From an uncultured Bacteroidota bacterium (GTDB lineage Bacteria; Bacteroidota; Ignavibacteria; UBA10030; UBA6906), in assembly GCA_963809695.1 (NCBI GenBank), contig CAWEKI010000010.1, forward strand, positions 606,225-670,224: a stretch of DNA of 64,000 bases, in the 5' to 3' direction. Below the pieces are notes generated by a model that was not told the DNA's origin, did not search any database, and was given only the letters and a program-made list of their open reading frames with translations. Shown piece by piece: positions 1 to 64,000 of the stretch. How positions within the stretch are numbered: the stretch's first letter is position 1; every line of letters starts with the position of its first letter. A program made the position numbers and the translations under genes.

Positions 1-777
1 CCTGCCCAGGCCGAACAATACCGCAACGACGGCCACATCCTCCTTCGCGGCGTCGTATCATCCGAAGAAATTAAATACTTTCGTGCACTCATTGTGGACT
101 ACGTCGATGAGGTGGCACGTACTCATGGCACGCGAGTGCAATTGGAGGACGCGAGCACACTATTTACCCGCGTGACAAATGTCTGGCGCAAAAGCGAAGC
201 GATCCGGGAGTTCGTATTTGCAAAGAGGTTTGCCCGGATGGCCGCACAGCTCATGGGCGTGAGGGGGGTACGCCTCTATCATGACCAGGTCCTGCTGAAG
301 GATCCCGGAAGAAGCCGGACACCATGGCACAAGGACCACTTCTACTGCCCTTTGGCCACTCCACACATCGTCAAAATGTCCCTGGCCATGTCCGATGTGA
401 CACGGGAGATGGGGCCGATGGTTTTTGTGACCGGATCGCACCTGGGCGGGCTGTTTCCGGAGGTCCCATTTTCGCTAAACACCCAGGAGATGTTCAGCCG
501 GGTGATCAGAACCCATAAAATTCCTACCATGACCCATGTCATGAGCTCAGGCGACGCGACTTTTCATTCGGGGGATATTCTCCACTCGGCGATGGAGAAC
601 ATCAGCACCCGGCGCCGGGAGTCTCTCTCAATTGTGTACTATGCCGACACGACGCTGGTCATGGTACCCACACACGAAGCGCGAATGGCGGGAATGAAAG
701 AGTTCTTGCCGGGTCTGGATCCGGGTGACGTTGCCGCGAGCGACCTGAACCCGCTCTTGTATCACTCGACAGAGTGA
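1..777 (+). CDS. Phytanoyl-CoA dioxygenase (PhyH)-family Fe(II)/2-oxoglutarate oxygenase, 5'-truncated by the window edge
   Basis: The frame is open from nt 1 (PAQAEQYRNDGHILLRGVVS...), upstream of the listed ORF 94..777. It has an HKDHFY (HxD) motif, GPMVFVTGSH and a distal His in FHSGDILHSA, which is the typical PhyH layout. Confidence 0.7.
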   Translation, partial: PAQAEQYRNDGHILLRGVVSSEEIKYFRALIVDYVDEVARTHGTRVQLEDASTLFTRVTNVWRKSEAIREFVFAKRFARMAAQLMGVRGVRLYHDQVLLKDPGRSRTPWHKDHFYCPLATPHIVKMSLAMSDVTREMGPMVFVTGSHLGGLFPEVPFSLNTQEMFSRVIRTHKIPTMTHVMSSGDATFHSGDILHSAMENISTRRRESLSIVYYADTTLVMVPTHEARMAGMKEFLPGLDPGDVAASDLNPLLYHSTE

Positions 778-796
778 GCTAATGATGCGGGCGGAG

Positions 797-1726
797 TCAT
801 TCATTGCGTAGAAAAACGTAGTTTTGAATGGTTCGCCGATACAGCGGAAGGATGATGTTCTTCGCGCTCCTGGCTATCCCGGTCCAGTCGGTTACATATC
901 TGTAGTGCAGCTTGGCGGGCAAATTGACGGCCTTCATATTGGCCTGTCCGGCCATGGCAGCAATGGAACGCCTCCGAAAAAGATTAATGTGCTCAAGCGG
1001 CGCGACAGGATTCAGCGAGTTTCGCGACCCTTTCGGAGCATTCCAGTCATTAAGTTGCAGCCTTCGCCTTATGTCTATGGCGGTAGGAACGGATATTTTG
1101 ATGAGGCCCTCCGGTTTCAAGGATTTCCTCAGATGCTGCAAAACCTGCAAGGGCTCCGCAAGGTGTTCAAAAACCTGCTCCGTGTTGATCAGATCAAATT
1201 GATACCGGGGAATATCCGCCCAATCAATAGCCTTGATCCCAATCCCCCTGGCATGTTGGATGAGGACATCGGACAATTCCACGCCGTAACACTCGCATCC
1301 AAACCCTTTGGCCATCAGTACCCAATTCCCCCAACCCATGCCGAAGTCAAGGAGAGTCAAGCGCGAAGGCTTCCCCCCGAAATACCCGATAACCTGCATG
1401 ATTTCCTGCGCGTAGCGTGAATAGAAACCGAGGTCGTCGTGCTGTTTCCACGCCGCTTCAGGTTCTCTCCACTGTTCATACATTTTCTTCATGAGGGACT
1501 CGTTAGGAATTTCTCTCTGAAATACGAGAGCGCAATCGCCGCATTCACAGAGGATGTACTCAGCGTCGCGCAGACAATCAAAGACTTCCCTGCTCTGCGC
1601 CGTGTAGGTGCGAGTAACGTAATGACGGAGCGGATCCTTGTCATATGCGCACTGATAAAGGACGGTGAGAACTTTTGAACTGCATCCGGGACATTGTTCT
1701 CGCTTAAGAAACCAGGAATCGTTCAT
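797..1726 (-). CDS. Class I SAM-dependent methyltransferase with N-terminal Cys-rich zinc-ribbon
   Basis: 309-aa ORF with an ATG start. It has CPGC...CECGDC Cys pairs and then LLDFGMGWGNW...GVELS, the glycine-rich SAM-binding motif I. It converges on the PhyH gene with a 19-nt spacer. Confidence 0.7.
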   Translation of the reverse strand: MNDSWFLKREQCPGCSSKVLTVLYQCAYDKDPLRHYVTRTYTAQSREVFDCLRDAEYILCECGDCALVFQREIPNESLMKKMYEQWREPEAAWKQHDDLGFYSRYAQEIMQVIGYFGGKPSRLTLLDFGMGWGNWVLMAKGFGCECYGVELSDVLIQHARGIGIKAIDWADIPRYQFDLINTEQVFEHLAEPLQVLQHLRKSLKPEGLIKISVPTAIDIRRRLQLNDWNAPKGSRNSLNPVAPLEHINLFRRRSIAAMAGQANMKAVNLPAKLHYRYVTDWTGIARSAKNIILPLYRRTIQNYVFLRNE

Positions 1727-2352
1727 AACTGCCCTTCCGTAGTTGAGGTTCCGCGAGTGAGAAGTGTGACACCGAAAGAACAGGAGTCGAGTCGAACTGC
1801 AGGGGAGTCAAGTCCGAAGACGATTCAGGCAGCGGCGGCGTGGGGTGCGGTACCGTCTGGAATGCAGTGGAAAGCTAGCGAGGACTCCGGAGAATGTCAA
1901 GGACCCGGCCGCCAGGCACATCCTGGCTCGTGTCCCACGTCAATGCGCTCATCGCGACATGGTGAGAAGGGACACTTTCGTTGACCTTTTGCAGGTTGCG
2001 GGCAGGTATCATCGGAGAGGGGAACGGGCAACGCTCTGAGGTGCACGGCCAACCAGGACCGTTCTTTACACCCATCCGTTCAGAAAGGCTTGAATTGAGT
2101 TGGAATACGGCGGCCGTGAGCTGCTTCATATGCGGCAGTGAACCGCGCAAACTCCGCTTTTGCCTCCGAATGTAACCCGTCCTTTCTGGGGGCAAGGGTG
2201 TCAGTCCCCACCGGACGGAAAAAGATTGCGACAGCAATAAAATATCCGGTGATGTGGATGTCAACGGCCAGTCTCGCTTTCGCTGACACGTTGATTCTTA
2301 CCTTATCACCTCAATGCAGGAGTAGGTGGGCAGTAGTACCCATGATTCTTTT

Positions 2353-2556
2353 TCAAGCTCTTGCTGTTGATCGAAGGATTGGCAGCCAAACGAAAGAAAC
2401 GCCTCGGCCGAATGGCCGGGGTCTCTGAACCATACTTGCACACACCAGTCTACGATGCCATTGCTTTCTTGACGGCCCCAACGATGGCCCCGTGAACTCC
2501 AAACCTGGGACGAACAACTTCATGGCAAATTCCTTGAATTCTTTCATCATGCTCAT
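2353..2556 (-). pseudogene. mscL: Possible remnant of an mscL (large-conductance mechanosensitive channel) gene
   Basis: The ORF begins MSMMKEFKEFAMK, matching the highly conserved MscL N-terminus (M..(I/M)KEF(K/R)EFA(M)(K/R)GNV.DLAVG). The expected hydrophobic TM1 is lost in this frame. Only weak MscL-like strings (GAIVGAVKKAMAS, LV.A..M..P.P.G) appear, and they are in shifted frames. Confidence 0.3.
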
Positions 2557-2681
2557 CGTAGTCCTCTCGGTTGTGATTTTGATTTGCAGCCTATGACTGT
2601 TGCGAAGGATGATGCGATGGCACGGGAGGGGGACCAGACAAACTGTCTGGCCCCTTCCAGTGTGGTCGATGTGTGATTTTG

Positions 2682-3080
2682 CTACTTCATCAGTCCTTTG
2701 AGCAAATCCATTCCCTTCGATATGATATCGCTCTGGATGATCTTGCCGTCGGGCGTGAGCTTGTCGACGACCTGGGGGAGGAGCGTTGCGAGCTGAGAGC
2801 TCACTTCCTCCGCCGAGACCCCCGTCTGCGAGGCGAGCTTGCCGATCGTCTTGTCGCCAAGCGCCTGCTTGATCTGTTCGGGCGTGACCGGGAGGTTCTT
2901 GCCCGTGCTGACCCAGGAATTCACAATGTCTCCCAGCCCATTTCCTGCAAACTGTTGGACCAACCCGGCAAGGCCACCTGACTGCTTGTTCCCTAGCATC
3001 GCCACTAGGGCATTCATCAGAGCATTCTGCGTGCTGCCTCCACCGAGAATCTGACCTGTAATGCTATCGAGTATACCCAT
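2682..3080 (-). CDS. YidB/DUF937-family protein
   Basis: I place the start at the ATG at 3080, preceded by GGGAAAGG, rather than at the upstream end of ORF 2682..3164. Motifs are MGILDSITGQILGGG, GGLAGLVQQF..NGLGDIVNSWVSTG.N.PVTPEQI and a C-terminal LLPQVVDKLTPDGKI. Confidence 0.75.
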   Translation of the reverse strand: MGILDSITGQILGGGSTQNALMNALVAMLGNKQSGGLAGLVQQFAGNGLGDIVNSWVSTGKNLPVTPEQIKQALGDKTIGKLASQTGVSAEEVSSQLATLLPQVVDKLTPDGKIIQSDIISKGMDLLKGLMK

Positions 3081-3179
3081 TATCGTACCTTTCCCAATGT
3101 GAAATCGTTGTTTGCCAATTGCCTGCCCAATGTGGGGCGCCGTCAGGGAAGCGAGGCGCCCCACCTGAACACGTCATGC

Positions 3180-4694
3180 TTACTTAGTGCGGAAGAACTC
3201 GATGCGTCGGTTCTTCGACCTGCCGTCAGGCGTCGTATTGTCGCCGATCGGATTCTCAGGGCCATATCCCTTCGTGGTGATGCGTGTCGAATCGACGCCC
3301 TTCATCACCAGCCACGACTTGACGGCTTGCGCACGGGCCAATGAGAGTTTCTTGTTCGATGCGACCTTGCCAACATTGTCCGTGTACCCCCGGATCTCTA
3401 CAGTGACGTCCGGATAAGTCTTGAAGGCGTCAAGCGCTTGCATCAACGTCGTCTCGGACACCGGATCGATAGTCGACTTGCCCGACTTGAATACGATGCC
3501 TTCGAGCACCATTGCCTTGCCGACTTCGAGCTTGGGTTTCGGCACGTCATCGTTCGGGTCGAGCGGGTTCGTGCCATTTGCGATCTCTTTACCGTCGTTC
3601 ACGGTGCCGCCATCGGTGTCCGCCTTCAGCGGATCGGTTTTGTACCTCATGATTTCGTCGCTGTCACTGAGACCATCGCCATCGGTATCGGTCTTCAGCG
3701 GGTCGGTCTTGTATTTCAAGACCTCATCGCCGTCGCTCAGTCCGTCGCCGTCGGTGTCCGTCTTGAGAGGATCGGTCTTATACTGGGTAACTTCTGCGGC
3801 GTCGGTCAGGCCGTCACCGTCCGTGTCCGTTTTGAGAGGATCGGTGTGGTACTTCATGATCTCGTCGCCGTCACTCAGGCCGTCGCCATCAGAATCTGCC
3901 TTGAGCGGATCTGTATGGGTCTTCGTCACTTCTTCATAGTCGGTCAGCCCATCACCGTCGGTATCCGCCTTGTTGGGATCGGTGCCTATCTTCTGTTCGT
4001 AGCCATTCGTCAACCCATCGCCGTCATTGTCATCATCCGGGCTGCTTCCGACGTAGAAGGAAACACCTACCCTTGCGGTGGGATACCAGTCTGTTCCCAG
4101 CCAGTTCATTGAGCCCTTCGCCCAATTGTCAGAATAGGTGTCAAGGATTCGTGCTCCGAGGTCAAGGTTAAAAGCAACGTGCTTTGACACTGCCGCCTCG
4201 AGTCCGATTCCAACGGGGACATGAATAGAGGTGTAGCTCTTGTTCTCGGGATAGTACGTTCCGCCTTCAACCTTTCTCTTGTAGAAGAACCCGCCAACCC
4301 CGGCGTACACATACATTGATAGAGGCTTTCCGGGAGAGAAATGATACCAGGCAGCCAGGTCTCCGCTGTATCCCTTCGCCTCGATGTACACGTGTTTCAG
4401 ATAGGGATCCGCAGGGTTGTAGTAGTTGGTGTTCTTGGACTGGAGCGCGTCATATCCCGCCATCAGACCGAGAGAGAACTTGCGACTGAGCCCATAGCGC
4501 AGGATTGCATTGACTCCGCCGGAAACATCGTTTGTGTTGTAATCATTGAGCCAGATGTTTCCGCCCCCTTGAAAATCAATGGACCATCGGCCGTATCGGT
4601 TGAACCAGCCCGGGCTTGGCTCAGGCATCTCCTGCGAGAGGCCAAGCTGTGCTGCGACCGCAAGCAGGAACACAATGAGAATGGATTTCTTCAT
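3180..4694 (-). CDS. OmpA-family outer-membrane protein with an N-terminal beta-barrel, thrombospondin type-3 Ca-binding repeats and a C-terminal OmpA/MotB peptidoglycan-binding domain
   Basis: It has a signal peptide (MKKSILIVFLLAVAAQLGLSQ), an aromatic-rich barrel region, about six DTDGDGLSDGDE repeats and a C-terminal VEIRGYTDNVG...NKKLSLARAQAVKSWL...NRRIEF. An AAGGAG RBS precedes the start. Confidence 0.85.
   Translation of the reverse strand: MKKSILIVFLLAVAAQLGLSQEMPEPSPGWFNRYGRWSIDFQGGGNIWLNDYNTNDVSGGVNAILRYGLSRKFSLGLMAGYDALQSKNTNYYNPADPYLKHVYIEAKGYSGDLAAWYHFSPGKPLSMYVYAGVGGFFYKRKVEGGTYYPENKSYTSIHVPVGIGLEAAVSKHVAFNLDLGARILDTYSDNWAKGSMNWLGTDWYPTARVGVSFYVGSSPDDDNDGDGLTNGYEQKIGTDPNKADTDGDGLTDYEEVTKTHTDPLKADSDGDGLSDGDEIMKYHTDPLKTDTDGDGLTDAAEVTQYKTDPLKTDTDGDGLSDGDEVLKYKTDPLKTDTDGDGLSDSDEIMRYKTDPLKADTDGGTVNDGKEIANGTNPLDPNDDVPKPKLEVGKAMVLEGIVFKSGKSTIDPVSETTLMQALDAFKTYPDVTVEIRGYTDNVGKVASNKKLSLARAQAVKSWLVMKGVDSTRITTKGYGPENPIGDNTTPDGRSKNRRIEFFRTK
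3546..4040 (-). repeat. In-frame tandem 69-nt (23-aa) repeats encoding the TSP3 units of the OmpA-family protein
   Basis: The protein repeats the unit DPLK(T/A)DTDGDGLSD(G/S)DE(V/I)(L/M)KYKT about six times (residues ~219-383). This is coding periodicity, not a CRISPR array or satellite. Confidence 0.8.
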
Positions 4695-4929
4695 TGCCGT
4701 ATTCTCCTTAGGTTGTTTGTCCGCGATGGATGGAGAGTGTGCTGATAACGCATCAGAGCGTCGCCAATGCCGTGCCAGAACGGTCTCAAAGGATAAATCC
4801 TCGGTAAAACTTTAGATCATAAAGAGATAAAAAAACTTAGTCAACGGGGGCACAGGATCATATTGCCGGATGAAACCGCGATATATCGTTACTCCGCGCT
4901 ATTTCGACGTATGTTCAGTCTCAAACCCA

Positions 4930-5177
4930 TCATAAAACAGGGCCCGGCAAATATCGTCGGGCCTGATTTTGTCGGCCGCCGCAGCGGGAATATTTCAGAA
5001 GGCCCTTCAGCAGGTTCATCGCTTGTGAGGATATGTCGCCCTGCGGAATCTTTCCGTCTGGCGTCAGCTTGTCGATTACGCCTGGCAGTAGATTTGCAGG
5101 TTGTGGAGATGAGTCTGTTTTTCGCCGCCACGAAGCGAGTCGAGCGGGCTTCCGGCAATGTCTTCAAGAAAACCCAT
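4930..5177 (-). pseudogene. Frameshifted, shortened DUF937 (YidB-like) paralogue
   Basis: One minus frame from the ATG at 5177 reads MGFLEDIAGSPLDSLRGGEKQ..., compare MGILDSITGQILGGG of the 2682..3080 gene. A different frame then reads ..ANLLPGVIDKLTPDGKIPQGDISSQAMNLLKGLLK, compare LLPQVVDKLTPDGKIIQSDIISKGMDLLKGLMK. The central region is missing. Confidence 0.35.
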
Positions 5178-5204
5178 ATCAGGAATATCCTGCATTCAAA
5201 AAGC

Positions 5205-5579
5205 TCACGGGTTGGGTATCTTCAGTTTCTGGCCGACCTTGATCAAGTCGGGATTTTTCAGGATGTCCGTGTTGGCATTGAAGATCGCCATGTATTTGTC
5301 AGCGCTGCCAAGGTGCTTTTTTGCGATCTTCGAGAGCGAATCGCCGGACTGCACGGCATACACACCAAGGATATCGGTCTTCTCGACGGTAAGGTCGACG
5401 GCGAGCTCGTTTTCCCAGCCGGGCATTGTCTTGATCTTGTCCCACACGAGGTTCTTTTCCAATTGATAGGGAGATGCCCCTTTGACCGTCAACTTGCCGC
5501 CTTCTTCCGCGACACTTGCCAGCTTCACGCCGAGTGTTGCCGCAACGTCAAGCACTGGTTGATACTTCTCTTTTAGCAT
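5205..5579 (-). CDS. LysM peptidoglycan-binding domain protein (BON-like N-terminus plus C-terminal LysM; YgaU/Kbp-like architecture)
   Basis: C-terminal LysM signature YAVQSGDSLSKIAKKHLG...Y..IF.AN...L.NPDLIKVGQKLKIP. I prefer the ATG at 5579 (RBS AAAGGATGAG) over the GTG at 5624 used in the ORF track. Confidence 0.7.
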   Translation of the reverse strand: MLKEKYQPVLDVAATLGVKLASVAEEGGKLTVKGASPYQLEKNLVWDKIKTMPGWENELAVDLTVEKTDILGVYAVQSGDSLSKIAKKHLGSADKYMAIFNANTDILKNPDLIKVGQKLKIPNP

Positions 5580-5620
5580 GATCTCATCCTTTCTATCCAA
5601 TTTGAGCAATGGCTGCTTCT

Positions 5621-5770
5621 TCACTTTCTTTTCTTCTCGCTGTTGCTCTTGCGTTTCATATCCATGCTGTGTGCACGCTTGTAAGTCTGGATGTCAACGA
5701 ACCTCCCTTTCTTGTCGCGGACGGCATAGAGTTTTGTCCCGCTTGAACTACGGTGAGTCGTTCGTTTCAT
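5621..5770 (-). CDS. Small basic protein, 49 aa (below the ORF-track size cut-off)
   Basis: My translation is MKRTTHRSSSGTKLYAVRDKKGRFVDIQTYKRAHSMDMKRKSNSEKKRK, ending in TGA. A strong RBS (AAAGGAGGACCAC) precedes the ATG at 5770. The sequence resembles a widespread family of small basic proteins with ...KLYAVRD..GRF.DIQTYKRAH... Confidence 0.6.
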   Translation of the reverse strand: MKRTTHRSSSGTKLYAVRDKKGRFVDIQTYKRAHSMDMKRKSNSEKKRK

Positions 5771-6093
5771 GTGGTCCTCCTTTGAAAAAGAAAAAATGAC
5801 TCTCAGGTTGCGTTTGACGCAGGAGAGAGATCGTCCGGTATGATTTCTCGGCTAGGATATCGGGCGGTCTGTGCTTTTGCATCAAACACGACTGCCTTTC
5901 TCTGAGGGGTGGGCTGACCCAATATACGTCGGCGAGGTCGGTAAATCAACTCCGCCCTGCCCAAAAACCCAAAACTGTGCAATCGGGGACAGGAGAAATG
6001 TGTAATGTGCGTGTCCTGGGGCTGATTTTCCCGAAGGGCCGAAGGACTCCTACTTGTTGGATCGAGCATTTGTCTTGACATGTGGACGAAGAG

Positions 6094-8409
6094 TCACGGC
6101 TTGTATGCCAGCCGTTTCGTGAATCGTGCAAGGAAATGGAGAGCCCGCGAGACCGGACTCCCCTCTGTCTCCTTCGCGGAGGAGGCCGCCGCCAGCGTGG
6201 AAAGCACCCGGTGGACCTCTTCCACGTCACTGCAATTGTACTTCGCAAGACTGTGTGCAATACCCACTTTTATGGAATGCGCCCAGTCAGGGAGAACAGC
6301 GAAAAGATCTTCATCTGTTTTGTCATCACCAACAGCAAGAATGAAATCATACGCGCCTCCTGCGATCAAGTCTCGCGCAATAGTCCCTTTGTTGATTCCG
6401 GCGACACGGATCTCGATCGCTTTGTTCGCTTGCATGACCTGGACATCGACGTTTCCGGTAAGAGCGTTGAGGTTATCCGCCAACTCATGGGCAAAGGTCT
6501 CTCCCTGCTCGGGCTCGGCACCCCGGTAGTGCCACACCAGCGAATACTCCTTCTCTTCGACCGTTGTCCCGGGCAGTCGATCCGCAAAGAGATGCAGTAT
6601 CGGCAAGAGAAGGTTCTTCCAGTCTCCCGGAATTGCCTTCATGGAGTGCCATTCATTTCCTGGCGTTCTTGCGAGAAACCCGTGCTCGGCAACCAGGTGA
6701 ATCGGGAGAGCCCCAAACCAGGTTTCAAGTGCCTGGCGATCCCTGCCGCTGATCAGCACGACGTGATTGGCAGGGTCGTCAGCGAGTTTCTGCAGGAGAG
6801 AAACCACTTTGGGGCCTGGTTGCGCCAGGGAATAATCACGGACGAAGGGCACCAGTGTGCCATCGTAATCGAGGAGAAGAAGCCGTTTTGCACTTTTTCG
6901 GTACTCGTTGAGGACCAGCTTGCGCTCTGCGCCGGCGAGGCCCTTGGTTTCGTACTTCCTTTTCGTTTCGACAGTCCCGAGAGTCGCCTGCACGAAGTCG
7001 TTTGCCCAACGATGGACAGTATAGCGCTGCAACCGCGCTTGCATGGTCCGTAACCGCCACTCCTGCTCTTCCTGGGAGATATTCAACGCCGTCGAAATTG
7101 CGGCGGCGATTTCGTTGCAGTGATTTGGGTTGACGAGGACTGCTTCACCCAACTCCTTCGCCGCTCCTGCCATTTCACTGAGGATGAGCACGCCGCGGCC
7201 GGAGGTCCGGGCTGCGACGTACTCTTTCGCCACGAGGTTCATTCCATCCCGCAACGGCGTCACCATGGCTACGTCGCTGGCGACGTAAAGAGCTACAAGC
7301 GGTGCGAGCGGCACATATCGGTATTGGTAGACCACCGGCGTCCATCCAATGTTGCCATGTTTGCCGTTTATCCTGCCGACCAGTTCTTCAAGCTGCCGCT
7401 TCATAAGATCGTACTGATCGACACCGATGCGGGATGGAACCACGACCAACACCAGAACGATTTTCCCACGCCACTCCGGGTTATGTTCGAGGAACAGGTC
7501 AAATCCCTCAAGACGGTTGAGAATCCCCTTGGTGTAATCAAGGCGATCGGCAGAAAGGATAACGCGGACATCCCCCAGAGAGGCGCGCAGCCGGGATACT
7601 TCAGCCTGAACTTCCGGCGAAGACGCTGCCGCGGAATATTTTTCGTAATCGATACCCATGGGAAAGGTGTCCGCCTTCACTGTCCTATCGGGGAGGAGGA
7701 TCTGCCCTATATTGTTGCCGTGCCCAAGGATACGCAGAACACTCTGAAGAAAATGTTGGGTATACTCGTACGTATGGAAACCGACCAAGTCTGCACCGAG
7801 AAGGCCTTCAAGAAGTTCCTTTCTCCACACACTCGGGAGCAAGCGAAAGATCTCATAAGAGGGAAAGGGTATGTGGAGAAAGAACCCGATCTGAACGGAC
7901 GGTATCCGTTCTCTCAGGAGGCGCGGGAGGAGCATCAAGTGGTAGTCATGAATCCATACAAGATCGCCTGGCTTCAGAATAGCCAGAAGCGCATCGCGGA
8001 ATCGTTCGTTCGCGCTTTTATATGTGTGCCACATTGATTCGTCATAAACCGTCTGCGACGGGAACGAATGGAATAAGGGCCAGATCGTCTTGTTGCAGAA
8101 GCCCAGATAGAACCGATCCATCTCCTCTTCCGAGAGAAACACGGGAACGGAATGGTATTGTGTCAACGCACGTTTGGATATCTCCTGTTGTGCGCCTGGC
8201 TCGATCGTTGCGCCTGGCCAACCGACCCAGAGATACTCGGCCGGGGCATCTGGATCAGACCCGATTGACGTGAGGTAGGAAGAAAGTCCGGTCACGACCC
8301 CCCCTGTGGTCTCATGGTATTCGTAGCCGCCGTCAGATCGCACAACGGAAAAAGGGAGGCGATTTGACACAATGACAAAGCGGCGACTGTTTGATGGCTT
8401 GCCTTTCAT
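6094..8409 (-). CDS. otsA: Bifunctional trehalose-6-phosphate synthase/phosphatase (GT20 OtsA domain fused to a HAD OtsB domain)
   Basis: 771 aa. The N-terminus is [12 protein letters not shown]...WVGWPG...[12 protein letters not shown]...[11 protein letters not shown] (GT20). The C-terminal part is [13 protein letters not shown]...VVLISGR...[12 protein letters not shown] (HAD phosphatase motifs I-III). An AAGGAG RBS precedes the start. Confidence 0.9.
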
Positions 8410-8431
8410 GGCATGCTCCTTGTCTCGACCG

Positions 8432-9652
8432 TCATTCCAGATACGTCACATCTCCGCGATTGGCCATCGAGAGAAAGAGCATCAAATAGTCTTTGATATG
8501 ACGGGTGATAAGAAAATTGTTTTTGATATGCTCTCGCCCGTTCTCCCCCAGTCTGCGAGCATAAACGGGGTCGTTGATGAGCCGCTTGATCCATTCGGCG
8601 GTTCCTTCAATCGAATGTGTAAGGATGCCTGAATATTTATGCGCTATCTGAAGCGGAATACCGCCCACGGCACCTGCGATCACCGGACGCGACTTCCAGA
8701 GAGCCTCTGCAACCGTCAGTCCGAATCCTTCGCGAAGTGATTTCTGGAGAACGATTGTGGACCCACGCTGTAGGGCGTTGACCTCGATATCGCTGGAGGG
8801 AGGCAAAAAGACGACATGGATATCTTTGTCTTTGTCCGCCTCCTCCCGTACCTGCCGCATAAGGGCGGGACCCTCGGGGTCGTCTATCGCACCGCCACCT
8901 GCTAGCACCAACTGACAGTTGACACGCCGCCGCGCAAGGCGGAAAGCCTTTATCACGCCGAGCGGATCCTTGAGAAAATCGAACCTCGAGACTTGCGTGA
9001 CCACGGGACGCGACCGGTCAATCCCAAAACGCTCAAACACTCCGTCGACCTCCCGGTCCGAAAGCTCCCGGTTCTTGTCGCTGAGTGGATCAATGGATGG
9101 GGAAATCAGGACCTGACGGATCGGCAAGGACCGGCCAAATGCCGGTGCTGAAAACACCGCCGCATCATACTGGCGCACATACTGTTCAAGAAACTGCCAG
9201 ATCCGTCGATCAGGCTGCGAGAAATCGATATGACAACGCCAGATCCAGTGTCGCCCCTGGCTGGATCGCTCACGCACCAGTGCGATCGGCTGAGGATCGT
9301 GCACAAACACGATATCGCCAAATTGCATATCCGCGGCATTCTGGCGGTTTACTTCGACGAACAGATCCAGTTCTCCGGGACTGATGTCCGTGGGAACACC
9401 ATGCAAAGCATTGTGGAACTTCTTCGTGATAACAAAGAAGCGTTCGTCACCCTTGATGACATCCCACCTTGCTTCAACTCCAAGTTGCTTAAGGAGAGGA
9501 ACCATTCTGCTCAGAATCTCCGCGACGCCGCCCCCAACGGGAGTCGAGTTGATGTTCTGAACAACTCTTCCGCGCAGATGTCGGGCCAGGTGGAAGAGCT
9601 CTTGAATGTCTGCCGCGCCGACAACTGCCCCATAATCTTCAATTGTGATCAT
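8432..9652 (-). CDS. treT: Trehalose glycosyltransferring synthase (TreT, GT4 family)
   Basis: 406 aa. Long collinear motif matches to archaeal/bacterial TreT: NSTPVGGGVAEIL..MVPLL..LGVEARW.VI.G...FF.ITKKFHNALHG, HDPQP, WIWRCHID, SPSIDPLS.KN, VTQVSRFD, DDPEG, SLREGFGLTV.EALWK..PVI...VGGI. It lies 22 nt upstream of the otsA fusion gene. Confidence 0.8.
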   Translation of the reverse strand: MITIEDYGAVVGAADIQELFHLARHLRGRVVQNINSTPVGGGVAEILSRMVPLLKQLGVEARWDVIKGDERFFVITKKFHNALHGVPTDISPGELDLFVEVNRQNAADMQFGDIVFVHDPQPIALVRERSSQGRHWIWRCHIDFSQPDRRIWQFLEQYVRQYDAAVFSAPAFGRSLPIRQVLISPSIDPLSDKNRELSDREVDGVFERFGIDRSRPVVTQVSRFDFLKDPLGVIKAFRLARRRVNCQLVLAGGGAIDDPEGPALMRQVREEADKDKDIHVVFLPPSSDIEVNALQRGSTIVLQKSLREGFGLTVAEALWKSRPVIAGAVGGIPLQIAHKYSGILTHSIEGTAEWIKRLINDPVYARRLGENGREHIKNNFLITRHIKDYLMLFLSMANRGDVTYLE

Positions 9653-10280
9653 GATCCTCTATCAGTCTGATGACTGCCTTCCGTAATCCATCTAATGTGT
9701 GCGAATACGGGTCGAGCGCCTGGATCGCCTTGGCAAGATCAGGATTGCCGTTGTCGCGGATCCAAATGGAGAAATCGTTGTTCCCCAACTCCGGACGCAT
9801 GCGCGCGTCGAACATGTGGTAGTAGATCGTATCGATACTCACGTTCTCCAGTGCGTCTCGAAACTCGCGGAGGGAAGAGACTTTGTAGGAGGTTGGAAAG
9901 ACAAACGTCTGACAGGTCATGAAGTGAAATTCTTCCCCCCGGGGACAGTCGATCTTTCGCTCGGCCGTCGGCAAGTACTCTTCCAGAAGAGACAAAAATC
10001 GCTGCCGGATCTCTTCGATGCTGATGCACTGCATGATATCTATGCTCCCGAGCCGCTCCCCCAGGAGGTCATCGTTCAGGACGTTGGTTACCCAGTACGC
10101 AAAATCGTTCGGAGGTTCCGGGGAGAGGTAGTGGTGTTGTTGAAGGAAGTGATGCGTATGAAAATAGACAGACATCGCAGGCACTTCGCGAAGCCCTGCA
10201 TAGAGTTCTGCGGCACTTTTGGCTTTCCGACCGAGTAGAATAGTCAATTCCGATTTCGTCATGAACTGGAATGTGCTCAT
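9639..10280 (-). CDS. Conserved hypothetical protein translationally coupled to treT (possibly DUF5752-like)
   Basis: Its stop codon overlaps the treT start (ATGATCACAATTGA; 14-nt overlap, 9639-9652). I prefer the ATG at 10280 (RBS GGGGAGGG) over the ATG at 10334, which has no RBS. The family name is from memory only. Confidence 0.55.
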   Translation of the reverse strand: MSTFQFMTKSELTILLGRKAKSAAELYAGLREVPAMSVYFHTHHFLQQHHYLSPEPPNDFAYWVTNVLNDDLLGERLGSIDIMQCISIEEIRQRFLSLLEEYLPTAERKIDCPRGEEFHFMTCQTFVFPTSYKVSSLREFRDALENVSIDTIYYHMFDARMRPELGNNDFSIWIRDNGNPDLAKAIQALDPYSHTLDGLRKAVIRLIEDHDHN

Positions 10281-11263
10281 GTGGTAGCCCTCCCCGTTGG
10301 ACAGCGCCAAGTTTGAAAGAAATCGGATCTCCATGAGTGGACAAAGGTTCAGCCGGCCAGGCGCAAAGTGTCACGGCTCCATCAATTCGGAATGTTGTGA
10401 AGTTATCAGCCGGTGTGAGGCCCGGGCGGCAAACTGTCTGTCAGGCTGGGGGTGGGGCACGACCGCGAGATGCTGAGGCGAAATGCAGGTCACAGCTCGA
10501 AGGAGTGCGAGGAAGTATATGAATACTGGAGAAATCGTGGTCAGACGTCAGCTCGCGTCCGACCGTTGAAAGATGATCAATAGAGAAAATCTTGACGAGA
10601 GGCAGGTGCCGTCGGGGAGTCCAGCTCGAACGAGGCGCTTGCTTGGAATGTCCGGCTGCTTTCTGCACTGCCGGGACGCCAGACCCGGTCGGCGGGAACC
10701 TGAAGCACAGAATATTGCCGTAGGTTGCCGAAAAATATGCAACCGCCACCATATTCAGCAGTATGGATCTGCGGCTTGATTCCATTGTCTTCTCACGCAA
10801 TGTACGAGACCAGATCTGAAAGTCAAGGGTTTTTTTGCCGCGGAGACTCCGAACCAGGTCAGGTTGACAAATCGCCGGGGTTCTTGTCGCAGAAATTGAA
10901 CCCTCATAGACTCCTCTGTGGCCGGCAACAAGAATGCAGACGAAGTGGGTACCATGTGTGTCGAGTTCAAGTGCGCACGTCCCCCACGAATGCCGGCCGA
11001 TTGGGTGAATTCGAATTCCGATGCCTTGACTTTCAAAGGGAGAGGGCATATCTTACGCACGAGATGCTGCGTCGCCTCTTCCAGCGATGCGAAGTCGCGG
11101 CGTGCGCCTCAAGACGCTGTGGCTGTACCATGCAGTCTGTTCCCATCGTTCCTCCCATCTCTCCCCCATTGTGTTCCATGTATCACACGTGGCCCACAAG
11201 GGAGTCTGGCTCGTTCTCTCTGAACTCGGTTGCTGCGATTAACACATCACGGAGGATATAGCC

Positions 11264-12334
11264 ATGCGCATGATGACCCTTGTTGCAGTTGTTGCTCTCT
11301 TCTTCCTCTCATATAAAGTCCTGGCTGGTGATGAGCCGCCGAAAGATCCCACACAAATCAATGTCCACGTTCTTGGGCCTGAAAAGCTCGGTAGTCTGCC
11401 CGCCGTTCCCATACCGCCCGGCAACCCACAAACGACCGGGAAAGTCCTTCTCGGCAAGCAACTGTACTTTGATACGCGTCTTTCGAAGGACAACACTATC
11501 AGTTGTGCGACATGCCATGATCCTGCAAAAGGCTGGTCAGATGCCGGACCTACAAGTGCGGGCATCAAGGGCCAGCGGGGAGGACGCAGAGCTCCCCCTG
11601 TTTCAAATGCCGCCTATCTCCCGCTTCAGTTCTGGGATGGAAGGGCACCGAGCCTTGAGGAGCAGGCAAAAGGTCCCATACAGAACCCAATTGAAATGGG
11701 CAATACCCATGACGCTATGTTGCGTACGGTGAACGACATTCCCGGTTACGTTGCAGAGTTCAAGGCTGTTTTCGGGTCGGGCCCGATGACAGTGGATCAG
11801 GTAGCCGATGCGATCGCTGCGTTCGAGCGAACAGTTGTGACGACGGACTCTCCCTTCGATCGGTATGTGCGCGGCTCTGAGGATGCACTGACGGAACAGG
11901 AAAAGTGGGGACTCGAAATATTCAACGGAAAAGGGCACTGTACGTCGTGCCATTGGGGCAGCAATTTCACCGACGGACGATTCCACAACATCGGCGTGAA
12001 GGAGAAAGACCCGGCAAAACCCGATCTGGGGCGCATTGAAATAACAAAGGACCCGCATGACAAGGGCGCGTTCAAGACTCCGACCGTGAGAGATGCGGCG
12101 CTGCGAGCCCCGTATCTCCACGATGGTTCGGAAACCAGCCTCGAGAGCGTGGTGGAATTCTACAACAGGGGCGGTGATACAGACGGTCCGAACCTCGATC
12201 CCCTTATCGTTCCACTCGGGCTTTCCACCACCGAGAAAAGTGCACTTGTTGCGTTCATGAAGCGAGCGATGGTCAGCCTGAATCCCGAGGTTGCGAATGT
12301 GAAGCCCATTCCCCCAGCAGCATTTCCGAAATAG
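11264..12334 (+). CDS. Di-haem cytochrome c peroxidase (CCP/MauG family)
   Basis: 356 aa with a signal peptide and two CxxCH motifs in the canonical context (CATCHDPAKGWSD and CTSCHWGSNFTD), plus the FKTPTVRD...PYLHDG signature. The RBS is GGAGGA. Confidence 0.9.
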   Translation: MRMMTLVAVVALFFLSYKVLAGDEPPKDPTQINVHVLGPEKLGSLPAVPIPPGNPQTTGKVLLGKQLYFDTRLSKDNTISCATCHDPAKGWSDAGPTSAGIKGQRGGRRAPPVSNAAYLPLQFWDGRAPSLEEQAKGPIQNPIEMGNTHDAMLRTVNDIPGYVAEFKAVFGSGPMTVDQVADAIAAFERTVVTTDSPFDRYVRGSEDALTEQEKWGLEIFNGKGHCTSCHWGSNFTDGRFHNIGVKEKDPAKPDLGRIEITKDPHDKGAFKTPTVRDAALRAPYLHDGSETSLESVVEFYNRGGDTDGPNLDPLIVPLGLSTTEKSALVAFMKRAMVSLNPEVANVKPIPPAAFPK

Positions 12335-12347
12335 AGGAGCCCACGCC

Positions 12348-13607
12348 ATGAAGAAAGTCCTTTTCACGTTCGTGATCTCGGTCCTCTTCTGGAGCCTCTT
12401 TCCGGCCACGGGGAGGGCCATCCCTGCGTTTGCCCGCAAGTACGGGTTCAATTGCAACATGTGTCACAGCGGATTCACAAGACTCAATGACTTTGGTCAG
12501 CGGTACCGGGATAATGGTTATCAGATCCCCGGCCAGCAGGGCGCAGAGAAGACTGTTTTTGACCAGGGCCCGCCACTAGCACTTCGAACCTCCGCTGGCC
12601 TGAGCATGTACAAACAGGACAACCGCACAAGCAGCACCTTTGGCATTTTCGGACTCGATCTGCTTGCGGCCGGAGTGTTTCACAAGGACGTCTCCTTCCT
12701 TTTGATCTATACCCCGAGAGTCGATGAACCTGCAGGTGACTTCAATGGTCCGGGAACCGGCAACAATCCTTCCCAGCTTGGCGGTATTGAATCTGCGAAC
12801 ATCGTCTTCAGCAATATTGTCAGGGACGCACTGAACTTGCGTGTCGGTCGTTACGAGCCGGCGTACCATCCCTTCAGCTCGAAGCGCAAATACACGCTCT
12901 TCGAACCCTACGAGGTATACTCGTTCACAACACCGTCGAATAGCTTCGTCTTCGACGATAATCAGATCGGCATAGAGGCCGCCGGACATTTTGCCGGCGG
13001 CTTCAAGTATGCTGCCGGTGTCGTGAATGGCAACGGAGGAAATCCCGATAACAACAATGCCAAAGACATCTATCTGAACGCAACCCAAACCTTCGGGCAG
13101 GGGGATGGACAGACCGCAGGGCAGCGTGTGGGCCTTTTTGGCTATTATGGATGGCAACCGGTTGATCTTGGCACTTCTGTCCCCGGTCCAACGGGAGAGA
13201 CGAACGGCACCAACAATCAACCCTTCTACCGGCTAGGGTTCGATGGGAGCTTCTGCTACGAGAGCTTGAATCTCGGCATACTGTTCATGATGGGGGACGA
13301 TAACAAGGAGCTGAATACTCTCGACGCTACGAAGAATTATGACTTCACCGGCGGGTTTGCCGAGTTCAATTGGGCGGCATTTATGAATGACCGCGTGGTG
13401 GTCTCACTCTTGTACAACTGGGTGCGTCCTCCTTCGTATGACGCCCAGCGGAAGCTCGACGCATACACGGCGATGGTGCGATACTACCTCGGCGACTGGT
13501 CGGCTGTCAATGTAGGACTCCACGCGGAGTATACGTTTCGTCAGACGGGAGAATCACCCAGAGTGGATGAACACCTCGTCGCCTTTGTTGTGGACTTCGC
13601 CTTCTAG
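12348..13607 (+). CDS. Fused mono-haem cytochrome c / outer-membrane beta-barrel protein (Cyc2-like candidate)
   Basis: 419 aa, starting 13 nt after the peroxidase gene. After the signal peptide comes AIPAFARKYGFNCNMCH, the only CxxCH. The remaining ~370 aa are Gly/Tyr/Asn-rich with alternating-strand character and end in an aromatic terminus, ..FVVDFAF, like an OMP beta-signal. Confidence 0.5.
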   Translation: MKKVLFTFVISVLFWSLFPATGRAIPAFARKYGFNCNMCHSGFTRLNDFGQRYRDNGYQIPGQQGAEKTVFDQGPPLALRTSAGLSMYKQDNRTSSTFGIFGLDLLAAGVFHKDVSFLLIYTPRVDEPAGDFNGPGTGNNPSQLGGIESANIVFSNIVRDALNLRVGRYEPAYHPFSSKRKYTLFEPYEVYSFTTPSNSFVFDDNQIGIEAAGHFAGGFKYAAGVVNGNGGNPDNNNAKDIYLNATQTFGQGDGQTAGQRVGLFGYYGWQPVDLGTSVPGPTGETNGTNNQPFYRLGFDGSFCYESLNLGILFMMGDDNKELNTLDATKNYDFTGGFAEFNWAAFMNDRVVVSLLYNWVRPPSYDAQRKLDAYTAMVRYYLGDWSAVNVGLHAEYTFRQTGESPRVDEHLVAFVVDFAF

Positions 13608-13636
13608 TTCTTAAGGCATACCACATTGGACTGAGG

Positions 13637-13669
13637 AACCCCGGCACTCGCGTTCGTGCCGGGGTTTCT
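13637..13669 (+). terminator. Rho-independent terminator of the peroxidase/cytochrome-porin operon
   Basis: AACCCCGGCAC-TCGCGTTC-GTGCCGGGGTT followed by TCTG. It is an 11-bp GC-rich stem 30 nt after the stop codon. Confidence 0.6.
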
Positions 13670-13776
13670 GCATGTTGCCTCACTGATTTGCCGTGCCCGT
13701 CCCCCGCTAACAGGAACGAAGCCCGAAAAGATCGTCTTTTGCGCGATCACCTTCTTCATCTTTCACGCTTGATTCT

Positions 13777-16734
13777 TCAGCGTAAAGGGCCCGCAGGCGT
13801 ATGCGCAACGCGAGCCACTGTTTCGATTGTTATGGCCGCGACCGCCGATCCGTAGTCCAGATCGATGTTCGACATGTTGTCATGCGTATCATGGTAGCCC
13901 GTGCGATTGATATCATAGTTTTCCATGAAGAGCACGACCGGGATCCCCACATCGGAAAAGATCTGTCCGTCGGTATTGTAGAGCGAACTGCGCGGATCAC
14001 GCGGAATGCGTACTTCGCCCCGGAGCAATGGGTGGCAGGCCGTCTCTGGGATCGTAAGGGCATCGGGACTTCGTTGCCCCCGCCCTCGGGTTCGACGGTC
14101 TGGTTGTTCGTTCCAATCACGGACACTGCTGTTCCAGACCATGTTGGCGAGATGTGCCTGATATGCCAACCAGAATGATCTCCGGTTCAACCCGGGAGCA
14201 ATCTGAAAAACATCCCGTTCGGTAGAACGATTGTGAGCGATCATGTCGAGAACAAACACACCTTCGATGGCAACTCGCGAGAGATCGAGTGACTTTGTGC
14301 CCTTGACCCTCAAGCCAAGCGAGCCCTCGATCAGCTGACGAGCCAGGTCCCGCGCACCCAGGCAATCCGACGGAAACTCCTCGCCAGTCAGGTGGACGAG
14401 CCACACATCCCACGTGAGCTTCCCGGCCTTGCTGAGCTGCAGGAATACGGGAGCGGCCAGCATGAGCGCAGCCGTCGCAGAGTGATTGTCGTCGGCTCCT
14501 GCGGCAGCAACGCGTGCGAGCGTTCCGCCGCGTTCTTTGTAGTAGACATCTTCCATGTAGGCCGTATCGTAATGGTCTGCCATGATGACGGCTCGCGTGC
14601 GGTCTTTTCCCGGGATCCTGATTAGGAGATTGCGCTCATTAGCCTTTTTTCTCTGGCCTGCCTGCCAGCCTGCCATCCAGGGAAACTCAAAATCGGTCCG
14701 CCAGGCGAAGGGGAGGTCCCCGGCGTGCGCTTGCCCGCGCATTCCCTGACTGGCGATCATTTTTCGATAGTATGCAAGAAGCCAATCGCCGAGAGCCTCA
14801 AGGTCACGGTTTGGTCGTTTACGCAGCGCCAGCGATGGTTTATCGTTGACGCAATCGGCGTTATCCTTGTTGAGAAAACGACCCGATGCCAGCTGTGCGA
14901 TGGTCTTCCAGTACGACTCCTCAAACGCACGGTTCGCGGTGTATTGATATGTCAGCGGTTCGGGGAGCGGGCGCTGGGCCGCATCGCTTTGCGGGATAAT
15001 GATGCGGCGAAGTGCTTCGTGGAGAAGCACGCCGAATCCGCCTGAAACCTTCCACTCAGCAACCTGTTCCAGCCATTGATCCAGCGTCTGTTCGCGCGGG
15101 AGATTTACAATGCTCCGTGCGAAATCCCATGGCAGGACCTGACCTCCGAGAAAATCCGAGACCTCGAGAAGCTTATGCGCGTTGAGTGCGATCTGATGGT
15201 CACTATGTTCGTAAGCCTCTTTGTAGCCGCGCACGGTCGCCACAACCTCAGGCCGCCGCCGGAGTTCTGGCCAGAACTCGACGGGTGAGTCCACATCAGG
15301 CACATACGTATCGTATGCGGTCAGGTACCCGAGGGGAGCCTCCTCCAGCATTTGAGCCTTGCCGGTTTTCGGGTCAAGAAAGCACACCAGCGGAATATGC
15401 CAGAAGACTTCATACTTACCAACCAACATCGGCGGATAGTAGAAGCGATATCCGAATCTCCCGCCGGCCTTCAACAGCTCGGCAGCACGGATCAACTCCT
15501 TCCGGCCAGCACGCGGTCCATCCAGGATCAGGACATTGCCATCGGTCCAGATCTGTGCGTTGCGAGCTATCGGTTTACTGTAGAGCTCGATGTCAGCGGG
15601 GTCGCAGCTAAACAGAACCTTGGAGACTCGGTCAGCCAATCCCGCAACACTCAGATCATCCTTGTGCCGTTCCACACGTTCCCACCGATGGGTTCGCCGG
15701 TACGTACCACCCGCCCCAACCATCGACGCGCCCGCCGCGGACTCACCCGCGCGCGGCTCCAGCATCCACCCGGACTGCAAAATGCGGAGTCCACGTACTG
15801 CTTCCCGGCGTTCGCATACATTCAGAAGAGGAACCTGCGTCGATAACATGAGCTCTTGTTCCATGCGAAGATACGACGGGACTCCCCAGAAGATCAGGCT
15901 TCCCGGGAACGGCAGCAAATGGAGACGACCCGCCAGATAGGCCTTGCGTACAGGCTCCGGCAGAGATCCAAAGGGACGGAACGTCAGCAGGTATTTGACG
16001 CCATCCAGTGACTCTTCCTTCTCCAGGATGAACGGCTTGGTCCAGCGAGGCAGGGGATCCTGTCGCCAGCGCGGGTGGATCAATTGACCCGACCCTGGGA
16101 GGATCCTGAAACCCGCGACGCGAAGGTTGGTCAGCCGATGCGGGGGTTCATTGTAGACACTGGACAGGAGCCGGCGAATGAAATCGACCGCATACTCGGG
16201 AATCCGTTCCCTGCCCGGAGCATCATAGAAGCTCTTCCAGAAAGCGCGATCCGGCCCTTGCTCACTCCCGCCGAAGAACGTCCAGCGTATCCGTCCCTTG
16301 TCATCTTGAGTGCGTGAGAGGGCCAGCGGCATGAACGTCACGTAATGCTCATGCGGCAGTGCACCCAGTCCCTTCAGCTCATCCGGCCAATAGCTGTTCC
16401 CCTCGAGCTTCGATCGGCTGATCCCTTCTGCGGACTCGTCCCGATCCAGATGCTGCAGCGCATTCATGACCTGCCCGGCGATGATCTGGAGGCCGGGCTG
16501 CAGTTCAAAAACAGTTTCGCGTTCGCTCACCAGCCATGCGTAGGGGCTTCCAGGATTCCGTGGCGCCGGATGATTCGTGCCGTAGGGCCTCCATCCGACC
16601 CGTGGCGGTGGCATGAATTCGGAATATGCTTCGAGCCTGAAGCCGCGCTGCGTGCGAAACTTCGGGATATCACTGAGCAACCGATCCCATCCTTTGCGTG
16701 ACACGGTAGAGATCCTCTTGTTGTGAGTTCGCAT
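13777..16734 (-). CDS. Large protein with a C-terminal M28-family Zn aminopeptidase domain and a ~650-aa uncharacterised N-terminal region
   Basis: 985 aa with an ATG start. The C-terminal third carries M28-type metal-ligand motifs (MADHYDTAYMED, GADDNHSATAALM, LTGEEFPSDCLGA, DMIAHN, YHDTHD). No signal peptide is seen. Confidence 0.7.
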   Translation of the reverse strand: MRTHNKRISTVSRKGWDRLLSDIPKFRTQRGFRLEAYSEFMPPPRVGWRPYGTNHPAPRNPGSPYAWLVSERETVFELQPGLQIIAGQVMNALQHLDRDESAEGISRSKLEGNSYWPDELKGLGALPHEHYVTFMPLALSRTQDDKGRIRWTFFGGSEQGPDRAFWKSFYDAPGRERIPEYAVDFIRRLLSSVYNEPPHRLTNLRVAGFRILPGSGQLIHPRWRQDPLPRWTKPFILEKEESLDGVKYLLTFRPFGSLPEPVRKAYLAGRLHLLPFPGSLIFWGVPSYLRMEQELMLSTQVPLLNVCERREAVRGLRILQSGWMLEPRAGESAAGASMVGAGGTYRRTHRWERVERHKDDLSVAGLADRVSKVLFSCDPADIELYSKPIARNAQIWTDGNVLILDGPRAGRKELIRAAELLKAGGRFGYRFYYPPMLVGKYEVFWHIPLVCFLDPKTGKAQMLEEAPLGYLTAYDTYVPDVDSPVEFWPELRRRPEVVATVRGYKEAYEHSDHQIALNAHKLLEVSDFLGGQVLPWDFARSIVNLPREQTLDQWLEQVAEWKVSGGFGVLLHEALRRIIIPQSDAAQRPLPEPLTYQYTANRAFEESYWKTIAQLASGRFLNKDNADCVNDKPSLALRKRPNRDLEALGDWLLAYYRKMIASQGMRGQAHAGDLPFAWRTDFEFPWMAGWQAGQRKKANERNLLIRIPGKDRTRAVIMADHYDTAYMEDVYYKERGGTLARVAAAGADDNHSATAALMLAAPVFLQLSKAGKLTWDVWLVHLTGEEFPSDCLGARDLARQLIEGSLGLRVKGTKSLDLSRVAIEGVFVLDMIAHNRSTERDVFQIAPGLNRRSFWLAYQAHLANMVWNSSVRDWNEQPDRRTRGRGQRSPDALTIPETACHPLLRGEVRIPRDPRSSLYNTDGQIFSDVGIPVVLFMENYDINRTGYHDTHDNMSNIDLDYGSAVAAITIETVARVAHTPAGPLR

Positions 16735-16797
16735 TCTGAGGTCTGAATTGCGGATATCGGGCGAAACATAGCAACTGTCCTCCTCAATATCAACGCA

Positions 16798-16896
16798 TCA
16801 ACGTTTGGCGGAGGACGGAGCGGACCTGAATCTTGTAGAAATACACTCCGCTTCTCTCCTTTCATTCACCAGCACTGACACCTCACGTCCTCCATC
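16798..16896 (-). pseudogene. Relic of a T9SS (Por-type) C-terminal sorting domain
   Basis: The minus strand reads ..GGREVSVLVNERREA. After a 1-nt frameshift it reads GVYFYKIQVRSVLRQTLMR, then a stop. Compare LGRQVSVLVNERRNAGV...GMYFYRLQV in ORF 62035..62547. No upstream body or start is present. Confidence 0.3.
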
Positions 16897-17293
16897 GTCA
16901 TCTGCCTCTGACTAAACGCATATATGCCTCCTCCTCCCGGCAAGAGCGAGCCACCTGCAATGTTGTGTGTCACGAGGCAGTTGGAAATGCGGATCTTTGG
17001 GCAGGTGAAGAGAAGAGAGCCTCACCGTCCGGCGTAGGAGCTACACAGATCCGCTGAAAGGGGTGATGCAGGCATTCTAAGCACCACTTTCTCTACACGA
17101 TTCGCAAGAGGCAGCCTGCCTGTCTGATCCACAAATCCCCGGATCAGAATTTTCTCGTATTGCCGAGGTGCTGGGGGATCACCAGCCGGGCGAGGCGATA
17201 CAGTAGAGCCTCCGTGGCTTTTTCAACCGCCAAGGTATCCCACTCGACCTATCCCTCACAGAACAGCGTATCGATTCAGGCACGTTGAAGTAT

Positions 17294-17701
17294 CTACTTC
17301 GCGCCGATTGCTCTGGCCGCTCTTTCGACGTCCGTCGGAGCCACCCGGATGAACGAGCCATAGTTGCCACCGGCGGCAATGGCATGAATGGCCATGATGT
17401 TGATCCCCGCTTTCGCCATTTTCTCGAGGCTCTTTACAAGCGCCCCGGTCTTGTCCGTCCCTTTCTGGAAGAGACCGCTCCCCTCCTCCATCTGGATGCC
17501 GGATGGTTTGTACGTACTCCGGAACTTGTCAGGGTTCTTCGGGATGCAAAAGAGCTCTCCTTGTCCCGGCTGGGTGTTGTATGCCCACAGCGCAAAAAGC
17601 CCGAGATTCTTGGACTTCATCTCCCTTGCGGCGGCGAGCAGCATCCCCGGCTTGTCTTCAAGGGTTGTCTTGAAATAGGTTACGAGCTTGGGCTTTGCCA
17701 T
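17294..17701 (-). CDS. Small ACT-domain-like protein (two ACT-like halves)
   Basis: I prefer the ATG at 17701 (RBS AAGGAGAT) over the start of ORF 17294..17842. The two halves are LEDKPGMLLAAAREMKSKNLGLFALWAY and TDKTGALVKSLEKMAKAGINIMAIHAIA. Confidence 0.55.
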   Translation of the reverse strand: MAKPKLVTYFKTTLEDKPGMLLAAAREMKSKNLGLFALWAYNTQPGQGELFCIPKNPDKFRSTYKPSGIQMEEGSGLFQKGTDKTGALVKSLEKMAKAGINIMAIHAIAAGGNYGSFIRVAPTDVERAARAIGAK

Positions 17702-18075
17702 GGTGATCTCCTTGAGTATGTGACGGCAAGAAAATACATTACTGAGCGCTGTTTCGCATGATCCACGACTTCTAAGGGTCCTTCGCTCAGCCATTCGTCG
17801 TGAATCTCCCCACAACAAGTACGCATTCCCTACTGAGGGCACTGGTACGCAAGCCTCAGGAGATGAGAGATTCCGACGAGAAAGAAAAGAGCGCCGGATC
17901 TTATCCTCCCAATCTGCCGCCTCTAAAGTAAATTGGCTGCGTGGCGTATGACTGTCGCAACAATGCAGTTTTGCGTCATGTCAGGACAACGTGGAAGAGA
18001 AACATGCTTCGTTGGCACACCGCTGATCATCGACCTGTCGTGCAGCCTTCATGGATCTATGCGACGTCGGACCTG

Positions 18076-18510
18076 TTATTTCTTTCCAACCTTGGTCCCC
18101 TGGGTGGCCACACATTGCCACCTGCCGTCGCGTTTGACATAGACATCAGTGAATCGAATATCAAGCTGTTCAGCCTTCCCGCCCTTCTTGAATGCCACGT
18201 TGTTGCGGCCAGTAACAACCGCGGTTTCACCATAGATGTGCACCTTCAGATCGGAAAGGCTGAACGACTTCTCCGTATACTCAGGCGAGGTGTCATCTTT
18301 GATCCCATCGACCTTGTTGAACACGGTTCCATCTGAACTGGTCGCAAGATATTCTGTGGCATAGAGCTGGTCGAGGAACTTTCCATCGCTCTTCACCCAG
18401 GCATTGCCCCAGTCGTTTTCGACTTTGATCAGATCCTTTCCACCAGCACTCTGTCCCCACACGGGGAGCACGCAGACGAGCGCAAGGATAACTACCAGAA
18501 ATTGCTTCAT
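18076..18510 (-). CDS. Secreted NTF2-fold protein (DUF4440/SnoaL-like)
   Basis: 144 aa with a signal peptide (MKQFLVVILALVCVLPVWG), the pattern ..WGNAWVKSD.KFLDQLYA.EY...S.DG.V and a C-terminal DGRWQCVATQGT. The RBS is AGGAGAAG. Confidence 0.65.
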   Translation of the reverse strand: MKQFLVVILALVCVLPVWGQSAGGKDLIKVENDWGNAWVKSDGKFLDQLYATEYLATSSDGTVFNKVDGIKDDTSPEYTEKSFSLSDLKVHIYGETAVVTGRNNVAFKKGGKAEQLDIRFTDVYVKRDGRWQCVATQGTKVGKK

Positions 18511-18991
18511 GAGGCTTCTCCTAAGAGGTTATTGAGTAAATGTGGATTGTAGGGCACTTCGCATAACAATAAGTACGCGAATCTCACGTCGACGCACCGA
18601 CTCCCCCTTCTTGTGTCATCCAGTACTCGGTTTGCGTGGGTGGCTTACACCAAGGAGGTCGTTGGAGCAGGCTCAACGCAAGAATCACAAAACTGATGAA
18701 GTATACCGGACTGAATTTCAGGATGAATCGCCTGAAAGGATGAAAAAGTAGTTAATCCTCGAAAGGGACTGATTCACCCCCTTGAAGGCGCCCATGTATA
18801 ACTTACTGAAGCGTAACTGGTCAATGAAGCAGCGGAAAATAAGTGGATTCAACCAAGCCAGGGCAGAACCGATCAGATATTGAGGGAAACGTACGGCTTG
18901 GGTAACAGCGGGTCACTGCTTCCAGACAGCGCACGAGAGGGCGAAATTCCTTCCTGATCCAGTTATTAGGTCTGACTTGAGGGAATTGAAA

Positions 18992-19022
18992 CTCCACATC
19001 CCGCCTTCTGCGGGATGTGGAG
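18992..19022 (-). terminator. Terminator hairpin downstream of the 19055..19786 gene
   Basis: Perfect 13-bp stem, CTCCACATCCCGC / GCGGGATGTGGAG, with a 5-nt loop. On the minus strand it is followed by TTTCAATT and lies 33 nt after the stop codon. Confidence 0.55.
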
Positions 19023-19054
19023 TAGCGGAGACACAATCGCGATCGCCTCAGACG

Positions 19055-19786
19055 TTACTTCGAGCTTAATTCCGGCAACAATTCGATGATGTCTTCATCG
19101 ATTCTGCTGACGTTCTGGCCGAGATCGTCCAGAAAGCGCGCATACGCGCCTGGGCCAGCGACTTCATCATATCCGTCGGCCAGCGCCTTTCCCATCGGCT
19201 GCTCAAGGTCGACAAACCCCTTTTGAAGCCGCACGGCAATCACCCACTCGGGCTCTCCCGAGAAGAAGCTCGACCAGACCGTAACCCTCATTCCCAGCTT
19301 CTCCCACACTTTTTTCCAAATCCCGAACGACTCCATAATCCTTACCCCCCGCCCCGGTTTCGGATAGAAATGTCTGAGAAGCGCCTTCTTGAACGTGTTC
19401 GAGACAGAATCTGTGCTGAACTCCCTTCGGAGGAGCAGGTAGGCCTGGGGGGTCGCTTTCTCGACCAGCGGCATGACGTTGGTTTCATAGTCACGCGTAT
19501 GTTCGTCGCTGATGTCCTTCCGCCCTTCCAATGTGGTCCAGGAATTCGGGCCTTCATTCAGCTGGTAGGAGCCTTCATCGGATCCAGAAATGACGCTGAA
19601 TACGCGCCATTTCCAGTTCCCCGTGTGATATTTTGCCACATGTTCGGCAAGAGCCTTTTTCAACGCCGAGTCCTTCCCCGGCTTGGGGGAGACCCGATAG
19701 GTCGTGAGGGTAGATTTTTCCTGAGCATTGATAACCGTGAATGAAAGAAGCCCCGACAGGGCAAGTAGACCAAGAAAACGTCTCAT
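19055..19786 (-). CDS. Secreted hypothetical protein
   Basis: 243 aa with a signal peptide (MRRFLGLLALSGLLSFTVINAQE) and an AGGAG RBS. I recognise no family motif. Confidence 0.55.
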   Translation of the reverse strand: MRRFLGLLALSGLLSFTVINAQEKSTLTTYRVSPKPGKDSALKKALAEHVAKYHTGNWKWRVFSVISGSDEGSYQLNEGPNSWTTLEGRKDISDEHTRDYETNVMPLVEKATPQAYLLLRREFSTDSVSNTFKKALLRHFYPKPGRGVRIMESFGIWKKVWEKLGMRVTVWSSFFSGEPEWVIAVRLQKGFVDLEQPMGKALADGYDEVAGPGAYARFLDDLGQNVSRIDEDIIELLPELSSK

Positions 19787-20140
19787 AAGACGCTCCTATT
19801 GGTGAGTGGGTTGGTGAGATAAGTGAAGATTTCGAGTTCCTACAAACGAAGCCTGAAACCTCTGGAAGGGAATTGCCGGTCGCAAAGGGAAAATCGTATG
19901 ACTATGTCGGCAAGGTCTGAGAGCAGAAAAACCGTGGAGGGAACACAAGGCGAAGGTCGAGTGGTCAGAGCGGGGGGATCGGTAGTCCATTGACCTCCAT
20001 TTGCCTCTGAAATTCCCCGTTCCTGCGCGAGTGGAGAATCCGTCAAGAGGCGATAAAAAAGAACAGACGAAACAAAATGGTGGAACAGCGTACACTATTT
20101 GTTCTCAAAAGTCAAGCACAATTCTTCACAATCGGGGGGG

Positions 20141-20390
20141 GACCCCAGGTCGCGAGAGCGTTGAGATTCTACGACGAGGTAGGCAAAGCGGGTACACTCA
20201 TTTGGGAAGTGCCATCGGGCAGGTTCCCGCTCGTCGAAGCGGGTCCCGTTCCGAGAGAGCGGAACGGGACGGCGAATCCCGGTCCACCCAAAGTTAGCGA
20301 GACGACGTCGAAGCTAACTTTGTTGGCGGACCGAGGATCCCGCTCTCGTCGTAGGTTGTGAAAAGTGAGCGGGACTGCCGACCTGGGGTT
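20141..20390. ncRNA. Candidate structured RNA of unknown class (closing helix plus four internal perfect hairpins)
   Basis: A 12-bp closing helix pairs 20141-20152 with 20379-20390 (CCCCAGGTCG/CGACCTGGGG core). Internal hairpins are 20226-31/20238-43, 20243-53/20260-70 (11 bp), 20290-98/20313-21 (9 bp) and 20338-45/20367-74 (8 bp). A competing 10-bp pairing joins 20169-78 with 20345-54. The element lies in an 839-nt coding-free divergent intergenic region. Confidence 0.4.
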
Positions 20391-20625
20391 ATTGAAGCTG
20401 AAGCTTCCCAGGATCAACAATCACCGAGCATCAACAGGCTGCTCTGCCATCACAGTGGTCAAGATGCGGCCAGAAGAAGATTCATGTTTTTCACGCCGGA
20501 TTCAGGCTAATGATTGAGTATAGAGGGGTCCTGCTTGACTCTCAACCGGAGGTTTTCCATCTTGATATTGCATAGATTCAAGCGGGAAATGCTCAGATCC
20601 CCATACTTATTTGCCTTAGCACAAA

Positions 20626-21750
20626 ATGAGGAGCCATCCGATTACAGAGGCCAGCCGTTGTGGCGAGTGCATTCTCCCGGATTCGCTTCCGGGTGTCAGG
20701 CTTGACGATCGCGGGAGCTGCAATTACTGCCGTGATTTCATCCGGCGGGAAGGGCGGAACCCCCTCCCCTCCGCGGCAGTGCGCCATCAGCAACTCGACC
20801 GCCTTGTTGCCAGGTACCGGAAACCGAATGCAAGGTATGATTGTCTCGTCCCCGTCAGCGGCGGCAAAGATAGCATGCTGGTGCTGTATGCAGCCTGCCG
20901 TCTCCTCCAACTCAAAGTGCTGGCATACAACTTCGACAATGGATTCCAGTCGGCCAAGGCACGCGAGAATATTCAGCGCGCAGTGAACATCCTTGGGGTG
21001 GACCTGTTCACCTATAAACCGAGCGAGAGTCAATTGCACAAACTCATGAAGGTGTTTCTCGCTCGAGCCGGAGAATTCTGTACACCCTGCAATCTCATCA
21101 TTCAGGCGGCAGCGTACCAGATTGCGACACAGAATCGTATTTCACTGATCCTGCTGGGAGGTTCGACCAGACTCTTCGGCGGCATCCAAGGAGTCAGTGC
21201 CTCCAAATATGCCGATCGCGCCTACTACAAAAATGTTCTCAAGGGTCACGTTAACTTCGAGGAGGTGGAACGGTTTGTCATCAAGAACCCATGGAGTCGG
21301 GCGATGCGCCGATATCTGCACACAGGGCCCACACTTGTGGACGTGCTCGATCTTGTTTATCCCGGCCTCCAACAGGCGCGCGAACTGCTCGAGAAGGAGA
21401 TCGGATGGCGACCAACATCTGATGAACTCGAACACGGCGACTGCGTATTAAACCCGCTGAAGGATTATCTTCAGAACAGAAAGTGGGGCTACTCCGAAGT
21501 CACCCAATCCTACAGCTCTCTCGTTCGAACGAAGCAGTTGACCCGTGAGGAGGCTCTGCACAACGCGGAAGCGGACGAAACTCGAGAACCACCACCTATA
21601 CTGGAGACGTTCCTGGCGCGAATAGGAATGTCCCGGGTGGAGTTTGACCAGACCGTGCATCGGCATTTCAGTGAGTTTCCGAACTACCCGCAGAGCACAT
21701 GGTACCGGACGGGAAAGCGAGCCGTTGCCCTGTTGCGCAAGCTCCTGTGA
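20626..21750 (+). CDS. PP-loop ATP-pyrophosphatase family protein, N-acetyl-sugar amidotransferase-like
   Basis: 374 aa. It has an N-terminal Cys-rich knuckle (CGECILPDS.PG...D..G.CNYC) followed by the PP-loop CLVPVSGGKDS. Confidence 0.7.
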   Translation: MRSHPITEASRCGECILPDSLPGVRLDDRGSCNYCRDFIRREGRNPLPSAAVRHQQLDRLVARYRKPNARYDCLVPVSGGKDSMLVLYAACRLLQLKVLAYNFDNGFQSAKARENIQRAVNILGVDLFTYKPSESQLHKLMKVFLARAGEFCTPCNLIIQAAAYQIATQNRISLILLGGSTRLFGGIQGVSASKYADRAYYKNVLKGHVNFEEVERFVIKNPWSRAMRRYLHTGPTLVDVLDLVYPGLQQARELLEKEIGWRPTSDELEHGDCVLNPLKDYLQNRKWGYSEVTQSYSSLVRTKQLTREEALHNAEADETREPPPILETFLARIGMSRVEFDQTVHRHFSEFPNYPQSTWYRTGKRAVALLRKLL

Positions 21751-22001
21751 ATCATGCTTTCTCTTTTCTTGCCTTGGCATCCTATCCGCCCTCGGACCTG
21801 CCAGGCTTACTGAGGTGGACATTGATAATGTGGTGAATCCCAAATGTTTCCGACTTAATCCGCTGGCGCCCACTCCCATGTGAACCTGACAATTGACCCG
21901 ACCGGATTTCCGCAATAGACTTCTCGAAAGTCAATCACACGAAGGTTCGTTGCCATATCCCCTCACCCCTCCCGGATAAATTCTGACAGCGACCCTGTCA
22001 A

Positions 22002-24299
22002 TTAATGCTTGGATCTTTTCTTGGGTGTTACGGAAGTTGCAGACGCAATGAGTTCTGCGATCGCCTTCCGGGCCACCTCATAGCGATAACCCTCCTCTGG
22101 ATATGATGGCTGAGATTTTCTACTCATCTCTGAACCTATGTAGCCAGGGCGCTGATCTATCGCCCAAGGCACAACGGCATCAATGATACGAGATACCTCT
22201 GTTGTCAGTCCGAGACTCCGTGCGAGGTAGATATACTCAAAGTCTTGCTGTCCACGGCGCCAGTTCTTCAATCGAATGTTTGCGATCGGCCCACGGATTC
22301 CCTTGTCCGAAGGCCCTCCAAAGAAGAGCGATTGACCAGGATACATGAGCAGTCCATTTCCCCAGATCCTGTCATCCCAGTGATCATCCGCAGGGCCAGC
22401 TCCGGCTGTATCCCAATTGTAATATTGAACCGGTCTCACCCATACATCCCATCTCCCTCTATTTGGAAACATCGTGTAGGCTGATTGCCTGTACCAGTTG
22501 CAGAACATCACGAAATAGAATTCAATCCCGTATTTTGCCGCTACCCATGGACCTGACCGTGCATCTCCTGCCGATGCATCGATCATCTGAGTAATACCAA
22601 AAGCGGGCCGATTGCTGTTGTAGTATCCCACGTGCTTACCCCGCTCCCGAAGCCATGCTGCCCTTGTCTCCACATATCCTTCAGGAATGCTGTCTCCCTC
22701 AGGCGGGTTTGGCGGGAAATACACTCCCCCCGAGGGCATCCAGTAATCAATCCACGGATACATACGAGGAAAATCTAATTTCCCGGCGACGATGATTTTC
22801 AAGTTGCGGCCATTGCCAGGATTGCTTGTGAGCCAATCCTTCTTTGTACGGATGGTGTAGAGATTCACTGCCGTGTCAGCATATATGTTCCACGGCTCAT
22901 CAGTCATATACTTGACTCGTATTGTGGCATTTGCACTGTCACGAAAGAATTTCTCCCAGGCATTCGATGCACTCCACCATGACTCCCGAGTCTCATACCC
23001 TGCAGCATCTGCAAATCCAGTCGTTATCGCACCCGCATTCTTGAAGATACAATAGAGAGTAGTAGCATGAGCCACTACCGATGAGAGATAGTCATTCAAG
23101 AATGTCATGGTCTTTCCGTCACCAGAGATGCCCGTCACAGAAAATCTCTTGTTGTTGTTTGCAGAGTTATCAGAGATATAGCCTAGTTTGCCAACTTTCC
23201 AACCATCTGTGATAAACGACCCAGTTGTCCGCGTAAAAGTGTGAGTCCTATGTGTTAGCGATTCTCCACTCGTCAAAGCCGTTTTAGCATTCTGATCGTA
23301 AATCCCAATTGCATACATGGGCATACCGACGTTCTGCCCCGGTCCCTCGTAACCCTCCGAAGCTGAAAATCTCCAACCGCTGAAGAATCCTCCCATCCTG
23401 GCACCATCATATAAATATGTTGATGACATCGTTTCATCTACCTCAAGCCGGTGTCTGTGCCCCATTCGATAGTAGGCAGCCATAATGGAATCCATGGATG
23501 AGCCCTTCCTCCAGATATTCGACACAAGAAAGTTCTGCTCTATTCCCTGCCGGTCTGCATACGCCCAGGCCGGAAAGTGGGTTACATCCGGGAGGTCAAA
23601 GTTGTAAACAGCAAGTTGCACTGGGATCGCGCGCCGCAGTGTTCCGCTCTCCGTCACTTTTATTGTCCCATTGTAGAATCCAGCCACCGCAGTTTTTGGG
23701 ATGTAGATATCTATCCATACCCCCTGGACTCTGGCCTTGTCGATATCAAATGGAGCGCCATCTTTAGGAGATTCAAACGGTATGAGTCCATCAGGAACAT
23801 ACTTCACATCACCGGATCCAGTTGGACGATAGTAGTGAGAGGGACCAGCATAGTCAGGATGGCCGTCAGTTGACCCATGACCCGGATAGAAGTACCACAT
23901 CAACGAGCCACTTCCGCTTCCCTGGGAGTCAATCTTTGCATAGTCCTCTTTGAAGAGTTCTATATATCTCCCAACATATTGTGATGGATCTTTAGATGTG
24001 TTCTTGATCGTATAGCGCGAATTGTAGAGTCTATCCAGTGTTACATTCACGCGTGTAGCCTTACCAGTTGAGCTCGCTTGAATCAACAGCTGGAACCCAA
24101 CAACCTCATTCCTTCCCCCAAAGACGTGGATAGAATCTTGAACCCAAACAAGATTTGAATCTATCATCCAGCGCATCGTTGTATCAGTCTGCACTATCTT
24201 GTGAGTCTCGTCCACTGCATATACACGGTAGATGTTGTTTGTCGCTGCTACGGATTGAGCGACAACAATTATCAAGAGAAGTATGCCTTGCTTTCTCAA
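22002..24299 (-). CDS. Secreted glycoside-hydrolase-like protein (DUF4091/GH123-like C-terminal signature)
   Basis: 765 aa. A TTG start preserves the signal peptide (RKQGILLLIIVVAQSVAA). The C-terminal ..IRLKNWRRGQQDFEYIYLA resembles the DUF4091 signature. The assignment is from memory. Confidence 0.5.
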   Translation of the reverse strand: MRKQGILLLIIVVAQSVAATNNIYRVYAVDETHKIVQTDTTMRWMIDSNLVWVQDSIHVFGGRNEVVGFQLLIQASSTGKATRVNVTLDRLYNSRYTIKNTSKDPSQYVGRYIELFKEDYAKIDSQGSGSGSLMWYFYPGHGSTDGHPDYAGPSHYYRPTGSGDVKYVPDGLIPFESPKDGAPFDIDKARVQGVWIDIYIPKTAVAGFYNGTIKVTESGTLRRAIPVQLAVYNFDLPDVTHFPAWAYADRQGIEQNFLVSNIWRKGSSMDSIMAAYYRMGHRHRLEVDETMSSTYLYDGARMGGFFSGWRFSASEGYEGPGQNVGMPMYAIGIYDQNAKTALTSGESLTHRTHTFTRTTGSFITDGWKVGKLGYISDNSANNNKRFSVTGISGDGKTMTFLNDYLSSVVAHATTLYCIFKNAGAITTGFADAAGYETRESWWSASNAWEKFFRDSANATIRVKYMTDEPWNIYADTAVNLYTIRTKKDWLTSNPGNGRNLKIIVAGKLDFPRMYPWIDYWMPSGGVYFPPNPPEGDSIPEGYVETRAAWLRERGKHVGYYNSNRPAFGITQMIDASAGDARSGPWVAAKYGIEFYFVMFCNWYRQSAYTMFPNRGRWDVWVRPVQYYNWDTAGAGPADDHWDDRIWGNGLLMYPGQSLFFGGPSDKGIRGPIANIRLKNWRRGQQDFEYIYLARSLGLTTEVSRIIDAVVPWAIDQRPGYIGSEMSRKSQPSYPEEGYRYEVARKAIAELIASATSVTPKKRSKH

Positions 24300-24936
24300 A
24301 AGTAACTCGCATTCAATTGAAACGTGCTACCCGACGCTCGTTAACAACACAACAACGCGACATCTAAGATTTGCGGTTCGATCCGTACAACGGTTTGGGT
24401 AACCGTGGTTTTGTTCTCGGTGGGATTCGATTTAAGCACTTGTAGAGCGACCGCACATTCAGACGCACACTTCTCACTCTTCCTTCATCACTCTCCCCTC
24501 TTCCCTCTCTTGTGCCCTCCGCCAAAAAGATGGCGGACAGGTCGGGCAGTCCTTCGACCCTTCGACTTTGCTCACGGTCGCTCAGGGCTGCGACCTCAAA
24601 TGCCTCCAGGATACTATGTAGACTTCGGGCAGATTCCCCCGAAGGTCCGAAGGTCTCCTCGTTGTTCGTCCCCAGAGGGAGGACTACCGACCTGCGGTTT
24701 ACTCCCAAAATCACATCACATAACGAGCGGGGCGAGTTAGAAATCTGATTCGTTCGCTGATTGCACAGAATCCGATCTGGCTTGAGGGATTTCTCTGCCC
24801 CTTCTGATGCCGGCGTGAGCAGAGGAACTGTGAGAGCAATATAAGATCCGACTCGAACGTTGTCAAATGAGGCGACCAATTTCAGCCATTGACGACATCT
24901 CGCGGCTCACACCGATAATTGTCCGGAACTGTCGCC

Positions 24937-25518
24937 CTATTTCACGATCCTAATCTGATACACCTCCACCAGATAGAGGTAGAAAAACGCAAGGGAAATC
25001 ACTAGAATCAAAACGCCCAAAACGGGTGAGATCACCTCAATGCCGCCCTTGAAAGAGAATTTCAGAACTGAACTCACCGGCGTTTTGTTCGCGTCCCTCG
25101 CATACGGATCAGGTCTAGCAAACTGCAACCAGGAGAGCAGAAGCCCGGACAACACAATTAGTACCACTATCCAGAAAATGATGCGAGAGGAGGTCAGTTG
25201 CCATTTAAACACCTCTTCCGTGTGCCGATAGTCAGCTACCTGGCTCTTATCGTACTCAATGCGCGTAGCAATCTCCTGAATGGCAAGGGCCTCTCGAACA
25301 GAGTCGATTCCCGGCGAAGAAGGTTGCGGCAATGTCGCGACATGAGCAGTGCTGATATTCTTTGACGTCGTTTCTGAGGTCATCAAATCCTTGTACAACC
25401 GATCCTTTTCAGTCAATCCTTCGGGGCGTTCTTTGGGAGGCACGCCTATTTGTGCCTGAACAGAGACAGAGAATAGTATCCCCATGGCCAGAGGAGAGAG
25501 CCATTTCATCGGGTTCAT
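24937..25518 (-). CDS. Membrane protein of unknown function (signal peptide plus two C-terminal TM helices)
   Basis: 193 aa: MNPMKWLSPLAMGILFSVSVQA, then IIFWIVVLIVLSGLLLSWL and VISPVLGVLILVISLAFFYLYLV. It starts 9 nt after the upstream gene's stop codon. Confidence 0.5.
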   Translation of the reverse strand: MNPMKWLSPLAMGILFSVSVQAQIGVPPKERPEGLTEKDRLYKDLMTSETTSKNISTAHVATLPQPSSPGIDSVREALAIQEIATRIEYDKSQVADYRHTEEVFKWQLTSSRIIFWIVVLIVLSGLLLSWLQFARPDPYARDANKTPVSSVLKFSFKGGIEVISPVLGVLILVISLAFFYLYLVEVYQIRIVK

Positions 25519-25527
25519 TTTACCCCC

Positions 25528-25884
25528 CTACTTCTTGGTGCATTTCAAGTCAACGAGTTTTCGGATTGCTGACATTCGAGCATCCGCCGTCGCAGTGAAC
25601 GACTCTTTCTCTTTAGAAAACTTCTCCTTTAGGGCTTTGGCCTCCTTGCCGGCGTATGTATCATCAACTAGCACATCAAGGATATCAAGGAGCGCCTGAT
25701 TATGCTGCTGAAACCATTTATGATCCACGGGGATCTGATCCGGTGTTGGCTGGGAGGACCCATTTCCTATATTAATATCTGGAAGTGGCGGTGGATGTAT
25801 GATTACCTGTGTACTGTCCTGATCCTGCGCGTAACTTAAGGCACACAACAGAGCAAGTGCAGCACAGACAATGGAATATCGCAT
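25528..25884 (-). CDS. Small secreted hypothetical protein
   Basis: I prefer the ATG at 25884, which has a strong RBS (AAGGAGGCTCTT), giving MRYSIVCAALALLCALSYAQ as a signal peptide. The upstream part of ORF 25528..25947 has no RBS. Confidence 0.5.
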   Translation of the reverse strand: MRYSIVCAALALLCALSYAQDQDSTQVIIHPPPLPDINIGNGSSQPTPDQIPVDHKWFQQHNQALLDILDVLVDDTYAGKEAKALKEKFSKEKESFTATADARMSAIRKLVDLKCTKK

Positions 25885-26245
25885 AAGAGCCTCCTTGCTG
25901 TTAATGATGTCGTACCGGCCTGTAACGATCCCGTTCTCGTCCGGCAAATCACTCCATTCTTGCCTTACTTGATATATTCATAAGCATTGAAATCCCCAAG
26001 ACAAGCAGCCTTACGACAATCCTCGCTTGCGAGTCAGATAGCCGACCGCTTTGAGGTACTGGTCGCCACAGCCAGGCGACCATCTTGGAGACTCAGATTG
26101 AGTCTCTCTGCATCCGTCAACGATCAACTCTCACACGCAATCCTTCGGACACCAGCTTCCCCCGCGGAAGAACTCCTCATTGTTTACCCATTGTGCCCCG
26201 ATCCAAACCAAGTACTTGGCGAGATACTCTGGTACCTAACATACG

Positions 26246-27217
26246 CTAGCGTTTGTCCAGTCTTCTATCATCTCTAGAACTCAAATCCTGGTCGACGATG
26301 AGCGGCTCAAGAAGCTCTGAAATGGCTGGGATCACCTCCAGCCTTGCTGCCACAGATTGATTTGTTTCCTTGTCATAGTACACAGTGTTGAAAACGTACG
26401 CAGGTTGCAGATACTTTTGTTCTTCAAGAAACCCACGCTCAAAATAGCCAAAAGTCACACTGCTTACTCTTGCATACCCACCATTCTTCAGACGTGTTTG
26501 CATCAATGTCATGAAGTCTTCTTTTGCCTCTGCATACTGCTTGATTCTCTGCCCCTTTTTGAACGGCTTCCAGTTTCTCCATTCCTTCTGGTATCCGCTG
26601 ACCCTCCCTTCGTTATCAAAATGTATTTTGACAAACCCACCGTAGCCCACGATTTCCACTTTGTCAAGCATTCTGCCAAAAATGGCAATTGCCTCGTCGA
26701 TGGTTTCCACAGGCTTGCCATCCGGACCTTGAACTGCATTATGCAGGTATTGGGTCTTCACAAATTTGATCTCTTCGGGCTGCATCCCCATAGTGTCCCG
26801 CACATAACGGTTTGCCAGCTCCTGTACCTTTTTCTCTTCTAGTGCGGGAAACTTCCCCGGCCGTTCGACCATGAAACGTGCGGAATCGATGTACATTTCG
26901 GCACCAGTTGCAGGCGACACCAGTACAGCATGCGTTTTAGTTCTAAAGACAATTCCGAATTTTGTTTCCTCGAAGTTGCCCACTGACTTGAGATTCAACA
27001 TAGCTAGTTTTTTGTTGAAGGCGGCCCTGTCAAGGGCCTCAGGTGAGTGAACGTAAACGTCCAATTCTTGTGGTACAGTCCCTTGCAGTTCCGATTTGAA
27101 AACAACATCGAGTTTCGGCTGTTCTTTTGGACACCCGGAGAGTGCCAACGCAATAACAATGTACGACAGAGCAGTTGGTCCGAATACCCAGGCAAATCTC
27201 TTATGTGATGAGTCCAT
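26246..27217 (-). CDS. Hypothetical lipoprotein
   Basis: 323 aa with a lipobox-like ..IALALSGC after an N-terminal hydrophobic stretch. I recognise no family motif. Confidence 0.55.
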   Translation of the reverse strand: MDSSHKRFAWVFGPTALSYIVIALALSGCPKEQPKLDVVFKSELQGTVPQELDVYVHSPEALDRAAFNKKLAMLNLKSVGNFEETKFGIVFRTKTHAVLVSPATGAEMYIDSARFMVERPGKFPALEEKKVQELANRYVRDTMGMQPEEIKFVKTQYLHNAVQGPDGKPVETIDEAIAIFGRMLDKVEIVGYGGFVKIHFDNEGRVSGYQKEWRNWKPFKKGQRIKQYAEAKEDFMTLMQTRLKNGGYARVSSVTFGYFERGFLEEQKYLQPAYVFNTVYYDKETNQSVAARLEVIPAISELLEPLIVDQDLSSRDDRRLDKR

Positions 27218-27261
27218 GGTTGATACCTCCGCATCATAGTCATTGATTCAGAAGAATCATG

Positions 27262-28047
27262 TCATTGTATCCATGACCAAGCTCTCCATGCAACAGGAGA
27301 AACCGGCGCAATCGACCAACCGAGTTTTTCGTTGTCTCTCCGATTGATTGCATCGGCCTGTGAAGAGCCGTACGCCATCACCACTGCTTCTTCTCCCGAA
27401 TTCCTCGCAGAAAACCATGCGTTCTTGATCGACTGTCTGAAAAAGGGAAAGTTGAGGAGCAGGGCAAAACTGGACCCGCGACCGGGGGTAGAAAATAGGT
27501 CACCGTCTCCACCTGTGATGACGTGAAGACCTCTTGCAACTCCATCCCAATGACTCAAATCAGAAAGCTCTAACGAGTGGCATGAGACCAAGAACAAGTA
27601 CCGCAAGCTTCTGTCCCCCAATTTCCACCATTGCTTCTTGTTGAAGTACGTATACGAACGGCAAGTGCTTGAACCGTCTATAGTTCTTGTTGTGCCTGTT
27701 GTTATTCTGAATGCTTCACTGGTAGAACCGCCATGCGAATGGAGGTAAATAGCCGTTACGTTATCACCATATGAGCAATCAAGTCCACCGGACACGCTGC
27801 AATCCACCATGTCATCAGGCCAGAAGGAAGTGTTGCCAAAGACGAATTTGCGTACGTTCCCAAAAGCGGTCATCATATCCACAAATCCATACACATCGTT
27901 GTCAGCATCTGGAAGTTGGACGTTGCCGCATGCGTCATTATTGGCGTATTCTCCGCCAACATCAAAGCCGACAAGAAGGAATGATAGCACGATGACAATC
28001 CAGGACAATCCGGTGTGATGGGAGGCAGGATGGTTCGATGTCTTCAT
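27262..28047 (-). CDS. Membrane-anchored or secreted hypothetical protein with a clan-CD-like His/Cys dyad pattern
   Basis: 261 aa with an AGGAGGG RBS and an N-terminal TM/signal anchor (LSWIVIVLSFLLVGF). A hydrophobic strand plus H-G (VTAIYLHSHGG) is followed ~51 residues later by a hydrophobic strand plus S-C (RYLFLVSCHS). Confidence 0.5.
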   Translation of the reverse strand: MKTSNHPASHHTGLSWIVIVLSFLLVGFDVGGEYANNDACGNVQLPDADNDVYGFVDMMTAFGNVRKFVFGNTSFWPDDMVDCSVSGGLDCSYGDNVTAIYLHSHGGSTSEAFRITTGTTRTIDGSSTCRSYTYFNKKQWWKLGDRSLRYLFLVSCHSLELSDLSHWDGVARGLHVITGGDGDLFSTPGRGSSFALLLNFPFFRQSIKNAWFSARNSGEEAVVMAYGSSQADAINRRDNEKLGWSIAPVSPVAWRAWSWIQ

Positions 28048-28146
28048 AACATATCCCTCCTATGAGAATACAAAGGACAGCGTGATAGTAATAGTCGAAC
28101 AATTGAGCTCTGGGTTCGTCTGATGCGAAGACCCGTGCTTGATTCC

Positions 28147-29982
28147 CTACAGGAAAAACACGTGCCCCCAGTTGCCACCAACCCTAAAACACAATTTCCC
28201 ATTCGATACCAGTGGTTTCCAGCTGCCGCTGTAATCACTCAGGAGATCGGTCCAGACTCCATTTTCCGGAAAAGGGACGCATACCTCCTGAAGTTGATCT
28301 GAAAAATTCAGCACAATAATGAACCTTTGGAGAATACCCTGCTCATTCAATCCCCATCGATGATAGATAACCAATTGTCGCTCAACATCGACTCCATATC
28401 CTTCCGGATTGAATTTCGTCTGCCATTCTTCCCAGGGTTGAGGGTAAAAATTCGCTGAACGAAGCCCCGGATACTGTTGCCGAATGTTGGCCATTCTCGC
28501 ATGGAGTTGTGTGAGGTTTCTGCCGATTGAGTCAATTGCACGCTTCCACCGCAACGGTCTCGGAGAAACCCTCCTGCCTGTTCCCTGGTCATCCTCGGGA
28601 ATCCAATGGTCTTCACCGAATTCTGAACCATTCTGGACCATCGGCGACGCCGAAGCAGTGAACAACGCGATGACATACGGTTGAGTCTTGTACCACTGCA
28701 TGGAACCATTATTTGCTACGGCTCCCGCCTGCCAGCCCACATGCGAATGATCATGGTTGCCGAGATAGAGAGTCGGCACTTTGTCGACGGAGTCTAGGAA
28801 TCGCTGGTTATTGAGCGAGTTCAAAAACTTTGAGTCGATCTGCCTATTCCACAGATATTGGAACGTGCACGCGTAAAGGGAGTTGTCCCAGAAGCTCGTC
28901 GCCATCGTGTCATTCGTGAGGCGAGCTGCGCTCATATCGATATGCTCCAGCGTCAACGAGAAATTTCTCTCGCCAAATGCATGAATGCCCTCCAGGAGAC
29001 GGACTAGACCGTTGGGATCCCCTGCGACATAGAAATTCACTGTATTATCGAAACGAATGCCGTCAATGTTGAATGTTTCCATCCAATACTTGCAGACGTC
29101 CAGAATGAACAGGTTCGTGCACTCATTGTTGAAGTTCAAATCCTGCAAACCCGAAAAGCTTCCACCGTAGGTTCCTGAATACGGACAGTCATTCGGATTG
29201 AGGTACATCGATTTATAAGGAAAATCCACGCTGACATGGTTGTAGACACCATCCATGATCACGTGAAGATCGCGTTCGTGGCATGACCTGACAAGTGTTT
29301 TCAACCAGGATAGTTTTTCCGATGGGTGGTCGAGATCGTTGGCATAGCGGTATTCCACCGCAAAGTATTGGAAGGGTTCGTATCCCCAGTCGAAATCACG
29401 GTTTTTCCATGCAGTCCAGGGCATGAAGAGGATAGCATTGAATCCCAGCTGTGTCAGGTAATCCAGCTTATCGGTAACCGCATCAAGCGGAGATCTCTTT
29501 CCCCTGTATTCAGCAGTGAAGTCATCGAGGTTGAGCTCATACACAGTCAAATCGCGCAAATGCTTCCGTCCGTTCTTGAGCGGTGGCACGACGTTATCTG
29601 CAGGCCGACTGCCCCCGATGACAAAGGCGGCATTCTGATTATCCGTGCCGCCGTACCGTGCGTAAGGATCTGACACTATTCTCGATGTGCCGTCAGTAAA
29701 AGTAATCAGGTATTTGTACTGGTAGAACCCTTCCTTGAGTTCCTTGTCGGTACGATGGCTCCAGAAGGTCCCCTCCGGGGTTTCCTTCTTTGTCAGCTCA
29801 AAGCCCGAGGGAAAATCCCAATTCTGGTGTTCGGAAATCTGCTCCTGAAAATCTCCCGCCGCGCGAATAGACGTGATGTGCGGATCCCACCCCTTAGGAA
29901 AGTAGATCTTGAATTCCACTCTGCCTTTCCTCCGATCTCCTCCTATTTGCCACGCTCCGAGTTTGTCTGCGATGATAGGCAT
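28147..29982 (-). CDS. GH13 alpha-amylase-family glycoside hydrolase with an N-terminal CBM48/E-set-like beta-sandwich
   Basis: 611 aa. The GH13 conserved regions are present: DGVYNHVS (I), DGIRFDNTVNF (II) and YLGNHDHSH (IV). The N-terminus, GRVEFKIYFPKGWDP.ITSIRAAGDFQ, is typical of AMPK-beta/CBM48 modules. Confidence 0.85.
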   Translation of the reverse strand: MPIIADKLGAWQIGGDRRKGRVEFKIYFPKGWDPHITSIRAAGDFQEQISEHQNWDFPSGFELTKKETPEGTFWSHRTDKELKEGFYQYKYLITFTDGTSRIVSDPYARYGGTDNQNAAFVIGGSRPADNVVPPLKNGRKHLRDLTVYELNLDDFTAEYRGKRSPLDAVTDKLDYLTQLGFNAILFMPWTAWKNRDFDWGYEPFQYFAVEYRYANDLDHPSEKLSWLKTLVRSCHERDLHVIMDGVYNHVSVDFPYKSMYLNPNDCPYSGTYGGSFSGLQDLNFNNECTNLFILDVCKYWMETFNIDGIRFDNTVNFYVAGDPNGLVRLLEGIHAFGERNFSLTLEHIDMSAARLTNDTMATSFWDNSLYACTFQYLWNRQIDSKFLNSLNNQRFLDSVDKVPTLYLGNHDHSHVGWQAGAVANNGSMQWYKTQPYVIALFTASASPMVQNGSEFGEDHWIPEDDQGTGRRVSPRPLRWKRAIDSIGRNLTQLHARMANIRQQYPGLRSANFYPQPWEEWQTKFNPEGYGVDVERQLVIYHRWGLNEQGILQRFIIVLNFSDQLQEVCVPFPENGVWTDLLSDYSGSWKPLVSNGKLCFRVGGNWGHVFFL

Positions 29983-30179
29983 GTTGCGGGCCCTTTCCTG
30001 CTACTGTACAAAATCAATAGAGATCACACTCAGCTGAGTCACCAAGCCGCGGGAAGCTTCTAACTTCTGGATGTGCACAGCGAACATTAGTACGTCAAAG
30101 CTGCCGGACTTGAACGACGCCAAATGCGACATTGCAGCTCTTGGAGTCCCTTTGATCCATGGCAAGGCCCCCTTCTCCT

Positions 30180-31844
30180 TTACTTACCCACCCAGAAGTC
30201 AATTTCACGAAGCGCTTTGCTCCCTGGCTTGAGATACCCCTTCTGCCATTGGTTGTTATCTTGCAGCCCTTTCCACCGTTTGCTCTTCGCTTGCGTCTGG
30301 CGGCGGAAGCGCCAACGATACTGGTTGTAGATGGCCATGATGTTCGCTGCATAGGCCGACGCAAGACCGGGCGCTTCCCGGATAATGAGCAGGTTTTCGT
30401 CGTTCGAGGAGCTTGCCTTCGGACCAAGATTGTGCGATCCTGTAAGCACTACCGGATGTTTGCTCAGTGGATCTACCAACACCACCTTGCTGTGGACCAT
30501 AGCAAACGTTTTGGGCAACTTCTTCAGCTCCCTGCGGAAGAACTTCGTTGCCTCGTCGATTGCTGCAGGAAGAACAACGTCATAGTCCGCTTTCTCCGAA
30601 GTACCAAGGTCGAAGAGTTGCACAGGATTCTTTGTCGTGCTGGGATCTTGATTGATTGCCCCGCGAATGTACAACCTCTTCCCTGCTGTTCCACTTTGTG
30701 CAGTCTTGATGATCTCATTGAGCAGCGTATCTCTAGGCCCGGGATTGAACATCAAGAAGAGTATTGCTTGTTTTGCTCCGGCGATGATGCCGCGTGCCTC
30801 CTGAAGATCTACTTGCCCTATTGTCGGTGTAAACCAGAGCCGTACTTTTCTCGGCCCAACAGTTGGGTCCCGCGGCACACTATCACTTTTCTTCAATTCT
30901 GGGGGGGTATCAGGGCCGGCATCCCGGAGCAAATCCCACTGCTTCCGGTACTCGCTCGCCAACTGAGGAGCATCAATGAGCACAGAATTGTTGGCTTGCG
31001 TGCACAGCCCGGTCATCGTCCAGTTCTGGCTGCCAGTCCACACCCAACGGGGTTTCTGCTGCTTGTCGCAGATGACCAGAAACTTGTTGTGCCCCAATGC
31101 CCGCGGGGAAATCATCCGGTCGTGCAGGTCGATCTTGCCCTGAAGTTCCTTCCGTGCCTCGCTGTTCTGGTCCTGCCCTTTCTTCTTCGCACTGCCATTG
31201 GCAAGCACCACATGGGCGTGTTGCCCGAGTGCCGCCAGCGCCGTAACGAGTTGCTTGTCATCCAGTTCGTAGAGGGCGGCATAGATGTCGCGCTTTTCCT
31301 TCAGGGTCGAAGCCATCAATTCGAACAGTTCTGTGCCTAACGGACCAGCAAGATAGTTACGAAAGGGATCGTTTGGCGTGCTGATCACTGTGCGCAGCTT
31401 CTTGCTCTGCAAATTGGCCCCGCTGATATCGAGCCGACGCGACACCCACTGAGCGGCGACAATGCCGCGGTTGAAGTAGGCCTCGATTTTCGGCGCCATC
31501 TGATGGGTGAGCGTAATCTTCTTTGTCCACTCGCTGGCAGTGCTGGTATCGGCATGCAGGTTTTTTTTGTCGGGCCCGACCATTGGCACTACGCGATATT
31601 GAAGCGTATCGCCGGGGTTCGCCATATAGTCGGTCCACTGATATTTCTGAATAGGCCAGTTCGTTGAAGAACGACGCTCTCCATCTTGGTACTCGTCGTC
31701 TTCAAAACCGACCCATGTGCTCACTGTCTCTTCAACTCCATTCCTGCGACGCAAAAGTGCAAAGCCCCGGCAATCCGGGATTACGCCTTCGGGTTTCCAG
31801 GCAATGAATACATCATCCCCGTTGTGATAGACCTTGACGTTCAT
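30180..31844 (-). CDS. Phospholipase D-superfamily protein with two HKD motifs and an N-terminal Ig/FN3-like extension
   Basis: HKD-1 is LGHNKFLVICD...WTGSQNWT and HKD-2 is MVHSKVVLVDP...VLTGSHNLG. I prefer the ATG at 31844 (RBS GAGGAGG) over the ORF-track start at 31928. Confidence 0.8.
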   Translation of the reverse strand: MNVKVYHNGDDVFIAWKPEGVIPDCRGFALLRRRNGVEETVSTWVGFEDDEYQDGERRSSTNWPIQKYQWTDYMANPGDTLQYRVVPMVGPDKKNLHADTSTASEWTKKITLTHQMAPKIEAYFNRGIVAAQWVSRRLDISGANLQSKKLRTVISTPNDPFRNYLAGPLGTELFELMASTLKEKRDIYAALYELDDKQLVTALAALGQHAHVVLANGSAKKKGQDQNSEARKELQGKIDLHDRMISPRALGHNKFLVICDKQQKPRWVWTGSQNWTMTGLCTQANNSVLIDAPQLASEYRKQWDLLRDAGPDTPPELKKSDSVPRDPTVGPRKVRLWFTPTIGQVDLQEARGIIAGAKQAILFLMFNPGPRDTLLNEIIKTAQSGTAGKRLYIRGAINQDPSTTKNPVQLFDLGTSEKADYDVVLPAAIDEATKFFRRELKKLPKTFAMVHSKVVLVDPLSKHPVVLTGSHNLGPKASSSNDENLLIIREAPGLASAYAANIMAIYNQYRWRFRRQTQAKSKRWKGLQDNNQWQKGYLKPGSKALREIDFWVGK

Positions 31845-31940
31845 GTCCGTGAGCCTCCTCGATACAATGTGGAAGAATCGACAGAGCGGCCTGTACCATT
31901 TCTTGGCACAATGATTGCGTACGTGCAAATGCGTCAGTTT

Positions 31941-33566
31941 CTATATCTGCTGCGCGGTCAAATCCTCTTCTTTGTTAACCAAGCACGGAGGATTGACCTC
32001 ACGGCCGACATCAGAGGACAGACACAATTTCTGAAGGTTGACCTCCACCCTCATTTCTTCACGCCACTCCTGTTCGAAGATCTTGACAACCCGCTCTTTT
32101 TCTTGAAGAAGGTACTCGATACCATAGGCAAGAAGATCCTCGAGTAATACCTCGAGTGCTTCCGTAGCGCATATGTTACTGCGCTGAATAATGCGCGAAA
32201 GAGCAGTACCGTATTCCTGGTGTGGTTTCGCGAGTCTAAAATAGGTGGCCAAGCGCCGGTCGAAATCCGCCTGCTGGAGGAGCATGACGTTTCCATCCGG
32301 GCTGAAATTGCGGCGTTGGATGAGGCGTTGCACGAGGAACTCATACCAGTTCAGCCTTCCGTCAGGATAGTCGTATTCGGGGCGTGTTGCGGTCCCCTTA
32401 AGGCGGCCCTCATCGCGAAGGCGGGCCTCGATCGGCGTGCCGGCGTAGGGAAGCATCTTGCAGAAGTTGATAGGAAAGTAGCCGTCGTCCCCTACGGTCT
32501 TCAGAAATCGAATGTTCTCCCTTATGCTCTCTGCCGTGGAGTACGGATCAAAGAGCATGAACCCGATTGACAGGGCAATGTTGTGCCGTTTGAGGAGATC
32601 GACAGCAGCAAGATTCTGCGCCGCGCTCACATGCTTGTTCAAGGTTCGCAGCCCTGCATCGCTGCCCGATTCCACTCCAAGGTATACACCAAGCAATCCA
32701 TAGTCTTGCATCTTGCCGAGCATTTCCGACTCGACGTCATCGACGCGACATGATACCTTCCACGCTATGTCACCAACCAGCCTGCGAATTCTCAGTTCCT
32801 TCAGGAATGCTGTCACCCAATCCTTTTGGGCTCGCGACCTCGAGGCAAAATCGTCATCCTGAAAACTGAAAAACCGGATCTCCCTTTCATGGTAGAGGCG
32901 GGACATTTCAGCCACGACTCCGTGAGGCGATCGGGTCCGCCGCAAGAGACCCCGTGACGCGCCGTAAAACTGTCTGATGCTACAGAACGAGCAATTAAAG
33001 AGACAACCACGGCTCCCTAACATCGCAGCTCCTTTTATCCCCCCCACCATCTCCTGAGGTGCATCCCTCACTAGCTGCGGCAGACTGTCAAGATCGGCGA
33101 TGAGCGGCCGGGGTTTCGTGACGACAATCCCCGCATCCGTTCTGAAGGCCAGTCCGGCGATCTTTTCCCAGCGCTCCCGATGACCAAGCTCTTGAACCAG
33201 TTTTAGTAATGTGATTTCCCCCTCAAACCTTACGATGCTATCAAGCTCGGGGATCAAATCAAAGGTCTCCCGGGGTCGAAGGCTGGGGAAGTGCCCTCCC
33301 GCAGTGAAATGCGCCGATATACCGCTGTTGCGGAGATGACGAATGAGCTTTCCAAACTCGTCAAGAGAGTATTGAAAGATCAATGAGAAGCCCACAACGA
33401 GCGGGTTCAAACGTTGCACAGCGGAAAGTACTGCGTCGTCGTTGGCGGGATTGAATGGGAAAAGGATCGCTTGGCAACCATGTGCTCTCAAATACGCAAG
33501 GATCGACCGCAGTCCCAGATTCTCCTGTCGCTCATAACCTACCAGGAGGACATCGACGCGTGGCAT
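31941..33566 (-). CDS. B12-binding-domain radical SAM enzyme
   Basis: An N-terminal Rossmann-like B12-binding region (VDVLLVGYE...LGLRSILAYLRAHG) precedes the radical SAM cluster motif GCLFNCSFCSI (CxxxCxxC). The start is uncertain: ATG 33566, ATG 33584 or TTG 33653. Confidence 0.85.
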   Translation of the reverse strand: MPRVDVLLVGYERQENLGLRSILAYLRAHGCQAILFPFNPANDDAVLSAVQRLNPLVVGFSLIFQYSLDEFGKLIRHLRNSGISAHFTAGGHFPSLRPRETFDLIPELDSIVRFEGEITLLKLVQELGHRERWEKIAGLAFRTDAGIVVTKPRPLIADLDSLPQLVRDAPQEMVGGIKGAAMLGSRGCLFNCSFCSIRQFYGASRGLLRRTRSPHGVVAEMSRLYHEREIRFFSFQDDDFASRSRAQKDWVTAFLKELRIRRLVGDIAWKVSCRVDDVESEMLGKMQDYGLLGVYLGVESGSDAGLRTLNKHVSAAQNLAAVDLLKRHNIALSIGFMLFDPYSTAESIRENIRFLKTVGDDGYFPINFCKMLPYAGTPIEARLRDEGRLKGTATRPEYDYPDGRLNWYEFLVQRLIQRRNFSPDGNVMLLQQADFDRRLATYFRLAKPHQEYGTALSRIIQRSNICATEALEVLLEDLLAYGIEYLLQEKERVVKIFEQEWREEMRVEVNLQKLCLSSDVGREVNPPCLVNKEEDLTAQQI

Positions 33567-33690
33567 GGTACCCGTGTGGATCATGGAATTCGGATTTACA
33601 GTGAACCGTTCGACAAACCGTGGAAATCGTTCTGGCGGCAGGCTCCCAATCAATCAACAGTGATTCACCTGCCGCCATCGGGCAAGTCGG

Positions 33691-33891
33691 CTACTTCATG
33701 AATCCTGCAATCTCGCCTAGCTCTTTCATTTTCTGGGCCTCTAGCTCTGCAATCTTCGAGTTTAGGCGTTCTTGCACTTCATGGAATTGGGTTATTTGCT
33801 CCTTGTTGAGCTTGATCCACCACGGTATGGGATCCCATGGGATCGGCCTTCGGAGCATAACGAAGAGTCGCATCAGATCAACATCATTCAT
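33691..33891 (-). CDS. Small Trp-rich protein (66 aa) directly upstream of the radical SAM gene
   Basis: MNDVDLMRLFVMLRRPIPWDPIPWWIKLNKEQ..., preceded by a strong RBS (GAAGGAGGCCCGCG-ATG). It is on the same strand as the B12-rSAM gene and 37-124 nt from it. Confidence 0.55.
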   Translation of the reverse strand: MNDVDLMRLFVMLRRPIPWDPIPWWIKLNKEQITQFHEVQERLNSKIAELEAQKMKELGEIAGFMK

Positions 33892-34105
33892 CGCGGGCCT
33901 CCTTCAGTTGAGTTTTTTGCCTGAAGCACGCCAACTCGGCAGCAGGCGGGTTTATTGTCAGAGAGTTGGCTCTATTGGAGAAACAAAGCATCAATCTGCA
34001 GCAGGATGCGAAGCGAGAACGACCCGCGTGTGAGAGTCGGGAGTGCAAACGGAGGCAAGTATCAGGTGCGCTTCCGAAATCTGGGCGCGGGTGGGTCCCA
34101 CCACT

Positions 34106-34771
34106 TCAATCCATATACTCAATCCTGCCATACCCCAGCAAGCGCGGACCAAAGTTTATGTCAAGAGCAACAATCCCCATCGGCGTCATGCCTATGCAGA
34201 AGGGTTGTCCTTGTCGATCACGGAGGTAGAACATGGCGTACCCCGTGTCATAGAAAATCAGATCGCCCGGGCGGGGAGTAGCAGCAACGGGAACATGGCC
34301 GCGCAGGCTGTAGCGCATTCCCAGCTCAATGGGAGGCTGCGTGCGATGCTGGGAGAGAACAAATGCGGCGAAGCCGGGAGAGTCAAATCCTTCTTGGGGC
34401 GTGTTGCCGCCGAGCTTCCAGGAGACTCTTTGGTTCCTGAAGCGGAAGAGATCCTCAATGAGTTTGAATGTTGCATAATTGGCGGCGAGCATCTTCGCCT
34501 CTCCCCAGTCGATTTCATGCCTGTGGCTGGCTAATCCCATCGTGAGCTCAAGGAGAGCCTGCTTGGCCTTTATACTGTCTTGGAGGACCTTGTTCTGATT
34601 GGATAGGGAATCTACGTCGCTCTGGAGCTTCTGCCGCTCGCTCTGGAGATTGCTGAGCGTGTATCCACTATAGATAAGCGAAGCCACCACTACGACCACG
34701 CCAAGAATGCTGGCAACCGCCGTTCGTCGGGAGGATGTGGCCAGGCTCTGAACGTCGATGTTATTTGCCAT
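34106..34771 (-). CDS. Membrane-anchored coiled-coil protein with a degenerate NlpC/P60-like C-terminal domain
   Basis: An N-terminal TM (VASILGVVVVVASLIYSGY) and a coiled coil precede W.LGGNTPQEGFDSPGFAAFVL and PGDLIFYDTGYAMFYL. This matches the NlpC/P60 pattern (Y.WGG..P.GFDCSGF / GDL.F....H.G.Y), but with Cys->Ser and His->Tyr at the catalytic positions. Confidence 0.5.
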   Translation of the reverse strand: MANNIDVQSLATSSRRTAVASILGVVVVVASLIYSGYTLSNLQSERQKLQSDVDSLSNQNKVLQDSIKAKQALLELTMGLASHRHEIDWGEAKMLAANYATFKLIEDLFRFRNQRVSWKLGGNTPQEGFDSPGFAAFVLSQHRTQPPIELGMRYSLRGHVPVAATPRPGDLIFYDTGYAMFYLRDRQGQPFCIGMTPMGIVALDINFGPRLLGYGRIEYMD

Positions 34772-35054
34772 CGTCCTTACCTCCCTTCTCTTTGGCGGAG
34801 GCGATCACAGCCAGCGTCTGATCGAACATTCTCATGAGACGGTTGACTGAGTAGCCGATGAGCCCGGTCGATCCGAAAAGCAGGACCAGGACCTCCGCTG
34901 AAGGGTTCCTGTTGATGATGAGCAACCCCGCTGTCACGAGCAACATCACCACTGAGAGGCCAGTGGCAACGAGGTAGACCAAGCGTTCCAGCCTGAACTT
35001 GTCGATGAGCCAGTTGAGGACATCTTTCAAGCTCGTTAATTCTGTATCATCCAT
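34761..35054 (-). CDS. Small two-TM membrane protein, translationally coupled to the NlpC/P60-like gene
   Basis: 97 aa with TM helices LVYLVATGLSVVMLLVTAGLLII and VLVLLFGSTGLIGY. Its 3' end overlaps the start of the downstream gene by 11 nt. Confidence 0.5.
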   Translation of the reverse strand: MDDTELTSLKDVLNWLIDKFRLERLVYLVATGLSVVMLLVTAGLLIINRNPSAEVLVLLFGSTGLIGYSVNRLMRMFDQTLAVIASAKEKGGKDDGK

Positions 35055-35350
35055 GGTTTCTCTCCCGTATGTGGTTTTCTACAACGCCGCCGCCGATTTG
35101 CGGTCTATCCAATCGACTAGGTTTTGCGTGCGTACAAATCTCGGTTGTATCAGAGTCCGTTCGCTGGCTAAGAAGGGGGAGAGTCCCGCGGGAAGAGATG
35201 GGAGTGCAGATGTAAGCAAGTTGCAGGTGCGCTACCTAGGTCTAGCGCGGGCGAGCTCCCGCAGTTTGACCCTTGACGCTAGCGGCGATTTTACATATTA
35301 AATTCGAGAAAGTCAACGAAAAAAGACAAATTATTTCACAAGGTACCGCA

Positions 35351-35391
35351 AAATAACAACAAAAAAGCCCCATCCGAACTGGCCTGGGGCT
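35351..35391 (-). terminator. Rho-independent terminator closing the giant-protein operon
   Basis: The minus strand reads AGCCCCA-GGCCAGTTCGGA-TGGGGCT followed by TTTTTGTTGTTATTT. This is the only hairpin followed by a T-tract that I found after the five-gene cluster. Confidence 0.6.
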
Positions 35392-35552
35392 CAGGAATCT
35401 TGTTGCGGAATTTCACCTGACCAGCAAAAGCGGTTGGTTCTCAGACGACCCGGAGCAGCATCATTCGTGCGCCATAACAGCAATAAGATTGCAAATATCA
35501 GCAAACCCAACAATGGGCTCGTAATTTCTTTGCCGTTGATGACGATACGCAT
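35391..35552 (-). CDS. Possible 53-aa single-TM ORF between the last giant gene and the terminator (low confidence)
   Basis: My translation is MRIVINGKEITSPLLGLLIFAILLLLWRTNDAAPGRLRTNRFCWSGEIPQQDS, ending in TGA. The stop codon abuts the terminator stem. There is no clear RBS, and the ORF is below the track cut-off. Confidence 0.2.
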   Translation of the reverse strand: MRIVINGKEITSPLLGLLIFAILLLLWRTNDAAPGRLRTNRFCWSGEIPQQDS

Positions 35553-35617
35553 AGTCTGACTTTGCAGCGCGTAACGAAATGATTCGACTTTCCACCTAGG
35601 GACTTTGCTTCACACTG

Positions 35618-38600
35618 CTAGCTAGATAGAGCTTCCAGCATTTCCTGTGCATGCACCGCAACCATGCTCGGTTTCTGAAATAAAATATAGGCCATGTTGG
35701 CCGAATCCGTGCCCCATTTGTTTTTGTCCGATACGTTGATATTAGGGACCACGGTGGATTTGATAAAGCGCGTATCGGGAGGAAGTTGATCCCAGGCCAG
35801 ATCGTCCCAGGAGAGTCCATCGGTGCCTGGGTCGAAATTGATGTCCATGCCGAAGCGCGGCTCACCCGGGACTTCCTGAATAATGAAAAACCAGCCGAGA
35901 TGATCGGTGAAGCCCGGCGTCAGCTCGGTGCCGCGTGCTTGCTCGATCGTAAAATCAAACCCGAACAGTTTAATGTCCGGCGGCAACTCCGCCCGGTACA
36001 AGGGGAACTTCACCTCTGTAGCATATTCCTCTACAGTCAAATCGAGATCGATAACCGGCTCATCGGGGTTGTCACCGGCGATAGCCTTCTGCGCGAAGAT
36101 GACGGTGTTGGGATAACGCTTCAACAGATCGCCGCGCACTAGCAGCACAGTCTGTTCAGTATCACCACCCGGATCGCGATTATTATGCGTCCCCAGCAGA
36201 CTGTGGATAGACCACGTGTGGATCGGCTTGATGTCCTTGTATTCCTCGGTTAACTGGGCCTCGGCCTTGTCGGCGTTGGGACGAATGATTCCTTTGACCT
36301 CCCAGAACTGACGGAAGTAACTGCCCCGCACGTCCGTCGGATACTCACGCCACAGCAGTTCCCGGCCCATCTCATAATTCAATCCCACCAGATAGGACTC
36401 GATGAATTTCTGATCGGTTTTAAGCAGTGAAATGGTATTCGCCGGGATCAGCTTCAGATTCGGTAACATCAATTCACCGGAGATCTGCACCAGTGGTTTA
36501 TACATTGGGTCTTCAAAATCCGGATACGCCATGGCCTCATAGAAGTTTTCCGGCTCCATTAACGAAATGTAACCCGGGAAGCGGGTGAAATAGGACAGTC
36601 GATAGGGGAAGGATTTCGTCGGATTGATCGCGGCGCTGACTCTTTGATATGCGTTCGACAAGCTGAACTCCACTAACGGTACGACTGGTACCTGCAGGGT
36701 TAACCGGGTCATGAGGCCGCTCAGCGCACTCCGAAAATTCATGCCCTCCACACTGTCGGCACCGGCTGCACCGGGCGTAGCCGGTCGTGTCACGGCTTCA
36801 TCGCTGAGCCTCAGCGTGAAGCTCGGTTGTGCGGGTATGCTCGCAATGCTGGCCGCTTCCTGTTGTGGATCCTGCAATGCAGAGGCCGCATTATAATTCG
36901 CCTGTAGTTTGCCTGCATAGGTCCCCGCCGCCACGACGGCCGCCGCAATAACTGCAGTAACTAACCAGGCACCTGTGATAAATCCGATCACCAAGAGCAG
37001 CAACAACAGCAGGAACAACACAATCCGACTCTGTTTGATCAACCAGTTCGGGAGTGAAGAAGGAAAAATCCGATTGGCAAAATCCTGTGTGTCCGGGATA
37101 CCGGCCGGTGTTACCTTGGGCGGTGCCGCTGTGAGGCTGCCCGCGTTGACGCGAGTGACGAGGCTGTCGTAGTCAAAGCTGACATTCGCTCCAAACCTCC
37201 TGATGAACTTACCATTGGGACGTACCAGCCGGCGGAAGCTGCCGGAGAATACCGCCTCGGGCAAGCGACTATCCCGAATCTGCTGCAGTATCGTCGTCGG
37301 GCTACCCATGACGCGCGCGAGTACCGGTTTGCTGATGGCCAGCAACTTGTTTGGCGGGAGAGCAGCAAAGGTTTTTGCAGTGAATTGCATCGCGACTTTC
37401 ATATACAGGAGTGAAAGCCGAATGCGCCGGTTCGCTTCGATGACTTTGGTCACCTGCGCCCACGCTTTGCGCATGAAGTCTTCCTGATTGTCCTGCACCA
37501 CGCGCGTACCAAACCCGGCTGAGACTCGGGTGCGCGGGTCCTTGTTCAGATCGTGTACCCAGGTGTTTTGGGTGATGTCCAGTTTCACCACATCGGTCAG
37601 GCTCTTCTTGGCGTGATTGCCGCCGTAGAGTGGAATGGAAATCACGGGATCACCCGAGGTATCCGTGCCCACGATCTCGAATGGCAGGTTCACGACCTTC
37701 TGCAGTTCCTGCTGAAACGCGATTTCCGTAGGCGGATTTGGGAACACGGTGGACACTGTGGTGGGTGATTTTAGAGCGCCCTCCAATCCGATCAGTTCCG
37801 GTTTGGTTGCCGGTAACTCGCCGCTGCCATCGGCTTTAACAAAATCCGGTTGATGGCAATCCATGTCGCGGATACCGACACGCGGATCCATAGGGCGGGG
37901 CTCCAGCCTGCGCACCAGTGATTCGAAATCCGCGTTGACGCCGGTTTGGAAGAACCACTCATAGTAAACCGGCATCTCCCCTTTTGCGCCATTCGTATCC
38001 CAGGACGCCAGTTGCGCATAGATCGTCTCCGTCGGCAATTCCAATCCTGCCAGCCGTCCCGTTTCGAAGGCCGGGATCACAAAGGCGTAGTAAGCTGTGT
38101 TCGGTTCGAGTTTGCGCGGACTCATGAGGCGACAGTAAAGTTGATCCGGGTCGTCATTCATGGTCTTTCCAAGCGACAACAGGAAGCGTTCGTAGTCGGA
38201 CAATTCACTGTCTGGAATATCCGCGTTGCTGTGCACGTGGGACCACATCCAGGTTTCGTTGAATGGAGGAAACACATCCTGGCTTCGCAACTTGATCGTC
38301 GGCAAGGGCACGCGCCGCGCGCTGCGTTCGAATTCGTCCTCTTTCAATACCAGCAGTAATAGCCAGGGACGCAGACGAGTCCCTGCGGGGGCCGCCGGTG
38401 TATAGCGCCAGGCAAAATCTTCGTCGTAGAATTCGATGAAGGAGAGATAGTTGCTTTCGAAATCGGCAATCCAGTTCAACGGTTCGGTGCGCACCACCAT
38501 GTCACGATTAATGCCAATGATGTCGCCCGGCGCGATGAGCGAAAACGTCTTGGAGAGCCCCGAGCCGTTCAAGGTTACCCCGATGGGAACCTCTGCACGC

Positions 38601-38710
38601 TCGACGACGGTCGACGTCCCGGTACCCAGATCGTCTGACTCGGTGATGTTGTTGGCGATCCCTCTGCGGGCCCAGGAGTGAAATTGGTAGCGGGCGATCT
38701 CAATTGTCAT
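35618..38710 (-). CDS. Giant-operon gene 5: ~1030-aa protein of unknown function with a central TM hairpin
   Basis: I prefer the ATG at 38710 (GGAG RBS); the ORF-track start at 38752 is TTG. The N-terminus is MTIEIARYQFHSWARRG.... Two adjacent hydrophobic helices (IVLFLLLLLLLVIGFITGAWLVTAVIAAAVVAAG) are encoded at ~36915-37035. I recognise no catalytic motif. Confidence 0.8.
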   Translation of the reverse strand: MTIEIARYQFHSWARRGIANNITESDDLGTGTSTVVERAEVPIGVTLNGSGLSKTFSLIAPGDIIGINRDMVVRTEPLNWIADFESNYLSFIEFYDEDFAWRYTPAAPAGTRLRPWLLLLVLKEDEFERSARRVPLPTIKLRSQDVFPPFNETWMWSHVHSNADIPDSELSDYERFLLSLGKTMNDDPDQLYCRLMSPRKLEPNTAYYAFVIPAFETGRLAGLELPTETIYAQLASWDTNGAKGEMPVYYEWFFQTGVNADFESLVRRLEPRPMDPRVGIRDMDCHQPDFVKADGSGELPATKPELIGLEGALKSPTTVSTVFPNPPTEIAFQQELQKVVNLPFEIVGTDTSGDPVISIPLYGGNHAKKSLTDVVKLDITQNTWVHDLNKDPRTRVSAGFGTRVVQDNQEDFMRKAWAQVTKVIEANRRIRLSLLYMKVAMQFTAKTFAALPPNKLLAISKPVLARVMGSPTTILQQIRDSRLPEAVFSGSFRRLVRPNGKFIRRFGANVSFDYDSLVTRVNAGSLTAAPPKVTPAGIPDTQDFANRIFPSSLPNWLIKQSRIVLFLLLLLLLVIGFITGAWLVTAVIAAAVVAAGTYAGKLQANYNAASALQDPQQEAASIASIPAQPSFTLRLSDEAVTRPATPGAAGADSVEGMNFRSALSGLMTRLTLQVPVVPLVEFSLSNAYQRVSAAINPTKSFPYRLSYFTRFPGYISLMEPENFYEAMAYPDFEDPMYKPLVQISGELMLPNLKLIPANTISLLKTDQKFIESYLVGLNYEMGRELLWREYPTDVRGSYFRQFWEVKGIIRPNADKAEAQLTEEYKDIKPIHTWSIHSLLGTHNNRDPGGDTEQTVLLVRGDLLKRYPNTVIFAQKAIAGDNPDEPVIDLDLTVEEYATEVKFPLYRAELPPDIKLFGFDFTIEQARGTELTPGFTDHLGWFFIIQEVPGEPRFGMDINFDPGTDGLSWDDLAWDQLPPDTRFIKSTVVPNINVSDKNKWGTDSANMAYILFQKPSMVAVHAQEMLEALSS

Positions 38711-38789
38711 GGCGACATCCGTCTCCGATTTGATTCCGTACTGACTGTGCAATGGTATTCGTCATGTACCTGCGTCCTGCTTTTTACGC

Positions 38790-41700
38790 TCATGCGGCCA
38801 ACTCATGTTCGCCGACAATCTGGACCTTGCCGTGCAACGAGGGATCCTTTGCCATCAGTAGCGCCAGCGCATCGGCGGCTTCGGTGTAACTGCCGGCAAT
38901 GTTGCTGCCTGCGTGCTGCTTCATGTTACTGGTGCTGGCAATGGCAAAACCGTCTCCTTTGATCTGCACTTGATCCGGCGCGTTTGTGGACATGCGTTTG
39001 TTGCTGTACGAGAGTGAGGACTTAGCAACGGCACCGGCCCTCAAGTTGACCCGGAACAGGTCCTTCATATACTTGTAAATGCCGGCAAATACACGCAGCT
39101 CGCGTTTCTTGCGCAAATAGGTCATCTCATAATCCACACTCTTGTTGACGGTCGCGGGAACAATCAGCGTGGAGGTGCCCGCCAACTGGAAGCCACTCTT
39201 CATTTGCTCGAAGGAAGGCCGCGACAGTTTGGCGCTATCGGTTAAGGTCAGGAAATTCGCCGGGGCAAACAGTTCGGTGACGGGCTGGGTGAGCATGCCG
39301 GGATCCGAAGGATTGATTTCGAACCGGTTGGCATTCTTGGGCACCTTGGTGCCGAATTTGTTGATGGTGACTTCCAATGGCACCAGACGTTCACTGAAGG
39401 TCAGCACACCAAAGGGATGGATCACCAGTTTGTCCGAAGGCACATCCAGCTTTTTCAGACTCACATGCAGCTTATTGCTGTCCGGGATATCCGCCTTCCA
39501 GTTGCGATTGTCATCGATCTCCTGGGTGAGCCGCTGCAGCAAATCTTCGGACTCGCTGCTGACGGCATCGGGCCGGTCGCCCCAGGTCTCATGGAAGCTG
39601 ACAGTGATATCGAAGAACAAGATACTGAAGCTGGCCTCACCCTTCGCGTCCCAAGGCGTCGGTCCCGACAATTCCCCGGAGACGCTAATCCCCATGATGA
39701 CCGAACTGCCGCGGCGCAGCGCGAGACCAGCAGCGAAGTCGGCGATAAACTTGAACGGATCGAACTGGAACAGCAAATCAAAACCAATGAAGCCATAGAC
39801 ATTGAAGCCGCATGCCGCGGCATACAATTCCGCGCGGGCACCGAACTGCACCGTGTTCGAGGTCACCGCAAAATAACATTGGATGGTGATGCGCGGATTC
39901 TCGCCACTGAGCAGACTCAAGGTCAGCCGCGTCATGTTTTGCAGATCTGCGGGCGCTTCCTTGAAAGCCGGATGAAAACCGCCGACGCTCAGTATAAATA
40001 CCTTGGTGTCACCCCAGGATAGGCGAAAGGCCATGTCACCGGCCAAGGTAAACGTCAGCAAGCGCGAGTCGTACAGGCTGGCATCGAAGGAGATGTAGTT
40101 GTTCTCAAAGTCGATCACACCCAGGAAATTGACTTGCAGTCGCAACAGCGCATTTTTCTCATCCGGTAACAAGGCCTTGATGACGCCCAGGATCGCGAAA
40201 CGAGGCACCGGGATCTCCAACAACAGGCCTAGCTCCAAGGTGAGGATACTCGGTGTGCCCCAACCCAGTTTGCCCATGGGCATGATCAGGAAGCGACCAT
40301 TCAGTGGCGGAAATACTTGTTTGAGATCGCTAATAATGCGACTCATGTTGGCCACGACATCTGTCGGGAACAAAATGCTATTGAGGACATTGGTCTTGAT
40401 TCCCTGACGCAGCACGTCGACGCTGGTCGTGCGATTCAATCCCAACAACCCGCCTACGCCAAGAAGGGTGAAACCAAATCCCAGCTGGATGGGCGAGAAC
40501 TCCGCGGTGATGATTATCAGCAAGGAAAACCCGGGGCTGCCATCGGGCATTTTGGTATTGATTATGCCGACGGCCTTGAGATCGAACAGATTCTTAAACG
40601 ACAACTCCAAGGCACCGAAGTATTCACCCTTGTCCGGATCGAAATACAGGAAGCCACCGCCTTTGATCACACCTGTATCGAGTGATAGTCCCACCCCGTT
40701 GGGTGGTTTGAAATCGATCGCGTAGTTGATGAAACCCAGGTTCTTCGTGCCATTTGCCGGCAGCGAGAAGTTATGCAGCAGACCGATGCGCTCCACCGAC
40801 GCGCTGAAACCCAGGAACTTGGTGCTCATGCCGATGGAGGTTTCCATCAGTACGCCATCTTTCGTCTGGTTACCGCTGAGTTTGAGATAAAACGAATTCA
40901 GCAACAGCGGTCCCAGGGCGGTGTGCAAAGGAATGAACACGGTCAGGCCGGAGCCACCATCGACGTAGAAACCTTTTTTCAAGCTGTAGCCAAGACCAAA
41001 ATCAAAACTGCCGTAGATGCCTTTGTCCGGCAACATGCTGTTGAGAAAGCCGTCGGTCTTGCCTTTGACCAGTGCAAAGGCACTGTCTTTGGTCGCAAGT
41101 TTGACGTCCACGTCATTGTCCGCTATCGAGGCCTTAAGCTGGACCGAGGCGCCGCCGATTTTGAGATTCGTGCCCTTGGTATCGCCAATCACCAGGGGCG
41201 ACTGTTCACCATCATGTTCCAATTTGATGGTGGTGCGCAGGTCAACATCCTCCACCCCGTCCATAGCAAAAGAAAATTTCCACTCGCCGAATTTACGTTC
41301 GAATTTTCCACCTCCTGCCAGCAGTACCTCAATACCACCGCCCTGCTGGTTTTGCGGTCGCACCGCCATGGACACGATCATGGTGCCCGTGATTTCATTG
41401 CCCTCCGGATCCTTGACCTTGTAGGACAAGGACATCGTCAATGTTCTTTCCGAGATCAGATCCGCGACCGGCAACGTGGATCCAGGTGGAGGGTCAAATC
41501 CGTAGCTCACTTTCAGGTTGTCGCGGATGAAATCAAAGATGTAACTGAGTGCGGCGATCAGGATAAAGATCGTGTCAGACGCCAGTGCCGCTTCGTCGTC
41601 GTTTTCCGCATCAAAGCTGGTGAAGACCTTCTTGAGAAAGGCGGCGATATTCACCGTGAAATTCGAGATGCCACCGGAGGATTCCGCCAGTTCCTGGTAA

Positions 41701-42140
41701 CGATTGAGCGTTTTGCAGACGAGGTAAAAGGCCTTGGCAGAATTGGTCGTGGTATCACTCGTGGCACGCAGCCGCACCGCTTCCATCAGGTAGAGCTGTA
41801 GCAGCATGTCGAGAAAATCTGTGACGATCTCCGGATCATCGCCGTCCGTCACCAGGTGGATAAAATCATCGATAGCATTGGACACACTGATGATGTCGAG
41901 CACCACGCTGAGGAAGGCCTCGATATCGATATCCTCGTCGCTCTTGTCGACGTACTGCTGAATGCTGGCGAGGGAACCTGCCGGAATGCTGGGTGTGGAA
42001 CTGGCACCCGCGGTATTGAGTCCCAGCGCCTTGAGCACTTCAGTCTTGGCCTCCACATCCTGCAACTGTTGCGCGATGATCTTGAAGATATCGTTCAACC
42101 AGACGACGACAGATTTCAGTGCATTTTTAGTATCGGCCAC
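38790..42140 (-). CDS. Giant-operon gene 4: 1116-aa protein of unknown function (central/C-terminal region resembles DUF6603)
   Basis: GTG start 13 nt after the upstream stop. An acidic helical N-terminus is followed by a long Gly/Phe/Leu-rich beta-type region (..GGFLYFDPDKGEYFGALELSF.., ..VGGFHPAFK.., ..FDLLFQFDPFKF.., ..GPTPWDAKGEASFSILFFDI..). The DUF name is from memory. Confidence 0.8.
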   Translation of the reverse strand: MADTKNALKSVVVWLNDIFKIIAQQLQDVEAKTEVLKALGLNTAGASSTPSIPAGSLASIQQYVDKSDEDIDIEAFLSVVLDIISVSNAIDDFIHLVTDGDDPEIVTDFLDMLLQLYLMEAVRLRATSDTTTNSAKAFYLVCKTLNRYQELAESSGGISNFTVNIAAFLKKVFTSFDAENDDEAALASDTIFILIAALSYIFDFIRDNLKVSYGFDPPPGSTLPVADLISERTLTMSLSYKVKDPEGNEITGTMIVSMAVRPQNQQGGGIEVLLAGGGKFERKFGEWKFSFAMDGVEDVDLRTTIKLEHDGEQSPLVIGDTKGTNLKIGGASVQLKASIADNDVDVKLATKDSAFALVKGKTDGFLNSMLPDKGIYGSFDFGLGYSLKKGFYVDGGSGLTVFIPLHTALGPLLLNSFYLKLSGNQTKDGVLMETSIGMSTKFLGFSASVERIGLLHNFSLPANGTKNLGFINYAIDFKPPNGVGLSLDTGVIKGGGFLYFDPDKGEYFGALELSFKNLFDLKAVGIINTKMPDGSPGFSLLIIITAEFSPIQLGFGFTLLGVGGLLGLNRTTSVDVLRQGIKTNVLNSILFPTDVVANMSRIISDLKQVFPPLNGRFLIMPMGKLGWGTPSILTLELGLLLEIPVPRFAILGVIKALLPDEKNALLRLQVNFLGVIDFENNYISFDASLYDSRLLTFTLAGDMAFRLSWGDTKVFILSVGGFHPAFKEAPADLQNMTRLTLSLLSGENPRITIQCYFAVTSNTVQFGARAELYAAACGFNVYGFIGFDLLFQFDPFKFIADFAAGLALRRGSSVIMGISVSGELSGPTPWDAKGEASFSILFFDITVSFHETWGDRPDAVSSESEDLLQRLTQEIDDNRNWKADIPDSNKLHVSLKKLDVPSDKLVIHPFGVLTFSERLVPLEVTINKFGTKVPKNANRFEINPSDPGMLTQPVTELFAPANFLTLTDSAKLSRPSFEQMKSGFQLAGTSTLIVPATVNKSVDYEMTYLRKKRELRVFAGIYKYMKDLFRVNLRAGAVAKSSLSYSNKRMSTNAPDQVQIKGDGFAIASTSNMKQHAGSNIAGSYTEAADALALLMAKDPSLHGKVQIVGEHELAA

Positions 42141-42153
42141 AGATTTTACCCGT

Positions 42154-44814
42154 TTACGTTATCGACGGTGGTGTATCACTGGTGGGTTCCAGCGTGTTAG
42201 AAAACACAGTGTAGGCATCCGGGTCATCCGTCAGGTCATCGCTCGGCAACCAGTACCACAACTGCTGCGATGCCGTGAGATTGCCCGAGCCGTCCGTGGT
42301 GAATTTGATAATGCCCACGTTGTTGTCCCACTCCACGCGCCGGCCCACACTCTTTTTAAAGATGTCCACATGTCGAGCCAGCACCTTGCGGTATGCGGCG
42401 GTCGCATCTCCCGTCGTCGGATTGACATCCGGTGTAATCGAAGGTACCCGGATATTCGCCGGGCGTGCCGCAGCGGAGGTATCGTCCGGCCGTTGATCCG
42501 CGGCCAGCACCACCCGCCAAGACCATTCCGGCGGCTTATTCACTGTACTGCCCGCCGGCCAACCATCGGTGGGCAACAACACCGGTTCGCGGCGCAAGCG
42601 CAATCGGCTGATCGCCTGATTGGGTTTGCTAGCAGGATTCGTCACCTGCAAGCCTGCACGATGCGCCCAACCTAAGCGTTCCGCCGGATAAAACAGTGTG
42701 CCCAACAGCTTCTGCACAAACCCGCTCATGAGAAACTTCTCGTTGTTGAATTTCTGGTTTTTAAGGCCACTGGAGACGTACTGAATAAAGCGTGTCGGCC
42801 TGGCCTCGCCTTGCTTCCAGTAGTCGAGGGTTGCCGCCAGACCGAAATGGATATCGCCAGAAAGGAATACCACGCGTTTGAACTTTTCCAGGCGTTGCAG
42901 AAATTCCTCAAACACCGGAGGCGCAAACGACCACGGTTCAGGGTCGGCTTCATATTTGGAAAACACGGTTACCGTCGGTTGCAGTAATTCTTCGATCAAC
43001 CCCAGCCCCAACACCGGTGCCGGTGACACGAAGATCAGGAATTTTTCCGCCTGCGGGTCCGCCGGGATCTGATCATCCATGGCGCTCTTGGACAACAGAC
43101 CGGGTGGACTGTAGCGGGTGTCATAAGTGCGGCGCGTACGGGTATCCAGCACATAGGTGGTCGTTTCGCTGGAAGGAACCGAGTAATGCCACCAGACCGG
43201 CGGAGGTGTTTCATCATGCAGATTGAAACCAAACAAGACATCGATGACATCCGTGGCGGACGTGACTGGCCCGGACGTCCCGCTTGGGAACACGAGTGGC
43301 AGTTGGTTCAATAATTCCGCTTTCTGATCAGTGCCTGCCTCGCGCCAAATCACAGCACCATCGCCGACGTCGACGCCTTTGGTTGTCGGCCAAGCGGGTT
43401 GTGCCCCACCACTTAGTCCCCCCTGCTTCGCAATATACAGATGCCCATTGGCCGCGGTCGGTCTGACGTAATCATTCTGCGCGTACGTTGTGGCTGCCTT
43501 CCATGCCGGCGCGCTATAGGATGCCGGCAGGTTGCCCCAGTCCTGAAACAAGGTATACGCCATAAGGGCATTGCGAAGGATATTCACACCCAAGGGCGCC
43601 GTCAGCACCTTGTCCCGCCAATCCTTGGTGATGTACCAGTCGTCGGTGACTTCGTGATCGTCCAGGATCATGTACACCGGCACGTTGGCTAACACCCGCC
43701 GCACCTTTGGCAGCTGCGCGCGAAACGTGAGGACTTGTTTTAACTCATCGTCGAAATCGTCCTGCAGCTTCTCTTTGATTTTCGCAATGCGTTTCGTTTT
43801 GTCTTCCGGCTTCTCGTTGGCGTATTTTTTTTGTTCGTCTGCGTCCAACGGCGCCAGGTCCTGTTCGACCGTAGTAAGGGGATCGGTGTCCCATATTGCG
43901 AGAAAACCCGTCTTTGCCTTGAGCACCGAATCCTCCGCGTACAACTCCGTCGACCACACCACGTTGTTCCAGCCCATGAGATAGGTCGCGGCAAATTCGC
44001 CGAAGGACAGCAAATGGTTTGCGCCCTCGCCGGTGGAAAACTTGGCATTGTGCGTGACGATGCGCTGCCGGCGCGACGCCGGGAAGTTGGCCATGGTGGT
44101 GGGATAGGCTCCGCTCGTGCCATCCTTTTTTTTCACGGAAAGATCTTCTGTCAGCCCCAATAACTGATTGCCCAAGTCATTGATGTAGGGCAGAAGCAGG
44201 GTGGGGATTTCATCGGAGTAGATTTGATCACCGGTCAGAAACAACTGATGCGGACGCTTGTCTGGATCGTTGTCGTTGATGGCCTGCTGGATCAAGGTAT
44301 CCAGCACCGCCAAGGTGTCCTTGCCGGGACCGTGCATTTTGCGGCAGGAACCGTGTGCCAGGTTGAGTTTGTCGATAGTCACCGGCGGCAAAACAAACGA
44401 TGGCAGAAAACCGGGCTTATACCCCAGGGCCAGATTGGGAGCGGGATCCGTCGAGCTGGGAAATTTGTCGAGCAACAAACCGAGCGATTTGAGATCCGCA
44501 TTGCCGGAGGCTGGAGTGAAACTCAGATTATAGGAATACAGTTTTCCCGGAAACAACGGCGCGGCGGGCGCAGGCAGATTGATGGTGACCAGTGCAACAT
44601 GCAGCTTCGAACCCATGCGCAAGGTGTGGAGTGAAGCCGTGTACAAGACTGGATCAGTGGGAGAATACAAAGCGGTGTCGGTCCCCGTTGCGATCACCTT
44701 ATCCCAAATGCTCAAGGTCACATTGGCTTCTTCAGCAAGCGCAACCCAGACCGACACCGAACGTGCGGTGACGCGGCGGACGATGGGACCGGCAAGAATT
44801 AATGGTAGCGTCAT
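42154..44814 (-). CDS. Giant-operon gene 3: PhoD-like metallophosphatase-domain protein (~886 aa) with large insertions
   Basis: I prefer the ATG at 44814 (GGAGAG RBS); the ORF-track start at 44832 is TTG. PhoD-type motifs occur in order: LILAGPIVRRVTARSVSVWV (N-terminal sandwich), AHGSCRK, FLTGDQIYSDE, ILDDHEVTDDW and FLSGDIHFG. Confidence 0.8.
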   Translation of the reverse strand: MTLPLILAGPIVRRVTARSVSVWVALAEEANVTLSIWDKVIATGTDTALYSPTDPVLYTASLHTLRMGSKLHVALVTINLPAPAAPLFPGKLYSYNLSFTPASGNADLKSLGLLLDKFPSSTDPAPNLALGYKPGFLPSFVLPPVTIDKLNLAHGSCRKMHGPGKDTLAVLDTLIQQAINDNDPDKRPHQLFLTGDQIYSDEIPTLLLPYINDLGNQLLGLTEDLSVKKKDGTSGAYPTTMANFPASRRQRIVTHNAKFSTGEGANHLLSFGEFAATYLMGWNNVVWSTELYAEDSVLKAKTGFLAIWDTDPLTTVEQDLAPLDADEQKKYANEKPEDKTKRIAKIKEKLQDDFDDELKQVLTFRAQLPKVRRVLANVPVYMILDDHEVTDDWYITKDWRDKVLTAPLGVNILRNALMAYTLFQDWGNLPASYSAPAWKAATTYAQNDYVRPTAANGHLYIAKQGGLSGGAQPAWPTTKGVDVGDGAVIWREAGTDQKAELLNQLPLVFPSGTSGPVTSATDVIDVLFGFNLHDETPPPVWWHYSVPSSETTTYVLDTRTRRTYDTRYSPPGLLSKSAMDDQIPADPQAEKFLIFVSPAPVLGLGLIEELLQPTVTVFSKYEADPEPWSFAPPVFEEFLQRLEKFKRVVFLSGDIHFGLAATLDYWKQGEARPTRFIQYVSSGLKNQKFNNEKFLMSGFVQKLLGTLFYPAERLGWAHRAGLQVTNPASKPNQAISRLRLRREPVLLPTDGWPAGSTVNKPPEWSWRVVLAADQRPDDTSAAARPANIRVPSITPDVNPTTGDATAAYRKVLARHVDIFKKSVGRRVEWDNNVGIIKFTTDGSGNLTASQQLWYWLPSDDLTDDPDAYTVFSNTLEPTSDTPPSIT

Positions 44815-44986
44815 GGTCTCTCCATAGAGCAAACGCCGGCCTGCGTCTTGTCGTCAGCGAACGGGTTCGTCATGTTGCTGATCTGTCGACCTTGACATGT
44901 CCTCCTGTTGCTCACATTGGTCCGCCGCCCATTGTGCGCGCGAGCACTCACGTTCACACCTTTTGAATATAAGTACGGCAAAACCG

Positions 44987-46735
44987 CTAACTGATATTCT
45001 CCGGAATATCCACGATCTGATCGAAACGCAAATTGCTCCAGCCTTCACCCTTACCCGCTTCCTTGTCCCGGCCGACCCACAGGTAAGTCACCCCATTGAG
45101 CCACCGTGCGCGCTGAAACGAACGGCGCACAATCATGCCGGCCTTAGGGATCTCCACTTCATCCAGATAATAGGGCGCTGGCTTTTCCGTCAGGATCACG
45201 CCCTGGGCGCCTTTGGCCGCCGGCAACCGAGCACGCTGCAGACGAATCTCGCGGTTACTGCCCTGCATGTGGACCGGGATAAATGGAATCCAGTTGTCCG
45301 GTACCGTGGTGCCGGCCATATAGCGAATCTGCACGGTGTCATTCACCGGCACAAATGCCGGCGGTGGTGTGTCCTGGCGTGCCAGTTCATCACCGCTCAC
45401 GCCTTTACCCGCTTGCGAGGGCACTCGTTGCTCGACCGCCCACACGAGGTTGGCCATTTCATCGCGCAGGAAATTCACCTGCTCCAGCGGCGCACTGCTC
45501 AAGACCTTGGGTAAGGCGGGCGCCAGGTAAAACAAGTTGGTATTCTGTGTGCTATTGTTGGAATCCGTGAGATGGAACATCGCCCATCGCTGCCACTGGC
45601 TCTCGCTGCCGCGCCCGGCCGGACGGATCAGGGTGTGTTGACCGAACACGTCGGTGATGGTGATCCCTTTCATTTCACACAGGGTGTTGATATCCATGGG
45701 ATACGGCAGCATGAACCAGTCGTTGGAATATACCAGACCGAATTCCGCCAACAACAAATGCAACAGGCCGGTGGTACTGGTATCGATATGGCCAAAATCC
45801 GTCTGCTGCTCTTCCATCATCCAGAAGCGCGGATTGGGCATGCCTTTGAACGAGATCGGCGCCGGAATGAACGACACGAAGTTTTCCACCACACTCGCAT
45901 TGCGTGGCTCGCTGCCGAGCGTCACGCGGTTGTCGAGGTCAAAGCTGTACCAATCCACATGCCCGGTGAAATATTGATTCGCGGTAAGGCGCATTTGGGT
46001 CGGTGTCGAAGAAGCCAAGGCAAACTGATACTCCAGTTTCTCCGGTAACCACGCGCTGCCCTTGGGGGCAGACAGATCGTAGGTGCGGGTGATCCAATCC
46101 TGATAGTCTGTGGCAATCTGTGTGAACAGTTGTTGATCCCCGTTCGGAATGCCTTCATCCGTCATCCACTGATCGAACAGTGTGCCCGTGCCGTTGTCGG
46201 TCGTCATCGCGACGTAGACTTGATAACCATCGAACAGGTTGACTTGCACCGCCGTCAGTAACTGCCCGCCCTCCGCGTCATGCTTATCGATGGTGGGGTT
46301 AAGCGGATACTGGATCACCAGTTTGTCGCGGTAGCCTGCGAGTCCCTTATCTCGCATCAGGCGCAGGAAATAGCGCGCCAGTTGTGTTGCCAAAAACAGA
46401 TCTTCTTTCAACGTCTCCCGCTCCACCTGCACTTCCAACGGGATGTTCTCGTTATAGCCAAACACCTGATTATCGGGAAAACTGATCCGATCCAGGCTCG
46501 TGTGTTCGCCCAGGATCTGCGCCGTCACCGGCGAGCCGGCGTCTTCGCCCTTGAATTCACCGAACTGCCATTGGCGTGTGAGCATCCACAAGGGATCGCG
46601 GATCTCCGCCTTTAGGCTGCGGGTAAAATCCGTACTACGCGGGCTGACCTCCAGGCGGTTATACGCGGTAATCGAGGCAATCCGGTATTCCTTCAGTGCC
46701 ACCGCCTGTAAAACGCTCTCGACGATTTTTGCCAT
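44987..46735 (-). CDS. Giant-operon gene 2: 582-aa protein of unknown function
   Basis: ATG start 19 nt after the stop of gene 1. It is rich in conserved-looking aromatic motifs (RDPLWMLTRQWQFGEFKGEDAGSP, NPRFWMMEEQQTDFGHID, YSNDWFMLPYP), but I can name no family. Confidence 0.8.
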   Translation of the reverse strand: MAKIVESVLQAVALKEYRIASITAYNRLEVSPRSTDFTRSLKAEIRDPLWMLTRQWQFGEFKGEDAGSPVTAQILGEHTSLDRISFPDNQVFGYNENIPLEVQVERETLKEDLFLATQLARYFLRLMRDKGLAGYRDKLVIQYPLNPTIDKHDAEGGQLLTAVQVNLFDGYQVYVAMTTDNGTGTLFDQWMTDEGIPNGDQQLFTQIATDYQDWITRTYDLSAPKGSAWLPEKLEYQFALASSTPTQMRLTANQYFTGHVDWYSFDLDNRVTLGSEPRNASVVENFVSFIPAPISFKGMPNPRFWMMEEQQTDFGHIDTSTTGLLHLLLAEFGLVYSNDWFMLPYPMDINTLCEMKGITITDVFGQHTLIRPAGRGSESQWQRWAMFHLTDSNNSTQNTNLFYLAPALPKVLSSAPLEQVNFLRDEMANLVWAVEQRVPSQAGKGVSGDELARQDTPPPAFVPVNDTVQIRYMAGTTVPDNWIPFIPVHMQGSNREIRLQRARLPAAKGAQGVILTEKPAPYYLDEVEIPKAGMIVRRSFQRARWLNGVTYLWVGRDKEAGKGEGWSNLRFDQIVDIPENIS

Positions 46736-46754
46736 GGTCGTTGTTATCCGCTGC

Positions 46755-49700
46755 TCAAGTGGGAGTAAATTGCATGGCCGCCTTCACAGGGGCGTTCTCA
46801 TATACAAAAGGAATAGTGAGACGATAATCCAAGGCCACGCTCAGATCGTATTGAGAAAAGTCTGCCAGGATCGCCGGGAGCAACACTCCAACCTCGGCCT
46901 TATCCAGGGTGTCGAGCAATTGCGGTTCGACCGCGCGCAACTTGGCACGCAGCAGGGTGTCATTTAGAATGCCGACGAGATCGTCCCAGGTCCAGTGACC
47001 TTTCAAGTTGGGTGGGACCGCCAGCAACAGAGCCTGCGGTGGCGTCACATTGGGTTGATCGTAATTAAATGCGATGCCAGAGGTCTGCTTGCGCGTGGGG
47101 ATGTCTTCGGTCCAATCGTCGATGAGCAAGCCACATTGAGCGGCGGCGGGAACAAACGCCGCATTGCCGTGGATAGTGATCGACAGCGTATCGTGTTCGA
47201 TATTGAACGGTTGGGTCGGATCCAACGGATCGGTTATGGGAAACTCCACCGCCAACCAACTGTCACCCGCACGATACGGCAACTGGATGGGCAACAGGCT
47301 AAGGCGGTCGGCGTTGAACCATTCGTAGAAAGACAGGATATAGTCCCAGCGCGACAGGTTATTGCGCACATGCGCGACACTCTGCAGCCACTCTTCCGCC
47401 GGGTAATGCATGTGCAGCGCATTCGTCGCGTGCTGCAATAACTGTGCGCGGTCGCCATGCGAGAGTTGAATGTCCGCCTCATTGTTATACATGAAATGTG
47501 GCAACAGGCTAAACATTTCACCCATGAGCGCCTTGCCGGCGGCAAGATACAGCTCGACTTGTTTCGCCGTTTCCGTGGCGGCGCTCGCCTGCGTCAGCAA
47601 GTCACTCGCGGTCGCGGCGGCCACGCCCATGCGATGTGAGACACCCATGGCCTGATCCAACAACAGCGATTTACTCTGCGCATCAGGTAGCTCCCGTTGC
47701 AGAGGAAAGGCATCGGGCAAACCGTGCGACGAGATGGCCAGCAACTGAGTCTGTAACCACAGGGCGTCGCCATCGGCAAAGGTGAAGCTGATATCAGCAA
47801 AGCTCAGATGTGCGACTGACAGCGCGTCGAAAGCCGCGGACAGGCTGAAGTAATGCAAGTCATTGCCATCCTTGTCCGGGACGACGGCATTGATGGAATA
47901 GATGTTTAGGTCGGAGAGCAAAGTCGTGAACGTTGATTGGAAACCCTGTACCCGTCCGAGCAACTCCGCGGCTAAATAGCCTTGCGGATTGGTCTTGTCC
48001 ACCACACGTTGTTTGGAAGGCGGATCGTAATCCTGCGCGTGCAAGGGCCGCGCGTCGGTGATCACGGTCTTCAACATCCGCAGGTAAGGTAACATTTTGC
48101 CCAGGGTCCGTTTGTCCGCGGGTTGCAGGAACTCGACGCGCACTGTAATCGTACCATCCAGATTATTCTTCTCTCGGTAGTACCAGGCGATACGTGACTC
48201 CAGTTCGGAGGCGGATGTTTTGTTTTCCATGCCGGGCTGCACGGCGCCGGTATTCAATTCCTCGCCGACCAGGTACGCCAGATCGATGGGCTGCAGGGCA
48301 AGCTTGTCAATGGTGATGTCTTCGCTGCCGGTGAGATTGCCGTGAGCGTCCAGTTGCGAGACGCGGCAGTACACGTTGTTAGGTTGCCCGAGCATCTTAC
48401 CGAGCCAGGCATTCAAACCCGGTTCGACACGCGCGCGCGGACTCATGGCAATCGGGCTCCACGGATTGCTGGCGGTGGCATCCGGGTCCAGAAGTTCGAA
48501 CTGCACCGCCACACGTTGAGTGAACGTGAATTGGCGGCTGCGTGGTGTATTGATAATATCGATCTCGGGCGGGATATTGGATTCCTGCAAGGCATTGACC
48601 ACGGCCGCGGCCCGATCGAAATTGCCTTGCACCAATTGATACACGCTTTCGCTCTGTAGAAGGTCTTTGACCGCATCCAGTGAATCACTCAGGCGATCCT
48701 TCTCCTGGCGTATCGCCTGTCGTTCAGCGGCGCTTGCACTGGCTACGGCACCGGCGGCGCCATAGGGCACATTGCCGCTGGCTTCCGCCAACTTCACCCC
48801 GTTGACGACGCTATTGGGTGGCACACTCTCGTGCGGCCCATCACTACCCTGCTGCTTCAGATAATGTTGTTCCAGAGGATACTTATCGCGAAAATCGTAA
48901 ATGTATTCATTCAACTTGATCAGGTTGATGTCCGCGGAGGCGGTGTCATGTAGACCACGTTCGAACTGGTAACCGAGCAGCGCCTCCAGTGACTGGCCGT
49001 TGTGGATGCCTTGCAGGATAAACAAGGCACGGCGAATCCGTTCCGAGGACAAGTTAACCGACATGCGATCTGGCTCACTGCTTTGCGCATCACTCAAATA
49101 GCCCGCCCGTAACACCGCCGCTGCCGAAGCCTGATTCAGTGAGGGTGCATGAACAAAACCGCCGTTATTGGTGTATTCGTACAAGGCCTCGCCCTTCGGC
49201 GGCATGAGTTTGTCCGGCATCCCACCGCGCACCAATTGCGGACGCACACCCGGTTTTAGATTTTCCACCCAGCCATAAGCACCGAGATATATGCCCTTGC
49301 TTCGATGATCGCGTTGCTCGCCTTGATTGCCCTCTCCTTCGCGCAACCCAACCAAAGGCGGGTGACGCAAGTGCTCGAGTCGTACGCCAAACATCGCGCT
49401 CTGCCAACTATCGAGGCGATAGGTGCAGGTATCGAGGTGCTCGGTGAAACAGCGTTCGAGGCGTCCGGTGGGCAAACTCGCCAGTGTTTTAATTGCCGCG
49501 CGGATCTCATTAAGGTAGGTGGCCTCAGTTTGATTTCTACCTGAGGTCAGCAGGTACTCCGCCACCGGTTTTGCATTATCCGGGTGTCCGGGCACCGCGA
49601 CCGCCACCTTGGCCTTCATGGTTTCCCACTTGGTCAAGCTGATCTCCGGACGAATATTGTAGACATTCGCAACTTCGAGGGTGGGCGTGACATCGATGTT

Positions 49701-52178
49701 GTTGTGCATGAACCAGTTGACGGAGCTCTTGTGCAATTGGAGCAACAACGCACGGCGCAACTTGAGGTAAAGCAAAGTGTTGGGTGCCTTGACGCCGGGA
49801 CCGAAATCCTGTTTCTCCAGCGCGTCGATGGATTGCGCCTCCGCCAACCAATCCAGATAATTCTTTTTAGCGGCTCCATCGTAATAGCGGATCAGATCCT
49901 TTTCCGAGAGCGGTACCGCGTCGATTAGATTGTTGGCATCCAGCGTGGTGTGGTAATGCTGATATAGAATACGCAGCAGCTGCGGAACGCGTAGATTTCC
50001 TTGGGCATCGGTCAGATTATACCCGAGTGGACTGAGAAAATTCAGAACGTTGTTCTTGCTACCGAAACTCTGGTGCATGTCATCGTAGTAACGACCGCCA
50101 TACTGGAAGTCATCCAGATTCCGCAGATAGTCCGTGCTGTAACCGATGCGCGCGGCGAACGACGCCGACCCAGGCTGCAAACCCAGCACGTCCATCAACA
50201 CCGCGGCGGGATCGCTCTCGGTGCCGGGCTTGCCGACATAGTTCAGTTGCCCGAGCACACTCAGCCAGATCGCGTGGTATTTTCCAAGCACTTGCTGCAT
50301 GGTGTAGAGAAAGCCAGGATTTATCTGATTCTCCTGCTTGGACCACGCCCACTGTGCAAAATTACTGGTGAGCAGGACGCCATAGGGTTGGTTACCAACG
50401 CGGATGGCGGGTAGCGGACCACGGCCGCTAACGCGTTGCACAAAAAACTCACGCAAGGTCTCCTGGGCCGCCTCACTCAAGACCGGTTGCATCAAGGTGT
50501 CAAAGTAATAACCCAACGTCGCCTGATACAATGCCGTGTTCATCGCGATGGCTTCGCGCCGATCCGTGGCATCACTGTTATGAACGTGCTGGAGCGGTGC
50601 ATACTCGATACCAAGGGCATCAGCAAGATAGCGCCCGTCAGTATCATCGCCTGCATTGAACAGCGGGACACCGGTCTCGGTGAAATAACTGATGTTATTG
50701 AACTGATCGTTCTTAGTATATCCCGAGCCACTGTCATTGGTGTTGTTGGTGGCCGTACCCTGGCGCACGAGGCTGAAGCCTTTAGGCGAGTAATGGTGGT
50801 TGTCGATTAGAGTTTCCAACGCCGTCTTGCTGTCAGTGGCACCAGCGGACAAGGAGAGGCCCATGACCAAGACTTTGCTGAAGCCGTTCAGCGACTGTTG
50901 CGCTGTAAGCGGGATCTTGAAACCCATGCCAAGCGACACCGCCTTGAGAAAATCCGAGGTCCAGTCGAATGATTCACCGAACAGCAGCTTATCATTCACA
51001 TTCACAAAGGCCTCGTCTTCTTCCAACGGATCCGGCCCGACAAACAACTCATCCGGCACCTGCTGACCCACGACTTCATGGACGAGCGTTTCCCCTTCAT
51101 ATAACATCACCACAAATTTATCCGGCAGCACCGTGGTGCGCGGCGCGCGACTCCAGGCGGAAGTCTTGGTGAGATCATGTGTCGGAAATATCGGTTCGAT
51201 TGCAGCCGCAAGGTGATCCCAATTCGTCGGGTTGGTCTGACCCGCAACATAGGCAGCCCGTTGCGCACCGAACTGTGTCACCATCTCCGTCCACGCCGCC
51301 TTCCTGGTGTCTTCCGCGTTCGGCCCGCCGGCCAACGTGGCATCCCACAACGCGCGCCAATACTTCTCACCTTCATCCACTTCTTGATCGGATAACACGT
51401 CTTCGTGAGTGTGAATTGCGATGTCGTCGGGATAAATTCGCAGCCACAGTTCTGGTGACTTGAGCCCGGTCATGAAACGCGTTTCGATCCGCACGGGCAT
51501 CAATAAAAATGGCGTGCCATCCCCCAGATTCGGTACGAGATCGCGCGGCGCGACATCGCCATAGAGTTGCGCAATGGCGGCATCGACAGCATCCCGGCTC
51601 GCTTTCAGGCGCTGCTTTGCTTCCTGGTATGAACCCTGGTCTGCTACCGCCGCGCTCGGGGCAGTGCCACTTGCCTGCGGCGTGGTGCGCAGACGGGCCT
51701 GCAGTTTGCTGGTCTGGCTGGCGATTGTTTCACGGAGTGTCGTGCGTGACGATTCGAGTTGTGAGCGTTGTTTGTCGGCCTTGCTTAGCTGTTGCCGCAG
51801 GGTGTCGAGTGTCTTGGCCGTTTTCTTATGTTCTTGTTGCAGGGTCTTCTGCGCAGAGTGAAGGTCAAAGGTCTTGAGTTGTTGTTGGATAAAACTCAGT
51901 CGCGTCTCTGCTGCCGCGACTCTCCCCGGTAAGCTGGCCAATGCGCTGAGTTCCAGAGTCAGTTGCTGTAATCGGCCGGTATTATCAGCGAGTTGATTTT
52001 TGAGTTCGAGAATGCGACTGGGATCGGCGGGGAGAACGGTTTGCTGTTTTATGCGCTTCGCCTGGGCGGTCTGATCTTTACGCAGCCGGAGCTGGATGGC
52101 ATATAGTTGCTGATCACGCGACGCCCGTTCATTACGTAATGTGGCTATTCGCTGTAAACGTTCATCCCAAATCGACAT
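46755..52178 (-). CDS. Giant-operon gene 1: 1807-aa protein of unknown function with an N-terminal ~190-aa coiled coil
   Basis: ATG at 52178. Residues 1-~190 are heptad-like and Q/L/R/K/T-rich (..LRNERASRDQQLYAIQLRLRKDQTAQAKRIKQQ..LQQEHKKTAKTLDTLRQQLSKADKQRSQLE..). The remainder has no Walker A motif, HExxH motif, internal repeats or TM segments by eye. Confidence 0.85.
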   Translation of the reverse strand: MSIWDERLQRIATLRNERASRDQQLYAIQLRLRKDQTAQAKRIKQQTVLPADPSRILELKNQLADNTGRLQQLTLELSALASLPGRVAAAETRLSFIQQQLKTFDLHSAQKTLQQEHKKTAKTLDTLRQQLSKADKQRSQLESSRTTLRETIASQTSKLQARLRTTPQASGTAPSAAVADQGSYQEAKQRLKASRDAVDAAIAQLYGDVAPRDLVPNLGDGTPFLLMPVRIETRFMTGLKSPELWLRIYPDDIAIHTHEDVLSDQEVDEGEKYWRALWDATLAGGPNAEDTRKAAWTEMVTQFGAQRAAYVAGQTNPTNWDHLAAAIEPIFPTHDLTKTSAWSRAPRTTVLPDKFVVMLYEGETLVHEVVGQQVPDELFVGPDPLEEDEAFVNVNDKLLFGESFDWTSDFLKAVSLGMGFKIPLTAQQSLNGFSKVLVMGLSLSAGATDSKTALETLIDNHHYSPKGFSLVRQGTATNNTNDSGSGYTKNDQFNNISYFTETGVPLFNAGDDTDGRYLADALGIEYAPLQHVHNSDATDRREAIAMNTALYQATLGYYFDTLMQPVLSEAAQETLREFFVQRVSGRGPLPAIRVGNQPYGVLLTSNFAQWAWSKQENQINPGFLYTMQQVLGKYHAIWLSVLGQLNYVGKPGTESDPAAVLMDVLGLQPGSASFAARIGYSTDYLRNLDDFQYGGRYYDDMHQSFGSKNNVLNFLSPLGYNLTDAQGNLRVPQLLRILYQHYHTTLDANNLIDAVPLSEKDLIRYYDGAAKKNYLDWLAEAQSIDALEKQDFGPGVKAPNTLLYLKLRRALLLQLHKSSVNWFMHNNIDVTPTLEVANVYNIRPEISLTKWETMKAKVAVAVPGHPDNAKPVAEYLLTSGRNQTEATYLNEIRAAIKTLASLPTGRLERCFTEHLDTCTYRLDSWQSAMFGVRLEHLRHPPLVGLREGEGNQGEQRDHRSKGIYLGAYGWVENLKPGVRPQLVRGGMPDKLMPPKGEALYEYTNNGGFVHAPSLNQASAAAVLRAGYLSDAQSSEPDRMSVNLSSERIRRALFILQGIHNGQSLEALLGYQFERGLHDTASADINLIKLNEYIYDFRDKYPLEQHYLKQQGSDGPHESVPPNSVVNGVKLAEASGNVPYGAAGAVASASAAERQAIRQEKDRLSDSLDAVKDLLQSESVYQLVQGNFDRAAAVVNALQESNIPPEIDIINTPRSRQFTFTQRVAVQFELLDPDATASNPWSPIAMSPRARVEPGLNAWLGKMLGQPNNVYCRVSQLDAHGNLTGSEDITIDKLALQPIDLAYLVGEELNTGAVQPGMENKTSASELESRIAWYYREKNNLDGTITVRVEFLQPADKRTLGKMLPYLRMLKTVITDARPLHAQDYDPPSKQRVVDKTNPQGYLAAELLGRVQGFQSTFTTLLSDLNIYSINAVVPDKDGNDLHYFSLSAAFDALSVAHLSFADISFTFADGDALWLQTQLLAISSHGLPDAFPLQRELPDAQSKSLLLDQAMGVSHRMGVAAATASDLLTQASAATETAKQVELYLAAGKALMGEMFSLLPHFMYNNEADIQLSHGDRAQLLQHATNALHMHYPAEEWLQSVAHVRNNLSRWDYILSFYEWFNADRLSLLPIQLPYRAGDSWLAVEFPITDPLDPTQPFNIEHDTLSITIHGNAAFVPAAAQCGLLIDDWTEDIPTRKQTSGIAFNYDQPNVTPPQALLLAVPPNLKGHWTWDDLVGILNDTLLRAKLRAVEPQLLDTLDKAEVGVLLPAILADFSQYDLSVALDYRLTIPFVYENAPVKAAMQFTPT

Positions 52179-52367
52179 TGTTTTCGCCTTTGCTAATTGG
52201 GTCCAAACGTGCCGGGCAGGTCAACGATAGATAATGTCTCGCGCATAAATGATTGACTCGAAGTGATATTGCTACACATGGTCTGACGGACTCCTCTCCC
52301 CTTCGAGTATTTCTGTCAACGTGTATCCCGAGGCACAGCAGCTCCTAAGACTTTTAAAAAATATAGA

Positions 52368-52736
52368 TCATACATTGACTAACCGGGTACACATCCTTTT
52401 GTTTCGGTGTCGGATGGTGAACAGCCCAATCGAGATGTAGTGGTCGACAACAGATTCATGAGGGAATGCATTAACTAAGAGCTGCTGGTCGTGGGTGAAC
52501 GAGGATTCAGAAGTAAAGACACGGTATTTCTCTGGATTAGGGACCCGTCGCGAACTGTAGTCTAGCGCCTGGCAACAAAACCTGATATCCGGGTCGCTAT
52601 CCAAGATGTCAAGTTGCTCGGCCGCAAACTCCGATCTTTTCCATCGTTGTGCGGGAGAATATTTCCGGAGGCCAAAGGCAAACCCACAAAGCCCGATGAG
52701 AGCCGCAGCCAGCTCGATATAGTCCTTCGGTTCCAT
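52368..52736 (-). CDS. Small hypothetical protein with an N-terminal TM helix, 189 nt upstream of the giant operon
   Basis: 122 aa with an AAGGGAG RBS and a TM helix, YIELAAALIGLCGFAFGL. It is on the same strand as the operon. Its relationship to the operon is unknown. Confidence 0.5.
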   Translation of the reverse strand: MEPKDYIELAAALIGLCGFAFGLRKYSPAQRWKRSEFAAEQLDILDSDPDIRFCCQALDYSSRRVPNPEKYRVFTSESSFTHDQQLLVNAFPHESVVDHYISIGLFTIRHRNKRMCTRLVNV

Positions 52737-53498
52737 TCGAAGCTCCCTTGTAGCCTAAGTGCAGGAGTAGCACAACTTTGTTGGAGCAGATTCAGCGTCA
52801 TGAACGCCAGCTCGCGGTAGAGCTAGAATCACACTGCCCCCTTGCACGGAAGGGATACATCGAGCGGAAAAGGAGGAAAGTCTAGCAAAGCGCGGTATTC
52901 ACCCCTCATGCTCAAATCCTTCTATTGCGGGGAAACACTAGATTATTGCGAAAGTTCCCAAGGGGGACAATTTCCGAATTTTCCCAAAAATTCCCGCATT
53001 TCAAGGTCAAGACTTAATATTCTGTCCGTCTCCGTTGGAAGAGGGGATTGGGAATGGCTGAGTTTGGCCTGTTCGACGGGTACCCGTCGATTCTTGAGTT
53101 CTAGGATCTCAATCGATTAGCTCCAAGCGATCAGCGCGGTAATCCATTACCATGCAGGTTGGTATGGCTTTGTTTATAGGCGGTGAAGTAGCAGAATATT
53201 CCTTCTCAGCGCTGACCCCAGAACCTTTACACTTGATAGATATTTCCCCGTTTCTGGGAACTCTCATTCCCATTCCTCAGTTGACGCCTATGTAGCCCGC
53301 CATTCAGTCTCTATCAGGAACATACGGGGGACGCAAGATCAACATATGCCCGCACGAGCCAGCCATACGCCCGATTCAATCGTGCGCTGCAACTATTCTG
53401 CAAGCCCCCGCAGACCAAACTCATCCGCCATATCTGTGCAAGCATGGAAGAAGTTCCGGAGTATGCCGTGCGTAACCGGGAAAACACCGAGCGGGTTA

Positions 53499-53609
53499 TC
53501 AAGCTAGTGCCCCACCAACTATCATTTCCAATAAACGACGGGGCACAGTGCTCGCTCCAACTTGAACTCTGTCCGAGAATTCGTTGCAATTGAAAGTTGG
53601 AGCGGCACT
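53499..53609. repeat. Tandem pair of AGTGC(C/T)...GGCACT palindromic elements (copies A and B)
   Basis: Copy A pairs GTGCCCC (53507-53513) with GGGGCAC (53540-53546). Copy B pairs 53547-53563 with 53594-53609 (16 bp with one bulge). CTAGTGCCCC at 53504-53513 is identical to 57638-57647. Confidence 0.6.
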
Positions 53610-53689
53610 AGTCATGAAAATCCAGGGCGTCGATCCTCGTCGCGCTTTATGAATTCACAAAAGTCAAACAATACAAGCAGGTGATAACT

Positions 53690-53980
53690 ATGATCATCGT
53701 TCACGATATATTTGTGTGTAAGCCAGGGAACGCCTCGAAGCTCGCAAAGCTATTCAAAGAGGCGATGGCGAATGAAAAAAACGTAAGTATCATGACTGAC
53801 GTGACCGGCCAATACAACCGCGTTGTTATGGCAAGCTGGTATGAGAATCTTGCAGCTTGGGAAAAATCGACAGAGGCGTACATGAATCCCACTCCAGAGA
53901 TGAAAGTATCGATGGACAAGATGAAGGGGTATACTGAAATGTATCTTACCGGGTCGCGCGAGATCTATCGCACTTGGTAA
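53690..53980 (+). CDS. Small cytoplasmic protein of unknown function (~96 aa)
   Basis: An ATG at 53690 (MIIVHDIFVCKPGNASKLAKLFKEAM...) lies within ORF 53681..53980. A clean terminator follows. I cannot name a family. Confidence 0.55.
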   Translation: MIIVHDIFVCKPGNASKLAKLFKEAMANEKNVSIMTDVTGQYNRVVMASWYENLAAWEKSTEAYMNPTPEMKVSMDKMKGYTEMYLTGSREIYRTW

Positions 53981-54025
53981 GTGCCTGGTAAAAGTAGCAA
54001 AACTTCTCTGGTCAGCTATCAATTC

Positions 54026-54058
54026 AAACCCCGATTCTGGTGCGAGTCGGGGTTTTTT
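54026..54058 (+). terminator. Rho-independent terminator
   Basis: AAACCCCGA-TTCTGGTGCGAG-TCGGGGTTT followed by TTT, 46 nt after the stop of the 53690..53980 gene. Confidence 0.7.
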
Positions 54059-54224
54059 GCTTACCGCCCTACCTTTTCGTAATGTATTTCGCCCCAATCA
54101 CCGGCAGCTCCCCTTTGATTAGCTCCACCGTCCCACGCAGGGTTTCGGCGACGAGCCGTACTAAAGAAATGAGGTCCCCATGTTCTTTGTATGTAGAAAA
54201 TATGGCGTATCCCCGCTACAAAAT

Positions 54225-54255
54225 GGAAATGCCCCTACTTGTCTGGGGCATTTCC
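54225..54255. terminator. Perfect 11-bp hairpin, terminator-like in both orientations
   Basis: GGAAATGCCCC-TACTTGTCT-GGGGCATTTCC. The minus-strand version is followed by ATTTTGTAG. It lies between convergent genes. Confidence 0.35.
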
Positions 54256-54365
54256 ATCTTATAACCGGCTCGACAGGGCTTTGAGATGCTAAGAGACTAC
54301 TGCGAACTCGCCCTGGCTGCCACAATCGTGCACGGTCTTCCTGTCACGACACGGCACAGACACAA

Positions 54366-54393
54366 GGAACCCCGGCTGCAACGCAGGGGTTCC
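54366..54393 (-). terminator. Terminator hairpin after the T9SS cargo gene
   Basis: GGAACCCC-(12 nt)-GGGGTTCC, 35 nt downstream of the stop at 54428. On the minus strand it is followed by TTGTGTCTGTG. Confidence 0.45.
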
Positions 54394-54427
54394 TGAAATG
54401 TTCATGACGGTTTTCCTTTCTTACACA

Positions 54428-57400
54428 TCATTTCGCCAGAATCATCTTCCGTGTCTGTACCAGACTGCCCGCCTGAAGTCTGAAGAAATAAACTCCACTG
54501 GCAAGTCTTCCCCCATCAAACCGGACGGAGTGGACTCCCACCGGCTTGTTCTCATCAACCAGGGTGGCTACTTCTCTCCCAAGGAGATCGAAGACCTTAA
54601 GAGTAACATGGCTGGGTGCAGAAAGCTGAAATTGAATCGATGTCGAGGGATTGAACGGGTTCGGATAGTTCTGCTCGAGCCTCGTCACCTGTGGCAAGGC
54701 TCCCAAGGGTAATTGGGCGACAGACGTGATGGTATACTTCGAGATGAGGTAGTTTTCCACTGCCTGCCGGTCTGCCTCGGCAAGGACGGTATCATAGACT
54801 ATCACCTCGGCGATGTCTCCTTTGAAAATTGCCGACACGAAATCGACATCCAGATGATCTGCCCCACCGATCCCCCCCACTCCCAGACCATCAGCACTCC
54901 CCAGGGGAACTGAGATGGCCATGTTTGTACTGGTTTGCGGACTGTCCACAGCCTCCTTTCCGCCAACGCGCAGGCTTGTGCTGTACATCAATTTGTCCGT
55001 CGTGATACTGAGCACCTTCCATTCCCCAAACGCAGCGATGCCAGGTAGTGTGGCATGCAGCCAGCTACTTGTGCCGGCAAACGGATCAATGATGTCCGGA
55101 GAATTTCCGGAAAAGTCGTTTCTCATGGACAGCCCGTAGATTTGCCCGTCATGATATGTATCACCGAGCGTGACGGGATAGTAGGGGTGTAGCCCTGTGG
55201 CTCCGGATTCCACCTTGAAAACCAGGAACATGCTGATTTGGTGCATCGGCGTTGTTCCGGTCAGTCCCACCCGATCGTTGGCACCATCAAATCGCAGCAC
55301 CGGCTTCCCATTGAGCGCCCCAGCTACCAGGAGCGGTTGCCGCGCCATATCGGCCTGGATGGCGTCGTTGCCGTGGCCGCTCTGGTCGTGCCACCTGCTC
55401 ACGCTCCCGTTGAGTGTGTCGACGCCGGCATCGGCTTTCAGCCAGAGCTGGAGACCGGCATTGGGTATTGAGGGTTGTGACAACCCATATTTCGTCGCGA
55501 GATAGGTTTCAACTGCTTGCCGTGCCGAGTCGGTGAGCGCTGAGCCGTAGACGAGAACCTCGGCGACATGGCAGCGGGCAATGAGGTAGGCAAGCGGATT
55601 TCCTTTTGTCATCCCAAGTCCGCCATACTCGGAGACGGTAGCGGTGCCCAGCGGTACGGAGAGGGGAGTATTGACCCCGCCCTGGGGTGTTATCGTTGCA
55701 GCAACTCCGTTGACATGCATTGTGGTGTTCCACATGTTCTGGTTTGCAGTCACGCAAATGAGCTTCCACTTGCCGAATGCCGCACACCCCGACCCGGGAG
55801 CCACCGCGCGGACCCAGCTATTCTCGCTCAAATACGGGTCGATCTCGTCCGGTGAATTGTTGGAGAAACCATTCCGCATGGAGAGGCCATAGGTTTGAGC
55901 CGAGTCGCCGAGGGTGATCGGGTAATAGTAATGATTGTCCGCGGCGCCGGAGTCGATCTCCTCGACGATGAAGATGCTGAACTGGGACATGCGTGTCGTC
56001 CCTGTGAACCCCAGGCGATCGTTCACTCCGTCAAACATCAGCGCAGGCTTGCCGCCGTAGACAGCGTCCTTCACTAGGAGCGGCTGCCGGGAGGTATCGG
56101 GCTGAAGGGCATCATTGCCGTTGCCACTCAAATCCTTCCATGTGCTCACTTTCGGGCCATTGAGGATCAGGCCTGAGTCCGCCTGGAGCCAGAGTTGCAG
56201 GTTTGCGGTGGGCACTGGCGCCTCGGACGGCTTGAAGAAGTGGTCAGCCACCCAATCTGCAACCTTTTGCGCGATCGCCGCGCCGACCTCCACCGAATTG
56301 CGGTAGTGCATGCCCCCATACACCCGCGCATTAATGACTTCTCTCACGATGCTGTCCGTGCTTGCGTATGTGTGATACGTCATCGGCGAACCGGGGACAG
56401 AAGCACTCGTCAATGTGATGTCAAGTGCCGAAGTTCCAAAGTACCTTTCAAGGCCATACGCCAGCCCTCCGGTAACATATCCGTGCGCAGCAGGATATTC
56501 CGGATGGCCGGGCGTTATGCCAAGTGGCAGCCATGCGGTATCAGGTTCCGTGTTTGGATTGCCGTCGGTATCTGCGGCCCTGATTGCCGTCACCGGCCTC
56601 CAGAAATTGTAGTGGAATTTCGAGTCCCATGCGGCAATGACTGCATCGCCGATCGTCACATACATCTGGGCGAAGAACCGTGCAATCTCTGCAACCGACA
56701 TGTTGCGCGAAGAGTCAATCAAACGAAGATTGCGGCCAAGTTGTGTGGCCGGATTGTCCAGGTAGAACTGGCCGGTCGCCGTTTGCTGAGGGGTCCGTGC
56801 AGAATTGTCGCGCACGCCATACTGCTTGGACTCATTAAAGTCGCGCGTGTAGATCTCGCTCGTGATCTCTGGCGGCGCAGGAGCGCGAAACTGCGAGTCG
56901 GAGACCATGGCAAACGGCTTCAGATGAGCGATCCAGGGTGTCTGCGGCGTGGCAGGAGGCGGCGGGGCTCCGGGTGTCAACTGGTAGACTCCCGGTCCGG
57001 AACCAAACGTGTACGGGATCACGGCATTCCTGCCATCATCGGCGCGCAACGCCAGGAAACGCTCCGCAACTTCGGTCCCGATCGCGATGCCTCGTGTTTT
57101 GGCGTCATTGTTGGGCACATCCACCAGAGCGTGTGCGTACACTGAATCCAGGTACAGCCCCTGGTCGGGATAAAACCGCACGAGCACGGTATATGCCGCC
57201 GCAGCGATCGCCGCATCCTCTGAAGCCCACGGTGCGGCGTTGGACGGGCGTACGGCGAAAGGGGTGTACTTGCCGTCGATGGCATTGACCGCATCGTACA
57301 TTGCAATGTGAACATAGACCATATCCACAATGTTGGCTCCCGCCGGCCTGCCCGTCTTCAGTAGCACAACATTTGCGATGGCGTTCCAGTCGCTTACCGG

Positions 57401-57481
57401 GTCGGCGTGAGCTCGACTCGCGGATGAAAGCAGCGCCAGCGTAACAGCAAGGGCTATGCCTTGCGTTGTGAAGCTTTTCAT
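54428..57481 (-). CDS. T9SS-secreted multidomain protein: PAP2/vanadium-haloperoxidase-like domain, two LamG (concanavalin-like lectin) domains and a Por C-terminal sorting domain
   Basis: I prefer the ATG at 57481, giving the signal peptide MKSFTTQGIALAVTLALLSSASRAHA; the ORF-track start at 57541 is GTG. PAP2 motifs are PGHPEYPAAHG and GGMHYRNS. Two ~240-aa paralogous modules follow (..ANLQLWLQADSG..NGNDA..FDGVNDRLGF.. and ..AGLQLWLKADAG..HGNDA..FDGANDRVGL..). The C-terminus is LEQNYPNPFNPST...GVYFFRLQAGSLVQTRKMILAK. Confidence 0.8.
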   Translation of the reverse strand: MKSFTTQGIALAVTLALLSSASRAHADPVSDWNAIANVVLLKTGRPAGANIVDMVYVHIAMYDAVNAIDGKYTPFAVRPSNAAPWASEDAAIAAAAYTVLVRFYPDQGLYLDSVYAHALVDVPNNDAKTRGIAIGTEVAERFLALRADDGRNAVIPYTFGSGPGVYQLTPGAPPPPATPQTPWIAHLKPFAMVSDSQFRAPAPPEITSEIYTRDFNESKQYGVRDNSARTPQQTATGQFYLDNPATQLGRNLRLIDSSRNMSVAEIARFFAQMYVTIGDAVIAAWDSKFHYNFWRPVTAIRAADTDGNPNTEPDTAWLPLGITPGHPEYPAAHGYVTGGLAYGLERYFGTSALDITLTSASVPGSPMTYHTYASTDSIVREVINARVYGGMHYRNSVEVGAAIAQKVADWVADHFFKPSEAPVPTANLQLWLQADSGLILNGPKVSTWKDLSGNGNDALQPDTSRQPLLVKDAVYGGKPALMFDGVNDRLGFTGTTRMSQFSIFIVEEIDSGAADNHYYYPITLGDSAQTYGLSMRNGFSNNSPDEIDPYLSENSWVRAVAPGSGCAAFGKWKLICVTANQNMWNTTMHVNGVAATITPQGGVNTPLSVPLGTATVSEYGGLGMTKGNPLAYLIARCHVAEVLVYGSALTDSARQAVETYLATKYGLSQPSIPNAGLQLWLKADAGVDTLNGSVSRWHDQSGHGNDAIQADMARQPLLVAGALNGKPVLRFDGANDRVGLTGTTPMHQISMFLVFKVESGATGLHPYYPVTLGDTYHDGQIYGLSMRNDFSGNSPDIIDPFAGTSSWLHATLPGIAAFGEWKVLSITTDKLMYSTSLRVGGKEAVDSPQTSTNMAISVPLGSADGLGVGGIGGADHLDVDFVSAIFKGDIAEVIVYDTVLAEADRQAVENYLISKYTITSVAQLPLGALPQVTRLEQNYPNPFNPSTSIQFQLSAPSHVTLKVFDLLGREVATLVDENKPVGVHSVRFDGGRLASGVYFFRLQAGSLVQTRKMILAK

Positions 57482-57632
57482 GTAACCCCCTATAATGGTT
57501 AAGTATTGAAGTTGGAATGAATGGTGGAAGGGGGTCAACACTCATGCCAGGATGGAATCGGCGAAACCAATCGGAATGAAGCTATAAGCTGGGGAGGATG
57601 TTCGATTTCGGCCGAAGCGTTGGCCGGAATCG

Positions 57633-57647
57633 GGCAATCTAGTGCCC
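57633..57647 (-). promoter_or_regulatory. Sigma-54 (-24/-12)-like element upstream of the T9SS cargo gene (tentative)
   Basis: The minus strand reads GGGGCACTAGATTGC, giving GG-N10-GC and a TTGC -12 box. The GGCAC block sits 1 nt closer to TTGC than in the TGGCAC-N5-TTGC consensus. It is ~150 nt upstream of the ATG at 57481 and directly downstream of a sigma-54 activator gene. Confidence 0.3.
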
Positions 57648-57701
57648 CTTCAATTTATTCTGGCGCTGTGTTTTTCCAAGAGGAATAAATTGAAGGGGCA
57701 C
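57640..57701. repeat. Perfect 20-bp inverted repeat (palindromic element copy 1)
   Basis: AGTGCCCCTTCAATTTATTC (57640-57659) pairs with GAATAAATTGAAGGGGCACT (57682-57701). The loop is 22 nt. Confidence 0.7.
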
Positions 57702-57731
57702 TGTGGGCTGAACGTGCGAGGGTTCCGGGAA

Positions 57732-57788
57732 AGTGCCATTTCAAATTAATCCACCAAAAACGTAGGCAGATTAATTTGAAACGGCACT
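57732..57788. repeat. Near-perfect 20-bp inverted repeat (palindromic element copy 2), overlapping the activator stop codon
   Basis: AGTGCCATTTCAAATTAATC (57732-57751) pairs with GATTAATTTGAAACGGCACT (57769-57788) with one mismatch and a 17-nt loop. It shares AGTGCC..TTCAA with copy 1. Confidence 0.7.
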
Positions 57789-59316
57789 AGGAGTTCTTGA
57801 TCCTGAATTTCTCGATACGCCTTTGCAGCGTATGCCTGTCGATTCCCAACAACCTGGCAGACTTCGAGACATTACCATCACCTTGCTGGAGCACCAAGCA
57901 GACCACTTGCTTCTCCAGCTCTTCAAGAAGATCCCCGCCGGGGCTCATGGTACGAAGCTGTTCCAGTGCAGCAACAAGATGCGTATCGGCTGCGTTTCCA
58001 CCCCCGATTCCCTGCAATCGCAGATCGGAGGGGTTTATATCGCCCGGAGGCGTAAATATGCAGAGCCGTTCGATGGCGTTACGTAGCTCACGAACATTTC
58101 CGCTCCAGGGAAACGACTGCAGTGCTAAGAGGGTATCGTGAGTGAATCGGTGCCGGCCACGGGAAAAATCGTTTAGAAATGCCGCCGCAAGCAGGGGGAT
58201 GTCCTCGCGCCGTTCCCGTAAAGGAGGGAGAATGACGGGGACGACGTTCAGCCGATGGAAAAGATCCTCCCGGAACACGCCTCCACTGACGGCCAGCCGC
58301 AGGTCTTTGCTGCTTGCGGCGACGACACGAACATCCGTGTCGATTTCCATGGATGACCCCAAGCGGTAGAAGCTTCGCTCCTCGAGGCAGCGCAAGAGCT
58401 TTGGCTGGAGGCTCAGAGGCATTTCGGCGATCTCATCCAGGAACAGTGTGCCCTCGTGAGCGAGCTCGAATTTCCCCCTTTGCGGTCCTGATGCGCCTGT
58501 GAATGCTCCCCGTTCGTGCCCGAAGAGTTCCGATTCGAAAAGCGTTTCCGGAATTGCGGAGCAATTGATCGCCACAAAAGGATTCTTCGCTCTCGGACTT
58601 TCAAGATGTATAGCCCGTGCCACAAGTTCCTTGCCGGTTCCGGTCTCACCCACAAGAAGGACTGTGGCACTGGATGGCGCAACAGCGCTAATCTTCCGCC
58701 GAAGCTCCTGAATGCTTGGGCTGTTACCAAGGATCTCTTTCGCGCCATGTCTCTGATGTAGGGTTGCCGTTAGGCGAAGGTTTTCTTGAAACAACGTCTC
58801 GTGCAACCGGACGTGAGTGATAAATCTGACAGCGAATGAGGCGATGGTTTCTGCAAGCCGGAGAGCATCTTGCGTGAACTCCGCTCCGCCCCGATAGTTG
58901 GTCATGTTGATGATGCCAAGCGTGTTGCCTGAAGCGGCAAGCGGAACCGCGAGGACAGAACCCATCTCGCACCATCGCGCCGGAGGATCCTTGATATGCA
59001 ACTCCTCAATTATGTCATGCCCGAAGAGCGGCCGGCCATGATGCTCAATCCACCCTGCAACCAGGAGATTGAGTCCGTGATCGATTCCGCCGATCGATGA
59101 ACGGGAACTGCGGACGAGTGTCTGAACCGTGGCTTTGGAATTGGGATGAAAGAGCAGGACGACCACATGGTCAGCATGGCAGAGCTTGACAGACGTGTCC
59201 ACAATCCCCGCAAGAACTTCATCGACGGTCGAAGCTACCCCGACCGATCCTGCCAGGCTGGTGAGTTCCTCCAACTCGTGGATCCGTTGTCGCAGTACGC
59301 GCACTTCGTCGCTCAT
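57787..59316 (-). CDS. Sigma-54-dependent transcriptional activator (GAF sensor, AAA+ domain, Fis-type HTH)
   Basis: 509 aa with Walker A (VGETGTGKE), the GAFTGA loop (ESELFGHERGAFTGA), RVVAASS...FREDLFHRL and a C-terminal HTH (NVSKSARLLGIDRHTLQRRI). The N-terminal region is GAF-like. Confidence 0.9.
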   Translation of the reverse strand: MSDEVRVLRQRIHELEELTSLAGSVGVASTVDEVLAGIVDTSVKLCHADHVVVLLFHPNSKATVQTLVRSSRSSIGGIDHGLNLLVAGWIEHHGRPLFGHDIIEELHIKDPPARWCEMGSVLAVPLAASGNTLGIINMTNYRGGAEFTQDALRLAETIASFAVRFITHVRLHETLFQENLRLTATLHQRHGAKEILGNSPSIQELRRKISAVAPSSATVLLVGETGTGKELVARAIHLESPRAKNPFVAINCSAIPETLFESELFGHERGAFTGASGPQRGKFELAHEGTLFLDEIAEMPLSLQPKLLRCLEERSFYRLGSSMEIDTDVRVVAASSKDLRLAVSGGVFREDLFHRLNVVPVILPPLRERREDIPLLAAAFLNDFSRGRHRFTHDTLLALQSFPWSGNVRELRNAIERLCIFTPPGDINPSDLRLQGIGGGNAADTHLVAALEQLRTMSPGGDLLEELEKQVVCLVLQQGDGNVSKSARLLGIDRHTLQRRIEKFRIKNS

Positions 59317-59470
59317 GGACCCGTCTTCCGGATGATATTTCCCGAATTCTCACTGAAAGGGGGAACAATGCAGAAGGTCAAAACGTTCATTCGGGTGGCA
59401 CATTGGTTTCTGCCGAAGTGAACGCATATTGGCGACTTCGGGAGAAGTCAAGCCCAAGGGGTCCTCCGCG

Positions 59471-61714
59471 ATGGTCGGTAAGCAATTCTTGCACTACGAA
59501 ATACTGGAAAAACTGGGGGAAGGCGGCGCAAGTGTGGTTTACAGAGCGGTGGACCGGCGACTCAACCGTCTTGTTGCGATCAAATTTCTCTCACCTCGCG
59601 TTGCAGGTTCCAAAGAGCAGCGTGCCCGGCTAGAGCGCGAAGCGCGGACAATCTCTGCACTCAACCACCCATCCATCGCAACGTTATTCGACATCGGCAC
59701 TTATGAGAAACAGCAATTCCTGGTCCTTGAATACCTCCCGGGAGGGACGCTCAGGAACCAGGTGAAACGCCTCACAAAGGCCGGCCAGTTCCTCCCCTTC
59801 TCGACGATACTCGAATATGGCGGCCAGATCGCCGCCGGGCTCGAATATGCCCATAAACGCGGCATCATTCACCGCGATATCAAGACAGACAACATCATGC
59901 TTGCCGAGGACGGAGCCGTCAAGATCACCGATTTTGGCGTCGCGAAGCTTCAAGGGATCTCACACCTCACCAAGGAGGGTGAGCCTGTTGGCACTCTCGC
60001 ATACATGCCCCCCGAACAGTTCAAGGGGGAAGAGGTTGACGAGCGCGCCGACATTTACTCGTTTGGCGTTGTTTTGTATGAGCTGCTCACCGGGCAGCTC
60101 CCCTTTCGGGGCAACAATGAGGCAACGATGCTATACTCAATCCTCAATGAGGTCCCGCAACCCGTCTCGGCAGCTCGTCCCGAAACTCCGGAGGCGCTCG
60201 TTGAGATTGTGTGCCAAATGCTTAACAAGGAAACCGGTTCTCGTCCCCGGTCAATGGACGAGCTTCAACAGAGAATGCAGGCTCCCCATGTCCGCCAGAA
60301 GCTTTCACTTACCCTCGGAGAGCATCTTCTTGGAAAAACCGCGTCTGTCGCTGTCATGCCGTTCGCATGCCTCAGTACCGAAAAAGAGAATGAGTACTTC
60401 GCGGAAGGCATCACGGAAGATTTAATCCATGCCCTTGCGCAAATCCCGTCGCTTCATGTGCCGGCCAGGACTTCCTCGTTTGCCCTTCGCGACGAAAAGG
60501 ACCTTCGTTCCGTGGGCTACAAGCTCAACGTGCAGCACATTGTCGAAGGGAGTTTCCGCCGTTTCGAGTCGAAAGTGAGGCTAACGGCCAGGCTCGTGAA
60601 CGTTCACACCGGTTTCGAGGAATGGTCTGCCTCCTTCGACCGCGACATGCGCGACATTTTTGCCCTCCAGGTGGAAATCGCACGGACCATTGCAGAGGCA
60701 CTCCAGGTGGAGCTTGCGAGAGAACCAGGCGCGGCGCTTGCGCTCGCCCGAATGACTAATATTGAGGCTTACGAGTTGTGCCTGAAGGGACGCTATTACT
60801 GGGCCAGACGTCCGGTAGGAATTGCGAATGCAATTCAGTACTTCAAGCAGGCTTTGGAACTTGACCCAAATTACACTCCAGCCCTCACCGGCCTCGCGGA
60901 TTGTTACAACACCCTGGGGGCATGGGAAAACGGCTCGGAACCGCCCCGCACGGTCATGCCCCTCGGATTGTCCCACGCTGACAAAGCCTTGAAACTGGAA
61001 GAGCACTCTGCGGAGGCCCATACATCAAGAGCATACTGCCTCTTCCACTTTCATCGGGACTGGTTTACCGCTGAACATGAATTTCGCCGGGCAATCGAAC
61101 TCAACCCAAACTACCCCGCAGCACACCACTGGTTTTCCCACTTTTTGACCGCAAGGGGAAGAACGGAAGAGTCCCTGGTCGAGAGCAAGCGGGCGCTGGA
61201 ACTGGACCCGCTCGACATGATGATGAACGTCCACCTGGCATGGCACTATCAACTGGCGGGACAATTTGACGAAGCCCTAAAGCAGTCGTTACGTTCCGTT
61301 CGTATGGAACCAGGTTGGCATTGGTCTCATTTCTTCCTTGGCTGGGCGTACGAACAAAAGTCAAAGATGAGTGAAGCGATCGAGGCTTTGTCAAAGAGCG
61401 TTGAGTTCTCCGGCGGTCACACGGTCATGATGGGCGCGCTGGGCCACGCATACGGGCGGGCTGGTGACGTTGCCAAAGCTCGGGAGATCCTTCACCACCT
61501 TACGACTATCGCAAAGTCCAAGTACGTTGCATCTTACGAAATTGGATTAATCCACTTTGCGCTCGGCAATCTGGACGAGGGGTTTCACTGGCTTGAAAAG
61601 GCCACTGAAGAGCGCTCCGGATGGCTGGTATACCTCACGCGTGAACCGCGGCTCAAATTTCTTCACTCCGATTCGCGATTTCAAGACCTGATCGAGCGCG
61701 TGTCATTGAAATAG
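59471..61714 (+). CDS. Ser/Thr protein kinase with C-terminal TPR repeats
   Basis: I prefer the ATG at 59471; the ORF-track start is TTG. Hanks motifs are GEGGASVVY, VAIKF, HRDIKTDNIML, DFGVAKL and GTLAYMPPE. The C-terminal half contains TPR-like repeats (..ALELDPNY.., ..AIELNPNY.., ..ALELDP..). It is transcribed divergently from the sigma-54 activator. Confidence 0.85.
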   Translation: MVGKQFLHYEILEKLGEGGASVVYRAVDRRLNRLVAIKFLSPRVAGSKEQRARLEREARTISALNHPSIATLFDIGTYEKQQFLVLEYLPGGTLRNQVKRLTKAGQFLPFSTILEYGGQIAAGLEYAHKRGIIHRDIKTDNIMLAEDGAVKITDFGVAKLQGISHLTKEGEPVGTLAYMPPEQFKGEEVDERADIYSFGVVLYELLTGQLPFRGNNEATMLYSILNEVPQPVSAARPETPEALVEIVCQMLNKETGSRPRSMDELQQRMQAPHVRQKLSLTLGEHLLGKTASVAVMPFACLSTEKENEYFAEGITEDLIHALAQIPSLHVPARTSSFALRDEKDLRSVGYKLNVQHIVEGSFRRFESKVRLTARLVNVHTGFEEWSASFDRDMRDIFALQVEIARTIAEALQVELAREPGAALALARMTNIEAYELCLKGRYYWARRPVGIANAIQYFKQALELDPNYTPALTGLADCYNTLGAWENGSEPPRTVMPLGLSHADKALKLEEHSAEAHTSRAYCLFHFHRDWFTAEHEFRRAIELNPNYPAAHHWFSHFLTARGRTEESLVESKRALELDPLDMMMNVHLAWHYQLAGQFDEALKQSLRSVRMEPGWHWSHFFLGWAYEQKSKMSEAIEALSKSVEFSGGHTVMMGALGHAYGRAGDVAKAREILHHLTTIAKSKYVASYEIGLIHFALGNLDEGFHWLEKATEERSGWLVYLTREPRLKFLHSDSRFQDLIERVSLK

Positions 61715-61741
61715 CCCACTCCGATTCCAGTCCAGAAACGG

Positions 61742-61773
61742 CAAAGCCCCTTCCGTCGACCGGCGGGGCTTTG
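61742..61773 (+). terminator. Terminator hairpin after the kinase gene
   Basis: CAAAGCCCC-(14 nt)-GGGGCTTTG, 28 nt after the stop. The T-tract is weak. Confidence 0.45.
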
Positions 61774-62034
61774 AGAGTGTTTGTAGCCTTGGTTTCGTGC
61801 TGTCTCTCCCTTCCTATAGGAATGGGGAGCCCTCCGCCTCGATCCCAAACTCACGATGGCACTGAATCATTGATTGGGCTCGATGGATCCATAGCGGGGA
61901 GGCCAACATTGATGCTCGACCCTCGTGCATACTGAAGGCCTTGCCACTGATTCGATTTGGCGGACGGTATGCGAAGGTACGAGATGCTAAGAAGAGATTT
62001 GACATGTCAACCCCTTCAACCAATCCTCTATCGG

Positions 62035-62547
62035 TTACTTCAAGAGAAGGAACCTTCGAGTCTGGACGAAATCCCCCGCTCCGCTCTTGGAGTCGCGCCC
62101 GATGGCGGAGTCCAGAGGGCGGACCTGCAGGCGGTAGAAGTACATTCCGCTTGATAATCCTGATGCGTCGAACTTGACCTCGTGAACTCCCGCATTCCTT
62201 CTCTCATTCACCAGCACGGACACCTGGCGACCAAGAACATCGTACACGCTCAGGTTCACCTGTGATGCTCTCGGCAACTCGTACTTGATGGTCGTGCTCG
62301 GGTTGAAGGGATTCGGATAGTTCTGCAGCAACGCAAAGGCCTTCGGCATCTCCTCAGTCGGTTCGACAGCAGTTGTTCCACCTGTACCCTTGAGGTAAAC
62401 GCTTGTTCTTGGTGCATTCGACGCATTGCTTGCGAAGATGATTGAGTCTCGAACGATACCAATGGCATGATAGGAGAACGAATCCTGTTGAGCTACGAGC
62501 GCGCATCCTGCCTCACGCGCGCGGACGTGCGCGCTCGTCCGCGCCAA
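62035..62547 (-). pseudogene. Orphan T9SS C-terminal sorting domain, probably a remnant of a larger cargo gene
   Basis: The C-terminal ~100 aa form a complete Por-type CTD (LLQNYPNPFNPSTTIKYEL...VYDVLGRQVSVLV...GMYFYRLQV...VQTRRFLLLK). The ORF has no ATG start or signal peptide, only ~70 aa precede the CTD, and it abuts the DinB gene. Confidence 0.45.
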
Positions 62548-62570
62548 CCGGTTGTTAGGCCGTTCCTCAT

Positions 62571-63053
62571 TTACGCAGCCGTAGTCCCGGCCAAGGCGCG
62601 CTTCAGCAGCGCGATCTGGCCAGCATGATACATGTTGTGCTGAATGACCCCGATGAACTGCATGTACGCGGTGTAGGGAGCCTCGGGTACGAGGGGGTCA
62701 TCCAGCCGTTCGACCGGAAAGTCCCGCACTGCCTGTCGCAGCTTCTTGTTCCGTAGCTTGAGCTCCTGCACCGTCTGCTGCCAGTTCTCCTCGGTTGATG
62801 CCGGACATGCAGGCCAATCTTCAGCCGCCGTAAGCTGGCGCCCATCGCCCGCCAATCTCCGGAGTACCAGGTCATAGTCACTGGCAATATGAAGCACGAG
62901 TTCCCAGATGCTATGCGCACCGGCGATGGGATGGCTCGCCGCTTGCGCCTCGGAAAGGCCGGCCAGCAATTCGAGTACCGATAGCCCGTGCCACGCCTCG
63001 CCCTCAAGCACTCGCCTGAGCTGCTCCTCCAGTCGGTTGACTTCCGTGGTCAT
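62571..63053 (-). CDS. DinB-family (DinB_2) metal-dependent four-helix-bundle protein
   Basis: It shows the pattern ..AWHG.S..ELL..L...QA..HP..GAHSIWELVLHI...........HNMYHAGQIALLKR. I prefer the ATG at 63053 (RBS GGTGGAGCGA); the ORF-track start at 63062 is GTG. Confidence 0.8.
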   Translation of the reverse strand: MTTEVNRLEEQLRRVLEGEAWHGLSVLELLAGLSEAQAASHPIAGAHSIWELVLHIASDYDLVLRRLAGDGRQLTAAEDWPACPASTEENWQQTVQELKLRNKKLRQAVRDFPVERLDDPLVPEAPYTAYMQFIGVIQHNMYHAGQIALLKRALAGTTAA

Positions 63054-63585
63054 TCGCTCCACCCACCTTTCTATCGACCTAACATTGCACTGCCCTTCAT
63101 GTCATGAGGGCCGGGCATGACGCATAACGTTTACCAAAAGCACGCAGTGCAGTTTGCCCCTATGTGAATTACCACCGCCAAAGGGGGTGGCTTCAGAACA
63201 GCGTCTCGCCTCTATAAACTACCCTGGTCCTTTTCCTCCCGCTTCTCTTCCTTTTCCTGGTAGTGGACATATCTGCGGATCGTGCCCATGTAGTCGGACA
63301 CCGCGACCTTCGGTGGAAACGAAACCACCACATGGTAGGTACATATAGTAGATCAAATGCGAGAGTTTCTTATATTTGCTCATGCGATGAATCTACTACC
63401 TTTTTCCGGCAAAGCCAACTGTCATCACCACTGCCCTAGACAGTGGCTTACTGCTTCTCATGAATCCAAGAAGGCGGGCAGGCACTGATAATTGATCCGT
63501 GCTTCCAGTCACGCGGTACGGCCAATATTGCATTAGCGTTCAGGAATTCTTAAGTTGACTGCCAATTATCCAGAGCACACCTCGG

Positions 63586-64000
63586 ATGATGAAAGGGACA
63601 CCAATGAACGCACTGGAGACCATAGCCACGAGCGGCAAGTCCGGAACCGTTGCCGCCCGCCCACGCTGGACAGCCGCCCACACCATTCTCCTCGCCTGTT
63701 TTTCCCTTATTGTGATAAGCACCGTGCCATTACTCGGACAGACTGATTCTCTGGTGTTCAAAAACGGGGATGTGATGGTTGGAGAGTTGAAGTCGATGGA
63801 CCGGGGCGTCGCAGTCATAGGCACAAAGTACAGTGACACCGATTTCAAAATCACCTGGCTCGAAGTCCGTCGAGTCTATGCCAAGAAATTCTTCGTTGTT
63901 ACAACATCGGACGACCGCCAGTATTTCGGCAGCCTCCACTCCATAAGTGATGGCAAGGTGAGCGTACGGACTGCAGCCGGTGATACCGCCGAATCCACGC
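63586..64000 (+). CDS. Hypothetical membrane-anchored or secreted protein, 3'-truncated by the window edge (not in the ORF track)
   Basis: My translation from the ATG at 63586 (or 63604) is MMKGTPMNALETIATSGKSGTVAARPRWTAAHTILLACFSLIVISTVPLLGQTDSLVFKNGDVMVGELKSMDRG.... The frame stays open to nt 64000. It opposes the implausible minus-strand ORFs listed there. Confidence 0.5.
   Translation, partial: MMKGTPMNALETIATSGKSGTVAARPRWTAAHTILLACFSLIVISTVPLLGQTDSLVFKNGDVMVGELKSMDRGVAVIGTKYSDTDFKITWLEVRRVYAKKFFVVTTSDDRQYFGSLHSISDGKVSVRTAAGDTAEST

Follow-up and report, generated by a model that had tools for sequence, protein, structure and literature searches.

A conserved unit of four genes, D-E-A-B, accompanied by a variable cassette, was found in the 64,000-nucleotide stretch of Bacteroidota DNA that was analysed (the window), where the gene order A-B-C-D-E is a local permutation of that unit. 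The module is best read as horizontally mobile, widespread and previously undescribed. We put it at somewhat less than an even chance that the locus is a conflict-type module, consisting of a conserved four-protein carrier and a swappable hydrolase cassette, whose enzyme is deployed outside the cytoplasm.

Five minus-strand open reading frames (ORFs), all in the same direction, occupy positions 35618-52178. A first-pass annotation had given these ORFs with their lengths and with spacers of 19 nt (A-B), 154 nt (B-C), 13 nt (C-D) and 37 nt (D-E), and the ORF list reproduced all of them exactly. The features of the locus are as follows.

46755..52178, minus strand: gene A, 1807 aa, core component 3 of 4 in the canonical D-E-A-B order (ORF list)
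51534..52178, minus strand: N-terminal coiled coil of A (aa 1-215), heptad-rich sequence with JetC/LmuB and tropomyosin/FPP matches
44987..46735, minus strand: gene B, 582 aa, core component 4 of 4 (ORF list)
42154..44832, minus strand: gene C, 892 aa, probably 886 aa from 44814, variable cargo/effector, divergent PhoD-type metallophosphoesterase (predicted)
43318..43572, minus strand: insert domain of C (aa 421-505), match to PHROG phrog_20658
38790..42140, minus strand: gene D, 1116 aa, core component 1 of 4, proposed carrier/adaptor (DUF6603 match)
41061..42140, minus strand: variable N-terminal module of D (aa 1 to ~360), delimited by co-variation with the cargo enzyme
39234..40928, minus strand: DUF6603 beta-rich core of D (aa 405-969), Pfam coordinates
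35618..38752, minus strand: gene E, 1044 aa, probably 1030 aa from 38710, core component 2 of 4 (ORF list)
36911..37048, minus strand: hydrophobic helical hairpin in the linker of E (aa 569-614), Kyte-Doolittle
35351..35391, minus strand: intrinsic-terminator-like hairpin and T-tract, ~230 nt past the E stop (RNA fold)

Public gene calls and the family alignment favoured the ATG at 38710 as the start of E (1030 aa), which had been offered earlier as an alternative and which gives a D-E spacer of 79 nt; they also favoured Met7 as the start of C (886 aa). For each of the five genes, homologues number from hundreds to thousands, at bit scores of 300-2300, and the ORFs are therefore real genes rather than chance ones. 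The hairpin with a T-tract, which the first-pass annotation had found only after the last gene, was supported by its folding energy (dG of -28.5 kcal/mol, z = -3.4 relative to shuffles). However, promoter and terminator scans of the whole region gave site counts no higher than in shuffled sequence, so that a sole terminator is a weak statement and a single transcript is only a possibility. No Rfam match was obtained over the whole window. The motif scan agreed with the by-eye reading that GxxxxGK[ST] and HExxH are absent from all five proteins, and no signal peptide was found in any of them. The transmembrane hairpin that had been noticed in the last protein was identified as E 569-614, the sole strong hydrophobic segment among the five proteins, and the N-terminal coiled coil of the first protein and the intact PhoD-type motif set of the third were also recovered, as detailed below.

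Relatives of D were found in at least 594 species-representative genomes from many bacterial phyla and from haloarchaea, with carriers in Bacteroidota, Acidobacteriota, Gemmatimonadota, Actinomycetota, Pseudomonadota, Myxococcota, Bacillota, Planctomycetota, Verrucomicrobiota and haloarchaea; Chitinophaga filiformis and Pedobacter heparinus are among the cultured carriers. For the synteny survey, which was made by tblastn, 84 loci were fetched; the loci L085, L089 and L092 were fetched later. The D-E-A-B order on a single strand was invariant in all 84, as far as the contigs reach: E followed D in every sufficiently long locus, A lay downstream of E wherever the sequence was long enough, and B came after A in all loci extending far enough. 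In loci with public gene calls the core junctions were tight or overlapping, with several overlaps of 4-8 nt. Because this synteny is invariant across phyla, the core genes were regarded as a functional unit. The order in the window is a lineage-specific cyclic permutation of D-E-A-B. The five-gene operon described in the first-pass annotation thus stood as far as the four-gene core is concerned, but neither its order nor C as a core member was retained. Several loci were flanked by integrases or transposases and many copies were located on megaplasmids, while no conserved neighbouring gene was found around the loci. A single record labelled ‘Bacteriophage sp.’ carries E-A-B; it was marked as unverified and is probably bacterial, and it was not accepted as a phage copy. 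In Ancylobacter and Streptomyces, the divergently oriented ~800-aa genes that lie upstream of D were also compared, and turned out not to be one family.

Gene D gave the only family match of the core. Its residues 405-969 matched Pfam PF20248 (DUF6603), a family to which no function has been assigned, with 427.9 bits (cutoff 27, E=6e-128), and no other family was matched in Pfam, NCBIfam, PADLOC or PHROG. A literature search on DUF6603/PF20248, BGTF and the effector combinations returned nothing relevant. Across 54 homologues of D, 35 residues were invariant. The AF2 model of D (pLDDT 74.5) placed a helical domain at 1-208 ahead of ~40 long antiparallel strands at 209-853, which make up an amphipathic beta-sheet body of very large size; this model and that of A were only moderately confident, with pTM of 0.46 and 0.56, respectively. 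Foldseek searches with the D model against PDB and BFVD returned generic beta-meander matches only (TM<=0.16). The beta-barrel and beta-meander matches in PDB were rejected as homology because the folds are generic and the TM-score relative to D was at most 0.15, and the tail-fibre-like models in BFVD were unconvincing, with low TM. D was further considered as an outer-membrane beta-barrel, for which a signal peptide, a diderm-only distribution and a closed barrel matched at a good TM-score were looked for. This assignment was rejected: D is without a signal peptide, its family also occurs in Paenibacillus, Nocardia, Streptomyces and haloarchaea, and its TM against porins did not exceed 0.15 when scaled to D, nor ~0.3 when scaled to the porin targets, which are much shorter. 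For a 2205-aa D fusion in locus L082, no PDB sequence match was found.

The N-terminal part of D behaved differently from its core. Residues 1-300 of the window D matched only the D proteins of PhoD-type loci, even those with the most distant cores, and did not match the D proteins with the closest cores, which adjoin S8 or M64 enzymes. The cargo family was predicted by the nearest D N-terminus in 52 of 54 cases, versus 30 of 54 by the nearest D core, and N-terminal scores averaged 156 bits within cargo families versus 38 bits between them. These comparisons show that the first ~360 residues of D are exchanged together with the neighbouring cargo gene, and we infer that D may bind the cargo.

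By clustering of the upstream genes, the gene adjoining D was found to be drawn from at least seven unrelated families, mostly hydrolases. Pfam identified subtilase S8, trypsin/Nal1-like protease, M64-like metallopeptidase and PLD among the slot contents; the others were unrecognised proteins, including the unkX and unk380 families, for which no PDB sequence match was found. In the window the slot holds the PhoD-type phosphoesterase C, assigned from its own Pfam match, and a C homologue lay directly upstream of D in 9 of the 84 survey loci and in L085, L089 and L092. Phosphoesterase activity, which had been taken as the single activity of the assembly, is accordingly one of several alternatives in a variable slot and not its defining property. 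Tandem arrays of alternative or paralogous cargo genes were observed in loci L012, L021, L027, L032, L068 and L075; arrays of alternative cargo genes are a pattern known from polymorphic toxin loci. The cargos are stand-alone enzymes of 500-1500 aa. PhoD, S8 and M64 enzymes are typically extracellular, Ca/Zn-dependent hydrolases; no Sec signal was found on the cargo enzymes, and no immunity-like gene was found adjoining the cargo. A PLD gene elsewhere in the window (30180-31928) was considered as a displaced cargo and rejected, as no similarity links it to the PLD cargo family.

For C, a Pfam score above the cutoff and the metal-ligand motifs GSC, GDxxY, DDHE and GDxH were taken as the marks of PhoD. 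The Pfam score was 32.3 bits against a cutoff of 27, with a match over 33 residues only, and the motifs HGSCR, GDQIY, DDHE and SGDIH were invariant among 8 C homologues; a PDB profile search gave only a marginal alkaline-phosphatase match. Because the Pfam match is short, the motifs are invariant and the PDB match is only marginal, C is classed as a divergent member of the PhoD-like metallophosphoesterases, with predicted activity. Its insert at aa 421-505 resembles the phage head-decoration family phrog_20658 (PHROG, E=2.4e-10).

The remaining core proteins A, B and E had no match in Pfam, NCBIfam, PADLOC, PHROG or PDB sequences beyond coiled-coil noise. Pfam searches over 55 homologues of A, B and E, which included 18 members of the A family, gave only such noise; single-sequence and profile searches of PDB returned no significant match for any family, and profile-profile comparison of A, B and E with one another revealed no paralogy. 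A consists of the N-terminal coiled coil, which varies in length and sequence among homologues, followed by ~1600 aa of conserved mixed alpha/beta domains of no known family; many residues are invariant in the family alignment. The PADLOC matches of A aa 27-194 (JetC, E=1e-4; LmuB, E=4e-3) were at the coiled-coil level only, and some homologues matched tropomyosin/FPP. The AF2 model of A aa 216-1400 had a pLDDT of 70.7, and Foldseek of this model against PDB gave nothing at E<=0.001. B is rich in Trp and acidic residues, with 53 invariant residues across 17 phylogenetically distant members; its family comprises at least 4334 clusters at 50% identity (E<=1e-3), with no Pfam family and no PDB relative. 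E, for which at least 2515 homologues were counted (clusters at 90% identity), likewise has no Pfam family or PDB relative, and contains two conserved soluble domains with a variable linker between them.

The hydrophobic hairpin lies in this linker (Kyte-Doolittle peak 3.06). It was present in 56 of 77 orthologues at a threshold of 1.6, and E was without a hairpin in 23 of 77 systems (~30%). In systems without the hairpin, no convincing transmembrane segment was seen in the other recovered core proteins either, and these versions are therefore probably soluble. The hairpin is thus a predicted membrane anchor in the lineage of the window and not a family-wide property, so the earlier proposal of a membrane-tethered assembly applies to the window but not to the family. 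Such a strongly hydrophobic hairpin, found in ~70% of systems, would be awkward for a released soluble particle.

RefSeq labels several core proteins with surface-type domains, namely a ‘BGTF surface domain’ on a haloarchaeal A, a ‘lamin tail domain’ on a haloarchaeal B and a ‘VCBS repeat’ on a Streptomyces E; these proteins are also without signal peptides. A PhoD-like cargo carries the label ‘peptidoglycan-binding domain’. Together with the typically extracellular cargo families and the head-decoration-like domain in C, these labels are hints of extracytoplasmic deployment.

In the proposed model of a conflict-type module, the variable N-terminal module of D would act as a cargo-specific adaptor holding the cognate enzyme, as its co-variation with the cargo suggests. 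The DUF6603 body of D may form, with E, A and B, a large ATPase-free assembly in which the enzyme stays latent while inside the producer and from which it is deployed against another cell or surface, by a logic resembling that of Tc toxin complexes or VgrG-effector cassettes. In the window version the assembly would also be tethered to the cytoplasmic membrane via the E hairpin, and the payload would be the predicted phosphodiesterase/phosphatase. Against this model speaks the lack of a visible export route: no ATPase, secretin, holin or lysis cassette was found. A more tentative and rather doubtful proposal is that D-E-A-B is an ATPase-free deployment machine common to bacteria and archaea, independent of the envelope type and loaded through a cargo-matched adaptor on D with a folded hydrolase of 500-1500 aa, which it would bring to a target beyond the cytoplasm of the producer. 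An envelope-remodelling machine, which had also been suggested, found no specific support.

The main rival is an abortive-infection or anti-mobile-element defence. D-E-A-B would then be a cytoplasmic sensor-scaffold, often membrane-tethered, in which a latent hydrolase is held by the D N-terminus, and infection would release or activate the hydrolase so that the host cell is killed or arrested. It is favoured by the pairing of one conserved core with protease, PLD or phosphoesterase effectors that can replace one another, the signature of many defence systems (Lamassu, CBASS, Avs, ietAS). The sporadic, cross-domain distribution with mobile-element flanks at several loci agrees with it, as do the lack of signal peptides and the wholly cytoplasmic predicted topology. 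Among 90 neighbour proteins (a sample of ~2 genes on one side per locus), a minority matched TIR (two proteins), MADS, SoFic or OLD-type ATPases; most, however, were metabolic, with no evident defence-island pattern. Moreover, none of the five proteins matched any of 5027 PADLOC models besides coiled-coil noise, no NTPase, nuclease-sensor or other known signalling domain was detected, and a scan of 2.9 million IMG/VR viral contigs yielded no relative of D. The tandem cargo arrays and the surface-type fusions (PG-binding, VCBS, LTD, BGTF) are also atypical of Abi systems. Taking both sides into account, we consider the defence reading unlikely.

Less probable still, and by a clear step, is an intracellular cage or nanocompartment, or a device for regulated self-digestion (scavenging, development, autolysis), with no role in conflict. 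A cargo gene of variable type directly upstream of a large structural gene is the organisation also seen in encapsulin operons, and the amphipathic beta-sheet body of D and the systems free of any convincing transmembrane segment would suit such a particle. On the other hand, the searches detected neither HK97 nor BMC nor any other shell fold; the cargos (proteases, phospholipase/nuclease-type PLD and phosphoesterase) have no common substrate class, so that generic damage fits them better than a metabolic pathway; and the patchy, mobile distribution argues against housekeeping. It was also considered that the five ORFs are merely adjacent without a functional link, or mis-called, since the 154-nt B-C gap could hold a promoter and the terminator and promoter scans stayed at the shuffled level. 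This reading retains hardly any probability and is effectively refuted by the synteny, D-E-A-B being invariant across 84 bacterial and archaeal loci and all the proteins strongly conserved.

A, B and E occur across hundreds of species in both prokaryotic domains, always together, and no model in Pfam, NCBIfam, PADLOC or PHROG covers these families, whose structures are neither solved nor recognisable. Either reading, a toxin-delivery complex or an immune system, would bring a machine of a new kind into prokaryotic conflict biology; if the ATPase-free deployment machine is real, it would be a new toxin-complex or secretion class built from four folds without known relatives. The swappable hydrolase cassette with its co-varying adaptor offers a clear handle for functional work, and the cargo-adaptor pairing could in principle serve to load other enzymes. 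In many genomes from soil, the sea and haloarchaea, tens of kilobases now labelled ‘hypothetical’ would gain an annotation as well.

The first-pass annotation had stated that the locus fits no named system, and family, PDB and Foldseek searches (the last with the D and A models) indeed placed the set nowhere, DUF6603 in D being the only match. The module resembles Tc (ABC) toxins in its very large proteins without signal peptides or an ATPase, in the combination of a beta-sheet-rich conserved carrier with a hypervariable enzymatic payload, and in its sporadic, horizontal spread. However, no VRP1, TcdA/TcdB pore, SpvB or RHS/YD domain was found by Pfam in any member, and neither the TcA pore/shell nor the TcB/TcC RHS cocoon or SpvB was seen in the five proteins and 55 A, B and E homologues, in PDB sequence searches or by Foldseek; the D and A models showed no similarity to Tc, Rhs, VgrG or other carriers. 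The Tc payload is a C-terminal HVR inside the cocoon, whereas that of the module is a separate full-length gene, and most versions of the module have a TM hairpin protein and the module is also archaeal. With T6SS VgrG/PAAR cassettes and Rhs loci the module shares a variable effector gene abutting the carrier gene, a terminal adaptor region of the carrier that co-varies with the effector, and tandem arrays of alternative effectors. It differs from them in the absence of adjacent immunity genes and in effectors that are stand-alone enzymes of 500-1500 aa. No gp27/gp5, PAAR or VgrG, sheath, tube or baseplate gene (gp6/gp25/gp27-like) of T6SS or contractile injection systems was found by Pfam, by PHROG or among the neighbours, and T6SS is absent from monoderms and archaea, in both of which the module is present.

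Lamassu, Avs, CBASS and ietAS are likewise patchy and combine one core with alternative protease, PLD or phosphoesterase effectors, and the SMC-like LmuB of Lamassu has a long coiled coil as gene A does. In contrast to these systems, the module has no NTPase or known sensor and is not clearly located in defence islands; searches for BREX, DISARM, Druantia, Lamassu, Wadjet, Zorya and the other systems in PADLOC 2.0 gave coiled-coil matches only, with no Walker A. Encapsulin operons resemble the module in that a cargo gene of varying identity lies directly upstream of the structural gene. They have one small shell protein of HK97 fold, whereas the module has four giant core proteins, in which Pfam detected neither an HK97-fold nor a BMC-domain shell and for which nothing capsid-like was matched by the D and A models. 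Cargo matching in encapsulins depends on a short targeting peptide on the cargo, while in the module it would reside on the structural protein, at the N-terminus of D.

The five minus-strand ORFs claimed in the first-pass annotation were recovered with identical coordinates in the ORF list, and the claimed intergenic spacers of 19, 154, 13 and 37 nt derive from these coordinates. The claimed hairpin with T-tract was also found to be real.

46755-52178, minus strand: gene A, ORF of 1807 aa
44987-46735, minus strand: gene B, ORF of 582 aa
42154-44832, minus strand: gene C, ORF of 892 aa
38790-42140, minus strand: gene D, ORF of 1116 aa
35618-38752, minus strand: gene E, ORF of 1044 aa
35351-35391: hairpin and T-tract, dG -28.5 kcal/mol, z = -3.4

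For the start of E the ATG at 38710 (1030 aa), and for that of C Met7 (886 aa), was favoured both by public gene calls on identical proteins and by family alignments. The operon had a G+C content of 0.55-0.56 throughout, and that of its flanks was similar. In a generic scan terminator-like sites were as frequent in shuffled sequence, so all five genes may plausibly share one transcript. An Rfam search of the window gave no match. The B-C spacer (44833-44986; 154 nt, or 172 nt if C begins at Met7) contains only a weak hairpin, directly after the stop codon of B, and an internal promoter there is possible. Upstream of A, ∼2.2 kb (52179-54427) had a G+C content of 0.49 versus ∼0.555 and contained no convincing ORF (the longest two, of 122 and 99 aa, matched no family); it could be a promoter/regulatory region or decayed sequence. 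Further upstream (54428-61714) are encoded a protein of 1037 aa that carries a T9SS C-terminal sorting domain, a GAF/sigma-54 activator, and a Ser/Thr kinase containing TPR repeats. These neighbours showed no link to the operon in other genomes; the T9SS domain suggests a host from the FCB group. The downstream block (22002-34771; G+C lower, 0.48-0.50, at 22-30 kb) encodes a GH123-like protein, DUF6345, an alpha-amylase-family protein, a B12-binding radical SAM enzyme and a PLD-like protein; the last was rejected as a relative of the PLD cargo described below, to which it is unrelated. A 221-aa protein from this block matched no family; it has an N-terminal hydrophobic segment, a coiled-coil-like stretch and a C-terminal GDLIFY motif, which we take to be NlpC/P60-like.

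By tblastn with the five window proteins, it was found that the order D-E-A-B on one strand was kept in 84/84 fetched loci up to the limits of the contig or flank, with adjacent gene calls frequently overlapping by 4-8 nt. Thus the five ORFs stand, but the conserved unit is D-E-A-B rather than all five genes. Cyclic permutation of this order yields A-B-C-D-E, which apart from the window was seen only in two public contigs whose D protein is identical; a relative at 58% identity already has C-D-E-A-B. The B-C spacer is the seam of this permutation, the canonical order having cargo first and B last. A Nocardia plasmid carries D-E-A-B-S8 peptidase, so that the enzyme follows B, as in the window.

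Relatives of D were found at no fewer than 594 loci when one genome per species was scanned. The bacterial hosts among the matches listed included Bacteroidota, Acidobacteriota, Gemmatimonadota, Actinomycetota, Alpha-, Beta- and Gammaproteobacteria, Myxococcota, Paenibacillus, Planctomycetota and Verrucomicrobiota, and a Natrinema megaplasmid in the same scan also encodes a D relative. Searching plasmids by tblastn added three further haloarchaeal genera, Streptomyces linear plasmids and Gemmatirosa. The E family comprised at least 2515 clusters at 90% identity, and the B family, at 50% identity, 4334 clusters with E ≤ 1e-3 and 1520 with E ≤ 1e-30. Among 90 flanking proteins no conserved neighbour outside the module was found; most were metabolic or regulatory, a few matched TIR, MADS, SoFic or OLD-type models, and some copies were flanked by integrases or transposases. 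The module is a self-contained mobile unit of a four-gene core plus a cassette. None of 2.9 million IMG/VR viral contigs encoded a D relative, and so a 40-kb record from human faeces with E-A-B at one end (L088, MT835531.1, 30100-39147, labelled 'UNVERIFIED: Bacteriophage sp.') is probably a misclassified bacterial contig.

A homologue of C, the PhoD-type phosphoesterase, was present upstream of D in just 9/84 loci. The single phosphoesterase activity claimed for the assembly is thus not its defining trait; it is an interchangeable payload. At most other loci a same-strand ORF of 380-1500 aa abuts D, and clustering gave at least seven unrelated families. Pfam identified subtilase S8, Nal1/trypsin-like serine protease, M64-like metallopeptidase and PLD; two families had no Pfam identity. 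At several loci there are two or three cargo genes, arranged in tandem (S8 and M64 in L027). The cargo enzymes share no common substrate class, and no cargo protein has a Sec-type N-terminus. The PhoD match of C was short and barely over threshold; the PhoD-type motifs HGSCR, GDQIY, DDHE and SGDIH were invariant across its family. An 85-residue insert in C (residues 421-505; window 43318-43572) matched PHROG phrog_20658 ('head decoration', E = 2.4e-10) and may be a small binding domain that phage virion-surface proteins also have.

The N-terminus of D was found to be matched to the cargo. Residues 1-300 of the window D had significant matches solely in D of PhoD-type loci (seven loci, E 1e-11 to 1e-35), including those with the most distant D cores (37-41% identity). 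The closest cores (∼60% identity) accompany S8 or M64 cargo and showed no N-terminal match. The nearest neighbour shared the cargo family at 52/54 loci by the D N-terminus, versus 30/54 by the D core. The point of exchange falls near residue 360, immediately ahead of the invariant D363/F365. From this co-variation we infer that D(1-360) is a putative cargo-specific adaptor, chaperone or inhibitor. Two loci had unusual D regions. In Algoriphagus (L082, 5627-12244) D has 2205 aa, and may be a cargo-D fusion because its extra N-terminal 1450 aa match nothing; at L058 (10001-17448) ∼7.4 kb of D-matching sequence upstream of E suggests two tandem D-like genes.

The claim that the set fits no named system survived testing, and profile searches gave no match placing it in a characterised one. 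D matched PF20248 (DUF6603, E = 6e-128), of which the searchable literature makes no mention; apart from this label, RefSeq calls the core genes 'hypothetical protein'. A, B and E matched no Pfam, NCBIfam, PADLOC or PHROGs family, directly or via 17-20 diverse homologues each. They showed no paralogy to one another, and the N-terminus of A gave only coiled-coil-level matches. None of the five families had relatives among PDB sequences, profile searches included. GxxxxGK[ST] and HExxH motifs were absent from all five proteins, as claimed. The AF2 model of D (pLDDT 74.5, pTM 0.46) exhibited a helical domain (1-208) followed by ∼40 long antiparallel strands to residue 853, with confidence peaking at 520-860. 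Foldseek against the PDB returned only outer-membrane barrels and similar beta-meanders, with TM ≤ 0.15 when D is the reference and no more than about 0.3 when the porin targets, which are much shorter, are the reference; BFVD gave low-TM matches to tail-fibre-like models. That D is an outer-membrane protein was rejected, because it lacks a signal peptide and is found in archaea and in bacteria that are monoderm. The model of A residues 216-1400 (pLDDT 70.7, pTM 0.56) was mixed alpha/beta, with no PDB match at E ≤ 0.001.

The sole strongly hydrophobic stretch in A-E is E 569-614, a hairpin in a variable linker. With the hydropathy threshold set to 1.6 it was found in 56/77 orthologues; at 1.9 it was missing in 23, and in these 23 systems the other recovered core proteins had no convincing TM segment either. 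The proposed membrane-tethered assembly is thus compatible with the window, but by hydropathy tethering is lineage-specific and optional. By RefSeq label, surface or extracellular-type domains were acquired repeatedly, always by proteins without a signal peptide. Such enlarged core proteins occur on haloarchaeal plasmids (L092, L093, L094; 'BGTF surface domain' in A, 'lamin tail domain' in B) and on a Streptomyces longwoodensis plasmid (L089), where E is labelled 'VCBS repeat-containing', the PhoD-like cargo is labelled as having a 'peptidoglycan-binding domain', and the gene for an RHS-core protein lies close by.

The module has no ATPase, signal peptide or known fold. Proteases, a PLD and a phosphoesterase are the mix to be expected of generic damage-dealing effectors, and so indicate a conflict system, for which two readings compete. 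The less likely of them, abortive-infection defence, is favoured by the core-plus-effector logic and the entirely cytoplasmic topology; against it, PADLOC gave no match, NTPase and sensor domains are absent, a clear defence-island context is lacking and no copy was found on IMG/VR viral contigs. An intracellular cage seems less likely still, and the remaining probability belongs to something not yet imagined.

Our leading, still tentative, reading is that the cargo would be deployed outside the cytoplasm. In its favour are cargo enzymes that belong to extracellular-type families and have no signal peptides, arrays of cargo genes in tandem, fusions to surface-type domains and the lack of any hallmark of defence. 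Against it, no export or lysis function is visible, immunity genes are absent, and the anchor of most E proteins is genuinely hydrophobic. As far as the searches and the searchable literature show, the system is undescribed and not homologous to any characterised machine; if its cargo is deployed in this way, its likeness would be to Tc toxins or VgrG-effector cassettes.
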